DNA of 64,000 nt from a virus, in IMG/VR virus record IMGVR_UViG_3300005688_000028, positions 1 through 64,000 of that record. One strand, written 5' to 3'. The notes beneath the pieces are model-generated. The model was not told where the DNA came from, ran no database searches, and saw only the letters and a list, made by a program, of their open reading frames with translations. Of the stretch, positions 1-64,000 are shown piece by piece (positions within the stretch are counted from its first letter, which is position 1; each line of letters begins with the position of its first letter). Made by a program: the position numbers and the translations under genes.

Positions 1-4
1 CGAC

Positions 5-781
5 GTGGCGGTCGACGGGGCGGTCCGCGGGGCGGTCGACGGGGCGGTCCGCGGGGCGGTCCGCGGGGACCAAAACACGATCCTACGGGCCGCAGGGTTC
101 CTCGTCCGCTGCGCACTCCGCTGGTACGGTCTATACCGAGGCGGGTCAGTCTGGCCGTCGTGGCCCGCGTTCATTTCCTGGTTCCGCGAGGCTGGCCTTG
201 AGATCGACTGGTCCAACTGGCTCTACGAAGAGATGGCGTGCGCTCACGGTGGGGCTCGGTTCTACCACCGTGAGTTTTGGATCGTGTGTGACCGACCCAC
301 GACCATCGGTCGCGATGATCAGAACCGGCCGCACTGCGATACTGGGCCCCAGATCGCCTGGAGCGACGGGTGGGCCGACTGGTACATCCACGGCGTGAGA
401 GTGCCACGTCAGGTGGTCGAGGCCCCCGAGACGCTTACCGCCCAGCAGATCAAAGAAGAGACGAACGCCGAGGTGCGCCGCGTCATGCTGGGGCGCTTCG
501 GTGAAGCTCGATATCTGACCGAGATCGGCGCCAAAAAGATCCATGAGGACGATTTTGGCGAGCTTTATCGGGCCGAACTCGAAGGCGACGAGCCGCTCGT
601 GATGGTGCGCGTGCTCAACAGCACGCCTGAGCCCGACGGGTCGATCAAGCCGTACTGGCTCCGCGTAGATCCGACCTGCACGACCGCCCAGGAGGCCATC
701 GCCTCTACCTGGCGATACTCTGACACGGGAGAGCGGGTGTTTCCTCGCGCCTCCGACTATCGCCCAACCATCGAAACCTGA
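5..781 (+). CDS. DUF6745-family phage protein (5' truncated by window edge)
   Basis: PHCDTGPQIAWSDGW..WYIHGV, NAEVRRVM and VLNSTPEPDGSIKPYWLRV motifs; N-terminal AVDG/AVRG repeats typical of the family. Confidence 0.75.
   Translation: MAVDGAVRGAVDGAVRGAVRGDQNTILRAAGFLVRCALRWYGLYRGGSVWPSWPAFISWFREAGLEIDWSNWLYEEMACAHGGARFYHREFWIVCDRPTTIGRDDQNRPHCDTGPQIAWSDGWADWYIHGVRVPRQVVEAPETLTAQQIKEETNAEVRRVMLGRFGEARYLTEIGAKKIHEDDFGELYRAELEGDEPLVMVRVLNSTPEPDGSIKPYWLRVDPTCTTAQEAIASTWRYSDTGERVFPRASDYRPTIET
8..67 (+). repeat. 12-bp tandem coding repeat GCGGTC(GAC/CGC)GGG (AVDG/AVRG)
   Basis: five consecutive units visible at the window start. Confidence 0.85.
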
Positions 782-796
782 CCCAAGGATAGCATC

Positions 797-1069
797 ATGG
801 ACACCGAGAACAACGACAACAACGAGACGGGCCCTGAGACCGCCGAAGAGCTCGCAAAGCGCACCCGCAAGAGCGTCCCGCTCCGGCTCTACACCGGCTC
901 GGACGCGGCCGGGTGGAAGCCCGTCGGCCCCGAGACCTTCGAGGACGAGCGGGAGGCGTGGCGGTGGGTCCTGAAGAACGGGAAGCCCGACGTGCCCTAT
1001 CAGCCCATGCGGGCCTATGGGGCGAAGAAGCTCCCGCCGCGCCAGCTCGTGGACGTCGAGGAGGGGTGA
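797..1069 (+). CDS. hypothetical protein
   Basis: AAGGA SD; coupled to the next gene by TGATG. Confidence 0.7.
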   Translation: MDTENNDNNETGPETAEELAKRTRKSVPLRLYTGSDAAGWKPVGPETFEDEREAWRWVLKNGKPDVPYQPMRAYGAKKLPPRQLVDVEEG

Positions 1070-1431
1070 TGAAGCCCCATATCCACGCCAAGCGCAGCGC
1101 GCGCAGGTGGGGCGGCGCTCCCGAGGACTACCAGCCCATCCACGACCTCATCGACTCGCCGAAGTCAGCATATTGCGACATCCGGCAGCGCGCGATTCTG
1201 CACAACTCGTTCGGCATTTACCTCGCCGAGCGGGTCTTTGGACCGACGATCACCAACTCCGACGGCAAGACCGTCAGCGTGCGCGACGTGGCCGAGCACC
1301 ACGTTTTCGAGGACATGGGCCACATCCCCACGGTGGAGAAGTGGCTGAGCAAGATCCCGGTGGAGCCTTGGATGTGGGGCGCTAACCGGGGCAAGGACTA
1401 CAAGGCCGAGATGGCCGAGGACAAGGACTGA
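1069..1431 (+). CDS. DUF6915-like phage protein
   Basis: PHIHAKRSARRWGGAPEDY.PIHD..D..K...D.R.RA.LH.SFGI...E.VFG. Confidence 0.75.
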   Translation: MKPHIHAKRSARRWGGAPEDYQPIHDLIDSPKSAYCDIRQRAILHNSFGIYLAERVFGPTITNSDGKTVSVRDVAEHHVFEDMGHIPTVEKWLSKIPVEPWMWGANRGKDYKAEMAEDKD

Positions 1432-1433
1432 AT

Positions 1434-1931
1434 ATGTCACTTTCGGAGCTGGCAGAGAAAGCGAAAGCACTTCAGGAGCACATCAAGGCCGAGGCGCGCG
1501 ATGCGTTCCAGGCCGAGTTCAAAACGTTCCTCGACGCGCACCCCAACGTGCTCGGCTTCGTCTGGGAACAATACACGCCCTACTTCAACGACGGCGACCC
1601 GTGCGAGTTCGGCGTCCGCGAGATTCGCGTCATCTTCAACACCCCGGAGGCCGTCAAATGCGTCGAAGATCGGGAGCTGGATGACTGCTCGTATGATGAC
1701 GAGTCAGGCGGATGCGTGTGGGGAGTGGCGCGTCTCAACCGCTTCTACGACCGCCACCTGTGCACGACCGTCGACAAGCCGCAAGGCCCGTTCCCAGCAG
1801 ACAATCCCGCCATCCAGTCATTCGCTGGTGGGCTGAAAGCCGTCAGTAATGACATCTTCAAGGCTCTCGGCGAGGGCCAGGTCATCGTGACGCGCGATGG
1901 CGTTCGCGTCGACGAATACGAGCACGGCTGA
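1434..1931 (+). CDS. conserved phage hypothetical protein
   Basis: WEQYTPYFNDGDPCEF motif; operonic spacing. Confidence 0.7.
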   Translation: MSLSELAEKAKALQEHIKAEARDAFQAEFKTFLDAHPNVLGFVWEQYTPYFNDGDPCEFGVREIRVIFNTPEAVKCVEDRELDDCSYDDESGGCVWGVARLNRFYDRHLCTTVDKPQGPFPADNPAIQSFAGGLKAVSNDIFKALGEGQVIVTRDGVRVDEYEHG

Positions 1932-2420
1932 TGCTCCGCTTCATCCTCTGGATTCTCGCAATGCTCGGGGTGCGCGTGGTGCGCCTCCGGGTGTCGCGCC
2001 TGGCCCCAGTCGAGTGTGCGGGCCTCGACCCTCCGACGGTGACCCTCAACGCCTCGACGCGGCCGGGGGGAAATCGGATTCCCGACAGGCCGGACCGTTG
2101 CGTCTGCGAAGTGAGAAGGGCGGTGCGCTGGGGTTCGGTTCCAGTCTGCATCGTCAACCAAGCATGCCCCCTCGGGGGCCGTTCTAGGCCGCCGCGCCTC
2201 TAAGCGGTGACGCGATGCCCAAGGGCCAGGGTCGCGTGTGCAAGTGCCCAAAATCGAACCCGAGAATGACCATGTAGTGGCACCAAGGGCATTGTCCCAA
2301 AGCTCAAAAAACAATGGGGGCGCTCGGCGCCCCGCGGCCCGCGAGAGTCGCCGCCTCCTCGTGGTGCGGGCTGGGCAAGGCAAGGTGCCTTGGCAGAGAG
2401 CGACAAGACCCGAGAGAGAC

Positions 2421-2702
2421 ATGAACAAAGCAGAGTTCATCACCAAGGTGCAGGAGATGTTCAACTCCGACCTCAACAAGCCGCGCCTGTCGAAAGATGC
2501 GGTGGCTCACTTCACCGAGTGCGTGTTCGAGGCCGTCGCGACCAGCGTTCGCGGTTCGGGCGGCTTCTCCTGGCGTGGCTTCGGCACCTTCAAGACCAAG
2601 GTCCGCGCCGCGAAGAAGGGCCGCAACCCCAAGACCGGCGAGGCCATCGAGATCCCCGCGAAGAGCACCGTGACCTTCAAGCCTCACCCCGACTTCGTCT
2701 GA
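2421..2702 (+). CDS. hup: HU family histone-like DNA-binding protein
   Basis: MNKAEFI ... GFGTF..KVRAAKKGRNPKTGEAIEIPAK..V.FKP. Confidence 0.92.
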   Translation: MNKAEFITKVQEMFNSDLNKPRLSKDAVAHFTECVFEAVATSVRGSGGFSWRGFGTFKTKVRAAKKGRNPKTGEAIEIPAKSTVTFKPHPDFV

Positions 2703-2713
2703 GAGAGCCGCCC

Positions 2714-3811
2714 GTGACCAGAAGCATCACCGCCCCGAAAGCCGCGTCCACGTTCCTCCTGTGGCCGGAAGAGGTCGTCATCATCGGCCTCGACACGTCC
2801 CACAGGTGCGGCGAGCACCCACTGTGGGATGAGCGCGCCTTTCGCGCCTTCAACGAGAAGTCCGTCCTCAACATGATGGTGAACCGCTCGCGTCTCGTGA
2901 GTGCCATCACGGTCGAGAAGGACGAGGCTCTGGGCTATGTGGCGGCCGATGGTCGCGGGCGCGTCATCGACGCCCGGGAGGCCAACAAGCGCCTTCGGGA
3001 GCGGGGCGAAGAGCCGTTCCGCCTCAAGGCCGAGATCGAGATGGCCGGCGACGACACGGCGAGCTTCGAGCGCATGGTCGTGAAGAACGCCTTTGTGACC
3101 CCGACCTCGGTCCTGGCCGACGCGCGCAAGGCCGTCGACATGCTCAAGGGTGGGGTGCCGATGCTGCGGGTGTGCCTCGACTTCGGCAAGAGCGAGGACA
3201 CCATTCGCCTGTGGCAGCAGATTGTGGGGCTTCCTCCCGAGCTTCGCAAGCGGGTGGAGCGCGGCGTCATCACGCCGTCACAGGCAGTCAGGCTCGCGAA
3301 GGCGAACAAGGCCCAGCTCGAGGCCGCGCTTCGGGTGGCAGATCAGAGGGAGGCCGTCATGGGAGAGAGCGGGAAACCGAAGCGTCAATCTGCCCGCGAG
3401 CTCGCGAAGGCCGCCGGGAAGGTTCTGCCGCCGACACGGCGCGAGGTGAAGGCGCTGCTCGACGTGGACGAGGTGATCGTCGGCAAGGCCGAGAGGCTGG
3501 GAAAGGCCGAGCTGGCAGATGCGTTCTTCGCGGGCCTCCGGTACGGCTACGCGGGCGGTGCGCTCCCGGCGTTCATCCCGACCGAGGGCGACCCGTTGGA
3601 GTCTGCCATTCTTGAGCACGGCCTGAATGGCAAGGGGTGCGCCGTTTACTCGGTGGAGGAGGGCGTCGAGAGCATCCATGGGAGGCTCAAGGCGGCCGGC
3701 GTGGACGTGTCTCCGGCCGAGCTGTCGAAGACGCTGAAGGCGATGCACCAGGCGGGCCGGGTGGGCCGGAGCGCGCTGGGGTATCGGCTGGTGAAGGAAG
3801 GTGCGAAGTGA
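2714..3811 (+). CDS. ParB-like protein (ParB N-domain, HTH, C-terminal wHTH)
   Basis: HPLWDER, YVAADGRGRV (DGxxR-like), HTH then L.GLP.ELR..VE.G.ITPSQA pattern. Confidence 0.65.
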   Translation: MTRSITAPKAASTFLLWPEEVVIIGLDTSHRCGEHPLWDERAFRAFNEKSVLNMMVNRSRLVSAITVEKDEALGYVAADGRGRVIDAREANKRLRERGEEPFRLKAEIEMAGDDTASFERMVVKNAFVTPTSVLADARKAVDMLKGGVPMLRVCLDFGKSEDTIRLWQQIVGLPPELRKRVERGVITPSQAVRLAKANKAQLEAALRVADQREAVMGESGKPKRQSARELAKAAGKVLPPTRREVKALLDVDEVIVGKAERLGKAELADAFFAGLRYGYAGGALPAFIPTEGDPLESAILEHGLNGKGCAVYSVEEGVESIHGRLKAAGVDVSPAELSKTLKAMHQAGRVGRSALGYRLVKEGAK

Positions 3812-3981
3812 CCGCCGAAATCCGCGACCGCCTCTTAGGGGCCTTCAAGCCCGCACCCGGCCCGCCGTGCAAGTGCAGCCGGTGCCGGGGAGTGACGCCC
3901 GGTGCATCGCGTGATGCGCGGGCGTTCGACCGAGAAGAACATGCTGCATGGTTCGCGCGGTGGAAAGTCGCGCAGAAGTGA
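3808..3981 (+). CDS. small Cys-rich hypothetical protein
   Basis: GTGA overlap, SD, CKCSRC motif. Confidence 0.45.
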   Translation: MTAEIRDRLLGAFKPAPGPPCKCSRCRGVTPGASRDARAFDREEHAAWFARWKVAQK

Positions 3982-3988
3982 GAGTGAC

Positions 3989-4354
3989 ATGATGAAAATC
4001 GACGAAAATCCAGACATGCTGGACATCCACACCTACATCAACCCCGAGGCATACCTCGTCTACCACTTCGCCCTTGAAGTCGGACCGCGGTTTACTCCCG
4101 AGCAGGTTGTTGCCGAGTCGCAGAAGCGGCAAGTGAAGCTCCACTCGCCGAAACGACTCCGCGATAGGTCGGTCTGCATCCACCTGAAGATGCTGGAGAT
4201 GGTGGGCATGCTGGTCCGTGATGGTGACGGCTACACCGTGTCGCCTGACTCGCTGCAACTGACGCTCAACGGCCTCTGGCACGGTTGCACTGACGAGGAG
4301 CTGGCCTCTGCGCCAAAGTGGCTGCTCGACATGCTTCCGAAGGAGGAAGGGTGA
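3989..4354 (+). CDS. hypothetical protein, possible winged helix
   Basis: HLKMLEMVGMLVRDGDGY resembles a wHTH wing. Confidence 0.55.
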   Translation: MMKIDENPDMLDIHTYINPEAYLVYHFALEVGPRFTPEQVVAESQKRQVKLHSPKRLRDRSVCIHLKMLEMVGMLVRDGDGYTVSPDSLQLTLNGLWHGCTDEELASAPKWLLDMLPKEEG

Positions 4355-4355
4355 C

Positions 4356-4670
4356 ATGATCGAGCAACTGAAGTGCATCGACGCCACCGGCCGAGAGCTT
4401 CGGGGCTACGTCGTCGACGATGGCGGGCGACATTGGGTGTGGGCCTACGACGAGGTTGATGCCGTGCGAGTCGTCGCTGAGGCTCACTGCGGGAGTGTCG
4501 AGGCTTACGAGAAGGACATCGGGCTGCTCTCGGACGCGAGCGTGGAGCCGCTGACGGGCGAAGCGGCCGAGAAGGCTCGGTTTGCGGACGAGGACGGGCT
4601 CGTGATGAGCATGAGCGTCCGTTTCGACGCGGAGCGGAACCGGGGCCTCATAGCCTCATCGGAGTTTTGA
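4356..4670 (+). CDS. hypothetical protein
   Basis: GGAGG SD; 1-nt gap from previous gene. Confidence 0.65.
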   Translation: MIEQLKCIDATGRELRGYVVDDGGRHWVWAYDEVDAVRVVAEAHCGSVEAYEKDIGLLSDASVEPLTGEAAEKARFADEDGLVMSMSVRFDAERNRGLIASSEF

Positions 4671-4671
4671 C

Positions 4672-5100
4672 ATGACCGAGCACAAGATAGACCTCGACCT
4701 GGTGGAGCTGCGGTGCAAGCTGCGGGGGTGGCAGTACTTGCGGCGGGAGGACGGCGCCATCTACGGCGGGTGGGGCATCGCCACGCCGGACGGCATTACC
4801 GCCGCGTCGCCCGCTTGGGAGTTCGTCTTTGAGGAGCTTGGCCGCCCCCGCCTGACCCTCGCGGAAATCGTGGCGAGCCCGCCGGAGGGGTGGCGGGTTG
4901 CCTCGCGTGGGCGAGATGTGACTGCATTCGTGTGGCGCACGAAGTACGATATGCCAGACGGCTCATTGAGCGATGGGGCCTGCGTCATCTGGCATAGTCG
5001 GGGTCACACAACTGAGGCCGTCGGTGCCCGCGAACCGAACAAGGCCGCCGCCCACCGCGCCGTGGCCGAGCTGCTCGTGCTGCTCGGGGAGGTGGAGTGA
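4672..5100 (+). CDS. hypothetical protein
   Basis: operonic spacing, GGAG SD. Confidence 0.6.
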   Translation: MTEHKIDLDLVELRCKLRGWQYLRREDGAIYGGWGIATPDGITAASPAWEFVFEELGRPRLTLAEIVASPPEGWRVASRGRDVTAFVWRTKYDMPDGSLSDGACVIWHSRGHTTEAVGAREPNKAAAHRAVAELLVLLGEVE

Positions 5101-5333
5101 TGGCGACACCAGCATGGCGGACGACATGGGAGTGCCTCGGGGTCAAGGTAGGCCGGCTCGAGCTCGAGCTCGACATCCACGATGACCAGCCTCCGAAGTG
5201 CACGCTCCGGGTCAAAGAGCCGTCGGACGAGCTGCTCAGTGACGTGACCGCGGAGGAGCTTGATGAGCTTGCAAGGGTCATCTCCGATGGTGCGGCGCTC
5301 CTTCGTGCCCGAGGGATTCAGGTGAAGCCATGA
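5097..5333 (+). CDS. hypothetical protein
   Basis: 4-nt overlaps on both sides. Confidence 0.6.
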   Translation: MMATPAWRTTWECLGVKVGRLELELDIHDDQPPKCTLRVKEPSDELLSDVTAEELDELARVISDGAALLRARGIQVKP

Positions 5334-5797
5334 CGACCACCGACACCTACCGCGCCCGCATCGTCGAGGCTCTGCGCCGCGAGGCCGACCGTATCGAGGC
5401 GGAGGGTCTGCCGGATTATTACGCCGTCAATCTCGACGGCAGTATCGAGAGCTACGCTAGTGGCGAATATGCCCGTAAAGACGCGGCCGAGAGCATTGCA
5501 ATCGCCGTGGAAGACGCGGAGGGCGGGCCCGTCGACCCCGACATCGAGGACGTCCAGTGGGGCGTGATGGTGCCCATCGAGGTCTCGGAGGTCATTGCCC
5601 ACGCGCGAGACCTGCGCGGCGAGACGAGCGACATCGTCGTGGAGTACGGCCTGGTCGCCGTCGATGCTGAGGTCGTGCGCGGCATCGCGTCTCAGGACTG
5701 CCCGGAGTGCGACTCGACGGTCAAAGTGCCGCCGGGCGGTGTGTGCCCGGTGTGTGCGGGCGACGAGGCCGGCGAGGCCGAAGGGGGCGAGTCGTGA
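5330..5797 (+). CDS. acidic protein with C-terminal zinc ribbon
   Basis: CPEC...CPVC; ATGA overlap. Confidence 0.6.
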   Translation: MTTTDTYRARIVEALRREADRIEAEGLPDYYAVNLDGSIESYASGEYARKDAAESIAIAVEDAEGGPVDPDIEDVQWGVMVPIEVSEVIAHARDLRGETSDIVVEYGLVAVDAEVVRGIASQDCPECDSTVKVPPGGVCPVCAGDEAGEAEGGES

Positions 5798-6258
5798 AGG
5801 CCCTGACCCTATGGCGCCCCTGGCCCTACGCCATCTTCCACCTTCCCGCCGACATCGCAAAGCCCGTCGAGAACCGGACGGGGCCCCCGCCTTCGTCGCT
5901 TGTTGGTGAGCGCATCGCCATTCACGCCGGCAAGACTTGGGATGACTCTGGCAAGTGGCTCATCCAAGACCTGATGTGTGTTCACCTCGACCTCGACGAA
6001 TGGCGCCTTCCCGACGAGCAGCCCGAAGGCATCATCGGCACGGTTAGGCTGCGCGGAGTGAAGCGCGGTGCTGACCATTGGACCGCCCAGCTTGTGGCGG
6101 GCGAGCTTCTTGCGAATGCGGGAAGTGGCGTCTGGTATCGCGGTCCCTACGGCTGGCTCCTCGACGACGTCCGCGCCCTGCCCGAGCCCATCCCCTGCAA
6201 GGGCCAGCGTGGCCTCTGGGACGTGCCGGAGGAGCTTGTGGGGAGGCTCGCAGCATGA
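5794..6258 (+). CDS. ASCH domain protein
   Basis: KALTLWRPWPYAI...KPVENR...IAIHAGK...GIIGTV...GPYGW.L...PIPCKGQRGLW. Confidence 0.85.
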   Translation: MKALTLWRPWPYAIFHLPADIAKPVENRTGPPPSSLVGERIAIHAGKTWDDSGKWLIQDLMCVHLDLDEWRLPDEQPEGIIGTVRLRGVKRGADHWTAQLVAGELLANAGSGVWYRGPYGWLLDDVRALPEPIPCKGQRGLWDVPEELVGRLAA

Positions 6259-6716
6259 AAGCCCGCCCCATCCTCTTCAAGCCCCACCTTCTCGACCTCG
6301 TCGCGGTCGGGCAGAAGACCCAGACACGCCGCGTAAGCCGCGACTGGCTCAAGCTCGCGCCCGGCGACGTGCTCTGGTGCAAGGAGAAGCTCATGCGCCA
6401 GGACGCCGAGGCGCACCATCCATGGGCGGAGTATGCCCGCGATGGCCGCTATGTCGAGCCGTCGCCTTTCCCGTGGAAGTGGCAGAAGTCCTGGCTCTCG
6501 CCGCTGCATATGCCCAAGGTCGCCGCTCGGGTGTTCCTTGAGGTGACCGAAGCGCCCTACTTGCAGACCATCTGGGGCATCAACGGCGCGGATGCGAGGG
6601 CCGAGGGCTTCGACTCTCGAGCGGCTTTCCTGGCTGCGTGGCGCAGCATTCACCCGGATGCGCGGGCGACGGATCTGGTGGTCGTGGTGAGCTTCAAGCT
6701 GCGGGGTGAGGGATGA
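6255..6716 (+). CDS. ASCH/PUA-like phage protein (KTQTRR type)
   Basis: PILF...GQKTQTRR...PGD.LW.KE...SPLHMP..A.R..LEV...DARAEGF. Confidence 0.85.
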   Translation: MKARPILFKPHLLDLVAVGQKTQTRRVSRDWLKLAPGDVLWCKEKLMRQDAEAHHPWAEYARDGRYVEPSPFPWKWQKSWLSPLHMPKVAARVFLEVTEAPYLQTIWGINGADARAEGFDSRAAFLAAWRSIHPDARATDLVVVVSFKLRGEG

Positions 6717-7075
6717 GCATCAAGGTCAAGACGCGGACCGTCTACTTCATCATGGTCGACCACCCGAGCGGACCGAGACGAGTCGGCAACGCCTACTCGA
6801 CACGCGACGAGCCCGGAGTATGCCGAATGCCGGAGGAGCGCATGAGCACCGCCGACCCCATATGCGGCGGGTGTGGCGCTCCACGCTCGGCCCACCACTT
6901 CACCATCATCCGTGCCGAGGAGTACCTCTTCTGCGACCCCCACACGAGCGACGAGTTTCGAGACCAGCCCGACCCGCACGACCTGCTCGCCATCATCGAA
7001 GAGGACCACCCCGGGGTTGTCGATGCCGCCGTGAAGCGCTGGCGCGTCGAGAACGGGCATGAGGAGGCGTCGTGA
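6713..7075 (+). CDS. hypothetical protein
   Basis: ATGA overlap; CGGC..H..FC motif. Confidence 0.5.
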   Translation: MSIKVKTRTVYFIMVDHPSGPRRVGNAYSTRDEPGVCRMPEERMSTADPICGGCGAPRSAHHFTIIRAEEYLFCDPHTSDEFRDQPDPHDLLAIIEEDHPGVVDAAVKRWRVENGHEEAS

Positions 7076-7461
7076 CACCCGCCTTCTGCGACTCCCAAGC
7101 CATCGCCGAGCGCCTTGCTTGCAGCGCGTCCTATCTGCGGCGCATGATGGCCGAGACCCCGGCCCATGTTGCGAGGCCGTGGGTCCAGATTGGGCGCGGC
7201 ACCGGCCGGCGCGCGCGGTACTCGTGGGAGATCGCCAAGGTGGACGCCTGGTGGCGGGAGGTGCATGAATGGCAACGCTTGAACGCCGCGGAGACGGCTG
7301 GCGCGTTCGGTGGCGCGACCCCGACGGGTCCCCTCGCTCTCGCCAGTGCCCCACCAAGCCCGTCGCACGGAAGGTCAAAGCCGAAGTCGAAGAGGCTGTC
7401 GCTCTCGGACGTCGCTGGGAGCCTTCTGCCCGGGTCGAGGTTCCGAAGCTCCATGACCTGA
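7072..7461 (+). CDS. excisionase-like HTH protein (3' part overlaps integrase)
   Basis: GAGGAGG SD; SQAIAERLACSASYLRR HTH and wing IGRG...RY.W; directly upstream of the integrase. Confidence 0.6.
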   Translation: MTPAFCDSQAIAERLACSASYLRRMMAETPAHVARPWVQIGRGTGRRARYSWEIAKVDAWWREVHEWQRLNAAETAGAFGGATPTGPLALASAPPSPSHGRSKPKSKRLSLSDVAGSLLPGSRFRSSMT

Positions 7462-8453
7462 TCGTCGCCTACCTCGACGACCTGTGCCGTGTGGCGCGCC
7501 AGAACACGGTCAACTCTCACCGGAGCCAGCTCGGGACCTTCCTGGCCTGGTGCCACTCCCGGGGCGTGACCGAGCCCCGTCACCTCAACCGGACGCTCCT
7601 CGAGCAGTTCGACGCTTGGCGGGCGACCGCCCCGAACCGGCGCGGGGTAGGGGCCGAAGTCTCGACGCGCCGCCTCGCACTCGGCGTGGTGCGCCGGTGG
7701 TGGGAATGGTGCGCCGACCACGACGACTACAAGGCCCACCTCGAGCGCCCGCCTCGGGTGAACATGCCGGCCCGGGTCATCGCAGAGGTCACCGCGCCCT
7801 ATTGGGACGAGGTCGACAAGGTCGTGGAGCTCGCGATGGAGCGCGCGACGAAGTCGCCCACCTACGAGGCCCTTTCCCGCATCGTGATGCTACTCCGTGG
7901 GACCGGCCTGCGGATCTCCCAGGTGCTCCGGCTGCGCTGGGACGACGTCAACGCTCAGCTCGGGACCCTGCGCATCCGCTCCGAGCTCGGGAAGACCCCG
8001 GCCGAGAGGTCGGGCCGAACGCTTCCGCTGCCCCCATGGCTCATGGCGTGGCTTCTCACGCTCGAGCGACCGAGCGACCTCGTCGTGTCGGTGCCGAGCG
8101 TCCGCCGCGCAGGCGTCAAGGTCGGCGAGCGGGTGCCCTTCGTGGTGACCACGGCCTCATGGCGGGTGCGCCAGCTCTGGGAGGCGATCGGGGCGCGCCC
8201 CGAGGTCTACGAGGGTCGGCCCGACCACGCCTTCAGGAAGGCGCTCAGGACCGAGCTCCTGCACGCGCGCTGCTCGGGCGACGCGATCGAGTATTGGTGC
8301 GGCCGATCGAGCGGGACGCCGGGCCGATACACCGACCCTCGAGCCCATGACCTCGTCGAGATCGCCCGGTCGATCCCCGAGCCCGCTTGTGTCCGTGGTG
8401 TGTCCACGAAGAAGGTGGCGACCCTGCCGCGACCGCTTTCCAAGCTGGCCTGA
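7269..8453 (+). CDS. int: tyrosine recombinase/integrase
   Basis: N-terminal arm-binding WRVRWRDPDG; TGLRISQ (R), KT (K), HAFR (HxxR), WCGR, GRY (Y). Confidence 0.9.
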   Translation: MATLERRGDGWRVRWRDPDGSPRSRQCPTKPVARKVKAEVEEAVALGRRWEPSARVEVPKLHDLIVAYLDDLCRVARQNTVNSHRSQLGTFLAWCHSRGVTEPRHLNRTLLEQFDAWRATAPNRRGVGAEVSTRRLALGVVRRWWEWCADHDDYKAHLERPPRVNMPARVIAEVTAPYWDEVDKVVELAMERATKSPTYEALSRIVMLLRGTGLRISQVLRLRWDDVNAQLGTLRIRSELGKTPAERSGRTLPLPPWLMAWLLTLERPSDLVVSVPSVRRAGVKVGERVPFVVTTASWRVRQLWEAIGARPEVYEGRPDHAFRKALRTELLHARCSGDAIEYWCGRSSGTPGRYTDPRAHDLVEIARSIPEPACVRGVSTKKVATLPRPLSKLA

Positions 8454-8593
8454 CGGGGCTCGCTGATGCTTTCACGCAAGTTTGAAAGGCGCGGCCGCGC
8501 TTGTCGTGACGGCCTAGAAAGCGGGGTTGGTCGATGCCGGTCGATGCCGGTTGTGTCCAGAAGGCGCCGGTTTGTGTCCGTGGCGTGTCCACG
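8387..8593. other. putative attP with integrase arm-type repeats
   Basis: TTGTGTCCGTGG(T/C)GTGTCCACG at 8387-8408 and 8572-8593 (21/22 identical); tandem GGTCGATGCC x2 and TTGTGTCC at 8529-8558. Confidence 0.6.
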
Positions 8594-8788
8594 CTACCGC
8601 CGACGCCACCCCGACCCGACCGGCTCGACGAGCCCGGCCTCGACGAGCTCCAGAAGCCCCGTCTCGACCTCGCCCCGATCGACCTTGACGCCGGCCTTGG
8701 CGAGCCGCTCGACAACGTCGTTGACGCCCCGGGCGTGGCCGTAGGCGAGTGAGTTGAGGACGCGGTGGCGCGCGCTCTCAGTCGTCAT
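8594..8788 (-). CDS. small winged-helix protein
   Basis: MTTESARHRVLNSL...EVETGLLELVEAGLVE...GW; ATGA overlap. Confidence 0.55.
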   Translation of the reverse strand: MTTESARHRVLNSLAYGHARGVNDVVERLAKAGVKVDRGEVETGLLELVEAGLVEPVGSGWRRR

Positions 8789-9864
8789 GCCGGCACCGGG
8801 CAGTAGTTGGGTCGGGCGGGGCCGCCGCCCATGAGGGCGAGATCCATGAGGGCCGTCGATCCGCCAGTGGAATTGGTGGACACTAGTGCGTGGTTGAAGA
8901 CCCGGGTCGTGAGGTTCGGCACGTTCGCGCCGCTGATGGTCTGGTCGTAGACCTTGTTCCCGCTCACCAGCTCCCAGATCACGAAGCGGACCGCGTCGTC
9001 GGCCGTGTAGTCGATGTCCCAGACGTAATAGGTGCCGTTTGAGAGCACCGCGCTGGCTCCCGCCGGGGTCTCGCTCGTGTTGTTGCGCACCTTCGCGGTG
9101 ACGGTGAGGTCGACCACCTCGAAGAAGACGCCATCGGTCGGCGCGGCCTTCGTGGTCGTGTCGTGATAGCCGAAGCGGTGAGTGGTGTTGGCGTTGGCGT
9201 AGACCAGTGCGAGGATGCGGAAGGCCAGCCCGCTCTTGCCCTGATACGAGGTCGGGGTGACGAATCGGTAGCCGCTGTTCGCGCTCCCGCTGGAAGAGCA
9301 GCGGGCGGCGCCCGGCGACTGCGTCGGCCCGAGGATGGAGGTGACCGAGCCGCCGTTGACGGCCGCGCCCGTCCACGGAAAGCCATTGGTCCCGCCGATG
9401 AACGCGACGAAAGTCCACTGCGACTCAGCGAAGGTCAAGTTTGGTCCGGCCGGTCCTTGCGAACCCGTGGCCCCCGTCGCCCCTGCCTGCCCCTGTGGCC
9501 CGTCGGGACCGACGGGGCCTTGGATTCCCTGTGGCCCGATGAGCGACACGCCCGAGCCCCACGCGCCCGCCGTCTTAGGGCCGTAGAGTCTCGATGCGGC
9601 CGTGTCGAGGTAGAAGTCGCCGTTCTCGCCGAGCCCGCTCGACGGCGCCCCCGCGCCCGAGAGGATGGTCCGGCCGTCCACACCAGCGGGTCCGGGGTCT
9701 CCGGGCGGCCCCTGCTCTCCGGCCTCGCCCTGCGCGCCTTGGAGCCCCTGCTCGCCCGCTGGCCCTCGCGGACCGACGCGGCCGACGTTCACCTTGACGA
9801 CGGTTGGTGGGGCCGTCTGGACGACGGTCACGGTGTCCCGGTGGGTAATGGTGGTGGTGCTCAC
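8785..9864 (-). CDS. collagen-like fibre protein with C-terminal beta-sandwich
   Basis: GXY repeats flanking GAGAPSSGLGENGDFYLDT...YGPK. Confidence 0.85.
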   Translation of the reverse strand: MSTTTITHRDTVTVVQTAPPTVVKVNVGRVGPRGPAGEQGLQGAQGEAGEQGPPGDPGPAGVDGRTILSGAGAPSSGLGENGDFYLDTAASRLYGPKTAGAWGSGVSLIGPQGIQGPVGPDGPQGQAGATGATGSQGPAGPNLTFAESQWTFVAFIGGTNGFPWTGAAVNGGSVTSILGPTQSPGAARCSSSGSANSGYRFVTPTSYQGKSGLAFRILALVYANANTTHRFGYHDTTTKAAPTDGVFFEVVDLTVTAKVRNNTSETPAGASAVLSNGTYYVWDIDYTADDAVRFVIWELVSGNKVYDQTISGANVPNLTTRVFNHALVSTNSTGGSTALMDLALMGGGPARPNYCPVPA

Positions 9865-10265
9865 GATGCGGCCTTCGTGGTCTCGACCGAGATCAGCGCC
9901 TTGCCCTGGATGCGACGGTCCACGCGGGTCGTGTCGAGCGGGTCATAGAGCTCGACGTCATAGTGGCACTCGACGAGGTCGTCCGCGCTCTTGCGAATGC
10001 CGAAGTTGTAGCTCGCGAGCGCGGCCGGGAGGCACTCAACACGCCACTTGGCGGTCGGGGCGCCGACCAGCGTGACGACCAGCGCGCCCACAACCGATGG
10101 CGCTCCGGGCTTCACCCGGATCTGCCCTCGCCCGAGAAGGCCGGTGCAGTCGTATGGTTCGCCTTCGTCGTCGGCGAGCTCGAACTCGAACGATTCGTAG
10201 CTGCCTTGGCGGATCGTCCAGTCGAACGTTGCCGGGTCGCCCTGGCTCCAGTCATACGCCGCCAT
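9861..10265 (-). CDS. BppU-like fibre adaptor/structural protein
   Basis: IRQG...YDCTG...GQIR...YDVEL...R.IQG pattern; precedes collagen fibre. Confidence 0.6.
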   Translation of the reverse strand: MAAYDWSQGDPATFDWTIRQGSYESFEFELADDEGEPYDCTGLLGRGQIRVKPGAPSVVGALVVTLVGAPTAKWRVECLPAALASYNFGIRKSADDLVECHYDVELYDPLDTTRVDRRIQGKALISVETTKAAS

Positions 10266-10268
10266 GTC

Positions 10269-10706
10269 TCACCTCGCCGCGAAGATGACGCCCAGCGTGA
10301 CCGCGAGGGTCACCGCCGCCGTCGTGGGGATGATGAAGCCCGGCCGCTCGTACCAGGCCGGGGGCTCGACGAGCTCGCGGGCGAGGCGCTCAGCGCGTTC
10401 CCTTGCGGCCTCGGAGGCGTCGATCTCCGCCTTGGCCTCGTCGCGGTCGACCTGTCGGCCCCGCTTCTCGGCTTCGAGGTCTGCGAGCGCCTTGTCCCGC
10501 TCGGCGATGGCGATGAGCCCGGCGGCCCGGTCTTCGAGGACCGCCATCGCGAGCGCAGAGGGCCAGAGCTCCCCGCCCCACGGCGCTCGGTCGCCCCGCT
10601 TGAGGTAGCAGGGGCGCTCGACCTCAGTGCAGGGGTCGGCGGCGCTTGCGCGTGTCGGATAGAGGACCAGCGCGAGGGCGACGAGGGCCGGGAGGGCGCG
10701 TGTCAC
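10269..10706 (-). CDS. membrane protein with signal peptide, coiled coil and C-terminal TM (spanin-like)
   Basis: ALVALALVL..ASA signal; PPAWYERP-TM; in lysis region. Confidence 0.5.
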   Translation of the reverse strand: MTRALPALVALALVLYPTRASAADPCTEVERPCYLKRGDRAPWGGELWPSALAMAVLEDRAAGLIAIAERDKALADLEAEKRGRQVDRDEAKAEIDASEAARERAERLARELVEPPAWYERPGFIIPTTAAVTLAVTLGVIFAAR

Positions 10707-10975
10707 GGAGTGGCCTGTCCGTTGGTGATGAAGCCGTGCCAGCACTCGGCCGTCTGGCCGGGCCGGCGGGCCACGATGGATGGGGTGAGCGTCAGCGTCT
10801 CGAAGGTGTCGCCCGTGCGCTTCCACGGCTTGCCTACTGCCGGACCGGGGTCAAACGGCGGGTCGACGAAGACCCATATGCGATGGTCGCCGCACTTCGG
10901 GCACAAGAAGGACACACCGGTTCGGTGGTCGAACTCGGTCACGAACTTGGGCTCGAGGTCGGCGAGGCGCTTCAC
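10703..10975 (-). CDS. DUF6527-like protein
   Basis: FLCPKCG...W...TLTPSI...CWHGFITNG. Confidence 0.7.
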   Translation of the reverse strand: MKRLADLEPKFVTEFDHRTGVSFLCPKCGDHRIWVFVDPPFDPGPAVGKPWKRTGDTFETLTLTPSIVARRPGQTAECWHGFITNGQATP

Positions 10976-11343
10976 GGCACCCTCCCAGCCTTCTTGTACT
11001 CGTCCCAGAGGCGCTGGCTCGCGTCCGTCACGGTCCCGGTCTCGCGGTGCTCCTCCCGCACGGCCTCAATCGCCCGCTCGGCGGCCTGGATGTCGACCCG
11101 GGCTTTGACCTCAGCCGCCGCCCGCTCGGTCTCGATGGCCGCGCGCTTCGTGTCGGCCTCGGCCTTCGCCTTGTCGACCTCGGCTTGGCGCTTGCGCTCG
11201 CTCGCGGCAAGGTCGGCCTCGAGGTCGGCGCGAGCCTCGGCACGCCGGCGGCCCTTGCGCTCGGTCAGCGCCCACCACACGGCGAGCGCCGCGAGGAGGA
11301 TTGCCGCCCATGCGCTCTTGAGCCATGCCCAGAGGCGGGTCAT
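10972..11343 (-). CDS. i-spanin-like protein (N-terminal TM plus coiled coil)
   Basis: WAWLKSAWAAILLAALAVWW followed by Ala/Glu/Lys helix. Confidence 0.55.
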   Translation of the reverse strand: MTRLWAWLKSAWAAILLAALAVWWALTERKGRRRAEARADLEADLAASERKRQAEVDKAKAEADTKRAAIETERAAAEVKARVDIQAAERAIEAVREEHRETGTVTDASQRLWDEYKKAGRVP

Positions 11344-11561
11344 GCTGGCCCGCTTGTGGGGTTGAGGTTGTGGGGTTCGTCGAGGTTGTGGGGTTCGGGC
11401 TCGGGCCAGAGTGCGCCGCAGGCCACGAGCATCATGGCCGTGAGCGGGATGACGCGGGCGACGACCTGGCGGCCGGTGTCGAGGTCGCGGCATTCATCCA
11501 CGAACGGCGAGCCGTCACGCTCGTAGGCCATGTGCCCGGGTCCGACGAGGGCCAGGCTCAC
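11340..11561 (-). CDS. small hypothetical protein
   Basis: fills the gap with 4-nt overlaps on both sides. Confidence 0.4.
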   Translation of the reverse strand: MSLALVGPGHMAYERDGSPFVDECRDLDTGRQVVARVIPLTAMMLVACGALWPEPEPHNLDEPHNLNPTSGPA

Positions 11562-11929
11562 AGCGTCACCAGCCGCGCCACGACCGCGAGCACGATGAGG
11601 TGCGCGGCCTGGTCCTGCCAGAAGGCGACGTGTACCGCGATGGCATTGACCTCGGGCTTCTGGTCGATGCGCCATTGCTTCTGGCCCGTGAAGGTGCGCC
11701 ACCACACGAGCGGCTTGCGCGTGTCGATGAGCGCATGCGTCACCGCCACGATGAGCGCAGCCCAAACGGGCCACACGGCCACCATGCAGGCGAGGTGCAG
11801 GGCGAAGTGGACCCACGCGGCGGGGTACCGCAGGTTGGGCTTGTTGTCGGCTTGCCAGTCGTTCTGGAAGAACCAGTCGGCGATGAGGTGGGCGATGAGG
11901 CCGAGGATGAACAGGTCAGCGAACATCAT
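11558..11929 (-). CDS. DUF3307 family membrane protein
   Basis: AHLIADWFFQ..W.A..K...H...H...THALID...DQAAH. Confidence 0.85.
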   Translation of the reverse strand: MMFADLFILGLIAHLIADWFFQNDWQADNKPNLRYPAAWVHFALHLACMVAVWPVWAALIVAVTHALIDTRKPLVWWRTFTGQKQWRIDQKPEVNAIAVHVAFWQDQAAHLIVLAVVARLVTL

Positions 11930-12194
11930 CACCTCCGAGGCGCCTACGCGCCCACTTTTCGGCCAGCGGAGCGCTCGCGGCGAGGCCCGCGACGAAGCCG
12001 GCGGGCCAGCTATCCCAGCCGACGGCCCAGCCCCCGAGGAGGATACCGAGCCCGGCCGTGACGAGCGCCGAGAGCGCGATGACCTTGGCGTCGGTCTTGT
12101 GGCCCTTGCCCCACGCGACGAGGGCACGCCGGACCTGATAGCCGGCGAGGACCAGCGCCACGCCGAGGACGACCCAATAGACGGTCTCACTCAC
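11916..12194 (-). CDS. holin candidate
   Basis: 92 aa, about three TM segments, basic C-terminus (WARRRL). Confidence 0.5.
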   Translation of the reverse strand: MSETVYWVVLGVALVLAGYQVRRALVAWGKGHKTDAKVIALSALVTAGLGILLGGWAVGWDSWPAGFVAGLAASAPLAEKWARRRLGGDDVR

Positions 12195-12571
12195 GGCCGC
12201 TCCTTCATGTAGGGCCGCCCGAAGGTGGCCTGCTCGAGCGCCATGAGGCGCTGCTTGATCAGCAAGACGTCGGGCTTGAGGTTGTCGCGCCACTCCTTGA
12301 GGGCTTCGATTTGCGCGTCCTGCACCGCGTTGACCTTGGTGGAGTCCTCATGCTTCATCGTGAGGCCGGAAACGCTGGCCTTTACCTCGGCGACCGATTC
12401 GGCGACGGCCTTGATCTGGCTCGCGATGTTGCTTTGGGTGTCGCTGAGCTGCCAGGTCGTCGACAAGACCGCGACCAAGATGGAAAGGCCCATGACGGTC
12501 AGCTTCGCCTTGTCCCACCACGCCGCAGCGCGTGCGCCAAAACCTCGCATCTTTTCTTCGTCGGTCTGCAT
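12191..12571 (-). CDS. single-TM coiled-coil protein (holin/antiholin-like)
   Basis: one TM then heptad repeats; lysis cassette. Confidence 0.5.
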   Translation of the reverse strand: MQTDEEKMRGFGARAAAWWDKAKLTVMGLSILVAVLSTTWQLSDTQSNIASQIKAVAESVAEVKASVSGLTMKHEDSTKVNAVQDAQIEALKEWRDNLKPDVLLIKQRLMALEQATFGRPYMKERP

Positions 12572-13593
12572 CACGCCACCTCCCGCACCAATTCGGGCAC
12601 CGCCTCGACGACCGCCGGAAAGCCCGCGTGTCCGGTCAGAAGCTGCCCCTCGGCCCCGAAGCCGATGTAGAACACGATCTCGACGACACCCTTGGGCGGG
12701 TTGCGCACGATCGCCTTGATGGCCTTGAGGCTCCCAACCTGCCCGGTGCTCTTGTCGATCCGGCCCGAGGCCACATAGAGCGAGAGGTCGAGATCGCCCC
12801 ATGGCGCACGGTTCTTCGTGATGACGGCCCGCATGTCCGCCTCGGCCGACTGGTAGACCATCAGAGCGGCGCGGCGCACTCGGCTTGGCAGGTCCGCCGG
12901 GATCGTGTCGTCCTGGTGGCCGTCGCCATCGAGGTCGCTGTTGACGTAGTGCCCATCTGGATTGCCGAAGCCGAGGTAGTCGGCGAAGCACGTCCGAAGC
13001 TCGTCGTAGAAGGTCGAGAAGAAGCGGTCGATGTAGTCGTCGGCGAGCGGGTTGGCAAACCGCTTGTCGCCGCCCGCGCTCTTGCCGCGCCACACGTCCC
13101 GCTCGAAGTTGGCCCGGTAGACCTTGACCCGGATCGCCCGCTCGAGCGCGACGTCGGCGTCGTAGGTCATCCACTTGGCGTCGCCAGCTTCGCGTTGCTT
13201 GTCCCGCCAGCGGGTGACGATCCAGAGGGCGGTGTCGCTGTCGCCGCGGCGCAGACGGGCGAGGACCGCCGCCTCAAGCGCCTTGATCCGCCTCACGACG
13301 GACTGCGCATCCTTCACGCCCTCGGGGCCGTCGGCCGTGGCCTTGTCGCCGTCGAAGCGGCCTTCCCAGGAATGAACCGCGACGTCGCCGCCGAGCTCCC
13401 ACGTCCATTGGGCGAGGTCGGCAAGCGCCTCGAACTCGGCGCCGAACAGACCGCTCGGGAGGCGCAGGTCGAGGCACGAGATCCCCGCGTCGAGGAGGCG
13501 CTTGACCCCTTCGCGGCCCAACGTGTCGCGGCACTTGACCATGTCGACGAGGGCCACGGAATAAGTGATGCCGGTAGGCGTGGGGTCGCTCAT
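12571..13593 (-). CDS. putative endolysin of unrecognised family
   Basis: first gene of the lysis cassette, with its own late box; alternating beta/alpha pattern; no known catalytic motif recognised. Confidence 0.4.
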   Translation of the reverse strand: MSDPTPTGITYSVALVDMVKCRDTLGREGVKRLLDAGISCLDLRLPSGLFGAEFEALADLAQWTWELGGDVAVHSWEGRFDGDKATADGPEGVKDAQSVVRRIKALEAAVLARLRRGDSDTALWIVTRWRDKQREAGDAKWMTYDADVALERAIRVKVYRANFERDVWRGKSAGGDKRFANPLADDYIDRFFSTFYDELRTCFADYLGFGNPDGHYVNSDLDGDGHQDDTIPADLPSRVRRAALMVYQSAEADMRAVITKNRAPWGDLDLSLYVASGRIDKSTGQVGSLKAIKAIVRNPPKGVVEIVFYIGFGAEGQLLTGHAGFPAVVEAVPELVREVA

Positions 13594-13626
13594 GCCCGTC
13601 ATGCTCGACGAGGCGGCCCCGAAAGC

Positions 13627-13636
13627 GTGAACCTTC
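13627..13636 (-). promoter_or_regulatory. late-promoter box variant GAAGGTTCAC
   Basis: 33 nt upstream of ATG 13593; AGCAT -10-like element. Confidence 0.55.
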
Positions 13637-13639
13637 GCA

Positions 13640-14446
13640 CTATCCGTTGCGAGCCCGCCTGAACTCCACCCTGAAGCCCGGAGGGACCAGCATCCGACTC
13701 GCGACCGCCGCGACCTCGCGCAAGACGGTGGTTCCGACGAGGTAGAGCGGCCACGGGCCGGTCGTCTGGTTGCCCTCTTCGGCCGCGTTCTCCTGCACGG
13801 CGCCGCCCTTGGGCTGGCCCACGGGCCGGGTGGCGCCCGAGTCCTGCATGTAAGTTGGGGGCGTCGCGGAGACTACGCCCCCGTGCATCATCACCCGGAC
13901 GAGCGCCGCCGCGCCGGGCCGGATTCCGTTGGGCGTCACCACGCCGCGCTCATCCGAGGCCGGGGTCGGCTCGTGAACCTCGAACGCCAGGATCTCCGCG
14001 CCCTCGACGATCAGGCTCGATCCGAGAATCGACCAGTCCGCCCGGTCCCAATAGGCCGTCGCGAAGGGAAGAAGCTCCACCTGAGAGCTCGACGTGTAGG
14101 ACGCGATCTTGAAGAGCCCCACGCCCGGGATTCGGAGCAGCCGGCCGGCGTGCTTCGCCGCGAACGTCCCCGACGGCGCGGTCACCCGTTGCGGGTTCGC
14201 GGGCGTAAGGGTGGCCGTGAAGCGGGTCGCGTATTGGGCCAGCGCGCCTTCGAGGAACGCTTGCAGCGTCGGGAACCGAATCGTTCGGCCGAACGCTGCG
14301 ACGAGGACGGCGCGCCGCCACGCCCACCGCTCGATGTAGTGGGGCCGCGGGTAGCCGTGCCGCGCCGCGAGCGCATCGAAGGCTTCGCCCTCAGCCTTGT
14401 GGAGCAGGGTGTCGTTGATGGCCTCGCGGAGCTGCGACTGGAACAT
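13640..14446 (-). CDS. baseplate wedge (tail protein I-like)
   Basis: AEGEAFDALAARHG.PR....W..RR.V pattern; downstream of baseplate J. Confidence 0.55.
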   Translation of the reverse strand: MFQSQLREAINDTLLHKAEGEAFDALAARHGYPRPHYIERWAWRRAVLVAAFGRTIRFPTLQAFLEGALAQYATRFTATLTPANPQRVTAPSGTFAAKHAGRLLRIPGVGLFKIASYTSSSQVELLPFATAYWDRADWSILGSSLIVEGAEILAFEVHEPTPASDERGVVTPNGIRPGAAALVRVMMHGGVVSATPPTYMQDSGATRPVGQPKGGAVQENAAEEGNQTTGPWPLYLVGTTVLREVAAVASRMLVPPGFRVEFRRARNG

Positions 14447-15105
14447 CACGCCTCCCGGCGCGTGCGCGCCTCGCCAACGAGGTTCATCGGGCTCGTGGCG
14501 ATGAGCCCGCGATCGAGGACCATGCCCTTGAAGAGACCGTCGCCGGGCCACCAATGCGCGGGGCCATCCTCGCCGCCGGTGTAGTCCCCGGTGTTCTCGC
14601 GGAGGTCGTGGGTCCGGCCTGCGGTGAAGATGCTCGATACCTCGTCGGCGCTCAGGGCGCGGTCCCAGATCGCCAAGTGAGCGAGGTCGAAGTCCGGGGC
14701 GTCGCCCTGATCATCACCCGCCATGACAAACGAGCCTGCGGCGAAGGTGCCGGTGGGCGCGTCTTCCCCTTCCAACTCGCCTTGCACATAGAGCTGCGCC
14801 GCGCCAATGCCATCCGAGACGAGCGCGACGTGGTTCCAGCCCGCTTCGAGGTCAACCGCCGCCGCAATAGTCGTCTCGCCCTCAGCGTCGTTGACGACGG
14901 TCGCCACAATCACCCCGCCAGCCCGCTTCAACTCCACCACTGGGAACGCTGCATCGGTCACGCCCACGACCACGAATCGCTTGTTCACGGTGAGGCCGCG
15001 GACCCAGCAGGCGATTGTCCAGTCGACCATGGCGCCGCCCGGCAAGATGATGCTCGCGGCGTCGCCGTTGGCGGTTCTGGCGTTGCTCTGGCGCGTCACG
15101 GCCAT
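14446..15105 (-). CDS. LamG/ConA-like domain virion protein
   Basis: WTIACWV...GWNHVALV...LYVQG...HLAIWDRALSADEV. Confidence 0.85.
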   Translation of the reverse strand: MAVTRQSNARTANGDAASIILPGGAMVDWTIACWVRGLTVNKRFVVVGVTDAAFPVVELKRAGGVIVATVVNDAEGETTIAAAVDLEAGWNHVALVSDGIGAAQLYVQGELEGEDAPTGTFAAGSFVMAGDDQGDAPDFDLAHLAIWDRALSADEVSSIFTAGRTHDLRENTGDYTGGEDGPAHWWPGDGLFKGMVLDRGLIATSPMNLVGEARTRREA

Positions 15106-15108
15106 GCG

Positions 15109-15837
15109 TTACAGGTCCAGATAGGTGATGCCGCGGAACCAGTCGGGCGGCGGGTTGTCGGGTGGCGGCTCAGGGGCCAGCGGTCCATCGTCGGCTGCTC
15201 CTGCGGTGTCGTCGGCGACCACGAGGGTCCCGACGCCCAGCGGCTCGATCGTCTCGTGTTGCGGGGTCACGCCTTCGAGGCTTCCCGAGGTCCGGCTCGT
15301 GTAGGTGAACCGCATTGGCCCCACGAAGACCGCCCCATCTTCGCCGAAGGGGAGCGTCGAGGTGAGCACGAGCCGGGTGTCGCCGGGCGTCCACGCCAAG
15401 AGGAGGCGGCTTGCGCCGCGCCCGCTCTGGCGCTGGAACTCGCGCCCGAGGACCGAGAGCAGGTTCCGCACCGGAAGGCGGCCCGTCGGAACCGGGGTGT
15501 CGGTCCACGTCTCGACGAGGCCAACGGGCACCGTCACGAGGTCGGGATCGGGGCCGATGAGCCCGCCCGAGGGTGGGGTGGTGACCTCGGGGCCGGCGAC
15601 CCGATAGGTCGCCCCCGGCGTCACCTGCGGATGCACCGTCAGGGTGGCCTCATAGGCCCCCGTGAGGGCGACCGCGACCACGACGGGGCGTTGCCCGAGG
15701 CCCGACACCCGCGAGACGGTCCACGCGGCCGGGTCGAGGATCCCCGGGTCCACGTCCGGGTCGAGCCCCTGATCGGTGCCGACCACAAGGGTCTTGCGGC
15801 TCGGGGCCGACACGGAGACGATGACGGCGAGGCTCAT
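15109..15837 (-). CDS. putative virion protein
   Basis: beta-rich; coupled in the baseplate operon. Confidence 0.55.
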   Translation of the reverse strand: MSLAVIVSVSAPSRKTLVVGTDQGLDPDVDPGILDPAAWTVSRVSGLGQRPVVVAVALTGAYEATLTVHPQVTPGATYRVAGPEVTTPPSGGLIGPDPDLVTVPVGLVETWTDTPVPTGRLPVRNLLSVLGREFQRQSGRGASRLLLAWTPGDTRLVLTSTLPFGEDGAVFVGPMRFTYTSRTSGSLEGVTPQHETIEPLGVGTLVVADDTAGAADDGPLAPEPPPDNPPPDWFRGITYLDL

Positions 15838-16382
15838 CCGAACCCCCGGGTCGCCCACGCGGCTTCCTGGCTCACGTCGGCCGGGACCACGAGCAGCATC
15901 TCGGGCGCGACGGTGACGCTCACGCCCTCATCCCACTGGAGCCGAATCCCATAGGCGCCTTGCGGCAGCTTGGGCAGGGTGAAGCTCAGGAACTCCCGGG
16001 AGCGGTTGGTCATGCAGGCGTCGAGAGCGCCCGCGCGCGCGGCGTAGCAGCCGCGTCGGTTGTTCGGGGGCCACCGCTTCCCGTTGGCGTCCACGAGGCG
16101 CACGATGTACGGCCCGCGACTCGGGAAGCCCCCGGGGGCGTATAGGCGCACGAGCGCCCCGCCGTCATCGCCGAACTCGCCGGTGTCGCTGAGCACCGCG
16201 AAGGCGAACGCCGGGGCGGCCGGCGGGTCCGCGTCGGCGGACATGGCGCCGCCCGTTGGCGAGCCGAAGCCCGTGCCGTTGTAGGCGTACTCCGAGCCGT
16301 CGAAGGTCGACGGGTGGCCGAAGCCGGGCTCCCAGATCGGGGAGAGTGGCGAGCCGTCGAAGCTGGTCGGAGCGCCGAACAT
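15834..16382 (-). CDS. putative virion protein
   Basis: FGxP..FDGS repeats; Ig-like C-terminal half; coupled. Confidence 0.55.
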   Translation of the reverse strand: MFGAPTSFDGSPLSPIWEPGFGHPSTFDGSEYAYNGTGFGSPTGGAMSADADPPAAPAFAFAVLSDTGEFGDDGGALVRLYAPGGFPSRGPYIVRLVDANGKRWPPNNRRGCYAARAGALDACMTNRSREFLSFTLPKLPQGAYGIRLQWDEGVSVTVAPEMLLVVPADVSQEAAWATRGFG

Positions 16383-17899
16383 CAGGGCTTCTTCTTGTGG
16401 ACCGTGACGCGGATGAAGTTGAGGCTGATTTCGCCCAGGGCGGTCGGGCTCTGCGCCATCGCCTTGATGTCAATGTCGCCCGAGTAGTCGTCAGCGCGAA
16501 CGTTGACGCCCGCGAACTGGCTCGCGGCGCCCACCGAAGCCGCTGCGGCACCGGGGCCTTCGAGGACGTTGCAGACGTAGCTCTGCGAGTTGGGGCCGAC
16601 GCCGATGATGGTGATTCGGTAGCGGAACTCGATGAGGACGGCGGCCGTCGTCGTGGTGTGCGTCAGGATGTTGGCGCCTTCCACCTGAAGCCAAGCCGTC
16701 TTGGAGTTGGTGTTGTTGGCGCACGAAAAGCGCATGTAGACGTCGATGAAATCACCGACGGCGCCGATGGTCCCGCCCGGGATCGTGAAGTCTCGCAGGC
16801 TCTCGGGCGTGGTCCCTGTCGTGGCCGCTGCCAGATACTCGCTCAGGATCGCCCGGTCGTAGCCGTCGACCAGCCCGTCTTTGATAAGCAGACCATCGAT
16901 CGTGACACCCGCCGCCGCCGTGGCTTCGTTGATGGTGTCGGTCTGGATGACCTCGGCCTTGAGGTCGTAGGTGTGCGTTCCGCGCCCCTTGACCTCGATG
17001 CCTGCATTGTTCGTGTCCGACTGGATGATGTCGGTCCGAAGGTCTGCGTCGTGAGTCCCGCGCCCCCGCACGGTCACCTGGCCGTTCGTCGAGCGCGACT
17101 GTATCCAGTCCGTGGTCAGGTCGGATTCTGCCGCAAGGCCGCCGCTGATTTCGACGGCGCCGTTCTTCAGGTGGACCTTGGAGAAGCCGGATCCCAGCGT
17201 GGCGAGCCGGTTGAGGATGATGTCTTTGTCGGCCACGCCGTTGAGGTGGGCGCAAGTGTTCGAGTCGTAATCGCCCGTCAGGACCGCCGGAGTCGACGGG
17301 AACGCGCTGTTGACGAGCTCGATGTCGCCCGTCACCGTGAGGTCGCCGATCTCGGTCTCGGGGATCGTCTCGTGCGTGTGGAGCGCGCTCGCGTCCGAGG
17401 TCGAGCCCGCAAGCAGCGGCGCCACGTCGCCTGCGAGCTCATCCACGAGCCCGACGAAGTCCCCAAACTTCGCCCGCCAATTGCGCTCCCACGCGGACGG
17501 GATCTCCGCGTCCAGGTGCTCGGTCTTCACCGACACCACCACGAAGGCCGAATCCGGGGCCGCACGCGGGTCCGCGACGCTCACATACTCGGCGTTGTCC
17601 TCGTGCTCCCACGGGTCCGGCGTGAGGCCCGCATCGAAGCGGTTGTCGGCCACCTGCACGAAGACGATCACCCCGCCCGGGGTGTCGATGTCGGTGAGGT
17701 TCGGGTTCGCGATGGCGTTGTTCGAGAGCGCCGCACTCGAGCTCGTGGGCTTGTCGAGGATCCACGACCGATAGTGCGTGATGCTCGACCCACCCGTGCC
17801 CGGGGTGCCGCTGAACGAGAGCGCCTGCGAGGCTACGGGCAGGTCCGTGAAGGGCTTTGCGGCGGGCCATGTTCCGGCGATTGCGATGGGTCGGGCCAT
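16382..17899 (-). CDS. tail fibre / receptor-binding protein
   Basis: N-terminal PKD-like W....P..S.A.L; internal (V/I).V.GRGTH..DL..D.IQ.D repeats. Confidence 0.65.
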   Translation of the reverse strand: MARPIAIAGTWPAAKPFTDLPVASQALSFSGTPGTGGSSITHYRSWILDKPTSSSAALSNNAIANPNLTDIDTPGGVIVFVQVADNRFDAGLTPDPWEHEDNAEYVSVADPRAAPDSAFVVVSVKTEHLDAEIPSAWERNWRAKFGDFVGLVDELAGDVAPLLAGSTSDASALHTHETIPETEIGDLTVTGDIELVNSAFPSTPAVLTGDYDSNTCAHLNGVADKDIILNRLATLGSGFSKVHLKNGAVEISGGLAAESDLTTDWIQSRSTNGQVTVRGRGTHDADLRTDIIQSDTNNAGIEVKGRGTHTYDLKAEVIQTDTINEATAAAGVTIDGLLIKDGLVDGYDRAILSEYLAAATTGTTPESLRDFTIPGGTIGAVGDFIDVYMRFSCANNTNSKTAWLQVEGANILTHTTTTAAVLIEFRYRITIIGVGPNSQSYVCNVLEGPGAAAASVGAASQFAGVNVRADDYSGDIDIKAMAQSPTALGEISLNFIRVTVHKKKP

Positions 17900-17909
17900 G
17901 GGCTCCCCC

Positions 17910-19298
17910 TCAAGTCGAGGCGTTCAGATTGATGGTGTTCGGGTAGAGCTTCGTTTGCGGCGTGGCCGGATACAGGTTCTCGGCCGGCGTCGAGATCCGG
18001 ATGTCGAGGACGCCCGCGACCCGCCGAAGCTCGGCCAAGAGCTGGAACAGGATGAGCGGCTTGCCGGGCGCAAGCGCCTGCATGAAGCCGGTGATCTCGT
18101 CGATGACCCGCGCCTCGACCTCGTTGAAGCTGAAGCCCTCTTCGATGACCATGAAGCCGGCGATGTCGATGCTCTGAAGGTCCGGCGCGACCACCCGGAG
18201 ACGACCACCCGGGACGCGCCATCCGGGCGCCCGCGAGGCCAACGTGATGAGCCCTTCGATGGCAGCCTGAAGCTCCGCGATGAAGCCCGTGAAGACGCTG
18301 TAGCCGAAGACCTTGACGGCCTTGCCGCCGATCGCCATCTGCGCCGAGTCCGGGTGAAGCTGCGCCACGCCCCGCTCATGCAGCGTGACCCACTCGCGCG
18401 AGCCCGCGGGGATCTCGACCGTGTCGATCGACACCCGCGGAGTCGTGGCCGCCGGTCCCTCGAAGTGGAACGAGAGCAGGCCCCCGCTCGGGGTGGTGAA
18501 GTTGACTTCGGCGCCCGCCCGCGTGGCACTCTGGAAGCCCGTCCCGTCGTCCACGACGAGCAGGGCATAGGCCGGGTTGTTCGCGTCCTCGACGATGAAG
18601 GCGTGGATCGCCCGAGTCCCGTCTTCGGCCTGGAAGACGCGGGCCAGGTACTCGGCCGCGGGCTTGCTCGTCTGCGCGAGGCTCGCCTGGTAGTTGAGCG
18701 CCCGCCACCGAAGCTGGTCGTCACTCTCGAGGAGGCGCCCGCCCGAAAGCCTGCGGAGGTTCGTGCAAGCCACGATCGCCGTGACCGGGCTGAAGGTGAT
18801 GACCGAGACGGCACCGGCCGGCGCGTTGCCCTGGTCGCCCAGCGTGAGGCACACGACGCGCACGGGCTCTTGCCCCGTGGCCGGATAGACGAGCTGCCCG
18901 TCCGCGAAGGTGAACGCCTCGGTGGTGATGTACTCGACGTTGGGGTTCGACCTCAGCGCGACCCTGATTCCCGCTGGCACGTCGAGCGCCCCGGAACCGC
19001 TCTGACGCTCGAAGCTCATCGCGGCGCCCGAGGCCGCACTCGGCCCAAGGCGTGGCTCCATGCCGAGGATCTGCGCCACGCGCTCGTCGAGGTCGGTGCC
19101 CCGGCCGTTGAGCTGGAAGGCCCGGAGAAGGCCGGCAATCCGGGTGTCGGTCAGTGCCCCTTGGAGCGCCACGAGGCCCATGATGGTGTGGGCCCCGCCG
19201 CCTTCTTCGAGGTCGGTGATCTCGCCGTTGCTCTGCGCGATGAGCTGCGCCATGAGCTCGGCGCGGATCTCGTCGGCCGTTCTGGGCTCGAAGGGCAT
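17910..19298 (-). CDS. baseplate J-like protein
   Basis: ITDLEEGG, G.DLD, VPAG, C...G..GN...G, GG...ESDDQLR.R. Confidence 0.9.
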   Translation of the reverse strand: MPFEPRTADEIRAELMAQLIAQSNGEITDLEEGGGAHTIMGLVALQGALTDTRIAGLLRAFQLNGRGTDLDERVAQILGMEPRLGPSAASGAAMSFERQSGSGALDVPAGIRVALRSNPNVEYITTEAFTFADGQLVYPATGQEPVRVVCLTLGDQGNAPAGAVSVITFSPVTAIVACTNLRRLSGGRLLESDDQLRWRALNYQASLAQTSKPAAEYLARVFQAEDGTRAIHAFIVEDANNPAYALLVVDDGTGFQSATRAGAEVNFTTPSGGLLSFHFEGPAATTPRVSIDTVEIPAGSREWVTLHERGVAQLHPDSAQMAIGGKAVKVFGYSVFTGFIAELQAAIEGLITLASRAPGWRVPGGRLRVVAPDLQSIDIAGFMVIEEGFSFNEVEARVIDEITGFMQALAPGKPLILFQLLAELRRVAGVLDIRISTPAENLYPATPQTKLYPNTINLNAST

Positions 19299-19316
19299 CG
19301 CGGCATCCCTGGTGTT

Positions 19317-19392
19317 TGGATGCAGGGGCCGGACTCGAACCGGCGACCTCTGGGGTATGAGCCCTGCGCGCTACCAACTGCGCCACCCTGCT
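19317..19392 (-). tRNA. tRNA-Met(CAT), initiator-like, CCA encoded
   Basis: AGCAGGG TG GCGC AGTTGGTA GCGC G CAGGG CTCATAC CCCAG AGGTC GCCGG TTCGAGT CCGGC CCCTGCA T CCA; 1:72 mismatch and GGG/CCC anticodon stem. Confidence 0.92.
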
Positions 19393-19423
19393 GCGGCCAT
19401 CGTGCATAGGGGTCGGCGGGGTG

Positions 19424-19433
19424 GTGAGCTTTC
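19424..19433 (-). promoter_or_regulatory. late-promoter box GAAAGCTCAC (tRNA/baseplate J unit)
   Basis: exact motif; CACGAT -10; 31 nt to tRNA nucleotide 1. Confidence 0.75.
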
Positions 19434-19436
19434 GCG

Positions 19437-21116
19437 TCAGGTCGGGAACGGCCGCACGACCTCGATCGTCGCGCCCGCCGCGGTGCGCACCGAGAACTCA
19501 GCCTCGAACCGCCCGCCCGTCTGCGCCACGCGCATATCGGTGACGGCACGCACGCGGTTGTCGCGCTTCATCTGCGCCCGCGTCTCGAAGCCGATCATGC
19601 CGACGGTGCCCGCCTTGGCGCCCTCGCCGATGAGGGGCGGCAAACCCCACTCGGGGAACACGATGTTTGCGCCCTTGGTCGCCAAGAGGCGCCGCGTCAA
19701 CGCTTGGTCGAGGTTGTCCTCGCCGCGCACGCGGGCGAACTCCGTGGTGCCCTCGATCACGAGGTTGTCGTCGGCGTCGATCGCCAGGTCCACGCCGAAC
19801 AGCTCGGGCGACTGTCCCGCCTGCACGCCCTGCGGCGACGGAGCGCGGAGCATGAGCCCCGGGGTCAGCGGCCCGCCGTCGGGCGCCTCGAACGGGCTCG
19901 CCATGCCGTTGAGGCTCAGAAGCTCGCTCCACCGGGAGGCGTCGCCGAGGACTCGAGCCGCGAAGGCCGGCAGGGTCTCGCCCTGCTCCAAGGGCACGGA
20001 CACCACGGGGCGGCCGTCGACCACGCCATAGGTCCGGTCGGCCGGCGTGCCCCCCACGGCCCGATTCTCTCGCGGGACGTATCGACCGCCTGCCTGGCCG
20101 AGCGTCGCCAGCGCCTTCGCGCGGGCGTTCTCGATGCTGCCATAGGCGCCCATGAACCACTTGCGGGCTTCGGCCCTACCGGCCCCGAGCGGGACCGCGT
20201 CGGCGAAGGCTTCCAAGACCTCGACGGAGTCCACGGCCGCGTCGATGATCTGGTTCGTCACGACGGCCGGGAAGCGGACGTAGGATCGGAGCACGCCAGC
20301 GGCCTCTTTGGCGCTCCGACAGACCGAGGTGAAGTCGTCGAGCGGGGCCTTGAACTGCGCCCACCGGGCCGGCAGCTCGTCTCGGATCTCTGCGAGCGAG
20401 GCCAGGGTCACGGTGTCGGTGGGGCGCTCGTCGAGCACGTCCATGTTCAGGACGCTCATGGGTCGGCGCTCGTCGAGCTCGGCGAGATTGAGCACTCCCT
20501 CGTCGTCGTAGTAGTCGATCTCCTCCAATGGGATAATGGCTTTCACCGCGACGTCCAGCGCCTTGTCGGCCGCCTGTTGCTTCGCGGGTCCGCTCACGGG
20601 TGCGGGCTTCGCGTCGCTCACGAGACCGCGCGTGACCAGCTCGAGGGTGAAGCTCCGAATCGTCCGGGCGCCCTCGGTGTCCCGCACCGGGACGAAGCTC
20701 ATGATCTCGACGAACCAAGCCTCGTCGTTGGCCTCGTCCTGCATGGAGCGGAACACGAGGCGCGGGGCCTTCGCGGGGTCGCGGGAGATCGCGCCCTCGT
20801 AGAGCTTGCCCTCGGCCTCGAAGCGCTTGATGAACTCGACGAACTCCACCATGTGGGCGCGGCCGTCGAGCTCGGTCGCGACGCCGTCGCGGTTGAAGAC
20901 GGGGAAGCGCTTTGCGCCGCCTGATGTGCCGGCGAGGGAGATCGGGAACTCGCGGAAGCCGCTCTTCTGCTCGATCGGCCGGTCGCCGAGCGTCCACTCG
21001 GACACGCGCGCGGGCTGGTAGGCCGGGACGTACCGGGACACGGGCGGGACCACCATGGAGCGAACGGGCTCGCCCGTGACGTGGACCTCGAGCAGAAACC
21101 GGACGTCAGTCGCCAT
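19437..21116 (-). CDS. fused tube-initiator / LysM / gp25-like baseplate protein
   Basis: GETL..FAAR.LGD..RW..L..LNG LysM; C-terminal FGVDL...V.GEDNL.QAL..RL...KG.....P.WG. Confidence 0.7.
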   Translation of the reverse strand: MATDVRFLLEVHVTGEPVRSMVVPPVSRYVPAYQPARVSEWTLGDRPIEQKSGFREFPISLAGTSGGAKRFPVFNRDGVATELDGRAHMVEFVEFIKRFEAEGKLYEGAISRDPAKAPRLVFRSMQDEANDEAWFVEIMSFVPVRDTEGARTIRSFTLELVTRGLVSDAKPAPVSGPAKQQAADKALDVAVKAIIPLEEIDYYDDEGVLNLAELDERRPMSVLNMDVLDERPTDTVTLASLAEIRDELPARWAQFKAPLDDFTSVCRSAKEAAGVLRSYVRFPAVVTNQIIDAAVDSVEVLEAFADAVPLGAGRAEARKWFMGAYGSIENARAKALATLGQAGGRYVPRENRAVGGTPADRTYGVVDGRPVVSVPLEQGETLPAFAARVLGDASRWSELLSLNGMASPFEAPDGGPLTPGLMLRAPSPQGVQAGQSPELFGVDLAIDADDNLVIEGTTEFARVRGEDNLDQALTRRLLATKGANIVFPEWGLPPLIGEGAKAGTVGMIGFETRAQMKRDNRVRAVTDMRVAQTGGRFEAEFSVRTAAGATIEVVRPFPT

Positions 21117-21144
21117 GGCGTCATGTTCCATGCGGCCCCGGTGG

Positions 21145-21173
21145 CGGGTGAGCTTTCCGCGAAAGCTCCCGCT
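21145..21173. promoter_or_regulatory. back-to-back divergent late boxes (GTGAGCTTTC-cgc-GAAAGCTCCC)
   Basis: inverted pair; 31 nt to ATG 21116 (-) and 32 nt to ATG 21203 (+). Confidence 0.75.
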
Positions 21174-21202
21174 TGGCGGCGGGCCTGTGGACGATCGGCC
21201 GC

Positions 21203-22384
21203 ATGGCGAACGAAACCCCGATCGGCGACCTTGTTCAGCTCGATGATGACGAGCGCCTCGACATCCCCGATGCGAGGCGGCTTCAGAGCTTCGTCTACGA
21301 AGCGCTCGCGGATGCGATCGGGGGCACCTTCGGGCCGTGCCATGGCGTCCTGAGTGAGCCCGCCTTCGGGACCGCCGTGAGTGCGGTCACGATCGGCGAA
21401 TGCGTCCTCGTCGGCATCAAGGCCGCGACGGGAGGCACAAAGCGCTTCCGGGGTGGCGTGTTCCCCTACAACCCCGCGAGCAGCTACCAAGCCGGCAACA
21501 CCACGGTCAACCTGAGCGCCTACCAGAGCCCCGAGGCGTTCCCGTACCTGTGGTTCTGTCGCCGGGAGCTCGAGGCGAACATCGAGACCCGCGTTCGTCA
21601 CGTCGGCGGCGTCGAGTCCACCTATCCGCCCAAGACGACGCGGCGGCAATACTTCGGCTTCGGGGCGACCACGGATTTCAGCACCCCGCCCAACGAGACC
21701 GAGGACTGGTTCATCTTCGCGCGCGTCACGGGGTGGAGCGGGGTGTTCCCGAACAAGGTTCCGACGATCGAGCCGGTCCACATCTTCGACAAGGGCAAGC
21801 TGCTCGGGCTCTACGGGACCGCCTCGAACTACCTCGGGGCGTACATGATGGACCAGGACGGCGGCGCGGCCATCGCGCAGGCCATGGGCCTCCTGTCGCA
21901 CTTCATTCTGCGGCTCACCTCGAACACGCACACATTCGACCCGAGCACGCTCGAAGACCTCGCGGCGACGAGCGCGACCTTCGAGCCGGACCCGGCGGTC
22001 CGCGGCATCATGGAGCTGCATGATGATCTCGAGGTCGTTGAGGAGATCGTCAACAACCAGCCGGTGATGCTGGCTTGGGGCTACATCCAGGCCGATGGGG
22101 CGCTTACGGGCGACAACTTCACGGGCATGAACAAGCGCCAAGTCGCAGCCTCGGCCGACTCGAAGCCCGGAACAGGCGAATACAGCCTCAAGGTCAAGGC
22201 GGCCTCGGTGGCGGCGGTCCACGTCACCTTGAGGGCCAGCGCCAGCGACCCGAGCTTCGTCAACAACCCCTCGTGCGTCGTGGGCGGGGGTAACGCGACC
22301 ATCGGGATCAATGTGTTCAACCTCGCAGGCTCGCAGGCCGACCGGCCCCTTTGGGTCACCGTCTGGGGCACCCCAGCGTCCTAA
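21203..22384 (+). CDS. putative virion/baseplate protein on the opposite strand
   Basis: late box; L.D.ERLDIPD N-terminus; C-terminal beta domain (AWGYI...GTGEY). Confidence 0.65.
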   Translation: MANETPIGDLVQLDDDERLDIPDARRLQSFVYEALADAIGGTFGPCHGVLSEPAFGTAVSAVTIGECVLVGIKAATGGTKRFRGGVFPYNPASSYQAGNTTVNLSAYQSPEAFPYLWFCRRELEANIETRVRHVGGVESTYPPKTTRRQYFGFGATTDFSTPPNETEDWFIFARVTGWSGVFPNKVPTIEPVHIFDKGKLLGLYGTASNYLGAYMMDQDGGAAIAQAMGLLSHFILRLTSNTHTFDPSTLEDLAATSATFEPDPAVRGIMELHDDLEVVEEIVNNQPVMLAWGYIQADGALTGDNFTGMNKRQVAASADSKPGTGEYSLKVKAASVAAVHVTLRASASDPSFVNNPSCVVGGGNATIGINVFNLAGSQADRPLWVTVWGTPAS

Positions 22385-23166
22385 TCCACGCGGCGCTGCG
22401 GGGCACTCAGGTACGGCGTCGCCAACTCGCTTGTAGGTTCGGTCAGCGGGACGTGTTGAAGGCTCGGCGCCCCGATGCTCACAAAGGGGTTCTTGAACCC
22501 TGCGGTCGGGGCCGTGCCCGCCTCCGACATCGAAGTGCAGATCGCCTCGACCACCTGCGAAATCTCGTCCACGCGCGCCTTGAGCACGTCGACCAGATAC
22601 TCGCGCAGCGGGTCATAGAGCACGACCTCGCTCAGCGCGTCACCCTCGGTGGACAGCACGGCCAGCCTCCCGCCCTCCTCGTCGTCGCCCACCTGGAGGC
22701 GCAGCGAGCGGCACGCCTTCACGAGCACGTTGCCGTCGCCATCCACGATGACCCGGGCCTTCCCGTTGGCGATCACATAGTCGCGCGGCGTGAAGGTCCC
22801 GGGGTGCATGTCGGTGTCGTCGAGGTCGGGAGGCGTCTCGACCAGCCCATCGGGCTCGTCCATGGCGAGGATGCCCGAGAGGAAGGCCGCGCCCTTGGAG
22901 TCGAACGTCAGGATCGCCTCGGGCGCATCGAAGGGCGAGATCTGGCTTGTCTCGCCCTCGTCGGGGATTCCGACCGGCGCATGCACGAACACGCTCGACG
23001 AGCCACCGGCGCCGCTTTGCAGCGAGCACCACGCGAAGACCTCGGCCGTGCGCGGGTTGACGGCCGTGTAGAAGGTTTGGCCGTTCACCGTGCGCCGGCC
23101 CGTCACCCGGACCCTGAACGGCCCGGGGATGCGGGAGTAGCGTTCGTGGCGGTTGCGGTTGCTCAT
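22381..23166 (-). CDS. baseplate spike (gpV-like)
   Basis: OB-like N-terminus, beta-helix-like ARVIVDGDGNVLV; downstream of the hub gene. Confidence 0.55.
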   Translation of the reverse strand: MSNRNRHERYSRIPGPFRVRVTGRRTVNGQTFYTAVNPRTAEVFAWCSLQSGAGGSSSVFVHAPVGIPDEGETSQISPFDAPEAILTFDSKGAAFLSGILAMDEPDGLVETPPDLDDTDMHPGTFTPRDYVIANGKARVIVDGDGNVLVKACRSLRLQVGDDEEGGRLAVLSTEGDALSEVVLYDPLREYLVDVLKARVDEISQVVEAICTSMSEAGTAPTAGFKNPFVSIGAPSLQHVPLTEPTSELATPYLSAPQRRVD

Positions 23167-25562
23167 GGACCCCTCAAGAAGCAGCTCTGAACCTGTCCGA
23201 GCACCTGCATGACGTTGGGCACCGTCGGCCCCACGGCGGGCAGCGAGGGATCGAACGCGCCGCCGTTGAGGAAGTAGGCGAGGATCGCCGGGGAGTTCGC
23301 GGGCAGAAAGTCGGTCAGGATCGTTCGGTCTGTCTCGGTCAGCGTGTACTCGTCGCGCCCATCGCCATCCGTATCGGCAGCGATCCAAGTCGTGGGGTCG
23401 GTGCCGCTCCCGCTCGACACAAAGCCGAAGGCGCCGCGGTAGTCGTAGTGGACGCCGGTCGATCCCCCGGCAGGGAAGCGCGCCGACGGCGGCCCCGTCT
23501 TGCGGTAGGGCCTTGACGGCTTGCCAGCCTGGTCCGGGGTCGTTCCCGAGATCCCGCCCGCCTCGAAGTTGAGGTACAGGCCACGCCCGCCCTTGGGAAT
23601 GCGACCTTCGTTGCCGAGCCGGGTCAGCGCCGCCCACGTCTGCAACACGCCCGCGGTCTTGATCTGGCCCGCTGGCGCATTCGGCTTCACCTTCACGGCG
23701 AAGTCGAGGGCGCACCCGAGCCGGTGGTTCACCGATGCGTCGTTCGCGCGCAGGACTGCGATCGGGTCAATGACTGCATCGGCGTAGAGCTGGCGCCAAT
23801 AGGCTTCGATGACGTAGGCCACGGCCGCGACCACGAGCACGTTAGCGCGCTTTGAGCCCGTGAGGTCGCCGCGGTTGAAGCCTCGCCCGACCGCCCACGA
23901 ATCGAGCCACGTCGGGACTTTCGAGAGGTCGAGGCTCATGCCCAGCGGGAACGTCGTCGCGGCGCCCTCAGCACACACCACCTTGACCTGCTCGACGGGC
24001 TTCGCCTTCGTCGTCGCGGGCGGCTTCTTCGCCTGGAACACGAGCGGGTCCCGATACCGCTCCTCGAACAGCCCGCGGTCGTACTCGACCACCGTGCGGC
24101 CCGACTGCGCGCCCCGGGCCTGAACGGTCACCGTGTGCGTCACCCGCGTCATGTAGGCCGTGAACGGCTGGTCGCGCCCGATGTCGAGCTGCACCGGCTC
24201 ACCGGCTCGAGCCCTAAGGCCCAGATAGCCGCACTCGAAGCTCCCGACCCTGAAGACGTGCCCGAGGCCGTAGAGGTTCCACCCGAGCAGGCCGATGGTG
24301 CGGAGGCGCTTGGCGAGCTCGAAGTCTCCGAGCTGGTCGGGCGCCATGTCCCAATTGAGCTCCAGCATCTTCGCGCCGTGAAGCTCCACGTCTTTGCGGT
24401 CGAACAGCGGCAGGCCGGCCCAGCTCATGAGCCGGATGGGCTGGCCTCCCATGACGGTCCAGTTGACCGTGACGGCGTTGATCCGCGCCGCGTCCGTGCG
24501 GCGGTGCGAGAACCGGAAGACCTCGTCCTTCCTGAGCTTCAACGCGCGGCCGAGGTCCCACGTCTTGGCCTCGAAGCGCTCGTCGATGCTCACCGCGGCG
24601 GGCTCGCCCTCGTGGGTCACCACCATCTCGGAGAGGCGGCCCGTGCGCCACGGGATGAGCCGGTGGATCATCACCGGCCGCGCGTCCGCGTAGCCCTTGG
24701 CGGTCGGGTCGTTCGTGGCCCCTTCGATGCTCGGGAACATCTCAATCAGCCGCGGCTCGCGCTGGAACGTGCCCATGACCACATCGGCCACGGTGCCGTT
24801 GGGGAGCGCCGACGCAATCGCTGTGGCCCCCGCGACGGGTACAGGGTCCATCGTGCGAAGCGGGGCCACCACGCGGCCCGTGTCAACCGTGTAGGCCGGG
24901 AGGAACAGGTCGGCGAGCGTCGTCGCGCCCGGGATGAGCGTCGGCGGGATGCGGACCGGGCCGAGGAACGAGAGCAGGCCCCCGGGGCCGAACACGAGGC
25001 CGAAGTCGGCGCGCTTGATGATGCGCGTGATCACCTTGAGGTATTGCGACCACCGATCCGCATTCATGATGCCGCCGACCGACTCGGAGAGGCCGACGGC
25101 GACCTCCGTGGGAAGCGTTCGGATGAACTGGAGCGCCCCATCGGCCTGAACCGAGGCGCTGGCGTAGAGCGCGCCTTGCGGCCCCGAGAGAGAGCCAGGC
25201 GAGTCGTTGATGCGGCCGAAGGCCAGCATGCGGCCGGTGGCGTTCTCGATGACCTTGAGCCAGAGCCCGGGGTCGATACTCACCCCGTCCTTGGTCTTCT
25301 GGAAGACCTCGGCGCGCTCCACCTGGCCCGCCTCGTCTTCACGGGGCGACGGCGCGCGAAGCCAATAGGGGTCGCCGGGGTCGCCGCTCACCCTGAGCTC
25401 GCTCGTGAGCAGGTCGCCCAGCGGCAAGGCCAGCTCAGCCGAGATCCAATCCCACGGTGCGGTGGTGCCCTCGGACCACGACACCGACTTGACGTAGCGG
25501 GTCAGGTCGAACGGGGTCCCGCGGCCGTAGGCGTGCGCTTCGATGCGGACGGGGGACAGCAT
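23163..25562 (-). CDS. baseplate hub protein with C-terminal M15-type peptidase (tail lysin)
   Basis: DLTRYV.SVSW; D.ELHG; R.GEP; Y...V.H; then R....SVNH..G.ALD...G.GLY...VHYD.RG. Confidence 0.7.
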   Translation of the reverse strand: MLSPVRIEAHAYGRGTPFDLTRYVKSVSWSEGTTAPWDWISAELALPLGDLLTSELRVSGDPGDPYWLRAPSPREDEAGQVERAEVFQKTKDGVSIDPGLWLKVIENATGRMLAFGRINDSPGSLSGPQGALYASASVQADGALQFIRTLPTEVAVGLSESVGGIMNADRWSQYLKVITRIIKRADFGLVFGPGGLLSFLGPVRIPPTLIPGATTLADLFLPAYTVDTGRVVAPLRTMDPVPVAGATAIASALPNGTVADVVMGTFQREPRLIEMFPSIEGATNDPTAKGYADARPVMIHRLIPWRTGRLSEMVVTHEGEPAAVSIDERFEAKTWDLGRALKLRKDEVFRFSHRRTDAARINAVTVNWTVMGGQPIRLMSWAGLPLFDRKDVELHGAKMLELNWDMAPDQLGDFELAKRLRTIGLLGWNLYGLGHVFRVGSFECGYLGLRARAGEPVQLDIGRDQPFTAYMTRVTHTVTVQARGAQSGRTVVEYDRGLFEERYRDPLVFQAKKPPATTKAKPVEQVKVVCAEGAATTFPLGMSLDLSKVPTWLDSWAVGRGFNRGDLTGSKRANVLVVAAVAYVIEAYWRQLYADAVIDPIAVLRANDASVNHRLGCALDFAVKVKPNAPAGQIKTAGVLQTWAALTRLGNEGRIPKGGRGLYLNFEAGGISGTTPDQAGKPSRPYRKTGPPSARFPAGGSTGVHYDYRGAFGFVSSGSGTDPTTWIAADTDGDGRDEYTLTETDRTILTDFLPANSPAILAYFLNGGAFDPSLPAVGPTVPNVMQVLGQVQSCFLRGP

Positions 25563-25594
25563 GGGCGCGATAGTGCGGGCTGGCCGCGCTTGGC

Positions 25595-25604
25595 GTGAGC
25601 TTTC
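25595..25604 (-). promoter_or_regulatory. late-promoter box GAAAGCTCAC
   Basis: exact; CACTAT -10; 32 nt to ATG 25562. Confidence 0.75.
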
Positions 25605-25762
25605 GCGCGGCGGACCGGGATGTAAAGGCGCCGCGCGAGGTGGCGCGCGGCATGGCACGAACCTTCAGCGGCGGTGCGTGAAGGGCAACGGCGGTATGCG
25701 AGACGCCGCGGTGCAGGGGCCATAGGCCACGGGTGCGCGCGGGTGCGGTTGCTTTCTCTGCG

Positions 25763-25772
25763 GAAACCTCAC
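25763..25772 (+). promoter_or_regulatory. late-promoter box variant GAAACCTCAC
   Basis: GAAGAT -10; 30 nt to ATG 25803. Confidence 0.6.
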
Positions 25773-25802
25773 CCCGCGGCCGGAGGCTGGCGAAGATGAG
25801 GC

Positions 25803-27548
25803 ATGGGCGACAGCCGGACCATCCACGAAGAAGTCATCAAGATCGATTTCGACTCGGAGCAGGCCAAGGCCCGTCTCGCGGAGCTGCAACGCGCGGGCGA
25901 GGCACTGCTGAAGCTCATGGGCGGACCCATGCCCATGTTCTCGGGCGGCGGGGTCGGAGGGGCCAGTGGTGGCGGTAGCACCGTCTCGACGGTCACGACG
26001 ACGATGCAGGCGCAGGCGACGCAAGCGGCGACCGCTGCGACAGGTGGGGGGGTCGGAGGGGGTGGGGCGCCCGCGAGCGCGACGGTCTCGAGCGGGGCGA
26101 TCGTGCCTCCGGTGGGGGCGACGTCGGCGACGGCGCCGACCGGCGGGAGTGGGTCGCCCCGCCCAATGCCAGCCCCGCCATCCCAACCTCCTATCCCGAC
26201 ACCCCGGCCGCCTGACCCATGGGGCAACTTCGATGCGTGGGGCAACCGGCTCGTAAAGCTCCCGTTCCAGGGCGCGCAGGGAGGCAATGCTGGGCTCGCG
26301 AGCGGGTTCGGCGGGCTTGCGTCCTACGCCCTTGGTGGCCCCGCCGGTGTTGCGGCCGCGGCCCTTGGCGCGCTCACCGCAAGTAGCATCGGCGCAATGA
26401 ACGAGGCCAACGCGAAGCGGGCGGCTATCGAGAGCGAATGGGGGTACGCAGGACTCAGTGGCATGCTGGGCGGGTGGGCCGGACAGACAAACCCGAACAC
26501 GATTGGCGAAGGTCTTTCCAACAAGACGATCAATCAGGTTCTTGATTATGGCGCGAGCCTCGGGTTCGGGCCCGACAAGATCACTGGTGGCGTGCGCGAA
26601 TACCTGGCATCGGCGGGCGGCAGCTTCGGCCCCGGCATGAGAATGGATCGCGCATCCAACTGGATCGACATGATGGCCGCCGGCCTATCACCAGGAACGA
26701 TGGGCGGTGTGGACTCGCTGGTCATGACGAAGGGGGCGGAGGGCGACCGTCTCTCCGGGGCCCGGCTTGCTGGGGCCGGATCTTACGGCTTCGGCCTCAC
26801 AGGCGGGCTCGATGGCTGGATGCAGTCGCTCACCGGGCAGGTCGATCGCCTGCTCGACCGAGGCATCAAGGTCAGTCTCACCGATACGGCCGCGCTACTT
26901 GAAGGCATGGCCGCCGACCCAGCGCTTCGCCACCTCGGGAGCAAGGCCCCGTCGGTCGTGGGGGCGCTTGGAGGCGTTGCGGCCGACGCACGGCAGACGC
27001 TCCTCGCGCCGTTCCAGCAGCTCGCCCACCATGCCGTCCTGGCCGATGCGTTGAGCCAAGCGGGCGGCAACCCATTCGATGCCATCCGAATCCTCGAAGA
27101 CCCGGACAAGATGGGCCAGAAGGGCGTTCGTCGTGCAATCTCTGGCCTGCTTGGGACCGGAGACATTGGCAAGGCGGCGATGGCGAACGTCACACGGAAC
27201 CTCGGGCTCGACGAGAGTGGTGCGTTGCTCGGGCTTTCGGACAATGCGCCGTGGTATTCTAGCCCCAGATACACCGACCCGTCTTTCCGAGCTCGTGCCC
27301 GCCTTGAGGCCGAGAAAGAATGGGATGGGGTAACCTGGAAGGCTGGAACACTCGACCAGCACGCCGAATCAGCCCGATCGTCAAGGTCTTGGGCAAAGAT
27401 CGGAGACGGGGCCGCCAAGGCGTTCACCGACTTCATGGACTTCGTCAACAAGCTCACCGGAGGCGGGAACGCTCTCGTCGAATCGCTCGACGCGCTCAAG
27501 ACGAGACTCGACCACTTCAACGTCAAGCCTACCGTCGAGCGCGACTAA
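25803..27548 (+). CDS. tape measure protein (short, inverted orientation)
   Basis: EVIKIDFDSEQAKARLAEL start; Gly/Ala-rich helical body; adjacent to the hub gene. Confidence 0.65.
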   Translation: MGDSRTIHEEVIKIDFDSEQAKARLAELQRAGEALLKLMGGPMPMFSGGGVGGASGGGSTVSTVTTTMQAQATQAATAATGGGVGGGGAPASATVSSGAIVPPVGATSATAPTGGSGSPRPMPAPPSQPPIPTPRPPDPWGNFDAWGNRLVKLPFQGAQGGNAGLASGFGGLASYALGGPAGVAAAALGALTASSIGAMNEANAKRAAIESEWGYAGLSGMLGGWAGQTNPNTIGEGLSNKTINQVLDYGASLGFGPDKITGGVREYLASAGGSFGPGMRMDRASNWIDMMAAGLSPGTMGGVDSLVMTKGAEGDRLSGARLAGAGSYGFGLTGGLDGWMQSLTGQVDRLLDRGIKVSLTDTAALLEGMAADPALRHLGSKAPSVVGALGGVAADARQTLLAPFQQLAHHAVLADALSQAGGNPFDAIRILEDPDKMGQKGVRRAISGLLGTGDIGKAAMANVTRNLGLDESGALLGLSDNAPWYSSPRYTDPSFRARARLEAEKEWDGVTWKAGTLDQHAESARSSRSWAKIGDGAAKAFTDFMDFVNKLTGGGNALVESLDALKTRLDHFNVKPTVERD

Positions 27549-27937
27549 GCCCAGCGGTGCCCGCAGAAGCGACACACCTTGGCCTCGAGCTTCACGGACT
27601 CGGCGCAGTCGGGGCACGCCTTGCTCGTTGGCCCGACGACGAGGCGCGGCTTCCGCGTGAACCACCACACGACCACGGAGAGCACCACGAGGCCGAGCAC
27701 GATGGCGACGATGAGGCCGCTTGAGTCGTCGCCGGACGATTCGTGCAGCCCGAACGGTCCCGGTGGACGTCCCGCCGCTGGCGCCACTGCCGGCCCGCCC
27801 ATAAGGTCGGAGGACAAGCCAGGAGGCGCCACGAGCGCCGTGCCAGGAGGCGCACCCGCCGCCGCGCCGCCCATGTTGTCCTGAGCCCACGCCGGGAGCG
27901 ACACAAGCCAGACGGCGACGATGGTGATGATTCGCAT
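27545..27937 (-). CDS. membrane protein with C-terminal zinc ribbon (UPF0547-like)
   Basis: signal peptide, TM, CPDCAE.V...A.VCRFCG. Confidence 0.75.
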   Translation of the reverse strand: MRIITIVAVWLVSLPAWAQDNMGGAAAGAPPGTALVAPPGLSSDLMGGPAVAPAAGRPPGPFGLHESSGDDSSGLIVAIVLGLVVLSVVVWWFTRKPRLVVGPTSKACPDCAESVKLEAKVCRFCGHRWA

Positions 27938-27990
27938 GGCTTCACCCTACGCCCGGCCCACCACCGAACGCAACCCGCCGGCCGAACGCT

Positions 27991-28638
27991 TCACCACGGG
28001 CAGTCGTCCTCGTCCTCGTCCTCGTCCTCGCTCGTCTCCTCGGGCGGCTCATACCCCTCCTCGCCTTCGACGAGGTTATCCAGAGGCTCGAGCGGGTACA
28101 GGTCGCCACCCTCGACACCCTCGCCCGGGAGCGGGACCACCCGGGTCGGCACCGGCTTGAAGTCGGGGCGCTTCGCCCGCTCCGCACGGAGCGCCAGCGC
28201 CTTCGCCTGAAGCTCCTCGATCGTCGGCTCGGGCACGATGCTCTGCCGGGGCTCCTCGGGTGGGGGCGGGACGCGGTTGCGCTCGACGAAGCCCATGATC
28301 TTGCGAAGGCCCTCGGCCTCGGCTTCGGGGTCCAACGCGGGTGTTGTATCGGGCGCGCGCTGCGCCATGACCTTCTCGACCTCGGCCCGGACCAGGGCGG
28401 CGATGTCGGGGACCGAGGCGACGACGGAGCTCGGGGCCGGGGACTTCGGGGCGGGTGGGGTGGGTGCCGCCGTTGCACTGCCTTGCATGGCAGTGGTTGA
28501 ATCCAAGCCACGCCGAAGCAGCTCGCGAATGACGTCCGATCGGTTCGGGCGGATCGGAAGGGTGTCCGCGAAGCGGTCGACCTCCTCAAGTTCCGTGGGT
28601 GTCAGCAGGACGACAATGCGCTCGGTTCTCTTGCTCAT
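27991..28638 (-). CDS. ribbon-helix-helix DNA-binding protein with Pro/acidic tail
   Basis: RIVVLLTPTELEEVDRFA...NRSDVIRELLRRGL. Confidence 0.75.
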   Translation of the reverse strand: MSKRTERIVVLLTPTELEEVDRFADTLPIRPNRSDVIRELLRRGLDSTTAMQGSATAAPTPPAPKSPAPSSVVASVPDIAALVRAEVEKVMAQRAPDTTPALDPEAEAEGLRKIMGFVERNRVPPPPEEPRQSIVPEPTIEELQAKALALRAERAKRPDFKPVPTRVVPLPGEGVEGGDLYPLEPLDNLVEGEEGYEPPEETSEDEDEDEDDCPW

Positions 28639-28645
28639 GCACTGC

Positions 28646-28674
28646 ATCGTAATGCACTGGCACTAGCAAGCCAA
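28646..28674 (-). promoter_or_regulatory. sigma70-like promoter, leaderless, for the RHH gene
   Basis: TTGGCT-17 nt-TACGAT-7 nt-ATG. Confidence 0.55.
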
Positions 28675-28789
28675 GTCACTTCGTCGTGCATGGCGTTGAC
28701 AAGCTCTGGCTCGGTGTGCAATGGTATGCACAGTCGGGCACGGTGTTAGCGCACCGTGCCCGACCTAACCCCAACACCGGAGCACTCCG

Positions 28790-29308
28790 ATGCTGAAGCT
28801 GCCACCCGTCTACCCGAACAGGCCCGTCGAGGCCATCGATCTGTCCGCCCCCGTGGTCATCTCCACCCGGGGCACCCTCCACGCCTGGGGCCGCTCGCGC
28901 CTCGAGCCCGGCGCCGAGCCCCCGCCGGCCCACAAGGGCGTGACCTTCACCTGGGTCCGCTCGGACGACCTCTGGCTCTACCACGCGGCCCGGGCCTGCG
29001 ACTTCACCGAAGGCTTCGGGGCCGCCGCCGAGGGCATCCTCATGGCGGTCGCCGAGGTCGAGGCCATCGCCCCCACGAGCCTCGACGCCATGCAGTGGGC
29101 GCCCGAGGTCGCTGGCGAGGTGGTGCTCGCGAACGGTGCGGTCCTCGAGTTCGACGACGGCCGGCCGGCGCGGCTCACCTACGGGGTGACCGAGGCCGGG
29201 CGCTTCGCGCAGATCGTCGGCGGGCTCACGGGCGCGCTCGGCTACGCGCCGAAGGTCGGCCCGGCCGTCCGCGTCGGCTCCGACGTGTCGCACGCGCTCG
29301 GCGTCTGA
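28790..29308 (+). CDS. hypothetical protein
   Basis: GGAG SD; strong GC3 bias. Confidence 0.65.
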   Translation: MLKLPPVYPNRPVEAIDLSAPVVISTRGTLHAWGRSRLEPGAEPPPAHKGVTFTWVRSDDLWLYHAARACDFTEGFGAAAEGILMAVAEVEAIAPTSLDAMQWAPEVAGEVVLANGAVLEFDDGRPARLTYGVTEAGRFAQIVGGLTGALGYAPKVGPAVRVGSDVSHALGV

Positions 29309-29548
29309 TCTGAACCTCGCCGCCCAGCATGGTCCGCGTGGTCGTTGTGCCATGCGGTCCAGATCAACTTTCACGGGTACGTTTTTGCCACCCGGGAGCG
29401 GATTTGTTGGGCTGCGGTCATTGCACCGCGAGGCAGATCGATCTGTCCCGCGCGGACCCCCAAAGGTCCGGTCGTGAAGCCGCTTGGGTCGCGAGACTCG
29501 GGCGGCGCCTTTCCTCCAAACCTCCCGCAGTGCGGGCGAGGTGTCGTC

Positions 29549-30076
29549 ATGAAGAATCGAGAGATCCAACCGCGCGAAGGCGCTCCGTCGTGGACCCTGC
29601 CGCCTGGCATTCGGGTCATCGTCCCGGCCGATGAATGGATGCCGTGGGTCGAGGTGGACGCGCTGTGTGCGCACCTCGGAATCAGGGTGCCCGACACGCT
29701 CCGAGCCAAGGCCAAGACCAACCCGAACCTCGAGTTCGGCACCGTCGATGGCGTCGAGTTCGCCACCGCGAGCACGGCGTTCCGGCTGTTCGAGGCCGCG
29801 TCCGCCGATCCGCTTTTCCATCCGTTCATGGCGCTCCTCTACATGCACGCCATGCCCAATCTCGTCCGCTTCGCCTCGGGACTCCCCGCCGTGTCTCACA
29901 TCGACGGACCGAGCAGGACGACGCACCCCAGCATCGACGACGAGATGATCAACGAGTCGGGGCTCTACTACATGTTCCTCTGCTCCGATTCGACGCGCGG
30001 GCGCGAAGTGCTGAGCCAGTGGATCGAAGGCGGGCTTTTCCGCCGCTTCCTCACCGGCGACTTCGTCAAGAAGTGA
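29549..30076 (+). CDS. Bro-N-like protein (divergent)
   Basis: LC..LGI and MINESGLY motifs. Confidence 0.5.
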   Translation: MKNREIQPREGAPSWTLPPGIRVIVPADEWMPWVEVDALCAHLGIRVPDTLRAKAKTNPNLEFGTVDGVEFATASTAFRLFEAASADPLFHPFMALLYMHAMPNLVRFASGLPAVSHIDGPSRTTHPSIDDEMINESGLYYMFLCSDSTRGREVLSQWIEGGLFRRFLTGDFVKK

Positions 30077-30137
30077 CGCCTTGCCTGTTTGCCCTAGTCA
30101 CCAACTCAGATCCCATCCCACATCGAAGGAACCAGAC

Positions 30138-31244
30138 ATGAGCACGAAGACCAACATCCCCGCGATCGACCACAAACCCGCTGGCGCAGGCCCGCACCGC
30201 AACCAGACGCCGCCGACCTTCACCGCCAACGGCAAGACCCTCACACTCATCCCCGTCCGTGACGACTGGGGCTGCGTGTGTCGCGATCTCGGCCAGTTCC
30301 TCGAGTACGCCGATAACGGCGGGCGGCTCGTCACGAAGGTGACCAAGGACTGGGCGAACGAGATGGAGGAGAATCTCGACTTCCTGCGCGGTCGAGACGA
30401 ACCTACCGATTCGGTAGGTTCGAAGATCACCCGCGCTGGAGGCCGCGCCGAGGTCATCCTCACCCGGTCGGGCATCAACCTCGTCTGCCTCCTCTCGAAG
30501 AAGCCGCTCGGCAAAGAGATCCGCCGCTGGCTCGCGAGCGACGTCATGGTCAAGATCGCCGACACCGGCACCTACGTCGCCCCGAACGCCGAGCCGCAGC
30601 CCCAGAACCCGATCATGGAGCAGGCTTTCGCGGTCCTGGCGAGCACGCTCGCCGAGAGCCAGAAGATCGCGAACAGCATCCTCGCCAAGCACGAGTCCCG
30701 CCTCGACACCATCGAGCGCCAGCTCTCCCAGACCGCCCCGGACCCGTCCGCCGAGAAGCGCGCCCTCGAAGCCGAGGCCAAGCGCCGCGAGATCAGCGAG
30801 AAGCGCCGCGAGGCCGGGCGCAAGGGTGGCCTCGTCACCGCCGAGCGCTACAGCCGCGACAACCACGGCCGCTTCGCCCCGAAGGCTTCGGCGCCGCCCC
30901 GGCCCCCGACGCAGACGAAGATCCCGCTCGCCCCGCCGCTCCCCGCCCCGAGCAAGATCGGCCCGCCCGGCCAGGTCCAGATCGTCCAGCGCAAGGTCGA
31001 CGGCGAGGATGAGCTCGTCCGGGCGGCCCGGATCGCGAGCGAGCTGCGCCAGCCCTTCTATCGGTACGAGTTCGCGATCGCGCTCTGGCCCAACGAGCCC
31101 TGGAACATGAAGCGGACCGACATGCTCCTCGAGCGCCTCCAGGGCGACGGCCAGGTCGAGCCCGTGGCGCGGCGTACCAACGGCGGGGCCACCACGACGT
31201 GCTTCGTCTACGTCGGAGAGGCCAGCGGGAAGCGCGTGGCGTGA
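30138..31244 (+). CDS. Bro-N antirepressor-like protein
   Basis: RDLGQFLEY...ILTRSGINL..LLSKKP..KEIRRWLASDV...I..TGTY; KGG-like REAGRKGG. Confidence 0.8.
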   Translation: MSTKTNIPAIDHKPAGAGPHRNQTPPTFTANGKTLTLIPVRDDWGCVCRDLGQFLEYADNGGRLVTKVTKDWANEMEENLDFLRGRDEPTDSVGSKITRAGGRAEVILTRSGINLVCLLSKKPLGKEIRRWLASDVMVKIADTGTYVAPNAEPQPQNPIMEQAFAVLASTLAESQKIANSILAKHESRLDTIERQLSQTAPDPSAEKRALEAEAKRREISEKRREAGRKGGLVTAERYSRDNHGRFAPKASAPPRPPTQTKIPLAPPLPAPSKIGPPGQVQIVQRKVDGEDELVRAARIASELRQPFYRYEFAIALWPNEPWNMKRTDMLLERLQGDGQVEPVARRTNGGATTTCFVYVGEASGKRVA

Positions 31245-31443
31245 TGAGGGGAGGGGTGCATGAGTGGATGCACCCCGAACTGACGCGCTTGTGAGCGGCC
31301 TGTGGTGCGGGTCCTGGCATAATCGACACGGGCCTTGTCGTTTTCGGTTGCAGGGTCGAAGCAGATCGGCGACAAAGGGACATCGGCAGCGAGGGAAACA
31401 CTCCCCAGGTCGGACCCGGTTGCAGCCGGGAGGAGCAACGACC

Positions 31444-31653
31444 ATGTTCCAGCCCAAATCAGTCCTCGAAACCATCACCAAGACCATGAAGGCCAAAGGC
31501 GCGATGACCGTTGACGGCCTCGTGGCCGCCTCTGGCCTGACTGTCCATCAGGTCATGCAGGGGATGACCCTGCTCCGTCGCGACGGGGTGAAGATCAAGG
31601 CTGTGCGCACCAGTTGGGGCGATAGCCCCTGCCGCTGGCAACTCGCAAACTGA
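31444..31653 (+). CDS. small wHTH protein
   Basis: MTVDGLVAASGLTVHQVMQGMTLLRRDG. Confidence 0.65.
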   Translation: MFQPKSVLETITKTMKAKGAMTVDGLVAASGLTVHQVMQGMTLLRRDGVKIKAVRTSWGDSPCRWQLAN

Positions 31654-31748
31654 GGTCGAAGCCTAGCCCCCTCAGGGGCGACGGTCTGTCCGGTAATGCC
31701 GGCGCTGACGAGACCAACACCGGGGTTGCAGCCCCAAGGAGCAACGAC

Positions 31749-31976
31749 ATGACGACCAGCATCAAGACCTACACCATCAACACCGCCAAGGGCACCCACA
31801 CCGGCACGCTGCGCGAGGTCTGCGGCTGGCAGGCTGAGATGCAGGGCAGCTACGCCCGCATCACCGTCGGCGACCTCGAGGTGGACGTGGACGACATCGA
31901 CTTCGACGGCGAGGACCTCGACGCGGCCGTGACCATCGTGCAGCGCGCCATCGACGCCGCCCGCGCCATGGCCTGA
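31749..31976 (+). CDS. small acidic hypothetical protein
   Basis: strong SD; GC3 bias. Confidence 0.7.
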   Translation: MTTSIKTYTINTAKGTHTGTLREVCGWQAEMQGSYARITVGDLEVDVDDIDFDGEDLDAAVTIVQRAIDAARAMA

Positions 31977-31986
31977 CGCAAAGGAG

Positions 31987-32115
31987 CCGGGCGCCTTGCA
32001 GGGCACCCGGAAAGCCGCTCGACCCTTCGCTCTCGGGAGCAACCGCGAGGGCTTCAATGGGGCCGGCCCGAAGGCCGGAAAGGCTCCGTGATCAGCGGAG
32101 CCGGTGCCGAGCGGC
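31987..32115 (+). ncRNA. candidate structured RNA (hairpin plus four-way junction)
   Basis: stems 31987-32010; 32014-21/32108-15 enclosing 32029-52, 32063-78 and 32082-102. Confidence 0.35.
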
Positions 32116-32169
32116 AAGAGTAGACCTACACCCACAGACGCCCCGAGGCAAGGGGCAGGAGCAACGACC

Positions 32170-32439
32170 ATGGCCAGCACCTTTACCGCGACCCACAAAA
32201 TCACGATCACCGGCCTGTCCTCAGTCCTCACCGAGGAAGGCGTCACCCACGTCGACGAGGCGCGCGAGATCCTCGTGCAGGAGGAGGACGGCGCCGAGGG
32301 CGGGCGCATCCTTTACACGCAGGAGGAGTGGGACGCGGGCGTCCCTGCGGACTGGGAGCTCGACGCCGACGGGCACCTGACCTACTGCGGCGGCGCCTAC
32401 CCCGGCACCGGCGTCGAGGTGCGGATCAAGAGGCTCTGA
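32170..32439 (+). CDS. small acidic hypothetical protein
   Basis: strong SD; GC3 bias. Confidence 0.7.
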   Translation: MASTFTATHKITITGLSSVLTEEGVTHVDEAREILVQEEDGAEGGRILYTQEEWDAGVPADWELDADGHLTYCGGAYPGTGVEVRIKRL

Positions 32440-32494
32440 TTACCGACTGCTGACCACACCCCGGCGCCCGGCCGGTCAACGGGCAGGAGCCATC

Positions 32495-32734
32495 ATGAGA
32501 GGCCGCCCCAAGACCGGCACCGGCCCCACGGCCGCTGGCGTCACCCCGCAACAATGGGCCGCCGCGCTCGGCCCCGTCACCCCCGCTTCGCTTCGCAAGG
32601 CCCAGCGGGTCATCACCGGCGCAACCCCGGTGTGGCCTGCCGAGCTCTTGGCGGTCGCCGCGGTCCACCAGATCGAGCCCCGGGCGCTGCTCGAGGGACT
32701 GGTCCAAGCCACGGAGGGCGCCAATGTACGCTAA
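32495..32734 (+). CDS. small protein with N-terminal RGRP (AT-hook-like)
   Basis: MRGRPK; strong SD. Confidence 0.6.
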   Translation: MRGRPKTGTGPTAAGVTPQQWAAALGPVTPASLRKAQRVITGATPVWPAELLAVAAVHQIEPRALLEGLVQATEGANVR

Positions 32735-33098
32735 CTGCCGGACCATCGACTGTGCCGAGTGCGGGCTCACGCGCCAGCTCGGCCGCAAGCTGCTCCGCAG
32801 CGCCACCGACACCGAGCCGGTGGACGTGTGCAAGGAATGCCATGATGCCTACAACATGCCGTGGCGGGAGATCCTGCTCCGCGAGTTGCACATCCAGGCG
32901 ATCCGGGCGCGTCATCGAGCGATGCGCATGTCCCAGGCGATCGCTGGCACGTTCGCGGCGATGCCCCACTCCGTGCGGGGCTGCGCCGAGGAGCGCGCCG
33001 CTTGGCTCCGGCACACCACCGAGCTGCTGATCGCGCAGGACCGACACGCCTGCTTTCTCGAGGACGCCGCGCGGAGCCAGGAGGAGGCCCATGGTTGA
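32724..33098 (+). CDS. zinc-binding hypothetical protein
   Basis: CAEC...CKECH; GGAGG SD. Confidence 0.6.
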   Translation: MYANCRTIDCAECGLTRQLGRKLLRSATDTEPVDVCKECHDAYNMPWREILLRELHIQAIRARHRAMRMSQAIAGTFAAMPHSVRGCAEERAAWLRHTTELLIAQDRHACFLEDAARSQEEAHG

Positions 33099-33315
33099 GG
33101 CAGAACACTTCGACCGGCTCACCATCCACATCGCGACCCTCACGGAGCGGGTGCGCCGCCTACGGCCAGCCGCGGTGATGCAGGCCCCGCTCGTCGATGT
33201 CGCGGCCTATTGGCGGGCTCAGGCGGAAGTCGGCGCCGCCAAGGCTCACCTCGACTTCGTAGCCCGGGCGCTTGCGAGTAGATGGGCTCTCGCCACACAG
33301 GAAGGTGCAGCATGA
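33091..33315 (+). CDS. hypothetical protein
   Basis: GGAGG SD; overlaps on both sides. Confidence 0.55.
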   Translation: MVEAEHFDRLTIHIATLTERVRRLRPAAVMQAPLVDVAAYWRAQAEVGAAKAHLDFVARALASRWALATQEGAA

Positions 33316-34169
33316 CTCAGACGCGAAAGAAGGCCGCCAAGCCGGCGGCCCCGGTCCAGTCCGATTGGGACCGCCAGCTCGAGACGGAGCGAATGCACGA
33401 CCGCCACTATCACCGGGACCCGCAGCCCGTCCCGGCGTCCCGGCGCTTCGTGGTAGGCCAGTTGGTCCGCTACGGTAGCCTGCCAGATTGCCGCGTCGAC
33501 GTGGTCGAGGACGAAGGGCGCACGCTCGTCATCAGCTACGCCAATCGAGGCGTCAAATACGGGAAGCCCTACGACCATGGCAACCGACTGCCGCGCGTCG
33601 TTCGCTGGCACGACGTCCTGCCCGTGGTCGAAGAGGCGCCGCGCCAGTTCACGACCGACGACAACGTCTGGCGGCGCATGACGGCCCGGCCCTCGACGCT
33701 CGACGCCCTGATTGGAAACGCTCGACGATGGGGGCTCATCGACTCGCCCGACTATCAGCGGTCCTACGTCTGGACGGACGAGAACCGCGCCAACTTCCTC
33801 AAGTCGATCTTCGACCAGAACGACATCGGCAAGTTCATCCTCGTCGTCCACGATTACCACGAAACGCGCGTCGAAGTGCTCGACGGGAAGCAGCGGCTCA
33901 AGACCCTGCTCGACTTCACCGACTCGCGCTTCCCGTATCGCGGCGTCTATTATCACGAGCTGCATTGGCGCGACCGGCACATCTTCAACGAGACGCTCGT
34001 CCAGTGGATCGAGGTGAACCGCGCGCGGGTCAAGCGCAGCGACCTCCTCTGGCTGTTCCTCGCCGTCAACGCGGGCGGGGTGCCACAGACCGAGGAGCAC
34101 GTCGCGCACGTTCGGGCGCTCTACGAAGAGGCTCTCCGCAGCGAGCAGGCCCTCACTCTCCCTGCATGA
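33312..34169 (+). CDS. DUF262 (ParB/GmrS-like) domain protein
   Basis: PDYQRSYVW...SIF....IG...VLDGKQRL.T...F..VN.GG. Confidence 0.85.
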   Translation: MTQTRKKAAKPAAPVQSDWDRQLETERMHDRHYHRDPQPVPASRRFVVGQLVRYGSLPDCRVDVVEDEGRTLVISYANRGVKYGKPYDHGNRLPRVVRWHDVLPVVEEAPRQFTTDDNVWRRMTARPSTLDALIGNARRWGLIDSPDYQRSYVWTDENRANFLKSIFDQNDIGKFILVVHDYHETRVEVLDGKQRLKTLLDFTDSRFPYRGVYYHELHWRDRHIFNETLVQWIEVNRARVKRSDLLWLFLAVNAGGVPQTEEHVAHVRALYEEALRSEQALTLPA

Positions 34170-34374
34170 ACTCCCGCAGCGCGGCGTCAAAAACGTCGTC
34201 GCCTGTCATGCCGGGTACGTTGCGCAGGTCTTCCCAGGCGTCGTCATCCATCCGCAGGTAGGCGTCTTCGAGGTCATCCCAATGGCGGATCTCGGGGACG
34301 CCGGGCCTGTAGGGACGCTCACCCAGGAGCGAGCGGACTACGCGCCAGCCCGGAGAGTCGCGGGTCCACCTCAC
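34153..34374 (-). CDS. tail assembly chaperone downstream ORF (probably reached by +1 frameshift)
   Basis: overlaps the TAC end in the +1 frame; weak SD of its own. Confidence 0.5.
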   Translation of the reverse strand: MRWTRDSPGWRVVRSLLGERPYRPGVPEIRHWDDLEDAYLRMDDDAWEDLRNVPGMTGDDVFDAALREFMQGE

Positions 34375-34825
34375 CCGTCGCAGGATCTCTCTGGCGTCGA
34401 AAGTAGGCCGCCTGATGCTCGGCCAGCCCTCCGTACAGGACGCCGAGGAACACGATGTCTTCGCGCGCGCGCTCCCATGCCCAATCGTCGAGATCCACGG
34501 CCTGGACGAGCACCGTCGCGAGCATGAGCGCCCGCTGGTACTCGCCGGCCGGCTTGAGCGGCCACGCGACGCCGCCGCTCATCCGAGCGACCTCGCGCGC
34601 GATGGCGTCGAGCCCGGCCCCGTCGGGGACCTTCGAGGTCACGACGACGCTCCGGGGCTCGCCCGTCTCGAGGTCGTCGCAGGTCACGGTAAAGGTGACC
34701 TTTCGGGACACCCGGGGCGCCTTGGGGTCCGCCGGCTCGGTCTTGAGCTCGGGAGGCGCCTCTGGCGGCTGGAGCGCCTCGTCGCGGCGCTTGCGGAAGG
34801 ACTCGCGGAGGTCGATCTTGGTCAT
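34319..34825 (-). CDS. tail assembly chaperone
   Basis: directly after the tail tube; ATV.V......WAW.....L..LY....Q..YFR pattern. Confidence 0.65.
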   Translation of the reverse strand: MTKIDLRESFRKRRDEALQPPEAPPELKTEPADPKAPRVSRKVTFTVTCDDLETGEPRSVVVTSKVPDGAGLDAIAREVARMSGGVAWPLKPAGEYQRALMLATVLVQAVDLDDWAWERAREDIVFLGVLYGGLAEHQAAYFRRQRDPATGEVDPRLSGLARSPLAPG

Positions 34826-35253
34826 GCCGTGTCACCGGGCTCGACGAACCACGTCGCGTCGAAGTTGAGGTTCTTGCTCCACACGGTGTCCCGCGTGAAC
34901 GTGCTGACGTTGCCGCTCACCGACGCCTCTTCAGCCCGGATGATCAGCTCGTCGCTGTCCACGGTGCGGAACTCGACCACCGGCGCCTCGAACTCGATCA
35001 GCCCGCGCGGCGTCTTCTGCGGCATCAGCCCAGACTCGCGGAGCGGCTTGGTGCGAAGGAACACGAGACCGAGTTGGAACGAGCAGACGACGCCGCCATA
35101 GACGTGCTCGCGGGTGCGCGGCGTGCCGCTCTCGTTGACCGCGATCTTCTGGAAGATCTCGTTGAAGGTCGCGTTCTGCACCATGCCAACGTAGATCCCG
35201 TTGACGTACAGCCGCGAATTGACTCCGTGTGTTGCCCTATGGGTCGGCGGCAT
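34822..35253 (-). CDS. tail tube protein
   Basis: 143 aa after the sheath; G....LYVNG..VG.VQ......V.E.G....EHV. Confidence 0.8.
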   Translation of the reverse strand: MPPTHRATHGVNSRLYVNGIYVGMVQNATFNEIFQKIAVNESGTPRTREHVYGGVVCSFQLGLVFLRTKPLRESGLMPQKTPRGLIEFEAPVVEFRTVDSDELIIRAEEASVSGNVSTFTRDTVWSKNLNFDATWFVEPGDTA

Positions 35254-35266
35254 TGGCGCTCTCCTC

Positions 35267-37261
35267 TTAGACCTGGAAGCTCACGGGGAGGATCGACGGG
35301 GTGAAGTCGACGAAGGTGATCTCGTAGATCGGCGCCACGGCCACCCCCACGATCCACCGGCCGCCTTCTTGCTCGACCGAGGCGCCCTGCGACTCGTCCC
35401 AGCCCGAGATCCCATCGCCGTCGAGGGCTGCGAGCTTGGTGTCGGTCTCGACGAGGCCCTTGATCCGGGGGCCGGTCGTCGCCACGGCGGGGTCGCCGAT
35501 GGTGGCCTCGAGAAGCGCCCGCTGGCGGAGGATGTACTGCGCGATCCCCTCCATGGCCGACGGGGCGGTGCGGCCGTCGTCGTCATCGGCGAGGTGAGTC
35601 GTCAGCGCGCGCTCGATCTCGGGACCAAGCTCGCCCTGCGTCGTGATGGTCAGCCCCGCGCCGAGCAGCTCCTCGACGTCATCCTCGACCGACCAGTCCG
35701 GCCCGTCGTAGACCTCGACGACGTTGAGCCGTTTCTTCGTGAGCGGCACGGCAACGCCGACGCTGCACTGCGCAGCCGCGTGCATCAGCGCGTACCAGTA
35801 CGGCGCGACCCGCTCCTGCACGCCCGAGAGGGCGATGATCTTCGCCTCCTGCGGGACGAGCGAAACCTTGTCGCTGTTGAGGTCGCCAGCCCGGGTCTTG
35901 ATGGTGTCCTTGGTGGCCTGCGCGGCCGTTCCGGTCCACCCCTGGCACTCGTAGCGGCCGACGCCCCACATGGTGTCGCAGTGGGCCACCAGCGCCTGGT
36001 GCGCCGCGAGGCTCGAGGCGAGCAGCGACACCACCCGGACCCGCTTGCTGCGGTTGAGGGTCGCCAGCGCGGCCGGCCAATCCCCATCGCTCGCCGCGCT
36101 CTGCGTGCCGCCGGTGAGCATCCCGCTCGCGGCCACCGGAAGCGTGCCGCCCGAGACGGCTTCGGCTTCGATGAGGGCTGAGCCCGCCAGCGCCCCGAGG
36201 ATGTAGGCCATGGTGACCCTGAAGGGCACCGCGGAGCCCAGCGAGGTCGCGGCCTTGATGTCGAGGTCGCTCGTCAGCGTCGAGCCCGCGAGCGAGTCCA
36301 CCGCCGACACCGTGAGGTCGGCCGACTTCGTCGCGAGGTAGTTGGTGAGGTCTTTGACGTAGGGGAACTGCTCGGTGGTGACACGCACCATGTCGCCCGA
36401 CACCGTGAAGGTGGGCGTGGTGGGCGTTCCGCCAGCCTGCGCGAACACGATGGACGTGATGGTGCTGAAGGTCTTGGTCGTGCTCTTGGCCGCGTGACCG
36501 CCGCCGTTCGTCCACGTCAGGTCTTGGGTGTCGGCCTCGCCGGTGACCTTGTTGGTCCCGTTGATGGTGACGGTGTAGGTCTCCAGGGCGTCTGGCTCGC
36601 GGCTTGGATCGACCGAAACTGCACCATCCCACGCGAAACTTGCCAGCGTGTCACCGATCGCGATGGCGTCCTTGCTGGCCGTGACGAAGAACTCGCCCGA
36701 GCTGTTGAAGCCCGCCAGCGTCACGAAGCTGTCGTTGCCGCTGTACGCGAGGCTGAACATGGAGCGGCCGACGATCGGGCCGAAGCGTTCGGGCACGCCA
36801 TCGCGGTTGAAGGTGAAGGTGTAGGTCGGCGCCGTCGGGACGGTGGTGTCGACCACGAGGGCGTAGCTGGTGCGGTTGCCCGCATAGCCCCACGCCTTCG
36901 ACGAGATCGTGAGCGCGCCATTGGGCACCGAGTCGACCAGCGTCACGCTCGCCTGCGTGCTCTCGCCCGCGTTGACGAGGTAGACCTCGGACGGCCCACT
37001 CGCGGAGATTCGCGAGTCCTTCCCGGGGCGGTAGATGCAGGCCGCGGCGCGCTTCAGGTTCGCGTCCACCGGGGACAGCTTGAGCATCGATCGGAGGCTC
37101 GTGCAGAGCGTCGGGGTGTTCTGCTCGAGGAACGGGAAGTCACCCACGACCGCGAGGCGCTTCGGCGTGGCGCGGCGCCCCGCGTTGGCCGACCGATTCA
37201 CCGTGACGTTGACGCCGGGACGGCGGGTGAACCGCCCCCCTACTGTGGTTCCAGAGGGCAT
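35267..37261 (-). CDS. tail sheath protein
   Basis: RRPGV.V; SK.WG..GN; LTGG......DW..AL; P.T.K; L..AG; V.VAPI..I.F. Confidence 0.92.
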   Translation of the reverse strand: MPSGTTVGGRFTRRPGVNVTVNRSANAGRRATPKRLAVVGDFPFLEQNTPTLCTSLRSMLKLSPVDANLKRAAACIYRPGKDSRISASGPSEVYLVNAGESTQASVTLVDSVPNGALTISSKAWGYAGNRTSYALVVDTTVPTAPTYTFTFNRDGVPERFGPIVGRSMFSLAYSGNDSFVTLAGFNSSGEFFVTASKDAIAIGDTLASFAWDGAVSVDPSREPDALETYTVTINGTNKVTGEADTQDLTWTNGGGHAAKSTTKTFSTITSIVFAQAGGTPTTPTFTVSGDMVRVTTEQFPYVKDLTNYLATKSADLTVSAVDSLAGSTLTSDLDIKAATSLGSAVPFRVTMAYILGALAGSALIEAEAVSGGTLPVAASGMLTGGTQSAASDGDWPAALATLNRSKRVRVVSLLASSLAAHQALVAHCDTMWGVGRYECQGWTGTAAQATKDTIKTRAGDLNSDKVSLVPQEAKIIALSGVQERVAPYWYALMHAAAQCSVGVAVPLTKKRLNVVEVYDGPDWSVEDDVEELLGAGLTITTQGELGPEIERALTTHLADDDDGRTAPSAMEGIAQYILRQRALLEATIGDPAVATTGPRIKGLVETDTKLAALDGDGISGWDESQGASVEQEGGRWIVGVAVAPIYEITFVDFTPSILPVSFQV

Positions 37262-37935
37262 TACCCAACCTCCCGGGCCATCTGCGTGACGCGGCCAGGA
37301 TTGCCGGTCTCGTCGATGGCGCTCTCGTCATTGATCGAGAACGGGAGCCGCAAGAGCTCGCTCTCGAAGTCGACCAGCTTGCACTCGGCGAAGGTGCTGT
37401 AGCGGAGCCGATACCAGTACGCGCCGCCCCGCTCGGGGAGCAGGTCGCGCATCGGGCCGATCTCCGACACCTCTTTGAAGCCCAGCCCGCGCACCTGCGA
37501 GCGGAGCAGAATCGGCTTGAGCTGCGAGAAGATCGCGCTCAGGCAGAACGTCGCGAGGGCGGCCCCAAGCTGCTTGCTCGGCGCCACCACCACCACCTCG
37601 ACGCTGGACTCGAGCCCGAGGTATCCCTCGCTCTCGTCGTCGCCCGCGCCGCCCATGCCGACGGGGTCGGTGGTCGCGCGCGCGCTCGAAAGCCGGGTGA
37701 AGATCCCGGGGTGTTCCATCGCCGGCCGCTGAAGCTCGGCGAGGCCGAAGGCCACGACCTTGTCCGCAGGACCCGTGTAGCGGTCGGGCGCCGTCAGCGC
37801 CTTGTGCCACCCGTTGACGCGGCTCGCCTCGACCTCGGGCGGGAAGAGCTTGCGAAACTCATCCACGTCGGCCGCCACGATGCGCCACGCCCGCTTGAGG
37901 GCGAACAGCATCGTCTCGTCCACGAGGCCGATCAT
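37261..37935 (-). CDS. tail completion/terminator protein
   Basis: position upstream of the sheath; coupled. Confidence 0.55.
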   Translation of the reverse strand: MIGLVDETMLFALKRAWRIVAADVDEFRKLFPPEVEASRVNGWHKALTAPDRYTGPADKVVAFGLAELQRPAMEHPGIFTRLSSARATTDPVGMGGAGDDESEGYLGLESSVEVVVVAPSKQLGAALATFCLSAIFSQLKPILLRSQVRGLGFKEVSEIGPMRDLLPERGGAYWYRLRYSTFAECKLVDFESELLRLPFSINDESAIDETGNPGRVTQMAREVG

Positions 37936-38357
37936 CGGGTGCTCCGCGTGGCCGCCACGATGGCCGGAAGCTCACGGCGCAGCTTGACGACGATCCCGGC
38001 ACCGGGCTTCGCCTTGCTCATCCACGGCGGCTTGTTGCTCGACGTGGTGCGCCACTCACCATCCCGCATTTTGATGCTCATGTAGCGGGCGCCGGTCTTC
38101 TTCGAGACCTTGGCGGCCGGGCTGCGTAGCATCGCCTCGCTGATGTTGCGGCCGGGCGCGCCGCGCTCTTTGAAGACGCCGGGGAAGCCGAGCGCGACCA
38201 TGCCGCTCTCGTCGTCGGTGACTTCGCTCGACAGCGAGCCCCGATAGCTCTCGTCGGGGGCTTCTTCGCTCCATCGGTCGTGGACCGCGCGCACCACCGC
38301 TTCGGTGCGGCGTCGCTGCGCGTCGGGCGTCATCCCGAAGATGGCGAAGAGGTCCAT
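37932..38357 (-). CDS. neck/virion morphogenesis protein
   Basis: Y..SL, E.GAP, WRT.S...W.....PG; late box upstream. Confidence 0.6.
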   Translation of the reverse strand: MDLFAIFGMTPDAQRRRTEAVVRAVHDRWSEEAPDESYRGSLSSEVTDDESGMVALGFPGVFKERGAPGRNISEAMLRSPAAKVSKKTGARYMSIKMRDGEWRTTSSNKPPWMSKAKPGAGIVVKLRRELPAIVAATRSTR

Positions 38358-38389
38358 GCGCCCCATCGTGCGCAGCGGCATGACGGGGC

Positions 38390-38399
38390 GTGAGCTTTC
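38390..38399 (-). promoter_or_regulatory. late-promoter box GAAAGCTCAC
   Basis: exact; CACGAT -10; 32 nt to ATG 38357. Confidence 0.75.
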
Positions 38400-38431
38400 A
38401 CGCGCGGCTCATGCGACCGCGCGAAGGGCGC

Positions 38432-38926
38432 TCAGAAGGGCACGTCGTCGTCGAAGTAGCCGGGCTCATCGGGCGAGCGTGGCGGTGCCTGTGGTGGCGC
38501 CTGCGTGGCACGCTGGCCCTGGCCCTGCGACCGCTGCGAGGGACGGTTCTCGGGTCGGCTCTCATGTCGTGGGGCCTCGCGCTCACCGTGGTCCTCGCCG
38601 CGGTCCACGAACGTCATCTGGCTCGCCACGATCTCGGTGCTGTAGCGCTTCTGGCCCGTCTGCTGGTCATCCCACGAGCGGGTGGTGAGCCGCCCCTCGA
38701 TGTAGACCTTGCGGCCCTTCTGCAAGTACCGCTGCGCGAGCTCGGCCTGCTGGCCCCAGAGCACCACCCGGTGCCACTCGGTGCGCTCATGCCGCGAGCC
38801 GTGCTTGTCCTTGAACGATTCGGAGGTCGCCAGCGACAGGGTCGCGACGAGCTGCCCCTGTGGGGTCGTTCTCACCTCGGGGTCGGCCCCGAGGTTGCCG
38901 AGCAGGATCACCTTGTTGACGCTCAC
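38432..38926 (-). CDS. ssb: single-stranded DNA-binding protein
   Basis: [17 protein letters not shown]...TEWHRVV...[14 protein letters not shown]...DDDVPF. Confidence 0.95.
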
Positions 38927-40044
38927 TCTGCCTCCGACGTCTTGTAGCCGTGGGGTGGCCCCATCGTCTCGAGCCAGCAATGGACCTGCACCGGATAGCG
39001 CGCCCACTGCGTTCCGCCCGCCACCTTCGCCGCCGTGTAGCCGTCCCGGTGCGGGTGCGGCGTGTCGTTCACGACGTAGGTGGGGCTTGCCCAATAGTCG
39101 ATTGTGTAGCGCTCGCCAATCGCCGGGGTGTTGCCGTCCACACCGCCGCTGGTCCCTTCCGCACTCTCCACTTCGGCCGGGGCCGGGAAGCCTGGCAAGC
39201 TGTCGATGCTGATGGCCTTGAAGCCTTCCACCGGGAAGTTGCCGACCTCGCCCGCCACCTCGCACCGCAGCGTGACGGTGAAGTTGCCGTCTTCGTCGGC
39301 CGTGACCTCCTCGGTCGACACGAAGGTCAGGATGCCGGCCTCGAAGCGCCAATAGGCCGGAATGATCGTGCCGGGGGTGGCCTGGCCCACGAACTCGCCC
39401 GTGGCATACTCACCCGAGGCCGCGAGCCATTCGAGTTCGCCGTCAGGCGTGATTCGGCAGTCCAGATCCTGCACCAGCGGCGCGGGCACGATCTGCCCGC
39501 TGGCGTTCGCGCGCCGGATGTAGACGCCGTTCCACGCCGTGACCTCTTTGACGGTCGGGGTGTCCTCGTCGGCCAGCTCGAGGTTGGCGGACGCGATCGG
39601 ATACCTCAGCCGCTCTTTGGCCCCTGTGCGCTCGCGCGTCTCCGAGACCGCATGGACCGAGTCGAGCACCGTGAAGCGGTCCCACGACTTCGGCATGTGC
39701 TCAGGGAGCACCGTGATCATCACCATGCCCTTCACCTGCTCGCCGTAGAGCTGGTAAAAGGCTGGGTTCTTGCTCGCGCTCAGGACGACCGCCTGGATCT
39801 CCTGCGGGTCGTGGTGAAGGAAGCCGATCCCGAAGCATTCGGGACACGCGGACTGCGGCTCATGGGTCGGGGTGCGTGTGGCCTCTCCAAGCGAGCCCGT
39901 GACCGTACAGGGACACCGCGCCGCCTTCTCCCAGAGGACCCGGGAGCCCCGCCGGAAGATGAGCTGCCGGAAGCGATCGGGGTTGAGGCCGATCTGCCTG
40001 CCGAGCTTCGCCGGCCGCCAGCTCTTGGGGCTTTGGAGCGGCAT
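38923..40044 (-). CDS. head closure/neck protein with zinc finger and inserted baseplate-J-like barrel
   Basis: WEKA..CPC...CPEC.G.G; WDRF; insert TPGTIIPA...F.STE...[10 protein letters not shown]. Confidence 0.65.
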
Positions 40045-40814
40045 CAGAGCACCGCGACTTGCGGGCCAAGATACCGCTTCTTCAGACCGGCCATGTTGGC
40101 CTTGAGCTGGTTCTGGTAGCTCAGGATGCGCGCGCCGTATCCGCTGTTCGTGGCGCTGCTCGTGGTGCTCACGGACTCGGAAAGCCCGTCCATGGTCGTC
40201 GAGTAGGACGCGATACCGGCGCCCGCGATGAGGTCGCCCGCGGTGTCGAGGGGCAGCATCGAAGCGAGGTGTCCGATCGCCATCTTGATCTCGGCCGGAA
40301 TGGGGTAGGTCGTCCCGTCGAAGCCGGCCGTGTAGCTCACGCGCAGGTAGCCTGCCCGCCTCGAGTCGATGTGCCACCCGAGGAAGTCGAACACCTGCGA
40401 GGGGCCGAAGGTCGCGAAGAACTCACTCGTGCGCTGGATCGAGCCCTGGCCCGCGATGATCTCGACGAGGCCCATGTTCTCGTGCCGGATGTAGCACCAG
40501 TTGTTCGGGATCGTGACCCCGGGGAAGTCGCCCTGCTTGAACTCCAACTTCTGGATCGAGCGGAGCGGCCCATGCTTCGTCTGGAACTGGTACGCGCGCC
40601 GCCAGTCGCCCACGGTGATGTCGTGGAGCTCGTCCGTGATGGTGCGGAGCGAGAGCTTGATCCCCAGCTCGGTCTCGATGCGCTCGGCGGCCCCTTCGAT
40701 ACAGAGCTCGAAGAGGCCGTCGGGGTAGGGGTCGCCCTCGTCGTTCGTGAGGTCAACCCCGAAGAGGAAGGTCCGCTTGAGCCAGTCGACCGTGAGGCCG
40801 TAGGGGAGGGCCAT
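40044..40814 (-). CDS. head-tail adaptor
   Basis: LK..FLFGVDL...G.P; V.YTAGF; IP..I..AI...A; GAGIAS.S...DG.S.S..TT.SA. Confidence 0.8.
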   Translation of the reverse strand: MALPYGLTVDWLKRTFLFGVDLTNDEGDPYPDGLFELCIEGAAERIETELGIKLSLRTITDELHDITVGDWRRAYQFQTKHGPLRSIQKLEFKQGDFPGVTIPNNWCYIRHENMGLVEIIAGQGSIQRTSEFFATFGPSQVFDFLGWHIDSRRAGYLRVSYTAGFDGTTYPIPAEIKMAIGHLASMLPLDTAGDLIAGAGIASYSTTMDGLSESVSTTSSATNSGYGARILSYQNQLKANMAGLKKRYLGPQVAVL

Positions 40815-40855
40815 GGGCAGAACTCCTCTTCAGGGTCGGGCGTTGGGCTTGCCCG

Positions 40856-41965
40856 TCAGACGGAGGCGCGGCAGAGCCCGCCCGTCACGCCGCTGGCCGC
40901 GGCGCCCGCGACGATCGTGGTCTCGCCGGTCGAGAGGTTGAAGATGCTGATGCGGCCACCGAGGCCGCCGACGCCGATGGCGCCCGCGAGAGCGCCGGCA
41001 CCCGCGCCGGCCGCACCACCCGTGCCACCCGAGGCGTCGAGAAGGTTCGGGCAGGTGCCGGTGACCTTGCCGACGATGAGGACGATCTCGCCGCCGCCAC
41101 CACCACCGCCGCCGCCGCCGCCCGCGCGATCCGCGCCGGGCGAATCGGCGCCGAGGCGACCGTTGCCGCCCTTGGCCGAGATTGCGCCAGCCGCCGTGGC
41201 CGAGTTGACGACCAGCTCGTCCACGATGAGGACGAGGACGCCACCACCGGAGCCGCCGCCGCCACCCGTTCCGCCAGCCGCCTCACCGGAGCCGCCGCCA
41301 CCGGAACCACCAGCGCCGCCAGCGCCGCCGCCGATCAGGGTGACGCCCGCCACGCGGTTCGTCTCGGGGGTGTTGATGTGGAACGAGGCCGTGACAGCGC
41401 CGCCAGCTTGGCCGACACCACCAGCCCCGCCACCGCCCGTTCCACCGGCACCTCCCGCACCACCCGTTCCGCCGTTTCCGACCGCAACCGCGGCGGGCGT
41501 GCTGCCGATCGAGCCTGTCGTGGTGCTCGAGTTGCCACCATCACCGCCGGCGCCACTGGCCGCGTGGAGCAGCGAGGCCGCGATGGCGGCACCGGCCGCC
41601 TGGCCCGCACCGTTGTTGCCGTTGCACTTGAGGGCGCCGGCCGCCGCACCGCGCAGGTCGAGCTTCTTGGCCCGGATGTAGCGCTGCGCCACGTTGATCG
41701 AGCCGGAGCCGTCGACCTTGAGCGTGTCGAAGAAGGCGTTGCGCAGAAGCGCTCCGCTGCTGAACAGACCGCTCACCGTGAGGTTGTTGGTCGTGACGTG
41801 GCGGCTGCCGTCGACCGGCTCACCCGAAAGGTTCGCCGTCGCCCCCGCCACCTTCTGGAGCTCCTGAATGATGGAGCCGAGCAGAACGCCCTCGGGCGCG
41901 ATGCCCGCGCGGTCGAGGAGGCCCTTGGCGAAATCGCTGATTGCCGTCTGGCTCAGGATGCTCAC
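40856..41965 (-). CDS. glycine-rich virion (head fibre/decoration) protein
   Basis: GGGGGSGGG.L.L, ISAKGG.G, DASGG.GG repeats. Confidence 0.7.
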   Translation of the reverse strand: MSILSQTAISDFAKGLLDRAGIAPEGVLLGSIIQELQKVAGATANLSGEPVDGSRHVTTNNLTVSGLFSSGALLRNAFFDTLKVDGSGSINVAQRYIRAKKLDLRGAAAGALKCNGNNGAGQAAGAAIAASLLHAASGAGGDGGNSSTTTGSIGSTPAAVAVGNGGTGGAGGAGGTGGGGAGGVGQAGGAVTASFHINTPETNRVAGVTLIGGGAGGAGGSGGGGSGEAAGGTGGGGGSGGGVLVLIVDELVVNSATAAGAISAKGGNGRLGADSPGADRAGGGGGGGGGGGEIVLIVGKVTGTCPNLLDASGGTGGAAGAGAGALAGAIGVGGLGGRISIFNLSTGETTIVAGAAASGVTGGLCRASV

Positions 41966-42504
41966 GACTCACCTTCCTTCTTCGCAGGGGCCTCGACGGC
42001 CTGGTTCTGGGTCTCGACGATCGGCTTGAGGGCGGCCTCGAGCTTGTCGCGGTTGCGGTCGCGCGGGTCGAAGACGATCCCGTGCTGGGCCGCGAGGGCG
42101 CGCAACTGGTTCATGTTGAGTTGAGCGAGCTCGATCTTCTCGGCCTGCTTCTTCTCTTCCTCGGCGCGCACGCTGGCCTCGTCGGCCGCCAGCTTGATCT
42201 TGCTGATCCGCTGGAGCTTGTCGGCGTAGCGGCGTTCGAGGTCGTCGAGCTCGACCTTCTTGACGCCGATCTTGTCCTTGAGCTCGTCCGCCTCTTTCGA
42301 GAGGAGCGAGAGCCGCGACTCCTGCACGTCGACGCCGTCGCGGTCGACGTAGCGCCAGCCCGGGATGCGGGCGAGCTTCGCGACCTCTTCGGGCTCGAGC
42401 AGGTCGGGAAGGAAGCCCTCGCTGTCCACCGCGAGCGGGCGCGCTACGAGCACCAGCCGCGTACCGGCCTTGGCCGGGTTTCTCCATGCTTTGTCGACGC
42501 TCAC
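41962..42504 (-). CDS. coiled-coil protein with C-terminal HEH/Rho_N-like motif
   Basis: LNMNQLRALAAQHGI......RDKL; AGGAG SD. Confidence 0.6.
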   Translation of the reverse strand: MSVDKAWRNPAKAGTRLVLVARPLAVDSEGFLPDLLEPEEVAKLARIPGWRYVDRDGVDVQESRLSLLSKEADELKDKIGVKKVELDDLERRYADKLQRISKIKLAADEASVRAEEEKKQAEKIELAQLNMNQLRALAAQHGIVFDPRDRNRDKLEAALKPIVETQNQAVEAPAKKEGES

Positions 42505-42532
42505 GATGGTTCTCCTGTGAGGGCGTGCAGAC

Positions 42533-42563
42533 GAAAGCCGGGGGCGCCCCGAAGGGCACCCCC
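42533..42563 (-). terminator. stem-loop after the major capsid gene
   Basis: GGGGGTGCCC-TTCG-GGGCGCCCCC followed by GGCTTTC. Confidence 0.55.
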
Positions 42564-42572
42564 AGCCTCACG

Positions 42573-44111
42573 TCAGAACGAGATCCCGGCGGCGTTGAGG
42601 AGGGCGATGTGCCGCTTCGGCTGGTCGACCGACAGGCCGCGGTAGGTGCCGACCACCATGCGGAGCTCGCGCTCGATCCGGCCCATGTCGTCCTGGAAGG
42701 ACTCGAGGAGGACGTTGTCGAGGATCGCCCCGTCGCCGTGATGCACGAGCGCCGACTTGAAGGTGCCGGGGATGCGGGCGTTGGTGTCGTACCAGAGCGT
42801 GCCCGAGCTGGCGCCGAGCGTGTTCCGGCCGAACTTGCCGCCGTAGTGGAAGACGGTCGTCGAGTCCTTGGCCGACCTCCACCAGTGGTAGCCGACGAGC
42901 GTGGAGCTGAAGCCCGCGTCGTTGAAGTCGGCCTTGCCCACGTCGCCATCGGCGATCGTCAGCGCGGTGCAGGTGAAGGGCGCCGGGTTGCCCTTCTTGT
43001 AGATCGGGACGAACTTGTAGATGTAGTCGCCCGCGTCCGAGACGCCGAACTGGCTCGTGAGCGAGACCGAGACGCCCGTGGGCGAGGTCATCGCGCCGCC
43101 GACGAGGTTGGCCTCGGTCATCGCCCAGTAGTCCACGCTCGCGTCGCCATCGGCGACCACGTTCGCGACGTTCCAGTTGGGCGAGCAGAACAGCGAGTTC
43201 CGCAGCTCGACCGTCTGGCCCGTCGGCCCGCTCATGAGGAGCTGGGTCATGTCCTGGTTCCAGAAGATCTTGACGCCCTTGGCGGGGTCGAGACGGTTCT
43301 TGCCGGCCGCCTCCTTCGAGAGCGGCGCCCACATCTCGGGCGGCAGATACCAGGCGTTCGGCTTGCCCTCGTACTCGAGGCGCATGAGGCCAGCGAGGTA
43401 GTCGATGAGCTTGTCGAACGTGACGGTCGCGCCGCGCAGGTCGAACACGTTGATGTTCGCCGTGCCGCCCGCCTCCATCTGGACGAAGAAGCCATCGCCC
43501 TCGTCGGCGTCGAAGTCGTTGTCGCCGTGGAAGTAGGCGATCTCGAGCTTCTCGGCGAGCGACTCGATGGCCGCCTCGCGCTCGAAGTTGAGGCCGCCAG
43601 GTCCGTCGGCGCGGACCACCGGGTACTTGCCCTGGAGGATGTTGACGTGCTCCGCGACGTGGGTCAGCGTCGGCATGACGCCGTAGTAGCGGACGGTCGC
43701 GATGGTGCGGTCCATCAGCGGGCGGTTGACTGCGGGCAGGCTCTTCTCGCCCATGCCGAGCGGGCTGAAGTAGTTGCCGTGCCGCTTCAGGATCACGCGG
43801 TCGCGCTTGACCTGATCGACCTGCTCGCGCTCGATGTTCTCGATGAAGGTGCAGCGCTCCTTCCGCTTGAGCATCGTCGAGTAGACGCGACGGCTGATGT
43901 CCTGCGGGATGAGCACGCTGAACCCGTTGTTCGAGACGGGCGTGCTCTGGGTGATGTTGGCCGCGTCCACGGAGCCTTTGAGCAGGCTCGGCAGCTTGCC
44001 GGCCTTCTCGAGCGTCGCGAACTCCTCGATGTCCGGCTTCGCGCCGTTGAGGCGGTCGCGCTGGATTTTGGCGCGATCCTCGATCTGACGATCCTTTTCC
44101 TGCTGATACAT
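42573..44111 (-). CDS. major capsid protein
   Basis: about 512 aa after scaffold/protease; E..LP; L...LE.A.FHGD; DG; DLRG; late Ig-like insertion. Confidence 0.85.
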   Translation of the reverse strand: MYQQEKDRQIEDRAKIQRDRLNGAKPDIEEFATLEKAGKLPSLLKGSVDAANITQSTPVSNNGFSVLIPQDISRRVYSTMLKRKERCTFIENIEREQVDQVKRDRVILKRHGNYFSPLGMGEKSLPAVNRPLMDRTIATVRYYGVMPTLTHVAEHVNILQGKYPVVRADGPGGLNFEREAAIESLAEKLEIAYFHGDNDFDADEGDGFFVQMEAGGTANINVFDLRGATVTFDKLIDYLAGLMRLEYEGKPNAWYLPPEMWAPLSKEAAGKNRLDPAKGVKIFWNQDMTQLLMSGPTGQTVELRNSLFCSPNWNVANVVADGDASVDYWAMTEANLVGGAMTSPTGVSVSLTSQFGVSDAGDYIYKFVPIYKKGNPAPFTCTALTIADGDVGKADFNDAGFSSTLVGYHWWRSAKDSTTVFHYGGKFGRNTLGASSGTLWYDTNARIPGTFKSALVHHGDGAILDNVLLESFQDDMGRIERELRMVVGTYRGLSVDQPKRHIALLNAAGISF

Positions 44112-44137
44112 GGTCTCTCTCCCTGGGTTCGTCTGGG

Positions 44138-44899
44138 TCACGCCGTGAAGCCGAAGGTCTGCGCGATCTGCGCCACCTCACCGGCACTCGTGGTCAGCTC
44201 CTCGACCTTGCTGATGGCCTTGTGCAGCTTGTTGGCCTGGGCCACGTCGGCACCGGCGGCGCGCTGCTTCTCGAAGAGGAAGTCGGCCAGCCGGCGGCGG
44301 TTGATCGGGGCCTTGTTGAGCTCACCCTTGCCGTCGCCCGCGTGCGGGATGGCCTCGAAGTCATCCGGTCGGACGCCGCGGAAGTCGCCGCGCGGACCCT
44401 TGATGAGCGCCTCGATCTCGTTGAGGCGGGCGAGCACGGGAGCGATGTCCTGCGCGCCGCCCTTGGCGAGCTGCTTGGTGACCTGCTGCGCGAGCGCCTT
44501 CGTGAGATTGCCCGCGGCGGCGATCTGGCCCTTGAGCAGCCCGATCTCCTTCTTGAGCGGCGCCACCGCGCTCTCGACGGCCGCGTTGACGGCCGCGCCG
44601 AGCGCCTTGCTCATCTCCTCGTCGCCGCCGTCGTCCTCGTCGGGCTCGCCGTACTCGGGCTCGTCGTCGTCGTCCTCACTCTCGTCGCCATCGGGCTCGG
44701 AGTGCGACGCCTTGTTCAGCGCCTCGGCCCACTCGTCGGCGGCCTGGTCGAGCGTGGTCACCTCGAGCCCGAGGTCGCCCTGGTCCGGGGTGATGGTGCC
44801 CTTCGCGAGCGCGCTCACGACCTCGCTTTCGATCTTCTCGTCATCGAAACCGAGACCCGCCAGCGCCGTGCGAAACTCCGTCTCCGTCTTCGTGCTCAT
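44138..44899 (-). CDS. scaffolding protein
   Basis: between protease and capsid; helical, acidic tract, nine (L/M)xK(A/G) motifs. Confidence 0.75.
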   Translation of the reverse strand: MSTKTETEFRTALAGLGFDDEKIESEVVSALAKGTITPDQGDLGLEVTTLDQAADEWAEALNKASHSEPDGDESEDDDDEPEYGEPDEDDGGDEEMSKALGAAVNAAVESAVAPLKKEIGLLKGQIAAAGNLTKALAQQVTKQLAKGGAQDIAPVLARLNEIEALIKGPRGDFRGVRPDDFEAIPHAGDGKGELNKAPINRRRLADFLFEKQRAAGADVAQANKLHKAISKVEELTTSAGEVAQIAQTFGFTA

Positions 44900-44912
44900 G
44901 GGATGCTCCTGT

Positions 44913-45647
44913 TCACAGCGCCGCGATGCGCTCGAGCGCCGCGACGAGGGTTCGTTCGGGCTGCCTGCTGAGCAGGCGAAGCGCCTTGAGGTGAGCCGTC
45001 GGAATGCCCTCGGTGAGCGCGAGTCGGCGCTGAACCTCGGGGTCGTAGGCGAGCCTCATGGCGGCTTTCATGAGGTCGGCCGGCAGTCCGGCGGGCATGC
45101 CCATCTGAGCCCCGAAGGCCGCTGCGAGCGGCATCGCGAAACTCGACGGATTGCGCGGGGCGGCGTCGATTGCCACCGTGCGGATCGTGCAGCGCGTGAT
45201 GACGTTGCCCCGCATCTCGTTGATGGAGCCCTCGACGCTGAAGCCGAGCCCCTGCCCGCGCGGGCCTTTGCAGAGGGCTTGGTGCTGCGCCCGGACCTGC
45301 TGCGCGAGCGGCAGATCCTTGAGCAACACGACCTCGATCATGTTGCCCTTGACGCCCTTGAAGAGCCCGAAGGTCCGCTTGACGCCCTGGGCGCAAACGC
45401 GGTCCGCTGAATAGGGGTGCTTGTAGTGGACGACGCCGCGCTGGTCGTACTCGGTCCAGTCCGCGCCGTCCTGAAGCAAGACCTGGCCGTCGGCGTCCAG
45501 AAACTCGCTCGTCGCGAGCCCCTTGAGCAGCCACGCCGGGTCAATCTCGCCCGGCCCCAATGCCTTCTGAAGCGCCTCCTCGGGAAGCGCCTCACACTCG
45601 CCCCAGAGGAGCGGGAAGGTCATCGTGTCTGTCGCCATGGCAACCAT
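44913..45647 (-). CDS. prohead protease
   Basis: G.ATSE..D.DG..L.Q.G.D; Y.H; LGFSVEG; VAI...P.N. Confidence 0.88.
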   Translation of the reverse strand: MVAMATDTMTFPLLWGECEALPEEALQKALGPGEIDPAWLLKGLATSEFLDADGQVLLQDGADWTEYDQRGVVHYKHPYSADRVCAQGVKRTFGLFKGVKGNMIEVVLLKDLPLAQQVRAQHQALCKGPRGQGLGFSVEGSINEMRGNVITRCTIRTVAIDAAPRNPSSFAMPLAAAFGAQMGMPAGLPADLMKAAMRLAYDPEVQRRLALTEGIPTAHLKALRLLSRQPERTLVAALERIAAL

Positions 45648-45680
45648 GGCGGCGATTGCAAGCTAGGTGCGCCTGCGCGC

Positions 45681-45690
45681 GTGAGCTTTC
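45681..45690 (-). promoter_or_regulatory. late-promoter box GAAAGCTCAC
   Basis: exact; TGCAAT -10; 33 nt to ATG 45647. Confidence 0.75.
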
Positions 45691-45703
45691 GCAGGCGTGT
45701 TTT

Positions 45704-48700
45704 TTACGCCTTGAGCGAGCCCTTCCAGAGCGTCACGAACGCGCGGAGCGCCTTCGTCATCTTGGCCTTGGGCGTCTTGGCCTCACGCTGCTTCATGTGG
45801 CTCTCCGCGGTGCTCGGGCTCATGTTGCGCTCGGGGTTCTTGTAGAGCACATCCTTGACGGCTTCGCGGAGGTAGCGGGCGGCCTTGTCGTGGTCGCCCG
45901 CCGCGTGGAGCTCGGCGGCCTTCTTCGTGTGCTCGTGCGCGTCAAGGCGGTCGTGTTCCTTGCCTTTGAGGCCGTAGCGCTCTTTCGCCTCGGCGACGCG
46001 GTCGGCGTGGGATGGGGCGGGCGTGGCCTCGGGCTTTCGCTCGACCTCGGGGGCTTCGCGAAGTGGCGGCAGCCGATCGGGCTTCGGTGACGAGGACGGC
46101 CACATGGCTTGTGCCGTCGCTGGTCTTTCGCGAAGTGGCGGGGTCCTGCCCGCGCTATCCTGCTTCAACGTCCCGGGGCGGTCCGGCTTCTGCGCGGACT
46201 CCACCGCCTTCGGCTCGGGCTTGTCGGCCTGCTTCGCCGCATGGGTCTTCACGGACTCGTCGCGGTCGACGTCAGCCTTGGGCTTCTGCGGCATCTCGCC
46301 CCGCGCCTTCAGCTCTTTGATGCCCCGGTGCAGCGTCTCCAGCTCGCGGTCCTCGCTCGCATACGGCGTCCCGGGCCGGCGCTTCTGCTCCTTCTGCGCA
46401 ATGGCGATCTGGTTGTCGTGGTCGCCGATGGCGTTGGCGCCCCATGCCGAGTCATGGCTGTCATGCTTGGGGTCGGTCAGCGCCGCGTACGCGAAGTCGG
46501 CGTCGGCGCTTCGCTTGCTCGGCGCGGGGCTCTGCGCGGCCTGGGGCTTCTCCGTCTTCGCAGACGGCTCGTTGGGGTCGTCTCCGGGCTTGAACGCCGC
46601 GATCGTCGCGTCGCCGTATGGGCCGCGCTTCGTTCCGAGCATTCCGGGCGGAAAGTTGCCGCGAGAGCGATTGATCATCCATGGGAGGCCGGGCCTCTTG
46701 GTCCACACCACATGCGACGCCTCATGGCCCGGCCCCATGTCCTTCGGATGCACGGCGCGCGGATGGGCCTTCGTGGCCTCGTCGGCCTGACGGATGTCTT
46801 CGTCGGACCAGTGTTCATGGATCTGCCCGGTGCGCTTGTCCGCCTTCGGCTTCTCGACCTTGGACTTCTTCGGCTTGTCCGCCGGCGCCTCGATCTTGTG
46901 CCCAACCTTCGCGGCCTCGGCCCGGATCTTCTCCGCGCCCTTGTGGTTGCCCGCCGCGACGGCCTCGCCATGCTCACGCGTCAGCTTCGCCTTGTGCGCG
47001 TCGAGAGCGCCCTTGTGGTGCTCGGAGAGCTTCGCGGCGAGCTCGTCATGGGTCATCTTGACCTTCTTCCCACCGCTCGAGTGCGAGACATGCAGCTTGC
47101 CGTCCTTGACTCCATGGATCGTGTAGTGGCCCGCGCCGTGGGCGAAGCTGGCGCCCTCTTTGAAGTGCTCGGCGTTGTGGACGCCGCCCCCGTGCTGGAC
47201 GCGGTAGAAGTAGCGGTAAATCTGCGCGCCCTGGCTCCCGTCTTTCTTCGTGCGGTACTTGCCCGTCGGGACTTTTTTCAGAAACGGCCCTCTGGACCCC
47301 GCCTTCCACAGCGCCGGCCCCACGAAGAGGCGTGCCAGCTCGGAACGCATCTCCACGACCTCGGCCCCGCGCGGCGTGATGAGAGCGCCACCCTTCGCGA
47401 GCGAAGCGCCCCATGCGAACTCGCCCAGCTTGCTCGCCATCGGGACCCAGGTGCCCTTGCCGAGCAATCGCTGCCAGAATCCGCGCTTCTTCTCGCCCAC
47501 GGGGCGGCCCTTGTGGTCGCGGTATTCCGCACCATCCTTGACCTGCGTCTTGCTCCAATACTTCCCCGTCTTGGGGCTCGCTTCGGGCGCGACCGAGAGG
47601 CCGCCCGCCTTGCCCTGGTGCTCGGCTTGGTGTCTGTCGTAGTCCGCGCGTGGCATCTTGCGCTTGTACTTGTCCCCGGGCTCGTGGATGTAAACGTGTT
47701 CCTTGCCCACGCTGATGTGTGCGTGGCGCGTCTGGTGGCGCCCATCGGGATACCAACTTTCCCACCCGTTCCCGACGCGCTTGTGCCACCCGCCGTGCTT
47801 GCTGTTCGGAATCGGCGTGAAGCCGGCCGGAGCGCGCTGTCCCTTTTCCATCGGCTTGCCCTCCATGATGTCGCCGAGGTCGATCACCCCGTCCTCGCCC
47901 GGCACCAGCTCGCCATCGGCCCAGAGCAGGCTGTCGTGAGCGGTGTTGTCCCCGGTGCTCAGCGCCTTCTTCATCGCGATCCCGTCCTTCGCGAGCAGCG
48001 CCCGCACGTCGTTGGCCGTGATCTCCTGGCCGCTCACACGAATCTTCCAGTCCTGCGCCGGGTTGAGCCGATAGCTCACATAACTGGACGTCGGAAGGTG
48101 CTGGCCCAGGATCTCCTTCGCCAGCGTGATCGGGGCCTTCGTGGTGGGTCGGTGCTCGCCGTTCTCGGCCGGCTCGAGCTCCACCGAATGCACGCGTACC
48201 GCGTGGACGTAGATCGTCCCCGGCTCGGGCGGGTTCTCCTTCGGCCCGGTGTAGTTGGTCTCGTCGCCCCGGTAGACGTAGGCGCCCCGGACCTTCTTGC
48301 CGTCGATCTCGAGCGGCCTCAGTCCGGTCTCGCGGTCGTGCTCGCGGGCGAGGCTGCGCTCCAATGACTCGCGCATCTCGCGGAGCGCCGTGTCGATGTG
48401 CTCTTGCGTGATGGGGATCGGCGTCCCGTCCTTATCCCAGCCCGCCGACTTCAGAGCCTTCTCGACGAGGCTCTTGGGCATCGTGTCGAGGGCCTTGTAG
48501 GAGTCTTGGAGCATCTGGCCGTAGTCGAAGCCGAACACGACCTGGTCCTGCACCTTCGCGTCGCCGTAGACCTTCTTCTCGGCCCCGCGCCCCGCCTCCT
48601 TGCCGACCTTCTTGACCGTGACGGCCATGAAGCGCTCGGGGGGCTGGTCCTTGACCCAATGGCCCAGCGGATAGCCCGTGAAGTCCACCGGCACGTCCTT

Positions 48701-49945
48701 GGGCCGCGGCCCCCACTCCTCCCACGGCTTATTGCCATCGCCACCACCCCCCGAAGAGCCACCACCGCCCGCCGGGGGCTTCGGGGGCTCAGGAGGCTTC
48801 GCCGAGTCGGCCTTCGGTGCCTCGGGCATCTTCTCCTCGACCTTCTCCTCGGCCGGGAGCGGAGGCGGCTCCGTGTTCGTCGGGACACCGCGCGCCTTCA
48901 TCTCGGCAAGAATCCGGTCGACGTGCTTCTGCGTCCCGTACTTCTTCGCGTCCCTCAGCTCGGCGTGAAGCCTCGCGGCGACCTCAGTCTTGCGGGTGTC
49001 GATCTTGGCCCCGTGGTGGGCCTTGAGGCGGGTCGCCAGCTCGTCGTGGGTCAGGTGCTCCGTGACGCCCGGCTTGCCCGAATGTGTCACCTTCAGCTTG
49101 CCGTCCTTCACGGCATGGATGGTGTACTCGCCGCGCTCATGCGCGAACGTCGCCCCGGCCTTGAAGTCGTCCCTGTTGTCGACGCCGCCGCCCTGGTCGA
49201 CCCGGTAGAAGTAGCGGTAGATCGGCGCGCCGGCCGACCCGTCTTTCTTCGTGCGGAACTTGCCCGTGGGGACCTTCTTGACGTAGGTGCCACCGACGGC
49301 CCCCTTGTGCTTCATCAGCGCGTCGGGCCGGAAGAGGCGATGCAGGTCCAGCGGAAGCGCCATGACGCCGTGGCGGTAGCGCGCCCCCTTCACCATGGAC
49401 GCATCCCAGAGGGCCGCGCCGAACGATTCGTCGAGCGGCACCCACACCGCGCCCGGCTGGTCCGGGTCAAGCTGGCGGGCGACGCCAGCGGTCAGGAGCG
49501 CGTCGCCGGTCTCGACGAAGCTCACCGGCTCACCGCCCGGCATGCCGTCTTCGAGGTGCGAGCGGAGCATCCACGCCGCCTTGGCGTGGGCCACGGCATG
49601 GCGGGTCATGAGGTCCAGGGTCGGGACGTCTCGCTCGCTCGCGAGGGCGAGCGCGGCGCAGTCCGCCTCGAGCCCGGAGCGGACCGTCGCGAGCATCGAG
49701 AGCATGGCCTGTGTGTCATCGGGAAGGGCCGACGCACCGGGGATGGCTGTCACGCCCAAGATGACGCGGACGCCCTTCTGCCGGATGCGCTCGGCGACCT
49801 CGTCGACCATGTCGCCCAGCGCCTCGTACTCGTCGCCGAAGAGGCCGTGGAGCTGCGCGAACGTGGGGCCGGTGACGTTCCAGTGGAACGACTGCGCGAG
49901 GTCGCGCGCGGCGATGAGCTTCGCGAGGATGGTGTCGAGAGCCAT
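45704..49945 (-). CDS. polyvalent head protein: N-terminal Dps domain plus two YRYFY modules and unknown domains
   Basis: FHWNVTGPTFAQLHGLF..Y.....VDEVAERI...KAAWML.S; modules at about 49013-49318 and 47014-47311. Confidence 0.8.
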   Translation of the reverse strand: MALDTILAKLIAARDLAQSFHWNVTGPTFAQLHGLFGDEYEALGDMVDEVAERIRQKGVRVILGVTAIPGASALPDDTQAMLSMLATVRSGLEADCAALALASERDVPTLDLMTRHAVAHAKAAWMLRSHLEDGMPGGEPVSFVETGDALLTAGVARQLDPDQPGAVWVPLDESFGAALWDASMVKGARYRHGVMALPLDLHRLFRPDALMKHKGAVGGTYVKKVPTGKFRTKKDGSAGAPIYRYFYRVDQGGGVDNRDDFKAGATFAHERGEYTIHAVKDGKLKVTHSGKPGVTEHLTHDELATRLKAHHGAKIDTRKTEVAARLHAELRDAKKYGTQKHVDRILAEMKARGVPTNTEPPPLPAEEKVEEKMPEAPKADSAKPPEPPKPPAGGGGSSGGGGDGNKPWEEWGPRPKDVPVDFTGYPLGHWVKDQPPERFMAVTVKKVGKEAGRGAEKKVYGDAKVQDQVVFGFDYGQMLQDSYKALDTMPKSLVEKALKSAGWDKDGTPIPITQEHIDTALREMRESLERSLAREHDRETGLRPLEIDGKKVRGAYVYRGDETNYTGPKENPPEPGTIYVHAVRVHSVELEPAENGEHRPTTKAPITLAKEILGQHLPTSSYVSYRLNPAQDWKIRVSGQEITANDVRALLAKDGIAMKKALSTGDNTAHDSLLWADGELVPGEDGVIDLGDIMEGKPMEKGQRAPAGFTPIPNSKHGGWHKRVGNGWESWYPDGRHQTRHAHISVGKEHVYIHEPGDKYKRKMPRADYDRHQAEHQGKAGGLSVAPEASPKTGKYWSKTQVKDGAEYRDHKGRPVGEKKRGFWQRLLGKGTWVPMASKLGEFAWGASLAKGGALITPRGAEVVEMRSELARLFVGPALWKAGSRGPFLKKVPTGKYRTKKDGSQGAQIYRYFYRVQHGGGVHNAEHFKEGASFAHGAGHYTIHGVKDGKLHVSHSSGGKKVKMTHDELAAKLSEHHKGALDAHKAKLTREHGEAVAAGNHKGAEKIRAEAAKVGHKIEAPADKPKKSKVEKPKADKRTGQIHEHWSDEDIRQADEATKAHPRAVHPKDMGPGHEASHVVWTKRPGLPWMINRSRGNFPPGMLGTKRGPYGDATIAAFKPGDDPNEPSAKTEKPQAAQSPAPSKRSADADFAYAALTDPKHDSHDSAWGANAIGDHDNQIAIAQKEQKRRPGTPYASEDRELETLHRGIKELKARGEMPQKPKADVDRDESVKTHAAKQADKPEPKAVESAQKPDRPGTLKQDSAGRTPPLRERPATAQAMWPSSSPKPDRLPPLREAPEVERKPEATPAPSHADRVAEAKERYGLKGKEHDRLDAHEHTKKAAELHAAGDHDKAARYLREAVKDVLYKNPERNMSPSTAESHMKQREAKTPKAKMTKALRAFVTLWKGSLKA

Positions 49946-49946
49946 G

Positions 49947-51824
49947 CTAGATCCTCATGGGCATGATGATGTGGCGCTCGCCGTCGGTCCGGTGAAGGTC
50001 GAGCGGGCCATACTGGCCGCCGTGCGACACCCGAAGCGTCACCGGCCCCTTGTGGCCGACGAGCGCGTCTTGCAGGTACTTGGCGTTGACGGCGATCTGA
50101 CCCTTGTCGCTGCCGGCCATCCAGTCGCCGCCGTCCTTGGCCGCCTTGTGCGTCTTGGCGTGGACCTTCAGGTCATCCGGGGCCTGGTGCTCGTGATCGG
50201 CGTGAGTCCGCAGGCTGGCGTGGAAACCTCCGTCGGCCGTGTGCGTGAACAGGATCTGCGGCGGGATCGACTTCGCGACCTTGTTGGTCTTGTGGTGCTC
50301 CTTCGCGGCGTCGATGAGTGCCTGGAGCGACTTGGTATCGAACGAGTGCTCCGAGGCCGCGAAGTCGGTGGTCGGGACGATGACGGCCCGGTGCCCGTCG
50401 GTCGCATACGCGAACTTCCCGTCGGCGTGGACGCCCGCGAGGTTCGGGCGCGTCGAGTCCTTACTCGCAAAGGTCGTGAGGCGCTTGACGTCCGCCTCTT
50501 TGGGCGTGTGGTCCTTGTGGGCATGCACGGGCTTGTCGGGAAGCTCTTTGGCCGCCTCGACGGCCTTCTTGACCTTGTCGACCGTGGCATCGGAGACGGA
50601 CGAGGGGCGGGCTTTGGACTCATCCGCCTTCGGGGTGGTTGTTCCGCCTCGGCGGAACAACGACGACACGACCTCATCAGGCTCGCCAGACTCGTCATCA
50701 CGAGACGCTTGGCTCTCTCCGTGCAGCTTACTGAATCGCGCACTCTCCGCCCCGCTCAGGGCGTAGAAGTGAGATCCGTCCGGTGCCAGCGCGACGGGTC
50801 CGCCGTTCCTGTCGGCGGGGCGGTATCCTGCCTCATGCAGTGCCCCGACCATTTCGGCGCGGGTCATCTGCTGGCCCTTGAACCGAACCTCTTTTTCGAG
50901 GTGGGTGTCGGAACGCTTCTGGCGCGCAGACTCAAGAGCCTTGTCGCGCTTCGCACGGGCCTCCTCTTGCGCCTCGGGCGACTTGCGGCGGGCGACCTCG
51001 CGCTCCTTCTCCTTCCTGGCCTCATCACGCCTGCGGCTGAACTCACCCCCGGAGATATGGTCGGCGATGGAAGCCACGCCGAACTTGACGCCAAGCTCCT
51101 TCGCGGTCGCCCGCATGGCGGGGCCATCAATACCAGCCGCGCCCCGGCTCGCGGCGTCCGTCATGGACTTTGCTCGCTTGGACACCTCTTCGTCCGATAG
51201 GCCGGGCTGCGTGCGCTTGATGTGCTTCGCATAGACCTTCTCGAAGGACGCCCGGGCGCCCTCTGCCCCCTGCTCCACATGCCCCGCGTCAGCCGCTCGC
51301 TTCTTCGCCGCGGCGATCGTCTTCTCCGAGGCCCCATGCTTCTTGGCCTCCTCCAAGTCGGCGAGGGCCTGCTTCTTGGCCTTCTCGCGCTTCTCGGCGA
51401 CCTTGGCGTCGTCCTCCTTACGGGCCTCGGCGTGCTCGCGATGGAGCATCGTGGCGAGGGCGTCCTTGTGGATTTTGTGCTCGGTCCCGGTCTCGTCGTG
51501 ACGCACAGTGACGTGCCCGTCGCCATGGTCGTGCGTGACCTCGAAGTGCCCGTGCTCGCCCCCGTCCTTCATCCTGAAGGCGGCGCCCACCTTCATCTCG
51601 TCGTGGTGGCCGAGCCCGGAGCCGCCGATCGTGCGGTAGAAGTACCGATACCGCTGCTTGCCGGTCTTCGTGACCTTGCCCGGGATGGGGACCCTGCGCA
51701 GGTACTTGTGCGCCTTGCCCTTGGCAAGTGCGCTTAGGATGGCCTTCGCCATGAAGGCAGGAACGGTGCGCTCGGGCGCGAGCGCCTTCACCAAGGCTGC
51801 CAGTGCTTTCGTCGACATGCTCAC
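49947..51824 (-). CDS. polyvalent head protein: YRYFY module plus C-terminal beta-clamp-like fragment
   Basis: FASKDSTRPNLAGV...ATDGHR...VNAKYL.DAL...IIMPMRI. Confidence 0.8.
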   Translation of the reverse strand: MSMSTKALAALVKALAPERTVPAFMAKAILSALAKGKAHKYLRRVPIPGKVTKTGKQRYRYFYRTIGGSGLGHHDEMKVGAAFRMKDGGEHGHFEVTHDHGDGHVTVRHDETGTEHKIHKDALATMLHREHAEARKEDDAKVAEKREKAKKQALADLEEAKKHGASEKTIAAAKKRAADAGHVEQGAEGARASFEKVYAKHIKRTQPGLSDEEVSKRAKSMTDAASRGAAGIDGPAMRATAKELGVKFGVASIADHISGGEFSRRRDEARKEKEREVARRKSPEAQEEARAKRDKALESARQKRSDTHLEKEVRFKGQQMTRAEMVGALHEAGYRPADRNGGPVALAPDGSHFYALSGAESARFSKLHGESQASRDDESGEPDEVVSSLFRRGGTTTPKADESKARPSSVSDATVDKVKKAVEAAKELPDKPVHAHKDHTPKEADVKRLTTFASKDSTRPNLAGVHADGKFAYATDGHRAVIVPTTDFAASEHSFDTKSLQALIDAAKEHHKTNKVAKSIPPQILFTHTADGGFHASLRTHADHEHQAPDDLKVHAKTHKAAKDGGDWMAGSDKGQIAVNAKYLQDALVGHKGPVTLRVSHGGQYGPLDLHRTDGERHIIMPMRI

Positions 51825-51864
51825 CTCGTCAGGCCCGCATTGTGGGCTGGTGGCGGGGCGGGGG

Positions 51865-51874
51865 GTGAGCTTTC
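51865..51874 (-). promoter_or_regulatory. late-promoter box GAAAGCTCAC
   Basis: exact; CACAAT -10; short leader containing GAGG. Confidence 0.72.
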
Positions 51875-54800
51875 ATCGGAGGAGTCGGGCGAGGCGCCCG
51901 AAGGCCCGGGTGGCCTTCTCCAGCCGTCCGGCCTCGTGGTCCCGCACCATGGCGATGACACCAGCCCAAAGATCATCGCCTCGTTCGGCCTTTTGATGCT
52001 GGCGACCATCGGGCTTCGTGATGATGATGTTGGTATGGTCGCCGCGCGAGTCGAGACTTAGGCGCGACCCGTCGCTCAGGCCGACCTCGTTCTTGACCCC
52101 AAACACAAGCCGCAACTTGTCGGGCGTCAGAGGTAGTGCCTTGCCGTCACTGTCAACGAGATGCACGCCTTTCGGCGATCTTGGGGCCTTCGGCTTCACG
52201 GGCTTCACGGGCTCGACCTTGATGGCGCGACCCTGCTCGTTGACTCGCCCCTCGACATAGGCGGCCCTGCGAGCCTTTGCCGCCCTCAGCTCGGCGACCG
52301 CCTCGACGTGCCGCTTCGCGGCGTCGATGCTCGCGTCCATGCGGCGCTCAGCGGACCTTGTCGAGCCTCCGCGCTGCCCGGTCGGCCTCATGCTCCCGGC
52401 GCCGAGCGGGAAGGCTTCGGCCATCGCCTTCGAGCGCTGGGTGTCGAACGGGCCTCCCCGGGCCACCTCGCGCTCGAGGCGGGCGATCTTCTCGTCGAGC
52501 TTCGCGGTGTGGGCGGGGTCGTGGCCCTCGGACGGGACCTTGGCGTGCTCTGGAAACAGATCATGAATCTCCAGAGCGCCCCGCACCGCCATGGCCTCAT
52601 CCGCGCGCCCCGCGAGCGCGTTCCCTGTCTGCGCGCGGCGCTGACTCTGGCTGGTCATGGATGTAGTTGCCTGAATGGCGGCGTGATGCTGCGATGCGTG
52701 CTTTTGGGCTTCTCTCGTGGCGACACCGAGCATTTTTTGCAGTTCGTGCTTGGTCTTGGACCTAGCAAGCATCTTCATCCACGGAGAATACCAATCATCG
52801 TAGTCAACATCGTCGCGGCCGTACTTCCTGGCACCCCCGCCCGATGTTGCGGGGTCGCGGCCCTCGGACGGCGTGACCGTGGCGACGGGAGGCGCCTTCG
52901 TGACCACCACCGTCCGCGTGGCGACCCCCGTGGAGTTGTCGCTGTCCTTGAACGAGCCCTCGGGGTTCTTCTCGCTCGTGCCGCCGTTGGCCTCGAGCCA
53001 TTCGCGGAACGCCTGCGCCTTCTTGTCCGAGCGGAAGAACGGCCCTTCTGACATGATGGCGACGAGCTTACCGCCCGGCTTCAGGTTGCGCTCGAAGGCG
53101 TGTCGGACGTGCTCGATGTCCTGGCCGTCATCGAAGGGCGGGTTCATCACGACCTTGTCGTAGGTCTCGGCGTGATCGGTGGCGTCGTGGCCGACCACCT
53201 TGTGGCCCTTGAGGCTCAGCACGTCTCGGAGGCCGCTGTGCTGCTCCAGAACATGCACGTCGCCACCCTGCTCGCGCGCGAGGTCGGCCAGCGAGCCCTT
53301 GCCGGCCGACGGCTCGAGGACCTTCTCGCCGGGCTTGATGTCGGCTAGCTGCATCACGCGGTCTGCGAGCGGCTTTGGGGTCGGGAAGTAGCCGGGGATC
53401 TTGAGCCCCACGAGGGCGCGCTCGGCCGCCTTGATGGGGTCGGCCTTGGGCTTGCCGGCGCCGCGCGCCAGCTCGACGTACTCGCGAAGGGCGGCGCGAA
53501 GCTGCGGGAGCGACTTGATCCCCATGCCCTCGCTGGCGCGCTTCCAGGTGGTCAACTGGTCGCGCACGTCATCGGCCGCGAAAGTCTCGACGCGGCGCAA
53601 GCGACCGGCGTCCGACAGCGCTTTGAAGTCTTCGCGCTCCTGCTCGGTGCTGGCCTTCACCTGCCAGTCCCGTTCGCCCAACTGAGCGATGCGCTTGAGC
53701 ACGCGAGCCGCTGCCTGCTTCGCGCCCGGAACGTCTTTGAGCGCCTGCGCGAGCCCCTTCAGGTTGTCGCGATGAACGGACGGCTCGGGCGGGCGGGCGT
53801 GCTCGATGTCCTCGGGCGTGACCGCGCGGTGGCTCGTCTCGTTGTGGTCTGCCTTGCCGCCCGCCTCGCGCGTCGCTCGGTCTCGGTCGTACTTCGCTTG
53901 GCGCAAGATGTTGTCCAGCATCTCGACGTGGGCGCGCGTCTTGATGCCCCAAAGGTGCTTCGTGGACCCGGCCTCTTGCGCGTCGGCGATGAGCCTCATC
54001 CGGCTCGCGACCGCCTGCTCACCCATGGCCTGCGCTTCGGCGCTCCCCGCCATGTTGGCGCGACGGGCGGTGTTGACCTTGCGGTCCGCGCTCAGGCTCT
54101 CTTGGGCTCGGGCATGGGCGTTGTCGGCCTGCTCTCGGAGTCGGGCGGGGGCGTTCCCGTGGAGCGGGCCGGGCTTCTCGGGCTCGGTGACGGGCTCGGC
54201 GGCCTGTGCGGCCTCTCCGAAGCCCCCGAACTTGTCCGCGAACTGGCGGGCTGCGGCATCGGTCTTGAAAACGAAGCCCGGGATTGCGCCGTTGCCCCGA
54301 AAGCTCGAGTAGTAGCCGCCGATCGACTTCGCGTGAGCGTTGGCCTTGGCGTATTCGTCCGGGGCGAGGCGGTCCGCAAGCTGCACGGTCCAGATGTTGT
54401 GGCCGTGCTTCGTGTGCTTCCCGGGGATCACCTTCGCAGTCGTCTCAGTAGCGAGCGCCGAGCCCGCAAGGGTGGTGCGCTCTTGCGCGGCCTTTGCGCG
54501 CGCCGCATGGGCGTCTTCGTGTTCTTTCTGGGCCTGCGCTCGCGCGTCCTCGGCCACGAGCTCGTCATAGCGAACGCGCTGCTCAGGCGTGAGGCTGCGT
54601 TCGCCCTCGCGCGAGAGCGAGATCCGTGTTTTGAAGTCGGCGAGCGTCTTGGGCTCGATCACCGCTCCGATACGGGCCTTGTGCTCCTCGATGGCCTTCT
54701 TGCGACGTGCGGAGTAGGCCGCGATAGCCTCGTCGGTGAGCTTGTCGACCTCGCGCGTGATTGCGGCGTCGTAGGTCTCGCTGAATGGCGACCACTGCGT

Positions 54801-56162
54801 TGACGACGAGACGTGGAAGCTGCCCAGGATGCTGTGCCATGCCGATTCGACAAGCCGGTCCTTCTTCTCGTCGGCGTAGGCTCGACTACCAACGATGCGC
54901 TGCAACTCGGGTTTGGTGAGCTTGGCGAGCTGCGCCATGATAGCCGCCTTGTTCGCCACCGTTGCATCGAACAACCGGCGCACCTCAGCGGCAGTGATGG
55001 TGGCGTCGTTGATGCGCTGAACCATGGCGTCCACGCCGATGGACTCCATCAAACCTTGAGCGGTCTTCTCATCGGGGGCGGGCTTCTTTGGGGCCTCCCT
55101 CTTCACCTCCCGCGCAGCCTCCTCGGCCTTCGTCGGCAGCCCCAGCCGCGCCCGGTGCTTGTCGGTCCCGTACACCGCCGCCTCCGCGCGGTCGGCCTCG
55201 AGCCGCTTCGTCGCTCGCTCCTTCTTCTCGGCCTCGTGCTTCTCGATGCCGGCCCGGTGCTCGGCATGCAGCATCGCGGAGAGCTCGGCCTTCGTGACGG
55301 TCCGGCTCTGGCCGTTCTCGTCGTGCTCAATCGTCAGCCGGTCCCCGTCCACGGCCTTGATGTGCCAGTGGCCGCCGTGGGCCATGAAGCCCGCGCCCTC
55401 GACAAAGTGCTCCTGCGCGTGGACGCCGCCGGACCCGCGCGCGACGTGGTAGAAGTAGCGGTAACGGGGCGTCCCCTTCTTCGTGAACTTCCCGGGGATC
55501 GGCACGCGCTTGATGTAGCGGTGCGCCTTGCCCTTCATGAGCTGCGAGAAGAACGCGAGGCGCCCGTAGGCTTCGGGGAGGAGGAGCGAGCCCGGCGGAA
55601 GGCCCGCGAGCGCCTTCTTGAGCGCCTTCCCGGCGTTGTTGGGGTCAGCGATCTTGGCGCGGAAGTCGTCGATGCTCATGGTCGTGTGTCCCCCGTAGAA
55701 GCCGGGCTTCGTGTACTGCTTGCGGTAGCAGGCCAGCGCCTCGGCGACGCTCGGGAAGCCCAGCATGACCTTCTGCTCATCGTGCTCGCCGGTCTCGGGA
55801 ACCCGCTGGTCCACTACTACGACCACGTCAGACTCGAGGGCGTCACCGACGTAGACGTCGAGGCGGTCGCCATCCATGCCGCGGGCTCCCATGACACCAG
55901 CGGCCCCGCGGGCGTGTGACCTCACCTCGCCATAGTGGGCCTGCATCGTGACCCGCCACGGCGTGCCGTTGGCGTCGACACCCTCGCGCACGTCGCCCTT
56001 GCGCTGCTCGATGTCGATCGGGATGCCCTGGAAGACCAGCGAGGCCACGAACGGGAACTCCGAACGGTTCGGCGACGGCGGCGGCATGAGGCCGGGCGAG
56101 GTTTCGCCGCGGCGGACGAGCAGGGCAGAGAGGCGGCGCGCGGCGTGGTCGAAACGGTCCAT
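51873..56162 (-). CDS. polyvalent head protein: inorganic-pyrophosphatase-like domain, YRYFY module, amino-type (probably N6-adenine) DNA methyltransferase
   Basis: IE..KG..R.G....G..W...M..HYG...G.DGD.LDVY.G...DE.K.MLGF; YFPTP, VLEPSAG.G, VMNPPF. Confidence 0.85.
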   Translation of the reverse strand: MDRFDHAARRLSALLVRRGETSPGLMPPPSPNRSEFPFVASLVFQGIPIDIEQRKGDVREGVDANGTPWRVTMQAHYGEVRSHARGAAGVMGARGMDGDRLDVYVGDALESDVVVVVDQRVPETGEHDEQKVMLGFPSVAEALACYRKQYTKPGFYGGHTTMSIDDFRAKIADPNNAGKALKKALAGLPPGSLLLPEAYGRLAFFSQLMKGKAHRYIKRVPIPGKFTKKGTPRYRYFYHVARGSGGVHAQEHFVEGAGFMAHGGHWHIKAVDGDRLTIEHDENGQSRTVTKAELSAMLHAEHRAGIEKHEAEKKERATKRLEADRAEAAVYGTDKHRARLGLPTKAEEAAREVKREAPKKPAPDEKTAQGLMESIGVDAMVQRINDATITAAEVRRLFDATVANKAAIMAQLAKLTKPELQRIVGSRAYADEKKDRLVESAWHSILGSFHVSSSTQWSPFSETYDAAITREVDKLTDEAIAAYSARRKKAIEEHKARIGAVIEPKTLADFKTRISLSREGERSLTPEQRVRYDELVAEDARAQAQKEHEDAHAARAKAAQERTTLAGSALATETTAKVIPGKHTKHGHNIWTVQLADRLAPDEYAKANAHAKSIGGYYSSFRGNGAIPGFVFKTDAAARQFADKFGGFGEAAQAAEPVTEPEKPGPLHGNAPARLREQADNAHARAQESLSADRKVNTARRANMAGSAEAQAMGEQAVASRMRLIADAQEAGSTKHLWGIKTRAHVEMLDNILRQAKYDRDRATREAGGKADHNETSHRAVTPEDIEHARPPEPSVHRDNLKGLAQALKDVPGAKQAAARVLKRIAQLGERDWQVKASTEQEREDFKALSDAGRLRRVETFAADDVRDQLTTWKRASEGMGIKSLPQLRAALREYVELARGAGKPKADPIKAAERALVGLKIPGYFPTPKPLADRVMQLADIKPGEKVLEPSAGKGSLADLAREQGGDVHVLEQHSGLRDVLSLKGHKVVGHDATDHAETYDKVVMNPPFDDGQDIEHVRHAFERNLKPGGKLVAIMSEGPFFRSDKKAQAFREWLEANGGTSEKNPEGSFKDSDNSTGVATRTVVVTKAPPVATVTPSEGRDPATSGGGARKYGRDDVDYDDWYSPWMKMLARSKTKHELQKMLGVATREAQKHASQHHAAIQATTSMTSQSQRRAQTGNALAGRADEAMAVRGALEIHDLFPEHAKVPSEGHDPAHTAKLDEKIARLEREVARGGPFDTQRSKAMAEAFPLGAGSMRPTGQRGGSTRSAERRMDASIDAAKRHVEAVAELRAAKARRAAYVEGRVNEQGRAIKVEPVKPVKPKAPRSPKGVHLVDSDGKALPLTPDKLRLVFGVKNEVGLSDGSRLSLDSRGDHTNIIITKPDGRQHQKAERGDDLWAGVIAMVRDHEAGRLEKATRAFGRLARLLR

Positions 56163-56182
56163 GCGGCGCAGCATCGCCGGGC

Positions 56183-58123
56183 CTACGCGGCGCGGTGAGC
56201 TTTCGTGCGCAGGCGCTTGAGCGCGAGGCGGGCGAAGGTGGCGAGCGAGCCCTTGTAGAGCTTCGACAACGCCGTCTCGGCCGCGTCTCGCGAAGCGAAG
56301 TACCAAGCCTTAGCATCCGGGTCCCAGCGGGCGCCCTTGGCCTTCAGCGCGTCCTTGTGGGCGAAGGTGTTACCGGCCACGCCCACGCGACCGCGCGACA
56401 ACGGAACCATCCTGAGACCGTGCTTCTCGCCAGGCGTTGAGGCGCTGCCGCTCGGGGCCTGCGGTGTGGCTGGCTTGGGCGCAGGATTGGACGCGGCCTT
56501 GTCGCCACCACCCTTGGCCTTGTCGGCCTCGGTGAGTTCGGCCCGTGGCTGCGGCGGAACCTTGGCCTTCTGGGCCTCTTTGAAGCGGAATATCGCCTTG
56601 TCCACCTCGGGCGTCAGGGTGGCCACCTTCAGGATGGTCCGGTCGTCGTCATATCCCAGGGTCTTGGTCGCATAGACCTTGTCGTTCTCGCGGTCGATGT
56701 AGAAGGTCCGGCCGCCGGACTTGGCGGACTCGCCATCGGTGAGGCGCTCGGCGTTGGCGGGCGGCCTCCATCTGCCGTTCTCGTCCGAGAGGCCGCCGCC
56801 GATGTCGACCTTGTGAGCCGGAACGACGCGGTCCAGCGCCTCGCGGTTGCCGGTGATGGCCCGGTCCAACAGCGCCCGGTCGGGATGCCACTGCGAGCTT
56901 TCTACCGCCTGTCTCGCATGATAGGCCGCATCGTAGGGCAACCGCTTGGACTCGTCTGCGATGTAGGCCTCGGCCTCCGCGATGTTCCGCTCGTGATTGG
57001 CCTTGAAGTAGGACGACTCCTCTTTCTCGAGCGCCTTGCGTTGGCGTTCGATGAACAGCTTTGCCAGAGCGATTCCGTCCTCACGCTGGATCTCAGCGGC
57101 GGGCTTGTCGGCGACTCGGTCGAACAGCTCCTTGTTGGCGTCGTAGTCGCGAAGCCTGTCTCGAACCAAGGTGAGGCTCGGGATCGCACGCATCCGCGTC
57201 TCGTGGCTCACGTCGAGGTCGCGCCAAGAGCCATCCGCCGCCGCGATGCTCTCGTAGAGCTTCTTGTGCTCTGCGATGGCGTTCTTCGTGCTCTCCCATT
57301 CGCGATACGTCCGAGCCTCTTCCGGCGTCGCGCGGCGCATGGTGGCGGTCACCACCGCATGAGCATCCGCGAGGTGGTAGTCGCCCACGTCCTCCGACCA
57401 CTCGCGGTCCTGCTTGGAAAGGCGCTTGGTCCGACTCCCGACCACGACCCAGATGGACCCGTCCTTGCGCTTCTGGAAGTCTCCCGGCTCCGGCCCGGTG
57501 TCTTTGAACTGGACGGTCTCGTACTTCTCCGACGCTGGCTTCTGCGCCTCCGCAGCCTCTTTGCGCTGCCTCAATTCGTCCGCAGACAGAAGCTCATCCT
57601 CGGTCGCTCCGAAGCCCCGCGCCCGCTTCTCCGCGGCTTCGATCTGCTTCGCTGTGCCCAGCTTGCGGACCTCGTCGAGCTCGGCCAGGGCGCGCTTCTT
57701 CTTCGCCTCGCGGTCCTTCGCGGTCTCGGCCTCCTCGGCCTTGATGCCCTCGGCATGGTGGGCTTGCAGTCGCCTCACGAGCTCGTCTTTGTGGATGCGC
57801 TCCACCTTGCCCGACTCGTCGTGCTTCACCGTGAGGTGGCCGTCCTCGTGAACGTCCTCGATGTGGTAGTGGCCTCGCTTTCCCTCGTGCTCACCCGCGA
57901 AACCAGCGCCCTTGACCCAGTGCTCGGCGTTGTCGAGACCCTTGCCGCCCTTGGCCCCGGTGAGCTTGTAGAAGTAGCGATAGCGCTGCTTGCCGCTCTT
58001 CGTGAACTTGCCGGGGATCGGAACGCGCTTGATGTACTTGTGGTTGGCGCCCTTGATGAGCGCCATGAACATGAGCCGGCGGGCGACTCGCGGGTTGATC
58101 GGAAGCCAGATCCCCATGCTCAT
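56183..58123 (-). CDS. polyvalent head protein: YRYFY module plus small C-terminal GNTF..KD.LKA.GARWD domain
   Basis: LIKGANHKYIKRVPIPGK...RYRYFY; ATGA-coupled to portal. Confidence 0.75.
   Translation of the reverse strand: MSMGIWLPINPRVARRLMFMALIKGANHKYIKRVPIPGKFTKSGKQRYRYFYKLTGAKGGKGLDNAEHWVKGAGFAGEHEGKRGHYHIEDVHEDGHLTVKHDESGKVERIHKDELVRRLQAHHAEGIKAEEAETAKDREAKKKRALAELDEVRKLGTAKQIEAAEKRARGFGATEDELLSADELRQRKEAAEAQKPASEKYETVQFKDTGPEPGDFQKRKDGSIWVVVGSRTKRLSKQDREWSEDVGDYHLADAHAVVTATMRRATPEEARTYREWESTKNAIAEHKKLYESIAAADGSWRDLDVSHETRMRAIPSLTLVRDRLRDYDANKELFDRVADKPAAEIQREDGIALAKLFIERQRKALEKEESSYFKANHERNIAEAEAYIADESKRLPYDAAYHARQAVESSQWHPDRALLDRAITGNREALDRVVPAHKVDIGGGLSDENGRWRPPANAERLTDGESAKSGGRTFYIDRENDKVYATKTLGYDDDRTILKVATLTPEVDKAIFRFKEAQKAKVPPQPRAELTEADKAKGGGDKAASNPAPKPATPQAPSGSASTPGEKHGLRMVPLSRGRVGVAGNTFAHKDALKAKGARWDPDAKAWYFASRDAAETALSKLYKGSLATFARLALKRLRTKAHRAA
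56195..56204 (-). promoter_or_regulatory. late-promoter box GAAAGCTCAC (inside the 3' end of the upstream gene)
   Basis: exact; GATGCT -10; 32 nt to ATG 56162. Confidence 0.72.
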
Positions 58124-59733
58124 TCTCCCTCGTCGAGACCCGGCTCGCCCTGGCCCGGCAGCCCAGCATCCATGCCCGGCACGCCCTCACCACCCTCACC
58201 TGGCATGCCGCCCATCGCGGCCGGGTCCTCGGTAGGCGTGAAGGTCCCAAGCGCCTGTAGGACGGTGCTCGACAGCGGCACGCTCAGCGCCAGAATGATT
58301 CGGTCGCGCGTCTTGTCGTCGACCTCGATCTTGTTGGCCTTGAAGTAAGCCTTGTCGATGACGGGCTTCCCGAGGCGTGACCGGCTCTCGTTCGACGAGA
58401 AGATCCCCTCGGCCTTCTTCTCGAGTTCGATCTGGGAAAGCTCCGACTCGGCGCCGTCGCCCGTGAAGCGGAACGCGAAGTCCTCATCCCAGCGGTAGAT
58501 CAGGCTCTCGTTGATGCTGTCCTCGAAGGCCGTCAGCATCGGGCGCAGGCCGAACATGCGCGAGAGCTGGATCTCGTCCTTCGGGTTCGCGCCCGACAGC
58601 GGGGCGCCCGCGCCCTTGTACTCGGGCAGGCCCACCTCGACGGGACGCATGTTCCAGTTGGCGGCCACGACCATCAGCTTGATGAGCATGAGGTCGGTGA
58701 ACTCCATGTCCTTGTTCGGGTGGGCGAGGTCGAGCTTCTCGATCCGCTCGCGGCTCGCCTCTGTGCCCCCGGGGCTGAACAGCGCCATCGCCATGCGGTG
58801 CGCGTTGTTGATGCCCTTGAGCTGCGCCGTCATCATCGCCTTGAAGGCGAGCCAGGTCTCTTTGTCGTAGTTGGCGAAGACGTTGAGCATGGTGCTCGCG
58901 TGCGTGCCGTTCCGAAAATAGACCTGATTGTAGTCGTCGGCCTCGATGTAGGCTTGCAGCGCGTCGTAAGCCTGCTGGATCTCCGGGTAGCCATACCCGA
59001 AGACCTCCATCTGCGTGCGCGGGCGGCGGACCACGCTCAGGATCTCGTCCTCGTGCCACGTCGCCACGACCCTATCGAGGCTCGGGAGCACCTGCACGAA
59101 GCTCCCCGAGTGATAGTTGAACTCGCCCGGCCCCTCCTGCTTCTTCGGCCGCCCTCGACGCACCCACGCCGCATCCAGCGCCCGGAAGGCCCGGGGCCGC
59201 CCGCCGTTCTCGTACTGGATTTCGGCGATGGCCCAATCGTAGGTCAGCGAGTCGTCCGCGAGCATGCCCATCGTGCGATGGAAGGGCTGCAAGCGGTTGA
59301 GCATCTTCTGGATTTCCGCGAACTCCTTGCGCGCGCCCTGGCTCACCTTCGCGTCGGGGTCTCGCATCCCGAGCTGGTATCCCGGCGTCCACTGGTCGCG
59401 CGCCGGCCGGCAGTGCTCGACGAACTGCTGCTGGCGCTTGCTCTTGAAGGGCGCGCAGATACTCCGGTCGGCCGCGGCGCGAAGCGTTCGGAACGGGAGC
59501 CAGCCCGCGCCCGGGTGGCCCATGACGGGCTTGTCGCCCGAGAAGAACTTGTATTCCTCGTAAGGGTCCCAATCCGCGCCCTTGAAGGCCGCATCGTCGC
59601 CCTCGTCGGAGCGGGTCTTCAACGGGCTCTCGGGCTCGCCCCGGACCGACATCGCAGACTCGCGGCGCGCCTTGAGAAGCGGGTTCTCAGCGTCCGAGCC
59701 AACGAGCAACCTGTGCAGAAACGAACGCGCCAT
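58120..59733 (-). CDS. portal protein
   Basis: D.LTYD...E; F.ALDA; GYGYPE; YN..YF.NG; G..NAH; KDMEF; P.EVG; GLRP.L...E..IN; NE.R..LG. Confidence 0.92.
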   Translation of the reverse strand: MARSFLHRLLVGSDAENPLLKARRESAMSVRGEPESPLKTRSDEGDDAAFKGADWDPYEEYKFFSGDKPVMGHPGAGWLPFRTLRAAADRSICAPFKSKRQQQFVEHCRPARDQWTPGYQLGMRDPDAKVSQGARKEFAEIQKMLNRLQPFHRTMGMLADDSLTYDWAIAEIQYENGGRPRAFRALDAAWVRRGRPKKQEGPGEFNYHSGSFVQVLPSLDRVVATWHEDEILSVVRRPRTQMEVFGYGYPEIQQAYDALQAYIEADDYNQVYFRNGTHASTMLNVFANYDKETWLAFKAMMTAQLKGINNAHRMAMALFSPGGTEASRERIEKLDLAHPNKDMEFTDLMLIKLMVVAANWNMRPVEVGLPEYKGAGAPLSGANPKDEIQLSRMFGLRPMLTAFEDSINESLIYRWDEDFAFRFTGDGAESELSQIELEKKAEGIFSSNESRSRLGKPVIDKAYFKANKIEVDDKTRDRIILALSVPLSSTVLQALGTFTPTEDPAAMGGMPGEGGEGVPGMDAGLPGQGEPGLDEGE

Positions 59734-59779
59734 GCGGAGGCCCCTTTGGGGGCCAGCTTCTGCAAGCGGGCTCTGCGGT

Positions 59780-59789
59780 GTGAGCTTTC
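59780..59789 (-). promoter_or_regulatory. late-promoter box GAAAGCTCAC
   Basis: exact; GAAGCT -10; 46 nt to portal ATG, with hairpin GGCCCC-caaa-GGGGCC in the leader. Confidence 0.72.
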
Positions 59790-59862
59790 ACGGCCGCACG
59801 GATTTGCGCACCGCGCCCGCGTTCGATACGGAGGGGGTGCCCAACGTCCGCAAGGAGGCGCC

Positions 59863-60552
59863 TTGCGAGACAATCCCCACCAGGCAGACCCTACGGTCTC
59901 GCTCTTCACCTACACGGGTGAGCGGGCCGACAAGAAACCCCAAGTCGCGTGGAAGTCGGCGTGCCGCACTGCGGCCGACCTCTACCTCGCCGAGCTCGGG
60001 AGCGACTGGCCCACCGAGGCGAACGTGGAGCGCTTCAACCGCATGGCGAAGCGGCGCTTCAACGATGCGAGATACGGGAGCGCCGTCCTCGCCGTGATCG
60101 TCGGCTGGAAGGCGTGGCTCGACGACAAGGGCATATGGAGCGAGGGCGCGCCCCCGAAGGCCCCTTGCGACGACGGTTTGGACGTCGTGATCAACCGCTC
60201 GAGCCCCGGCGACCCGGCCGGCTTCGACAGCATGGAGCTGTCCCCCCGAGCCCTCAAAGCTATCGCCGAGACGGTGCGGGAGACCATCTTTGGCGGTGAG
60301 CCCTCGGACGACTATTGGGGCGCCGTCATGCGCCGCGTGGGCACCGCCCTCGGGAGCGACGGCCTCAGCGCCGTCTTGAAGCTCGACCGCCACAACACCC
60401 AGGCCATCATCGCGGGCCGCAAGGTGCCCAAGCACGTCCGCGCCGACGTCGAGAAGCTCCATGCGCTGCTCGTGCTCCGCAAGAGCGGCCTCGACCCCGA
60501 CGAGGTCCGCGATCAGCTCTACGGGCTCGAAGCCCACCTCAAGGACGACTGA
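59863..60552 (+). CDS. hypothetical protein with possible C-terminal HTH
   Basis: AAGGAGG then TTG start; LSAVLKLDRHNTQAIIAGRKVP. Confidence 0.6.
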   Translation: MRDNPHQADPTVSLFTYTGERADKKPQVAWKSACRTAADLYLAELGSDWPTEANVERFNRMAKRRFNDARYGSAVLAVIVGWKAWLDDKGIWSEGAPPKAPCDDGLDVVINRSSPGDPAGFDSMELSPRALKAIAETVRETIFGGEPSDDYWGAVMRRVGTALGSDGLSAVLKLDRHNTQAIIAGRKVPKHVRADVEKLHALLVLRKSGLDPDEVRDQLYGLEAHLKDD

Positions 60553-60839
60553 TGCTTCTTGCCCTGATACTGCTCGCCCTGTGGGGCGCCTGGATCTGGC
60601 GCCGCCATCGCACCATGCACGACCCCTCGAAAGAGGAGGATGACCTCCTCTGGGAGCTCGGCGACTGGAAGCGCATTGCCCTGTGGGCCGCCGCCATCAT
60701 GGCGGGGCTCTACCTGCTCCGCTCGGGGTGCGCGTCGTTCGTGGCCGCGTGGGGCGACGTGCCCGACGGGCCGGGGGCGTGGTTCCGCTTCTGGCGGGAC
60801 TGGGTCGACGGGGTTCTTCTGTGGCCGGCGGTGTGGTGA
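60552..60839 (+). CDS. small membrane protein
   Basis: two hydrophobic segments; TGATG coupling. Confidence 0.6.
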   Translation: MLLALILLALWGAWIWRRHRTMHDPSKEEDDLLWELGDWKRIALWAAAIMAGLYLLRSGCASFVAAWGDVPDGPGAWFRFWRDWVDGVLLWPAVW

Positions 60840-61063
60840 TGAGGCCCGAGCTTCCGAGGCCGCGACGGACCTACACCGTCGAAGATGCCCGCCAAGCCCG
60901 CAAAGACCTGCGCGTGCGACTGCTCGCCATCGAACAGCGCATGACGGCACTCGAGCGGGCGAGGCACGCCAAGGCGCGCGGTGACCTCAAGGGCGGCCTC
61001 TCGTTCCCTCGGCCGTCGGCGGCGAGCTGGGCCTTTGCGAGACGGTCGCGCCGGCCCCGGTGA
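60839..61063 (+). CDS. hypothetical protein
   Basis: TGATG coupling. Confidence 0.5.
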   Translation: MRPELPRPRRTYTVEDARQARKDLRVRLLAIEQRMTALERARHAKARGDLKGGLSFPRPSAASWAFARRSRRPR

Positions 61064-61167
61064 AGCGAAAGCCGTGGTGGAAGCGCGACGGATTCACTGC
61101 ACCGATGGCGGTGATCGGGCTCTGGGTCGGCGTGGCGCTGCTCATCGCACTCCTGCGGGCGCTGTAG
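61060..61167 (+). CDS. 35-aa single-TM peptide
   Basis: GTGA overlap; KRKPWW..MAVIGLWVGVALLIALLRAL. Confidence 0.4.
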   Translation: MKRKPWWKRDGFTAPMAVIGLWVGVALLIALLRAL

Positions 61168-61170
61168 GCG

Positions 61171-62070
61171 TCAGGCCGCAACCTCTCGCCCAAGCGCCGC
61201 ATCGGCCCGCTTCGCGCCATCGACCATGGCCTCGATGGTCAGCCCCGCGGCGCCCGTCTCGAGCATCCTGCGCAGGCTCATCCAGCCCTGGAAGTTGGCG
61301 TGCCGGCCCTCGCACCTCACGGCGGGGTGCTCCAACGGCGACGCATGGGGAGGCTGCGGAGACCAGAGCCGCTGGAACAGGGCCACGTCCTCGGTGTAGC
61401 TCGACGGCTCGCCCAGGTGGTTGTCGTAGCTCACCCGGGCGCACCGCGCGGCCGAGACCACCATCGCGAGGCCCGTGCAGTCGCCAAGCTCGTCGGGGCG
61501 CTCGCCCTCGCGGATGAAAGGCAGGTGGATGGCTCGGTCGACCACCGGCGCCCCCTCCATCGCCAGCCTCATCTCGCGCGCGAGCGCCTGAAAGGTCGGC
61601 TCGGCCGCCTCATGGTCTCGAAGGCCCGCGAAGTGCCCCCACTGGTCCTCGGTCATCGTCAGGACGGTGGAGATCGTCGCGAACGGCTCGAGGATGCGAT
61701 TGGCGAACTGCTTGTGCGCGTCGAGCTTCGCGAGCGCCAGGGCGTGCCCCACGGCCGCATCGCGCGCGGACCGCCACACCTTCACCGCCTCGGCATACTG
61801 GCCCCCCTCCAACGGCGCCCCAGCCTGCATGCCGCGCTTATTCTTCGCGAAGGGCGGCAGCCACGTCGACCGCGCCACCTTGGCGGCCATCTTCTCGACC
61901 GGGATGGCCCGGCTCGAGCTGCTATTGCGGCTGAACATCCGGTGCGTCAGCGCCTCGGCGTGGATATATCGCGGATATTCCAGCGCGAAGGTCACGATGC
62001 CGGGCTCGTCCCGCAGCCCTCGCGAGCGCCAGACGTGCGGGATGGTGATGCCGAGGTCGAGCGCGCTCAC
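61171..62070 (-). CDS. thyX: FAD-dependent thymidylate synthase
   Basis: YPRYIHAE..THR.FSRN.SSSRAIP; HKQ.ANR.LEPF; SAARCARVSY; HASP.EH. Confidence 0.92.
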   Translation of the reverse strand: MSALDLGITIPHVWRSRGLRDEPGIVTFALEYPRYIHAEALTHRMFSRNSSSSRAIPVEKMAAKVARSTWLPPFAKNKRGMQAGAPLEGGQYAEAVKVWRSARDAAVGHALALAKLDAHKQFANRILEPFATISTVLTMTEDQWGHFAGLRDHEAAEPTFQALAREMRLAMEGAPVVDRAIHLPFIREGERPDELGDCTGLAMVVSAARCARVSYDNHLGEPSSYTEDVALFQRLWSPQPPHASPLEHPAVRCEGRHANFQGWMSLRRMLETGAAGLTIEAMVDGAKRADAALGREVAA

Positions 62071-62348
62071 CCGAGCACCGCGAAGACTTCGGACTCGCTC
62101 ATCACGAGCAGCGTCTCGCCCTCGTGCTTTACCTCGGTCCCGGCCTTGCGCCCGAACAGGACGCGGTCGCCCACCTTCACCTCGGGCGGGATGAGCACGC
62201 CGCGCTCGGTGACGCGGCCCGAACCCACGGCCAGGACTTCGCCCCGCGTGGACTTCTCGACCACGACTTCGGGTAGGTGTAGGCCGCTCGCGGTCTTGGT
62301 CTCGTTCTCGATGCGGCGGATGATGAGGCGGTCACGAAGGGGTCGCAT
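62067..62348 (-). CDS. groES: co-chaperonin GroES
   Basis: RPLRDRLII...KTASGL.LP...EK..RGEVLAVGSG...VKVGD.VLF...GTEVK. Confidence 0.95.
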   Translation of the reverse strand: MRPLRDRLIIRRIENETKTASGLHLPEVVVEKSTRGEVLAVGSGRVTERGVLIPPEVKVGDRVLFGRKAGTEVKHEGETLLVMSESEVFAVLG

Positions 62349-62368
62349 TCTCTCTCCTGTGGCGCCCG

Positions 62369-64000
62369 TCAGGGCCTCGGGATGATCCCGCAGGGCTCGG
62401 CGTCGGGCAGGTTGTCGAAGTCGTCTCGGAGGGCCGCCATGGTCTCGGCGACCGCCCTTTCGCGCACGAGCGAATCGTGCGTCGCCTGCAAGGTCGCGAT
62501 GAGGTCGGCCACGTCGGGGCGGGGCTTGTAGTCGGGCGGCATCTGCGTCAGCAGGTGGGCGACTTGGTTCATCGTGTAGACACTGCGGCCGTTCGCCACC
62601 AGCATGAGCGCGCAGAGCAGCCCGTCGTGGCGCCACCCTTCGCACCAGCGCGCGAGGTTCTTGTTCAGCTTCGCTGCCTGAAGCTCCGGCGTGAACTCGA
62701 TGGCTTCGCCATCGACGAAGGCGCCCGCGAGCTTGATGTCGTCCAGGGTGTCGCCGAAGCTCAGCACCACCTCGACCTGCGGCGTCATGGCCTTGGGCGT
62801 GAGTCGGAATCGCTCATAGCTCATCCAGAAGACGTACCGGCTGCCCGAGTGCATCATGGGGCCGTCTTCGATGAGGGAGACGAGCGCCTTGGTGAAGGCG
62901 GCCTTGTCGTTGCGGTCGACGTTGGCGAACGTGTGGTTCGTGTAGGGCACGGGCTTGTCCTTGCACGGGATGTCGTCGACCCTCGCGGCCTGATACGTCG
63001 CGCGGCTCAGCCCCTCCGGCTGCCCGGGCTTCTTCGTCCGCTCGAGCAGCGCCTGCGCCTCGTCGAGCCTTTTCGCCACGCCCAGGCATATGTCCACATG
63101 GTAGATAACGCCTTGCTCATCGCGCGCAAACTCGACATCGGAGAATGCCAGCTCCACCCCGAACTGCTGGGCGACCGCCCACAAGCCGGAGAAGACGTTG
63201 TCTCGCAGCGCGAGACGAAGCTCAGAGGTGAGCGGCATCCCGGTAAACTGGCGGGCCTCCCACGTCGCCCTCTCTTCCATCATCACGCGCCAGGGCCTCA
63301 GCTCGGGCTTGGGAGGCTCGACCTTGTCGGCCGGCCATATGTCGGGGAACCTCTCGCGCCCCAACTTCCCCGGCGTGCGGTTCCACACCTCGCGCGTGAC
63401 GCCAGCCGGCCTCCGGCTCTCGGCCTCGCGCTCGTTCATGGCATGGGCAACTTTGCCGGGGACGATGATGCGCAGCTCGCCGGGGCGGATCTCCGTCTGA
63501 ACATCGCGGTCCGACTGCCCATGCGCATCGAAGAAGCCGAGTATGGCGACGCCGACGGCGATGAGGTCGGGCAGCTTGGCCTCGGCGGTGCGACGAAGTT
63601 CCTGGCGCCACTGGAAGCTCATATTGTACTCATGCCCGCTCTCGTTCACGATGCGGACCTTGGGCGTTGTCGGCGCCTGCGCGACCGGCTCCATCGGCGA
63701 GAACTTCACGGGCGGGTCCGCCGGCAGATTCGACACCTGCCAATCCCCATCGACCCACTCCACAACGACGCACCCGGGCGCCAGCACCGGCCGCACGGGG
63801 TCGGCCTTGTAGCCGTCGAGCAGGACCACGACGTTGAAGGCGGGGCCTTTGTGCTCGGCCGCCCACTCGCCCGCATGGGCGCCATTGACGACCGCCGCGG
63901 AGCCCCTGTTGTGACGCTGGCGCGCATCGATTTCGCGCATCGTTGTGATGAAGGTCCAATGCGTGTCGCTCACGACGAGAACGTGGTCGCCCCTGGTCAC
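62369..64000 (-). CDS. hypothetical protein (start may lie outside the window)
   Basis: long ORF with coding-like GC3; no recognised motif. Confidence 0.6.
   Translation of the reverse strand: MTRGDHVLVVSDTHWTFITTMREIDARQRHNRGSAAVVNGAHAGEWAAEHKGPAFNVVVLLDGYKADPVRPVLAPGCVVVEWVDGDWQVSNLPADPPVKFSPMEPVAQAPTTPKVRIVNESGHEYNMSFQWRQELRRTAEAKLPDLIAVGVAILGFFDAHGQSDRDVQTEIRPGELRIIVPGKVAHAMNEREAESRRPAGVTREVWNRTPGKLGRERFPDIWPADKVEPPKPELRPWRVMMEERATWEARQFTGMPLTSELRLALRDNVFSGLWAVAQQFGVELAFSDVEFARDEQGVIYHVDICLGVAKRLDEAQALLERTKKPGQPEGLSRATYQAARVDDIPCKDKPVPYTNHTFANVDRNDKAAFTKALVSLIEDGPMMHSGSRYVFWMSYERFRLTPKAMTPQVEVVLSFGDTLDDIKLAGAFVDGEAIEFTPELQAAKLNKNLARWCEGWRHDGLLCALMLVANGRSVYTMNQVAHLLTQMPPDYKPRPDVADLIATLQATHDSLVRERAVAETMAALRDDFDNLPDAEPCGIIPRP

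Follow-up and report, generated by a model that had tools for sequence, protein, structure and literature searches.

A repeated box upstream of virion genes

The window analyzed here, i.e., the whole 64,000-nt stretch of DNA, belongs to a 91,633-bp record of a temperate, uncultured, 92-kb phage that encodes an integrase and an XRE repressor with an M78 peptidase. CheckV estimates the record to be 64% complete, and an independent assembly of this phage is 91,747 bp long. One word, GAAAGCTCAC, recurs in the window in eight exact copies, all on the minus strand (starting at 19424, 21148, 25595, 38390, 45681, 51865, 56195, and 59780), against 0.06 expected from dinucleotide shuffles, and none of 100 shuffles reached eight. 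A ninth exact copy is found beyond the window at 65908 (−), upstream of terL, whose start codon is GTG, and three variants, GAAGGTTCAC at 13627 (−), GAAAGCTCCC at 21161 (+), and GAAACCTCAC at 25763 (+), bring the total in the whole record to 12 boxes. The earlier note had listed the eight exact copies and the three variants of the window, all of which were recovered at the same positions.

Within the window, each box forms a unit with a −10-like hexamer and the start of the next gene. The portal unit (59731–59789, −) combines a box at 59780–59789, the hexamer GAAGCT at 59755–59760, and an ATG at 59733, with a leader of ~14 nt that includes a hairpin (GGCCCC-CAAA-GGGGCC) and a Shine–Dalgarno (SD)-like pairing of −7.0 kcal/mol; the gene was assigned by PHROG and Pfam, and its MARS... 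start agrees with the N-termini of homologs. The adjacent unit (56160–56204, −; box 56195–56204, GATGCT 56170–56175, ATG 56162) precedes the gene for a 1429-aa head protein with InPase and methyltransferase domains, shows no SD (−2.1 kcal/mol), and has a box lying inside the final codons of the upstream gene. A 623-aa gene follows (51816–51874, −; box 51865–51874, CACAAT 51839–51844, ATG 51818), again with a short leader, here carrying the SD GAGGTG (−10.2 kcal/mol). The unit at 45645–45690 (−; box 45681–45690, TGCAAT 45655–45660, ATG 45647), which shows no SD (+1.3 kcal/mol), precedes the genes for the prohead protease, a 253-aa product, and the major capsid protein; homologs of the protease ORF begin at its M1 or M4. 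A 141-aa gene and the tail sheath operon are preceded by the unit at 38355–38399 (−; box 38390–38399, CACGAT 38365–38370, ATG 38357).

Farther along, a 581-aa gene on the plus strand (25763–25805, +; variant box GAAACCTCAC 25763–25772, GAAGAT 25792–25797, ATG 25803) and a 799-aa gene on the minus strand (25560–25604, −; box 25595–25604, CACTAT 25570–25575, ATG 25562; no SD, +1.2 kcal/mol) have one unit each. The same holds for a 393-aa gene (21161–21205, +; variant box GAAAGCTCCC 21161–21170, GACGAT 21190–21195, ATG 21203) and a baseplate-like 559-aa gene (21114–21157, −; box 21148–21157, GAACAT 21123–21128, ATG 21116), whose boxes stand back to back, 3 bp apart, and jointly form a 23-bp near-palindrome. 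The unit at 19317–19433 (−; box 19424–19433, CACGAT 19399–19404) leads into a tRNA-Met (19317–19392) and a Baseplate J operon; nucleotide 1 of the tRNA lies at 19392, six nt after CACGAT, and ARAGORN and the Rfam tRNA model agree on this 5′ base. The weakest box, GAAGGTTCAC at 13627–13636, belongs to a 340-aa gene (13591–13636, −; GAGCAT 13601–13606, ATG 13593), downstream of which a run of small genes extends to a collagen-like fiber gene. Of the earlier proposal that the boxes face structural and lysis genes, the structural part is confirmed (portal, protease, baseplate-like, Baseplate J, and sheath-operon genes); for the lysis part, no lysis family was found downstream of 13627.

Conservation covers exactly 10 bp, and the box is the only word common to many intergenic regions (9 of 32). 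Each of the 12 boxes points toward the gene that follows it, and 11 of them lie in intergenic DNA, which is the opposite of the equally frequent, randomly oriented, intragenic occurrence that would have spoken against a promoter. As the earlier note had anticipated for a genome-wide scan, matches were restricted to virion-gene regions, where the 12 units are spread over ~57 kb; across the whole record, no box was detected in the integrase, repressor, replication, SbcCD, moron, or early regions. The remaining one-mismatch matches (34695, 35275, 37966, 48070, and 56893) are intragenic, mostly antisense, and lack a −10, and the number of one-mismatch matches beyond the listed units is consistent with chance (3.05 expected). 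At ≤2 mismatches, 13627 is the sole further site that is both intergenic and endowed with the full geometry. No terminators were found ahead of the boxes.

Fixed spacing between box, −10-like element, and start codon

In all 12 units, a −10-like hexamer sits 19–20 nt downstream of the box, confirming the spacing first noticed in the window. These hexamers carry A at position 2 in 10 units, A at position 5 in 10, and T at position 6 in all 12, for a consensus c/g-A-N-N-A-T from which the usual first T is missing. The pattern NANNAT occupies the −10 register in eight of the 12 units, against a background of 1.2% at random positions in the genome (P = 1.7e-13). The start codon, or nucleotide 1 of the tRNA-Met, lies 5–7 nt past the hexamer in 10 of the 12 units and 20–21 nt past it in the other two, extending the nine of 11 originally reported. 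Taken with the fixed 19–20 bp between box and −10, this places the likely point of initiation at or near the start codon. Since the 5′ end of the tRNA is spaced from the box just as the ATGs are, the shared landmark would be a transcript 5′ end and not a translation signal. In addition, the base preceding the start is a C in nine of nine genes, and likewise before the tRNA, compared to 55% elsewhere (p = 0.01), as favored for initiation with a pyrimidine at −1 and a purine at +1.

Promoters of the sigma-70 family have a −10 with A2 and T6, located 5–8 nt ahead of the start point, and a −35 resembling TTGACA 16–18 bp upstream of the −10. The 12 units conform to the A2/T6 pattern of a primary-sigma −10, the start point itself being predicted, and have no TTGACA-like −35: in its place lies CTCACs, the 3′ part of the box, which matches at ≤3 of 6 positions, with a spacer of 18–19 bp. 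With 3 of 6 positions matching, recognition of this 3′ half may still involve sigma region 4. A consensus scan of the late region returned no sigma-70-consensus promoter.

SD usage follows the same geometry. The mean anti-SD pairing is −2.4 kcal/mol for the nine genes with leaderless geometry vs −7.8 kcal/mol for the other 99 genes (Mann–Whitney p = 6.5e-5), and an SD is present in the two units whose predicted leader is ~14 nt long (51865 and 59780), as in most other genes. The scarcity of SDs noticed earlier at box genes is confirmed, and coincides with predicted leaders of 0 nt. Plausibly, the corrected ORF starts are the predicted in-frame ATGs, and box geometry would settle where translation begins in about six genes. 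An early gene is preceded upstream by TTGACC-N18-TAACGT-N7-ATG, which suggests that host polymerase and leaderless translation are used early as well; a search for further sigma-70-type early promoters left this as the one convincing case. What is said here of the host's sigma consensus and leaderless use derives solely from this early promoter of the phage. A Burkholderiales assignment from the phage GroES (50–59% identity) was set aside, as the pattern pre-filter biases that result.

A probable phage-specific late promoter read with the host polymerase

Overall, these patterns support the earlier reading of a late promoter in which the box replaces the −35 and +1 falls on the start codon, with the start point deduced from the geometry alone. 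More specifically, we consider it probable (roughly 0.7) that GAAAGCTCAC forms the upstream part of a phage-specific late promoter that is used by the host polymerase with its main sigma and a trans-acting reader, and that yields leaderless mRNAs. Under this model, the weak −10 would be recognized by host RNA polymerase carrying the main (group-1-type) sigma, while the box, at about −41 to −32, would occupy the location of the −35. A trans-acting, phage-induced factor, on which these promoters presumably depend, would read the box and recruit or activate the polymerase. Transcription would then begin at, or ≤1–2 bases from, the A of the ATG (the G of the GTG for terL, and A1 for the tRNA), and the host would translate the resulting leaderless mRNAs without an SD.

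The earlier note had left the choice between an activator and a phage sigma; we favor an activator because the record encodes no sigma region 2. The competing explanation, i.e., that a complete alternative sigma reads the box as its −35, one either borrowed from the host or encoded by the phage in a form too divergent to recognize or on missing DNA, seems unlikely. The 19–20 bp spacing and strict orientation are typical of a bipartite promoter read by a sigma, the phage does encode a helix-turn-helix (HTH) of the sigma region-4 type, and a record at 64% completeness could lack the DNA on which the regulator lies. Yet Sigma70_r2 (PF04542) had no match in any of the six frames of the 91.6-kb record, and the independent assembly of the phage gave about the same length. 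Moreover, the −10 displays the housekeeping A(−11) and T(−7), not the CGTC of ECF sigmas, and a 19–20 bp gap behind a 10-bp box exceeds the usual −35/−10 spacers. Searches for known regulators were likewise negative: no match was found in the record to the Mor/C activator (PF08765) or, at E ≤ 1, to Ogr/Delta (PF04606), nor in six frames to MotA (PF09114) and AsiA (PF09010).

Could the box be an operator through which a repressor silences the late genes, e.g., in the lysogen, the promoters running on the −10 alone? The temperate lifestyle with its XRE repressor and M78 peptidase, the overlap of the box with the −35 region, a frequent repressor target, and the near-palindrome at 21148/21161 would all fit. 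We nevertheless judge this very unlikely: 11 of 12 sites are single, asymmetric, co-oriented with the gene, and uniformly spaced from the −10, as is characteristic of a positive promoter element, and a promoter stripped of the box would retain only a weak −10, without T at −12, TG extension, or −35, a poor prospect for abundant virion proteins. We assign an even smaller chance to a phage-encoded, non-canonical RNA polymerase with the box as all or part of its promoter. Several large proteins (1413, 642, 585, and 477 aa) have no assigned function and might supply such an enzyme, but the DxDGD catalytic motif is absent from all large proteins, the conserved part stops short of the start site, unlike in promoters of single-subunit polymerases, and the second element resembles a sigma-70 −10. 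The T7-type domain (PF00940) had no match in the record, though the control genomes searched alongside gave none either. Least probable of these explanations is that the box acts at the RNA level, enhancing translation or marking long read-through transcripts for processing. Downstream genes devoid of an SD do require another route to translation, but the box equally precedes an untranslated tRNA, two back-to-back boxes on opposite strands each face their own gene, a DNA-type −10 co-varies in position with the box, and an Rfam search of the box sites returned nothing.

A candidate reader of the box

Within the promoter reading, a 144-aa AsgB-like protein encoded in an early operon beyond the window (79878–80312 of the record, −) is the best, if tentative, candidate for the factor that reads the box. 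Members of the AsgB family (PF04545-only proteins, annotated as “sigma factor-like helix-turn-helix DNA-binding protein”) are not known to target any particular DNA site or to act at the late promoters of phages. AsgB itself, from Myxococcus xanthus, is described as a DNA-binding protein of 163 aa that resembles region 4 (PMC3986340). In common with this family, the candidate combines a C-x6-C-x4-C-x2-H cluster with a C-terminal sigma region-4 HTH, and it has no region 2. Its match to PF04545 scores 20–21 bits, below the cut-off. In an alignment with 44 relatives, C56, C63, C68, C99, and the ER.RQ helix are invariant and H71 is nearly so. The recognition helix reads SHERVRQIQ, as against TRER(V/I)RQ.E in 42 of 45 relatives, SHER replacing TRER in the candidate and two relatives. 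In an AF2 model (pLDDT 82.5), residues 109–144 alone match sigma region 4 (Z ~3, rmsd 1.0–1.4 Å), and a fold search retrieved no whole-protein match, similarity being confined to the small HTH. Across 80 viral loci encoding homologs of the candidate, none repeats the box, and almost no other genes are common with this phage. One homolog-bearing contig has four copies of GAAAGCTCGC near the homolog, but that homolog has the usual TRER helix, and the copies are arranged in another geometry.

A more detailed version of this idea, which we regard as rather doubtful, is that of a detachable “−35 reader”: an early AsgB-family region-4 protein with a changed helix would replace region 4 of the main sigma on GAAAGCTCAC and thereby switch the polymerase to the 12 late promoters, the same promoter yielding an initiator-like tRNA from nucleotide 1 without an RNase P cut. 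If true, this would amount to sigma appropriation independent of any AsiA-like partner.

Comparison with known phage promoters

As a control signal, the box would be a new version of a type already familiar from phages. T4 middle promoters join a sigma-70 −10 to a MotA box that replaces the −35 and has a phage protein, instead of sigma region 4, as its reader, with sigma-70 remodeled by AsiA. The MotA box is centered near −30, 11–13 bp from the −10, and T4 middle transcripts are not characteristically leaderless. The present units resemble them in pairing a host −10 with a phage-specific box in the −35 place, and differ in that the box is centered near −37 and ends 19–20 bp from the −10, and in that MotA and AsiA domains were not found in the record.

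According to a report that cites the phiYS40 work, the Thermus phages phiYS40 and Lalka27a have many late promoters dispersed among their late genes, where terminators are few. These promoters have a phage-specific consensus attributed to a phage factor that alters the specificity of the host polymerase, and they yield mostly leaderless transcripts whose 5′ end is the initiating A or G of the coding sequence (bioRxiv 10.64898/2026.04.20.719267). The likeness lies in scattered late promoters, a private consensus, and leaderless starts, the latter deduced here from geometry. The class signal there, however, is the −10 itself (TAGGGT) with a C at −25, whereas here a weak, generic −10 is accompanied by a specific 10-bp box at −41 to −32; the Thermus phages have no detectable relationship to this phage.

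The late promoters of Mu, also temperate, have non-consensus −10 and −35 elements and a site for the activator C beside or over the −35 region (PMC4461284). Several late promoters in a temperate phage, with an activator-type site at the −35 region, are common to both; Mu differs in having four late promoters, a C site that is longer and of the dyad type, and mRNAs with leaders, and no protein of the Mor/C family, which also serves the Mor-dependent middle promoters of Mu, was found here. Compared with P2 Ogr and P4 Delta, the present box has no dyad at −55 and Ogr/Delta was not found, and compared with the phage sigma factors SPO1 gp28 and gp33/34 and T4 gp55, no gene with sigma region 2 was found here.

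Relatives and wider significance

Among GenBank phages, the sole megablast match was a 187-bp SSB stretch, and in tblastn none of the 50,697 GenBank phage records was matched by terL, the major capsid protein, or the candidate regulator. A search for related loci returned relatives at ≤26% identity only, all on low-GC viral or metagenome contigs and none from genomes. Scanning IMG/VR for box, −10, and ATG gave 96 single matches on unrelated contigs, with no repeated boxes, as expected by chance. Portal homologs at 43–86% identity are present in Logan, ENA, and JGI data.

For a phage lineage that has no cultured relatives, the map of boxes amounts to a ready-made transcription map, and a perfectly conserved 10-bp box is a clean addition to the growing number of phages that pair a private late-promoter signal with leaderless translation. 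Should the region-4-only protein prove to be the reader, the AsgB-like proteins, a large and widespread family found in Myxococcota and in numerous high-GC phages, would have their first function and their first DNA site, and box and protein together could be used as an orthogonal expression switch in high-GC bacteria. The tRNA unit, for its part, would be a rare case of a bacterial-virus tRNA made without a 5′ leader.

A 10-bp box oriented toward late genes

The window contains eight exact copies of the 10-bp word GAAAGCTCAC, the proposed late-promoter box, each of them on the − strand (0.06 expected), and a scan of the whole record adds a ninth at 65908(−), immediately before terL. The three variant boxes that an earlier note had claimed, at 13627(−), 21161(+) and 25763(+), are present in the sequence, so that the record holds 12 units, i.e., a box, a downstream −10-like hexamer and a start codon or tRNA nucleotide 1. 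Conservation extends over exactly 10 bp, with a weak G/C preference in the flanks. All 12 boxes point toward the next gene and 11 are intergenic, the remaining one overlapping the final codons of the gene before it. Leftover one-mismatch matches are intragenic, mostly antisense, without a −10 and at chance level (about 3 expected); a two-mismatch scan gave no additional intergenic site with the downstream geometry. Across the 32 intergenic regions of ≥40 bp, the box is the sole word common to many. Separately, 489 bp at 1932–2420 (+) contain no convincing ORF; the word AAAGCTCA at 2299 there partly resembles the box but lacks the promoter geometry.

The hexamer lies 19–20 nt downstream of the box in all units (CACGAT twice, GACGAT, CACTAT, CACAAT, GAACAT, GAGCAT, GAAGAT, TGCAAT, CCCAAT, GATGCT and GAAGCT), with A2 and A5 each conserved in 10 of 12 and T6 in every one; NANNAT occurs in register in 8/12 units vs 1.2% of random genome positions (P = 1.7e-13). 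In 10 units the start follows 5–7 nt past the hexamer (eight ATG, one GTG at terL, and nucleotide 1 of a tRNA-Met), and in units 51865 and 59780 the ATG lies 20–21 nt past it.

Start positions suggest leaderless transcripts

The 5′ end of the tRNA-Met, placed at 19392 by both ARAGORN and the Rfam tRNA model, is six nt past its hexamer, the same distance as for the ATGs. Since a tRNA is untranslated, this spacing indicates that the landmark common to the units is the predicted 5′ end of a transcript, as opposed to a signal for the ribosome. Anti-Shine-Dalgarno (SD) pairing averaged −2.4 kcal/mol for the nine short-geometry protein genes vs −7.8 for the other 99 genes (Mann–Whitney p = 6.5e-5), and the two units with an ATG about 14 nt beyond the predicted start point do carry an SD (−10.2 and −7.0); an SD is found only where the predicted leader could hold one. 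The base preceding the start is C in 9/9 genes and before the tRNA, compared to 55% in other genes (p = 0.01), which yields at the predicted start points the pyrimidine(−1)/purine(+1) pair favoured in transcription initiation. ATG serves as start in 8/9 leaderless-geometry genes vs 60% of other genes. The portal start MARS... agrees with the N-termini of eleven homologues, and the protease ORF predicted here has homologues that start at its M1 or its M4.

An early gene (82587–82850) is preceded by a canonical TTGACC-N18-TAACGT, with 7 nt between this and its ATG, so that host polymerase and leaderless translation seem, from this arrangement, to be used early as well. This predicted leaderless start, of an 87-aa gene, is the leftward side of a divergent region resembling the immunity type (record 82850–82892 and 82920–82960, outside the window); rightward, AAGACC-N18-TACAAT lies ahead of an XRE repressor, whose true start is probably the ATG at 82957, with an M78/IrrE-type peptidase next. 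The tRNA-Met itself (19317–19392, −) has initiator-like features (A1/A72 mismatch, GGG/CCC in the anticodon stem) along with an A/A mismatch at 28:42, C38 and an encoded CCA, and the Baseplate J gene begins 18 nt past it. Immediately downstream of its predicted start point, the short predicted portal leader can fold a hairpin, GGCCCC-CAAA-GGGGCC (59739–59754, −), which overlaps the SD-like AAGGGG of this leader.

A proposed box-bound factor and its candidate

The A(−11)/T(−7) signature of the hexamers points to host polymerase carrying a housekeeping-type sigma. In the late hexamers the first T and a TG extension are both missing, CTCACs, which occupies the −35 position, agrees with TTGACA at 3/6 at most, and a consensus scanner detected no sigma-70-type promoter in the late region. 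With such poor −10 and −35 elements, these promoters should be weak on their own, which argues for a factor bound to the box.

Other readings of the box were weighed against this one. A repressor operator does not fit boxes that are single, asymmetric, co-oriented and at a fixed distance to the −10, and the tRNA unit, together with the two boxes placed back to back at 21148/21161, rules out a signal acting in RNA. No candidate gene emerged for a private phage RNA polymerase, and the −10 of the promoter is of sigma type. A six-frame family search of the record gave no match to T7-type RNA polymerase (the control search was silent too), and the DxDGD polymerase motif is absent from all large proteins. 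The main rival is a complete alternative sigma, either the host's or one of the phage's that went unrecognised, which we consider improbable; the six-frame search recovered no sigma region 2 in the record.

Returning to a box-bound factor acting with host polymerase, the same search found none of Mor/C, Ogr/Delta, MotA or AsiA in the record. Two region-4-type HTHs are encoded: the XRE repressor and a 144-aa protein in the leftward early operon (79878–80312, −). The latter belongs to a large family named by NCBI "sigma factor-like helix-turn-helix DNA-binding protein", one cluster of which is labelled AsgB family in the ESM Atlas. Family-wide, an invariant C-x6-C-x4-C-x2-H cluster is accompanied by a C-terminal helix, TRER(V/I)RQ.E, which is nearly identical to sigma-70 region 4.2. 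Of 45 sequences compared, 42 keep TRER; SHERVRQIQ stands in its place in the phage protein, in a relative 81% identical to it and in one further member, and this altered recognition helix would fit a non-TTGACA target. In the AlphaFold model (pLDDT 82.5), the match to solved sigma region-4 domains is confined to residues 109–144 and is weak (Z about 3, rmsd 1.0–1.4 Å), and a fold search returned no solved relative for the N-terminal part. Among 80 viral loci encoding homologues, the box is not repeated and almost no other genes are shared with this phage. One of them, the unrelated 94.6-kb high-GC phage IMGVR_UViG_3300031576_000014, carries four copies of GAAAGCTCGC (contig 8380–15179), against 0.37 expected in the locus. 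They cluster no more than about 6 kb from its AsgB-like gene, and the remaining contig has a single other near-match; the helix of this homologue is of the ordinary TRER kind, and the GAAAGCTCGC geometry differs from that of the box units. Given these loci, the assignment of the 144-aa, region-4-only protein as reader of the box is tentative, and we put its probability at roughly 0.3.

Predicted organization of late transcription

No terminator-like site precedes any of the 12 boxes, and the promoters thus look like predicted repeated entry points into long, overlapping late transcripts. Genes without an SD would be translated efficiently only from their own leaderless transcript. The late region has a single convincing hairpin of the intrinsic-terminator type (42538–42552, −). 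It immediately follows the major capsid gene, and more mRNA for the capsid protein than for the genes beyond it may be the result.

In T4 middle promoters a box takes the place of the −35 element, and the box described here likewise sits at the −35 place. Many late promoters with leaderless transcripts are described for the Thermus phages Lalka27a and phiYS40 (bioRxiv 10.64898/2026.04.20.719267); the likeness to Lalka27a lies in late promoters predicted here to be repeated entries into long overlapping transcripts. In Mu, several late promoters depend on an activator and have poor −35 and −10 elements (PMC4461284). New features are the word itself, its location at −41 to −32 with 19–20 bp between it and the −10, the tRNA unit, and the candidate reader.

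Genome of the phage

The record spans 91,633 bp at 67.8% G+C, of which the window covers the first 64 kb, and gene calling from codon statistics gave about 111 genes. Most virion genes are on the − strand, in the stretch from about 8.6 to 65.9 kb: a collagen-like fibre gene (8785–9864), Baseplate J (17910–19298), a baseplate-like gene (19437–21116), tail sheath (35267–37261), major capsid protein (42573–44141), prohead protease (44913–45647), two head proteins of about 1400 aa each, portal (58120–59733) and terL (64157–65875). The non-virion part encodes an integrase (7269–8453), the XRE repressor and M78 peptidase (about 82957–84230), a DnaC/IstB-like loader, SbcCD, and a + strand island with Bro-N and GmrSD-like genes (28.8–34.2 kb). 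Judged by this gene content, the phage is a temperate, myovirus-type one. It has no relatives in culture; none of 50,697 GenBank phage records matched its terL, its major capsid protein or the candidate reader.

CheckV completeness is 64%, yet terminal repeats are present and another assembly of the phage is 91,747 bp long. Both record ends (window 7–68, record 91494–91633) show a 12/24-bp tandem repeat, GGCGGTCGACGGGGCGGTCCGCGG, within a glycine-rich coding stretch of a DUF6745 gene (5–781), so the "direct terminal repeat" call may reflect repeated coding sequence instead of genuine termini. At 31420–32190 (+), three small genes (starts 31444, 31749 and 32170) share a near-identical ribosome-site context, GGAGCAACGAC(C)ATG, which suggests paralogous cassettes of a moron island. 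A GroES-type co-chaperonin (Cpn10, 97.5 bits; window 62067–62348, −) and an adjoining ThyX-like gene (61171–62070, −) both fall in the predicted transcription unit headed by the terL promoter.

Follow-up and report, generated by a model that had tools for sequence, protein, structure and literature searches.

The only tRNA gene of a phage is placed with its first nucleotide at the predicted start point of a phage-specific late promoter. The window analyzed here is the first 64 kb of the 91,633-bp phage genome, and ARAGORN found one tRNA gene in the window and no other in the whole genome. The tRNA is initiator-like and begins with A (A1). From the sequence, a reading in which an initiator-like tRNA stands at a promoter start is plausible overall. 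The fuller explanation that we favor is that a divergent initiator-type tRNA, with A1 at the start of the late promoter, is made partly without a 5′ leader and boosts late initiation. We regard the chances of this fuller explanation as evenly balanced.

The phage genome is a single contig with direct terminal repeats and a G+C content of 67.8%. The tRNA gene sits in a 138-nt gap between two baseplate genes, and all the features of this locus are on the minus strand. The upstream baseplate protein gene (19437..21116; phrog_975 baseplate protein, E = 1.3e-16) ends with a stop codon at 19439-19437. Its ATG at 21116 is 32 nt after its own box, and an alternative longer start is possible at 21131. 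The box of the tRNA unit, GAAAGCTCAC (19424..19433), starts 3 nt past this stop codon and is an exact copy, located at approximately -41 to -32 relative to tRNA nucleotide 1. The box is followed, at a distance of 19 nt, by a -10-like hexamer, CACGAT (19399..19404), whose final T precedes tRNA nucleotide 1 by 7 nt. The intervening stretch between the hexamer and the tRNA, ggccgc (19393..19398), consists of G and C only and puts a C at -1. The gene for tRNA-Met(CAU) follows (19317..19392; 76 nt, CCA encoded), and then an 18-nt spacer, AACACCAGGGATGCCGCG (19299..19316), between the CCA end at 19317 and the ATG (19298-19296) of the baseplate J gene. Baseplate J (17910..19298; 462 aa; Pfam PF04865, E = 3.3e-11) is the first protein gene of the unit. 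Its start, MPFEPR, is conserved among homologues and its GC3 is 0.90. The two distances given in the preliminary description, 31 nt between the late box (19433..19424) and tRNA nucleotide 1 (19392) and 18 nt between the CCA end (19317) and the baseplate J ATG (19298), were both confirmed, as were its coordinates. Two ORFs that overlap the tRNA, 18721-19407(-) and 17778-19409(+), have GC3 values of 0.54 and 0.68, respectively. Since these values are well under the 0.90 of real genes, the two ORFs were rejected as genes.

The minus strand carries nine exact copies of the box GAAAGCTCAC and the plus strand carries none, and about 0.09 copies are expected per strand under a first-order model. The copies start at 65917, 59789, 56204, 51874, 45690, 38399, 25604, 21157, and 19433. 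Variant boxes with one or two mismatches, also facing genes, were found at 13636(-), 21161(+), and 25763(+). The box of the upstream unit (21148..21157, minus strand) is back to back with the plus-strand variant box at 21161-21170. At all 12 sites, a hexamer ending in T lies 19-20 nt after the box. The hexamer takes the form NANNNT at 10 of the 12 sites (CACGAT twice, CACTAT, GAACAT, GACGAT, GAAGAT, GATGCT, GAAGCT, CACAAT, and GAGCAT), and the hexamers outside this form are CCCAAT and TGCAAT. The CACGAT of the tRNA unit is also present at the 38399 site. When the 12 sites were aligned, a G+C-rich stretch of 5-7 nt came after the hexamer. Portal, prohead protease, and baseplate proteins are among the structural products of the box units, and a tail sheath gene belongs to the 38399 unit. 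Because the box units carry genes of this kind, we regard the promoter as late.

In 9 of the 11 protein units, the distance from the box to a start codon (ATG or GTG) is 31-34 nt, most often 33 nt, with C at -1. The predicted start bases include the A of the ATGs at 21116, 25562, 38357, 45647, and 56162 and the G of the GTG at 65875. A start codon was counted only if it opens an ORF of at least 100 codons, for which random positions give 4.7%. The exceptions are the units at 59789 and 51874, where the ATG is at 47 nt, and the 51874 site has a clear GAGG. In all 10 units with a start codon or the tRNA at the predicted +1, position -1 is C and position +1 is A or G. Shine-Dalgarno pairing is weak or lacking at the box-linked starts (0 to -4.7 kcal), whereas the operon-internal genes possess GGAGG-type sites (-8 to -11 kcal). 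The simplest reading is that the box and the hexamer form a phage-specific late promoter, whose start point would be the first base of the start codon and whose mRNAs would be leaderless. The leaderless late promoter that had been proposed is supported by the statistics of the box, the hexamer, and the starts without Shine-Dalgarno sequences at a fixed distance.

The tRNA is placed in this frame as follows. A1 is the 32nd nucleotide after the box, the same as in the unit at 21157, and the 7th nucleotide after CACGAT, with C at -1. By geometry, nucleotide 1 is inside the 31-34 slot and the first nucleotide is a purine, as expected of a leaderless tRNA. It had been claimed that nucleotide 1 sits exactly where the ATGs sit. 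Its position inside the slot agrees with this claim, but the slot is 4 nt wide and its mode is 33, and the word "exactly" is too strong. A start at the modal 33rd nucleotide would fall on G2 of the tRNA and not on A1, which is a point against the explanation favored here. In E. coli, start-site selection prefers the 7th or 8th base after the -10 element, a pyrimidine at -1, and a purine at +1. By these preferences of position and sequence, A1 is the best candidate for the start and G2 is the second. If the box is a promoter, the transcript would most likely begin with the tRNA itself, and we hold this with slightly better than even confidence.

No terminator-like hairpin was found in 17500-21500, including the region between the 21157 unit and the tRNA. 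Therefore, read-through precursors that need RNase P are expected. The preliminary description regarded the tRNA as RNase P-independent; A1 at the predicted +1 agrees with this, but the expected precursors make it at most partly true.

To describe the tRNA itself, the model Rfam RF00005 gave 55.8 bits and flagged the pairs 1:72 and 28:42 as non-standard, so that the A1:A72 mismatch noted earlier was recovered by Infernal. In the acceptor stem, A1 faces A72, and G2:C71, C3:G70, and A4:U69 follow, with U73 as the discriminator. The D stem is GCGC/GCGC, which gives C11:G24. The anticodon stem is composed of C27:G43, the mismatch A28×A42, and G29-G31:C39-C41, and the loop CUCAUAC gives C38. The minimum-energy fold is cloverleaf-like, with a z-score of -1.1. 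The initiator features present are the CAU anticodon, a 1×72 mismatch (A-A, not C-A), and the three G:C pairs at 29-31:39-41. Formylase is reported to recognize mainly the unpaired 1×72 (C1×A72 in E. coli), helped by A73, G2:C71, C3:G70, and G4:C69, and R11:Y24 is also among the recognition elements (PMC9976931). Among the minor determinants, G2:C71 and C3:G70 are present in the phage tRNA, U73 and A4:U69 replace A73 and G4:C69, and C11:G24 is found instead of R11:Y24 (A11:U24).

In its CAU anticodon, 1×72 mismatch, G2:C71, C3:G70, and three G:C pairs, the phage tRNA resembles E. coli metZ/metY and the tRNA-fMet of Stenotrophomonas phage vB_Sm_QDWS359. Its differences from bacterial and phage tRNA-fMet are A1 (for C1), U73 (for A73), C11:G24 (for A11:U24), and C38 (for A38), together with A4:U69 and A28×A42. 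The closest phage tRNA, that of Erythrobacter phage R6L, is 88.8% identical; it shares the GCGC D stem and A28×A42 and differs by C1, A38, and A73. Thus, the earlier name "initiator-type" suits the 1×72 mismatch, G2:C71, C3:G70, and the three G:C pairs, but not the lack of A73, R11:Y24, and G4:C69 or the presence of C38 and A28×A42. The phage tRNA is best called initiator-like with five deviations, and its initiator function is putative. A tRNA-Ile2 (CAU via lysidine) was also considered and rejected, as the 1:72 position is unpaired and the anticodon stem is GGG/CCC. BLAST matches in E. coli genomes are prophage tRNA-Ile genes only, which share the T arm alone and have G1:C72 and no GGG/CCC. 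An exact-match scan with the anticodon arm of the phage tRNA found nothing, and a host search with the 3′ half of the tRNA in 185,579 genomes matched one unrelated tRNA of a Gammaproteobacteria MAG. No Fmt, deformylase, or IF1 is encoded by the phage. Therefore, the phage depends on host enzymes for these functions.

We surveyed 79 distinct IMG/VR viral tRNAs with a GGG/CCC anticodon arm, including the tRNA of the window. The states of 1:72 were C-A in 26, U-A in 12, U-U in 10, A-A in 8, C-U in 8, A-C, G-C, and G-A in 4 each, U-G in 2, and C-C in 1. A1 was thus present in 12 of the 79 and A1×A72 in 8 (approximately 10%). Because eight viral initiator-like tRNAs have it, A1×A72 is a recurrent minority state and is not peculiar to this phage. 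The other departures were U73 in 7, C11 in 7, A4:U69 in 16, and C38 in 15 of the 79 tRNAs. The D stem was GAGC in 60 and GCGC in 7, and only the tRNA of the window had A28×A42.

The preliminary description took A1 to allow leaderless transcription, and the survey weakens this point. Of the viral initiator tRNAs sampled from IMG/VR, 3/18 with purine-1 and 6/57 with pyrimidine-1 have a TA...T hexamer whose end is 7-8 nt upstream of nucleotide 1, against a background of 2.8%, and the two classes did not differ in an excess of close promoters. With ARAGORN boundaries, a hexamer 5-9 nt upstream was observed for 16/77 solitary initiator-like tRNAs and 18/109 other solitary tRNAs, and control offsets gave approximately 8%. 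Phage tRNAs of every kind thus rather often have a close promoter, whether or not nucleotide 1 is a purine. Since A1 is recurrent and the close hexamer is no commoner before purine-1 tRNAs, A1 alone is no mark of leaderless transcription. The frequency of close promoters before phage tRNAs makes the present arrangement more plausible and, at the same time, less special.

Downstream of the tRNA, the spacer contains a weak Shine-Dalgarno-like GGGA (19309-19306), with a duplex of -4.9 kcal as compared with -8 to -11 kcal for the internal genes. Potential pairing of the tRNA 3′ end with the spacer would cover the GGGA site, and this pairing between the CCA end and the spacer was not significant. 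For E. coli initiator tRNAs, 3′ maturation by a single RNase E cut after CCA has been proposed (PMC7049720).

The history of the locus was considered from its relatives. IMG/VR and JGI loci yielded only relatives of 29-39% identity in baseplate J. At 14 such viral or metagenomic loci, J follows the upstream gene immediately, and this synteny check showed no tRNA near it. Furthermore, searches over the full length of five related virus records, including two complete genomes, gave no tRNA. Since the distant relatives have no tRNA, we regard it as a recent gain in this lineage. Closer baseplate J homologues exist, with 82%, 71%, and approximately 55% identity. In the phage collection, no protein matched baseplate J, and the matches to the upstream baseplate gene were all distant and Felix-O1/SPO1-like. 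A1 and the baseplate J ATG are preceded by similar 9-nt stretches (GATGGCCGC and GATGCCGCG, the latter at 19307-19299), in both cases GAT and six G/C bases. The pattern GAT[GC]{6}ATG is found twice among the 2,214 ATGs of the genome, one of them the baseplate J start, and a less anchored alignment test of the repeat gave p = 0.03. The repeat suggests that this promoter formerly drove J as a leaderless unit, into whose start point the tRNA was inserted. Such an insertion would explain the exact placement of the tRNA without selection for RNase P independence.

We propose the following explanation. The tRNA would have been gained recently and placed between two baseplate genes, right behind 1 of the 12 promoter copies, where A1 occupies the position that, in most other units, belongs to the first base (A or G) of a start codon lacking a Shine-Dalgarno sequence. 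Host RNA polymerase, redirected by a putative phage factor, would most likely start at A1, and some of the tRNA molecules would then carry a 5′ triphosphate and no 5′ leader from the outset. This transcript would also include baseplate J. By analogy with E. coli RNase E, a cut after CCA may free the tRNA and leave a J mRNA with an 18-nt leader and the weak GGGA site. Transcripts of the upstream unit probably read through and give ordinary precursors, which RNase P would trim. Host enzymes presumably charge and formylate the tRNA, which would increase the supply of initiator tRNA just as the leaderless late mRNAs appear, and C38 may also shield it from host nucleases directed at initiator tRNA. 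Leaderless translation gains strongly from additional fMet-tRNA, and Shine-Dalgarno-led translation gains only mildly (PMC9031893). For this reason, an initiator tRNA under the late promoter and approximately ten leaderless late units make a coherent idea. A stronger form of this explanation is that the tRNA is a ppp-A1 initiator made leaderless and free of RNase P from the same late promoter, that the change from C1 to A1 is an adaptation to a purine start, and that the tRNA is a dedicated booster of leaderless translation. We put forward this stronger form only tentatively.

The favored explanation has to be weighed against four others. The placement may be a historical accident, in which transcription starts a base or two away from nucleotide 1 (at G2 or upstream) or reads through, RNase P makes the 5′ end, and A1 is a tolerated 1×72 mismatch. 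This possibility deserves a place, although we think it rather doubtful. It is consistent with the lack of a terminator between the 21157 unit and the tRNA, with the modal start at the 33rd and not the 32nd nucleotide, and with the direct repeat GATGGCCGC / GATGCCGCG that flanks the tRNA. Moreover, A1, G1, and U1 are common in viral initiator-like tRNAs, the close hexamer is not specific to purine-1 tRNAs, and leaders of 3-8 nt are normal for E. coli tRNAs (PMC7049720). However, A1, preceded by C and located at the 7th base past the hexamer, is the best start candidate, whereas a start at G2 would have a purine at -1. In addition, the whole promoter, G+C-only stretch and C at -1 included, has the same form here as in the leaderless units. 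It may also be supposed that the GAAAGCTCAC box is not a promoter element, that it acts as an operator or at the RNA level, and that transcription begins elsewhere. A sigma-70 consensus promoter (TTGACA, 16-18 nt, TATAAT) was indeed not found in 17500-21500; the box is unlike TTGACA, and the spacer between box and hexamer is 19-20 nt. Likewise, the search for a phage sigma factor gave no Sigma70_r2 match, and the only other match was a sub-threshold r4_2-like helix-turn-helix at 68078-68155; the helix-turn-helix protein at 67589-68296 is one candidate for the factor that activates the box. No relative was found to share the box, since a search for the same promoter elsewhere in IMG/VR gave 58 single matches, consistent with chance, and no convincing relative. 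The strict orientation of the box, its fixed distance to the -10-like hexamer and to start codons without Shine-Dalgarno sequences in 9 of the 11 units, and the existence of two divergent pairs argue the other way, and make the supposition very unlikely.

The other two alternatives concern the role of the tRNA. It may be a spare initiator tRNA whose altered anticodon arm (C38, A28×A42) resists a host VapC-type toxin, and the link with leaderless mRNAs would then be incidental. Enteric VapC cleaves tRNA-fMet between A38 and C39 (PMC4105405), and phage tRNAs have been proposed to evade anticodon nucleases by loop changes (PMC10264068). C38 is located at this published scissile bond (PMC4105405) and was found in 15 distinct viral initiator-like tRNAs from 26 IMG/VR loci; furthermore, the phage keeps this tRNA alone. 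Against this, the closest tRNA, from phage R6L, has A28×A42 but A38, and both a host nuclease and the effect of C38 on cleavage or initiation are hypothetical. Such a defense role is conceivable and, in our judgment, falls short of probable. It is compatible with a tRNA that starts at +1. Finally, the tRNA may not work as an initiator, being in decay or acting chiefly as a structured 5′ cap and a signal for processing on the mRNA of the baseplate J operon. The five departures from the viral consensus (A1, U73, C11:G24, C38, and A28×A42), each found in 1-19% of the 79 tRNAs, would fit such a state, as would the fold z-score of only -1.1 and the potential pairing of the 3′ end over GGGA. However, the cloverleaf is intact, CCA is encoded, the Rfam score is 55.8 bits, the spacer pairing is not significant, and the tRNA is kept in strains sampled 10 years apart. 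Moreover, A28×A42 is shared with the phage R6L tRNA and is thus tolerated. We consider the loss of initiator function improbable. Among these readings, we retain the divergent, partly leaderless initiator-type tRNA as the working explanation.

This arrangement can be compared with known systems. In Nanoarchaeum equitans, leaderless tRNAs with a 5′ triphosphate are made independently of RNase P by strict promoter placement (PMC10100707). As in that organism, the promoter lies at a fixed distance, which by its geometry would put the start on +1 of the tRNA, a purine. The differences are that N. equitans makes its whole tRNA set in this way, whereas the present case concerns one tRNA of a bacterial virus with a bacterial-type promoter, that the host almost certainly has RNase P, and that read-through precursors are expected. 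The eukaryotic tRNA[Ser]Sec is also produced as a 5′-leaderless pre-tRNA from upstream promoter elements (PMC6627462). It resembles the phage tRNA as a single special-purpose tRNA with an upstream promoter and no 5′ leader (predicted here), for which only 3′ processing is needed. However, tRNA[Ser]Sec uses RNA polymerase III with TATA, PSE, and DSE, whereas the phage tRNA uses a late promoter shared with protein-coding units. The late units resemble leaderless mRNAs such as lambda cI, which fMet-tRNA helps to translate (PMC9031893), in having start codons without Shine-Dalgarno sequences at the predicted 5′ end of the transcript, and an initiator-type tRNA would come from the same promoter type. 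The coupling of a phage tRNA to the leaderless late program is hypothetical. With the nuclease-evading phage tRNAs (PMC10264068), the phage tRNA has in common a loop substitution at a known cleavage bond (PMC4105405). Phages have been reported to mostly avoid encoding tRNA-fMet (PMC10264068).

The locus combines two known kinds of element, the initiator tRNA of a phage and the tRNA that sits at a promoter start, and the primary 5′ end at A1 is what we infer from the sequence. In a full-text literature search, no bacterial or phage tRNA made leaderless by promoter placement was found. A primary 5′ end would make this a tRNA of the bacterial world produced without RNase P, for which the literature found describes only N. 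equitans and the eukaryotic tRNA-Sec; under the stronger form of the explanation, it would be the first such tRNA outside these two. It would also offer a testable case for why some phages carry a single initiator-type tRNA: it may favor leaderless late mRNAs, replace a toxin-cut initiator tRNA, or do both. Were the 5′ end instead a processed one, the gene would be an ordinary phage tRNA inserted at a promoter, and would still be a useful marker for an unusual late promoter.

The phage is contained in public runs of bioreactor sludge (2014-2015), close variants are found in wastewater (2025), and no RNA run is listed for the locus. Two of the wastewater studies from 2025 provided contigs, 3-5% diverged, that span the box and the tRNA, and no indel in 19299-19433 is among the differences listed. 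Because these contigs span both elements, the arrangement is stable at the strain level.

The tRNA-Met(CAU) is flanked on both sides by a near-repeat. One copy, GATGGCCGC, is located before nucleotide 1 of the tRNA (19393-19401, minus strand), and the second copy, GATGCCGCG, is located before the ATG of the baseplate J gene (19299-19307, minus strand). The arrangement of GAT, six G or C bases and ATG was found at just 2 of the 2,214 ATGs in the genome. The near-repeat and the rarity of this arrangement suggest that the tRNA entered at the start point of a promoter whose leaderless start had formerly been baseplate J. In L002, a distant relative, TAGTTT is found just before position 5001, followed by 7 nt and then the baseplate J ATG, and no Shine-Dalgarno sequence was detected before this ATG. 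Thus, baseplate J may also be leaderless in other phages of this group.

The upstream regions of tRNA genes were also analyzed in viral contigs from IMG/VR (L025-L130). Approximately 15-20% of the solitary tRNA genes were preceded by a TA...T hexamer whose last base lay 5-9 nt from nucleotide 1, as compared with approximately 8% at control offsets; L063, L079 and L095 are examples. The excess was alike for the initiator-like and the other solitary viral tRNAs. At three viral initiator genes, near-textbook -35/-10 pairs were detected, and C1 was the seventh or eighth base after the -10 element. Judging from these sequences, phage tRNAs with very short leaders, or with none, may be common.

In the region 19303-19323 (minus strand), residues G70-C75 at the 3′ end of the tRNA (GCAUCC) are the complement of the spacer sequence GGAUGC, which overlaps GGGA, the baseplate J ribosome site. 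This hairpin was present in the computed minimum-energy fold of the 123-nt transcript, and its energy was not better than that of shuffled sequence. Within the tRNA, position 38 (window 19355) is occupied by C38 in place of the usual A38. Across 26 IMG/VR loci (L025-L050), 15 distinct viral initiator-like tRNAs carry C38. When VapC cuts tRNA-fMet, position 38 is the base 5′ of the cleaved bond (PMC4105405).

Among the boxes, the putative late-promoter elements, two divergent pairs were found (21148-21170 and 25595-25772). Boxes 21157(-) and 21161(+) stand back to back (GTGAGCTTTCcgcGAAAGCTCCC), and about 150 nt lie between 25604(-) and 25763(+). In the plus-strand units, the start ATG is at 21203, 33 nt after box 21161(+), and at 25803, 31 nt after box 25763(+). 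A 235-aa ORF outside the window, located two genes upstream of the 65917 box, contains a weak match to a helix-turn-helix of the Sigma70_r4_2 type (G000:C1:68078-68155, minus strand; E = 1.1e-4, below the cut-off). This ORF could encode a small terminase or a late-promoter regulator.

At the left end of the 91.6-kb contig (7-68), a 12-nt tandem repeat, GGCGGTCCGCGG, is present in approximately five copies, and the right end carries a repeat of the same kind. These repeats are probably part of a terminal repeat.

Follow-up and report, generated by a model that had tools for sequence, protein, structure and literature searches.

Polyvalent proteins, which join disparate domains in one polypeptide, have been described in phages and conjugative elements (Iyer, Burroughs, Anand, de Souza and Aravind 2017, PMC5512222). 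They are encoded among late/virion genes and are predicted to be packaged, injected and processed into units; the proposal is that an intrinsic zincin-like MPTase does the processing and that MuF fusions provide the virion association (PMC5512222). In T4, the internal proteins and Alt are basic head proteins with a capsid-targeting sequence (CTS), a short N-terminal propeptide of ~10-20 aa that targets them to the core and is then cut off by the protease gp21 at an (L/I)xE motif. Diverse cargo stands behind a shared tag, with no conserved folded module behind it and no polyproteins. In addition, Alt and gp21 are trimmed at the C-terminus.

The Dar proteins of P1 (DarA, Hdf, DarB, DdrA, DdrB, Ulx) are anti-restriction proteins packaged in the head. 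The prohead protease processes DarA, and DarB needs no more than its first 30 residues to be targeted to the capsid; incorporation is hierarchical, via DarA/Hdf bound to the capsid inner surface. Genes of the MuF/SPP1 gp7 type come immediately after the portal gene, and their products join an N-terminal domain for virion association to variable C-terminal cargo; SPP1 gp7 binds the portal and DNA. Furthermore, the ejection proteins of phiKZ-like giant phages (SPN3US gp53/gp54 paralogues, phiKZ inner-body proteins) are paralogous head proteins whose N-terminal propeptides (111-254 aa) are removed by the prohead protease at a defined motif; the phiKZ-type motif is S/A/G-x-E. A C-terminal propeptide on that protease has been proposed as its core-targeting signal.

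Four large genes in the head-gene block

We analysed a window of 64,000 nucleotides (positions 1 to 64,000 of IMG/VR record IMGVR_UViG_3300005688_000028) from the 91.6-kb genome of an uncultivated, myovirus-like phage. We found that the gene order is portal, four large minus-strand genes, head maturation protease, scaffold and capsid protein (Table 1); a sequence-only reading of this DNA had placed the four genes between portal and prohead protease. The portal protein has an LLK↓A motif at residues 19-22 (the arrow marks the predicted cut), and the propeptide of the major capsid protein is predicted to end at LLK↓GS (residues 53-56).

All four cargo proteins have a pI of 9.3-9.6. All-against-all BLAST similarity among them was confined to the module regions (E 1e-9 to 1e-36), as had been claimed. 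The cargo named earlier was also recovered, namely Ferritin/Dps (3e-12), InPase (1e-31), MTase and a clamp-like domain, and DUF5710 was found in addition (residues 587-616 of gene 1). Gene 2 runs from the InPase through a module and a region resembling F116-like phage virion proteins, which holds the MTase (38-40% identity, tblastn), to a C-terminal tail with LEK↓A. The clamp-like domain of gene 3 matched phrog_947 (E 5e-10) and the C-terminus of TIGR00663 (E 4e-4). Gene 4 consists of the Dps-like domain, a module, an uncharacterised region, a second module, a low-complexity region and a C-terminal LWK↓G. The Dps/ferritin-like domain has neither module nor leader ahead of it, and the N-terminus of gene 2 carries a leader-like stretch, ARRLSALLVRRG, without a module behind it.

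Table 1. Features of the head-gene block, in window coordinates
Feature	Position	Strand	Remarks
Portal, 537 aa	58120..59733	-	PF04860 E 4.6e-16; phrog_12 E 1.7e-26
Cargo gene 1, 646 aa	56183..58123	-	leader, module, uncharacterised cargo, DUF5710, C-terminal tail (predicted cleavable)
Module copy 1	57605..58102	-	leader ARRLMFMAL, LIK↓G, basic hairpin, barrel, helices; E 5e-72
C-terminal tail of gene 1	56186..56260	-	LYK↓G, then basic amphipathic stretch
Cargo gene 2, 1433 aa	51873..56174	-	from ATG at 56174; ORF open to 56306
InPase domain, polyvalent-protein type	55650..56036	-	upstream of module copy 2; PF18823 E 1e-31
Module copy 2	55086..55583	-	leader GRLAFFSQ, LMK↓G; E 1.3e-71
DNA methyltransferase domain of gene 2	52998..53372	-	PF13489 E 7e-6; phrog_15406 E 1.6e-183
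Cargo gene 3, 625 aa	49947..51824	-	leader, module, uncharacterised region, clamp-like C-terminal domain
Module copy 3	51273..51770	-	LAK↓G; E 1.2e-68
Cargo gene 4, 1413 aa	45704..49945	-
Dps/ferritin-like domain of gene 4	49547..49942	-	PF00210 E 3.3e-12; NF006975 E 2.8e-9
Module copy 4	48842..49339	-	leader HRLFRPDA, LMKHKG; E 2e-64
Module copy 5	46841..47338	-	leader ARLFVGPA, LWK↓A; E 3e-60
Prohead (head maturation) protease, 244 aa	44913..45647	-	phrog_1028
Scaffold-position protein, 253 aa	44138..44899	-	nine (L/M)xK(G/A) motifs
Major capsid protein, 522 aa	42573..44141	-	phrog_752

The repeated module and its family

YRYFY occurs exactly five times, at residue 48 of gene 1, 282 of gene 2, 59 of gene 3 and 243/910 of gene 4. 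Aligned over 166 aa, the five copies are 39-46% identical and share 25 invariant columns. The module had been put at ~100 aa, and this length must be corrected, as the conserved unit covers ~165 aa and contains, in order, a leader, the cut motif, a basic hairpin, a small barrel, a long helix and a helical hairpin. The four leaders reported before (ARRLMFMAL, GRLAFFSQL, HRLFRPDAL, ARLFVGPAL) are all present, and so is an LxK(G/A)-type motif ahead of each copy (LIKG, LMKG, LAKG, LMKHKG, LWKA), of which LMKHKG in copy 4 deviates from the clean form. The leader is amphipathic, ~20 aa long, with the family consensus ~[LIV]-P-x-[WFA]-[LMY]-[GA]...L-x-K. The hairpin (HKYIKRVP...YRYFY) is very basic, with 8-10 K/R per 30 aa. 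In the structure model, the predicted cut site falls between the low-confidence leader helix and the first strand.

The best match of the barrel was the SETDB1 Tudor domain, a weak one (Z 6.0, 57 aa, rmsd 3.1), and TDRD3 gave a Foldseek probability of 1.00 over ~50 aa, yet an E of ~0.1. Tudor domains, CarD and the TraI translocation-signal domain were among the matches (Z 5.0-6.0). Such weak matches to a model would suit a generic small barrel; they lie below the safe level for a shared-fold call and are silent on function.

In agreement with the view that the module belongs to no named family, no match was found in Pfam, NCBIfam, PHROGs or PDB, and the LPD models present in Pfam did not match it either. 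Four module variants also had no match among 50,697 cultured-phage records. Computation nevertheless recovered a widespread family with 611 representative clusters (50% identity) at E<=1e-3 and 449 at E<=1e-10. Many of its proteins carry 2-4 module copies, and they reach 3608 aa. The cargo behind the module varies, as had been expected: the partner domains belong to the repertoire of polyvalent proteins (InPase, LPD1, DdrB-ParB, MTase, SNF2/helicase and DUF5710), and PF18796, PF18763 and PF18974 are present in family members. The cassette architecture is plain in one protein (P0005), where each cargo has its own module ahead of it (module 2 before MTase, module 3 before SNF2, module 4 before DUF5710). 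Cassettes also occur as 2-4 separate adjacent genes (loci L039, L037/38, L045 and L027).

The minimal form of the family contains the leader, cut motif and hairpin only, without the barrel; it is found N-terminally in proteins that are otherwise unrelated and whose genes occupy the same place between portal and protease. In addition, many members end in a second cut motif and a short basic amphipathic tail, and a C-terminal cut motif is present in 43% of the family proteins versus 7.5% in the background. This tail, predicted to be cleavable, is a second conserved element. Both the tail and the hairpin-only form had been missed earlier.

The predicted cut motif and the prohead protease

We found that [hydrophobic]-x-K-[GAS] stands at the expected place in 223 of the 226 module copies (121 N-terminal, with a median P1 at residue 33, and 105 internal), and P1 is Lys in every copy in which the motif was located (223/226). 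The pattern [LM].K[GA] was computed to be enriched in the scaffold (9 observed versus 0.46 expected, shuffle maximum 3), in the protease (5 versus 0.39) and in the four core head proteins (17 versus 1.9), whereas 31 other genes of the genome had 2 versus 5.5 expected. Genome-wide, likely-coding ORFs with at least two motifs all lie within 42.5-58.2 kb, with one exception. Similar excesses were seen in scaffold-position genes of distant loci (L041, 6 versus 0.69; L026, 5 versus 0.49; L006, 5 versus 0.54; L038, 6 versus 0.52). Furthermore, an N-terminal LxK↓(G/A/S) marks a short propeptide in all homologous capsid proteins, and the C-terminus of the protease contains HLK↓ALRLLS.

The window's own protease had no direct Pfam match, including PF04586. 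However, its homologue in L006 (BLAST E 7e-7) scored 25.4 bits for Peptidase_S78 against a cut-off of 21, so this link is transitive, via that homologue. His77 and Ser137 are invariant in nine homologues (alignment A5). It is known that the HK97 capsid protein is cut at K103/S104 (PMC10275583). Since the motif is enriched in the scaffold, the protease and the capsid-protein N-terminus, (L/M)-x-K↓(G/A) is read as the putative cleavage motif of an HK97-type protease, and the counts support the view that LxK(G/A) behaves as the prohead-protease motif of this lineage, here and in distant relatives.

On the other hand, the motif is as conserved as core residues, with an invariant K and ~73% conservation of the L before it; therefore the motif could be a structural element and not a cut site. 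The proteins would then be packaged yet uncut at the module, with L-x-K-G/A as part of the module fold or binding surface, and the module would be an internal repeat that binds DNA or the capsid at several points. Such big proteins would stay intact in the head, like N4 vRNAP, which is packaged unprocessed (Iyer et al., PMC5512222), and perhaps like mature P1 DarB. We regard this as unlikely, since the tetrapeptide is enriched 10-20 fold in two proteins that lack the module, the scaffold and the protease, and in distant relatives it is the mark of capsid-protein propeptides. In addition, the sparing of flexible low-confidence sites in co-packaged proteins would be hard to explain, and fused and split cassette forms are interchangeable.

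A proposed loading route and the role of the module

Anti-defence-type enzymes stand behind a repeated module that follows a predicted cut site, and the four genes therefore look like capsid-loaded cargo polyproteins. We consider it reasonably probable that they encode virion-packaged polyvalent effector polyproteins built from cassettes. Each cassette would comprise a leader, a cut site (L/M/V/I)-x-K↓(G/A/S), a basic hairpin, an SH3/Tudor-like barrel, a long helix, a helical hairpin and variable cargo. The precursors would co-assemble into the procapsid beside the scaffold core, and the HK97-type (Ser/His) prohead protease would cut them at L-x-K↓, the same motif that it may use on the capsid-protein propeptide, the scaffold and itself. 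Leaders and tails would thereby be removed, and each cargo would be freed with the basic module as its new N-terminus. Cargoes without a module (Dps-like, InPase) could enter on the polyprotein and be released inside the head, and the units would presumably be ejected along with the DNA, to act at an early stage of infection.

We infer that the cargo proteins are cleaved, packaged and ejected, and that the leader, the hairpin or the C-terminal tail is the targeting element. The module itself may be a capsid targeter or a DNA tether. Its most likely role is that of a DNA-binding adaptor for head incorporation or retention, yet this is the weakest step of the explanation. The module could instead have no part in packaging and serve in the host after ejection as an effector or anchoring domain, targeting being left to the leader and/or the C-terminal tail. 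The module's partner might be, for example, the end of the incoming DNA or a host target, much as RNA polymerase is the partner of the Tudor-like CarD. The Tudor-like barrel, with its matches to Tudor domains, CarD and TraI, would suit such a role, as would the persistence of the module on the mature unit after the predicted cut; moreover, the cargoes without a module (Dps, InPase) would be packaged anyway, and gene 2 begins with a leader-like stretch that no module follows. However, the fold scores are within the range of chance arrangements, and the hairpin-only forms, which keep leader, cut motif and hairpin together, suit a packaging tag better. We give this alternative a low probability.

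His residues are also conserved in the module (in HKY and GHxH, and one in a helix), most copies have an HDE triplet, and no MPTase was found in the genome, so that the module might be a cis-acting autoprotease or other enzyme that frees the units in place of that domain. This is very improbable: whole subfamilies have YDD or HS instead of HDE, a ~60-aa SH3-like barrel with a hairpin is no known protease fold, and the hairpin-only forms retain the cut motif without the barrel. Furthermore, the motifs in the scaffold and capsid protein call for an enzyme that acts in trans, and a neighbouring gene encodes one.

Genomic context of related loci

The packaging reading had been tied to confinement of the module to portal-protease intervals. 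This holds as the usual position: ~15 of the ~20 classifiable related loci adjoin the portal and/or protease gene, and ~15 keep the synteny portal, module genes, protease, scaffold and capsid protein. However, the confinement is not strict. In L015 the module genes are found on the upstream side of the portal, and in 4-5 loci they lie outside the head block, among baseplate genes, for instance between a phrog_975 baseplate protein or tail lysin and a gp6-like wedge gene (phrog_6, E 1e-30 to 1e-45) in L011/L013, L031, L027 and L024. That the module marks virion proteins generally, some members being tail/baseplate components or loaded through the tail, would fit these latter loci but is highly unlikely, as gene order by itself assigns no virion location, the ~15 other loci adjoin portal and/or protease, and the members in baseplate clusters keep a leader and LLK(G/S), sensible only inside a prohead with the protease.

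Comparison with known systems

As in polyvalent proteins, disparate domains are joined here (InPase and MTase in gene 2; Dps-like and two modules in gene 4), and hallmark domains are present (InPase PF18823; DdrB-ParB, LPD1, MTase with helicase, and DUF5710 in relatives). The genes likewise lie among late/virion genes, with products predicted to be packaged, injected and processed. The zincin-like MPTase, common but not universal in polyvalent proteins, is missing here: PF18818 had no match in the 91.6-kb genome, the four proteins included, though control genomes respond. Instead, the units are set apart by a repeated module with prohead-protease motifs ahead of it.

Like the T4 internal proteins and Alt, the cargo proteins are basic, and their predicted short N-terminal propeptide ends in a motif which, at the sequence level, is common to the capsid protein, scaffold and protease. 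The trimmed C-termini of Alt and gp21 recall the C-terminal tail here. However, in place of (L/I)xE and a gp21-family protease we found a P1 Lys and a putative HK97-like protease, grouping with phrog_1028 and, via its homologue, with Peptidase_S78, and a 140-aa folded module is predicted to be kept on the cargo.

DarB-type MTase/helicase and DdrB-ParB domains recur in the module family, but the P1 Dar proteins lack a repeated shared module and do not resemble the module here in sequence. The MuF type shares the place next to the portal gene and the variable cargo, but it is not repeated within one protein and has no protease motifs ahead; Phage_Mu_F (PF04233) matched none of the five modules, even at E<=10, and nothing in the genome. 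Propeptide removal in phiKZ-like phages resembles the predicted cutting here, whereas their cut motif differs from L-x-K↓, the propeptides are long, and each gene encodes one protein without polyvalent enzyme cargoes.

The locus had been proposed as a candidate new system. It is not new in kind, because the strategy is already known from polyvalent virion proteins, T4 capsid-targeting sequences and P1 Dar; the module and its cassette logic are new.

Organization of the head gene cluster

The source record comprises 91,633 bp with direct terminal repeats, and the window (G+C content, 68%) is its first 64 kb. Four large genes were found between the portal gene and the head maturation protease gene, and the tail sheath gene is located beyond the capsid gene (see the table). 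The major capsid protein had no match among INPHARED phages. When gene 2 is read from the ATG at 56174, it encodes 1433 aa, which is the form recorded as the family protein P0015. Meanwhile, P0023, a family protein of 925 aa, spans the C-terminal two thirds of gene 4, module copy 5 included. Thus, a near-identical contig or a different gene call may split gene 4.

Positions of the features discussed in the text
Feature	Position	Strand	Remarks
543-aa ORF	62369-64000		no PHROG match
Thymidylate synthase gene	61171-62070	minus	phrog_85, E 4e-58; between packaging genes and portal
Portal	58120-59733	minus	PF04860, phrog_12
Gene 1	56183-58123	minus	646 aa
Gene 1, C-terminal tail	56186-56260	minus	
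Gene 2	51873-56306	minus	1477-aa translation
Gene 2, leader-like N-terminus	56040-56174	minus	
Gene 2, residues 427-1121	52998-55030	minus	F116-like match
Gene 2, C-terminal tail	51876-51923	minus	
Gene 3	49947-51824	minus	625 aa
Beta-clamp-C-terminus-like domain	49950-50525	minus	
Gene 4	45704-49945	minus	1413 aa
Dps/ferritin-like domain	49547-49942	minus	
Gene 4, C-terminal tail	45707-45730	minus	
Head maturation protease	44913-45647	minus	phrog_1028
Scaffold-position protein	44138-44899	minus	253 aa, acidic, helical
Major capsid protein	42573-44141	minus	phrog_752
Tail sheath	35267-37261	minus	
ORF with two (L/M)xK(G/A) motifs	84667-86268	plus	outside the window

The repeated module and its predicted fold

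The sequence-only reading had described five copies of a module with the motif YRYFY, and the translated genes bore out the count, the coordinates, the motifs preceding the copies (LIKG, LMKG, LAKG, LMKHKG, and LWKA), and the four similar leaders. The conserved repeat thus stands, but the proposed size of about 100 aa does not, and the conserved unit is longer. In an alignment, 166-aa slices of the five copies were 39-46% identical and had 25 invariant columns. BLAST among the four cargo proteins showed similarity confined to the module regions (E 1e-9 to 1e-36), and E values as low as 1e-36 rule out chance repeats. Furthermore, a profile built from the five copies found exactly the same five places genome-wide. 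A signal peptide was rejected for the leader because the leader is also found internally, and a divergent MuF domain was rejected for the module because the Pfam signal is absent.

The mean pLDDT of the AlphaFold2 models was 77.7 (whole unit) and 79.1 (core, 31-sequence alignment). The models begin with a leader helix of low confidence; the putative cut motif sits at a flexible joint, and a basic beta-hairpin, a barrel, and helices follow. The hairpin is long and very basic (8-10 K/R and 0-2 acidic residues per 30 aa), the barrel is predicted to be four-stranded and SH3/Tudor-like, and it is followed in the models by a helix of about 45 residues and a helical hairpin. In a VIA fold search, the core predicted alone matched the SETDB1 Tudor domain (Z 6.0), the TraI translocation-signal domain (5.5), and CarD (5.4), as generic small-barrel matches only, and no function was assigned from them. 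Foldseek gave no match to the module at E<=0.001 and the ESM Atlas no usable one, and the top structural match in BFVD was an uncultured-phage 'DdrB-like domain-containing protein'.

Cargo domains

The cargo assignments made from the sequence also hold: we found the Dps/ferritin-like, InPase, methyltransferase (MTase), and clamp-like C-terminal domains, and in addition DUF5710. The Dps/ferritin-like and beta-clamp-C-terminus-like domains are unusual payloads among predicted head cargo. All four cargo proteins have a pI of 9.3-9.6, as is usual for internal head proteins. The N-terminus of gene 2, AARRLSALLVRRG, resembles the module leaders (ARRLMFMALIKG), with Arg in place of Lys and with InPase directly after it and no module.

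Giant virion proteins of F116-like Pseudomonas phages, annotated as structural, PLxRFG, or internal virion proteins, share 38-40% identity with residues 427-1121 of gene 2. The match extends to 194 phage records and covers the cargo but not the module. Thus, the same cargo travels without the module in other packaging contexts. Taken together, the cargoes (Dps-like, InPase, MTase, clamp-like, DdrB-ParB, and SNF2) suggest that the incoming DNA is protected and modified early.

A putative cleavage motif of the prohead protease

Among 226 module copies from 179 family proteins, 223 had hydrophobic-x-K-(G/A/S) at the expected position, with Leu at P3 in about 73% of the copies. The copies were N-terminal in 121 cases (P1, the residue before the cut, at median residue 33) and internal in 105. 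We then counted [LM].K[GA] in the proteins of this genome independently of the module, with expectations from shuffled sequences. The motif was strongly enriched in the scaffold (9 observed vs 0.46 expected; shuffle maximum, 3) and the protease (5 vs 0.39), and the four core head proteins held 17 (1.9 expected) and the four cargo genes 16 (6.7 expected). The 31 other likely genes (9375 aa) held 2 vs 5.5 expected. The whole genome has 73 likely-coding ORFs; of those with at least two motifs, only one lies outside 42.5-58.2 kb. The sole two-motif ORF beyond this head block (0.27 motifs expected) may be a further protease substrate.

The same pattern was seen in distant relatives, whose portal, protease, and capsid protein are 22-36% identical to those of the window. 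Their scaffold-position genes held 6 motifs vs 0.69 expected in locus L041, 5 vs 0.49 in L026, 5 vs 0.54 in L006, and 6 vs 0.52 in L038. The capsid protein of the window carries LLK|GS at residues 53-56 (the bar marks the putative cut), and each homologous capsid protein has one N-terminal site (ALRK|S, DLRK|G, NLNK|A, ELNK|A, ALNK|A, or ELEK|A). In addition, the protease homologue of L006 matched Peptidase_S78 above the cut-off, and one His and one Ser are invariant across nine protease homologues; the protease alignment, run as a profile against the PDB, found no match. The capsid protein of HK97 is cleaved by HK97 itself at K103/S104 (PMC10275583). From the motif conservation, the enrichment in scaffold and protease, the capsid N-terminal sites, the S78 match of the L006 homologue, and the HK97 precedent, we conclude that L-x-K|(G/A/S) is the probable cleavage motif of the HK97-type prohead protease of this lineage, and that every module starts there. 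Real cutting at the module-proximal sites is what we infer from this.

The C-terminal tail

The motif (L/I/V/M)-x-K-(G/A/S), followed by a short basic amphipathic tail, occurs inside the last 30 residues of 73 of 171 family proteins (43%) vs 7.5% of internal 30-aa windows. The tails are of the type TLEK|ALR.F..L..R or K|GPFA.LL, and they are found in genes 1, 2, and 4 and in P0017, P0028, P0030, P0044, P0050, and other family proteins. Furthermore, the C-terminus of the protease, HLK|ALRLLS, resembles these tails. The C-terminal propeptide of the SPN3US protease has been proposed as a targeting signal, and that of the HK97 protease is said to have been likewise proposed by Duda et al. in 2013. 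By analogy with these propeptides, and given the likeness to the protease C-terminus, the tail may be a cleavable core-targeting signal and is as good a candidate for this role as the N-terminal leader.

Family size and genomic context

Searches of the five modules against Pfam, PHROGs, and PDB sequences gave nothing significant, and no NCBIfam model matched the module in the four whole cargo proteins, in agreement with the first impression that it is not a recognised named family. When 1.84 billion representatives were searched exhaustively with a profile, 611 proteins matched at E<=1e-3, of which 449 reached E<=1e-10; every name that the sources supply is 'hypothetical protein'. Meanwhile, tblastn gave no match for four module variants in INPHARED cultured phages or for one variant in PLSDB plasmids, and a literature string search with YRYFY, HKYIKRVP, and similar motifs returned unrelated matches only. 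The related-locus search with alignment A1 gave one weak locus in viral contigs, and that of genome contigs only 3 loci.

Of the 150 family proteins listed, 33 have 2-4 module copies. For instance, P0005 has its own module before every cargo (module 2 before MTase, 3 before SNF2 helicase, and 4 before DUF5710), and P0006 has InPase ahead of the module, as gene 2 does. Other phages encode the same cassettes as unfused neighboring genes, with four in L039, three each in L045 and L027, and two in L037/L038. The minimal form consists of a leader, the LxK cut motif, and the HKYIRRVP...Y.Y(F/Y)Y hairpin with unrelated sequence after it (L008:9932-11218, L009:9854-15058, L053-L059, L042:1916-2905, and L033:80-925). 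It occurs in Treponema-type low-GC loci, again in the portal-protease interval, and also in L042 and L033. Thus, the hairpin is a separable sub-module.

Context loci were found among metagenome loci by iterative searches with the portal, protease, and capsid protein of the window. In 15 listed loci (L006, L007, L017, L018, L020, L021, L026, L029, L038, L039/L040, L041, L042, L047, L049, and L050), the order was portal, module gene(s), protease, scaffold, and capsid protein, in full or, where the contig ends, in part. The module genes of L015 are upstream of the portal. In L011/L013, L031, L027, and L024, a module gene is flanked on one side by a gene for a baseplate protein or tail lysin and on the other by a gp6-like wedge gene, outside the head block (L013:7670-9046, L031:9998-10981, L027:3642-4910, and L024:4800-5996); these genes encode a subfamily of short module proteins (330-460 aa). 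The confinement to portal-protease intervals that had been proposed as a check is therefore the main placement but not a strict one; every classifiable context was a virion-gene cluster.

Proposed mechanism

Most likely, the precursors would enter the assembling procapsid by the leader and/or the C-terminal tail. The protease would cut at L-x-K|, removing leaders and tails and separating the cassettes, and each cargo would retain the basic module at its N-terminus. N-terminal cargoes without a module (Dps-like and InPase) would simply be released within the head. The candidate binding partners of the module are DNA, scaffold, capsid, and portal. In a more far-reaching reading, a large lineage of uncultivated phages with an HK97-type protease would possess a portable pack-and-release tag, made up of the leader, the L-x-K| site, the basic hairpin, and, in most cases, the Tudor-like barrel. 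Whatever protein stands behind the tag would be packaged into the procapsid and released by the prohead protease, and it would retain at its N-terminus a putative DNA- or capsid-binding adaptor for co-ejection. One effector payload could then be encoded interchangeably as a polyprotein or as an array of single-cassette genes, and the second, C-terminal cleavable tail, common to the protease, would be a core-targeting signal. We advance this more far-reaching reading only tentatively, with a confidence somewhat short of even.

If true, it would be a viral-polyprotein logic so far undescribed in tailed phages, and the processing of polyvalent proteins could fall to the capsid maturation protease instead of an intrinsic metallopeptidase, which would couple capsid maturation directly to effector release. 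It would also give a sequence rule for head-packaged, injected effectors in metagenomic phages (leader, L-x-K|G/A, and HKYIKRVP...YRYFY), and this rule could identify >600 protein clusters now all annotated hypothetical. The targeting sequences of T4 and P1 have already been used as protein-delivery tools, and a compact load-and-release tag would be a practical tool for protein delivery by phage particles.

Comparison with known systems

The strategy itself is already established. Its precedents are the capsid-targeting sequences of T4, which are cut at LxE, the DarA cleavage and the DarB N-terminal signal of phage P1, the propeptides of phiKZ-like ejection proteins, and the very concept of polyvalent proteins. 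By sequence match, the partner domains of the family (LPD1, DdrB-ParB, InPase, DUF5710, MTase, and SNF2/AAA_34 helicases) are the domain repertoire that Iyer et al. 2017 (PMC5512222) described for polyvalent proteins. The module could be an LPD domain of that paper outside Pfam, for example LPD4, the two having been compared via Pfam models only. Iyer et al. proposed one device for the processing of polyvalent proteins (MPTase) and another for their virion association (MuF). A search of the present genome found neither MPTase-PolyVal nor a MuF domain; thus, the protease sites and the module appear to stand in for both devices. What is new is a widespread, previously undescribed module, a putative adaptor. 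Further features are new as well: module repetition would mark the cassette boundaries, the motif of the capsid maturation protease would be used to delimit effector units, fused and split cassette forms would be interchangeable, and the C-terminal tail is shared.
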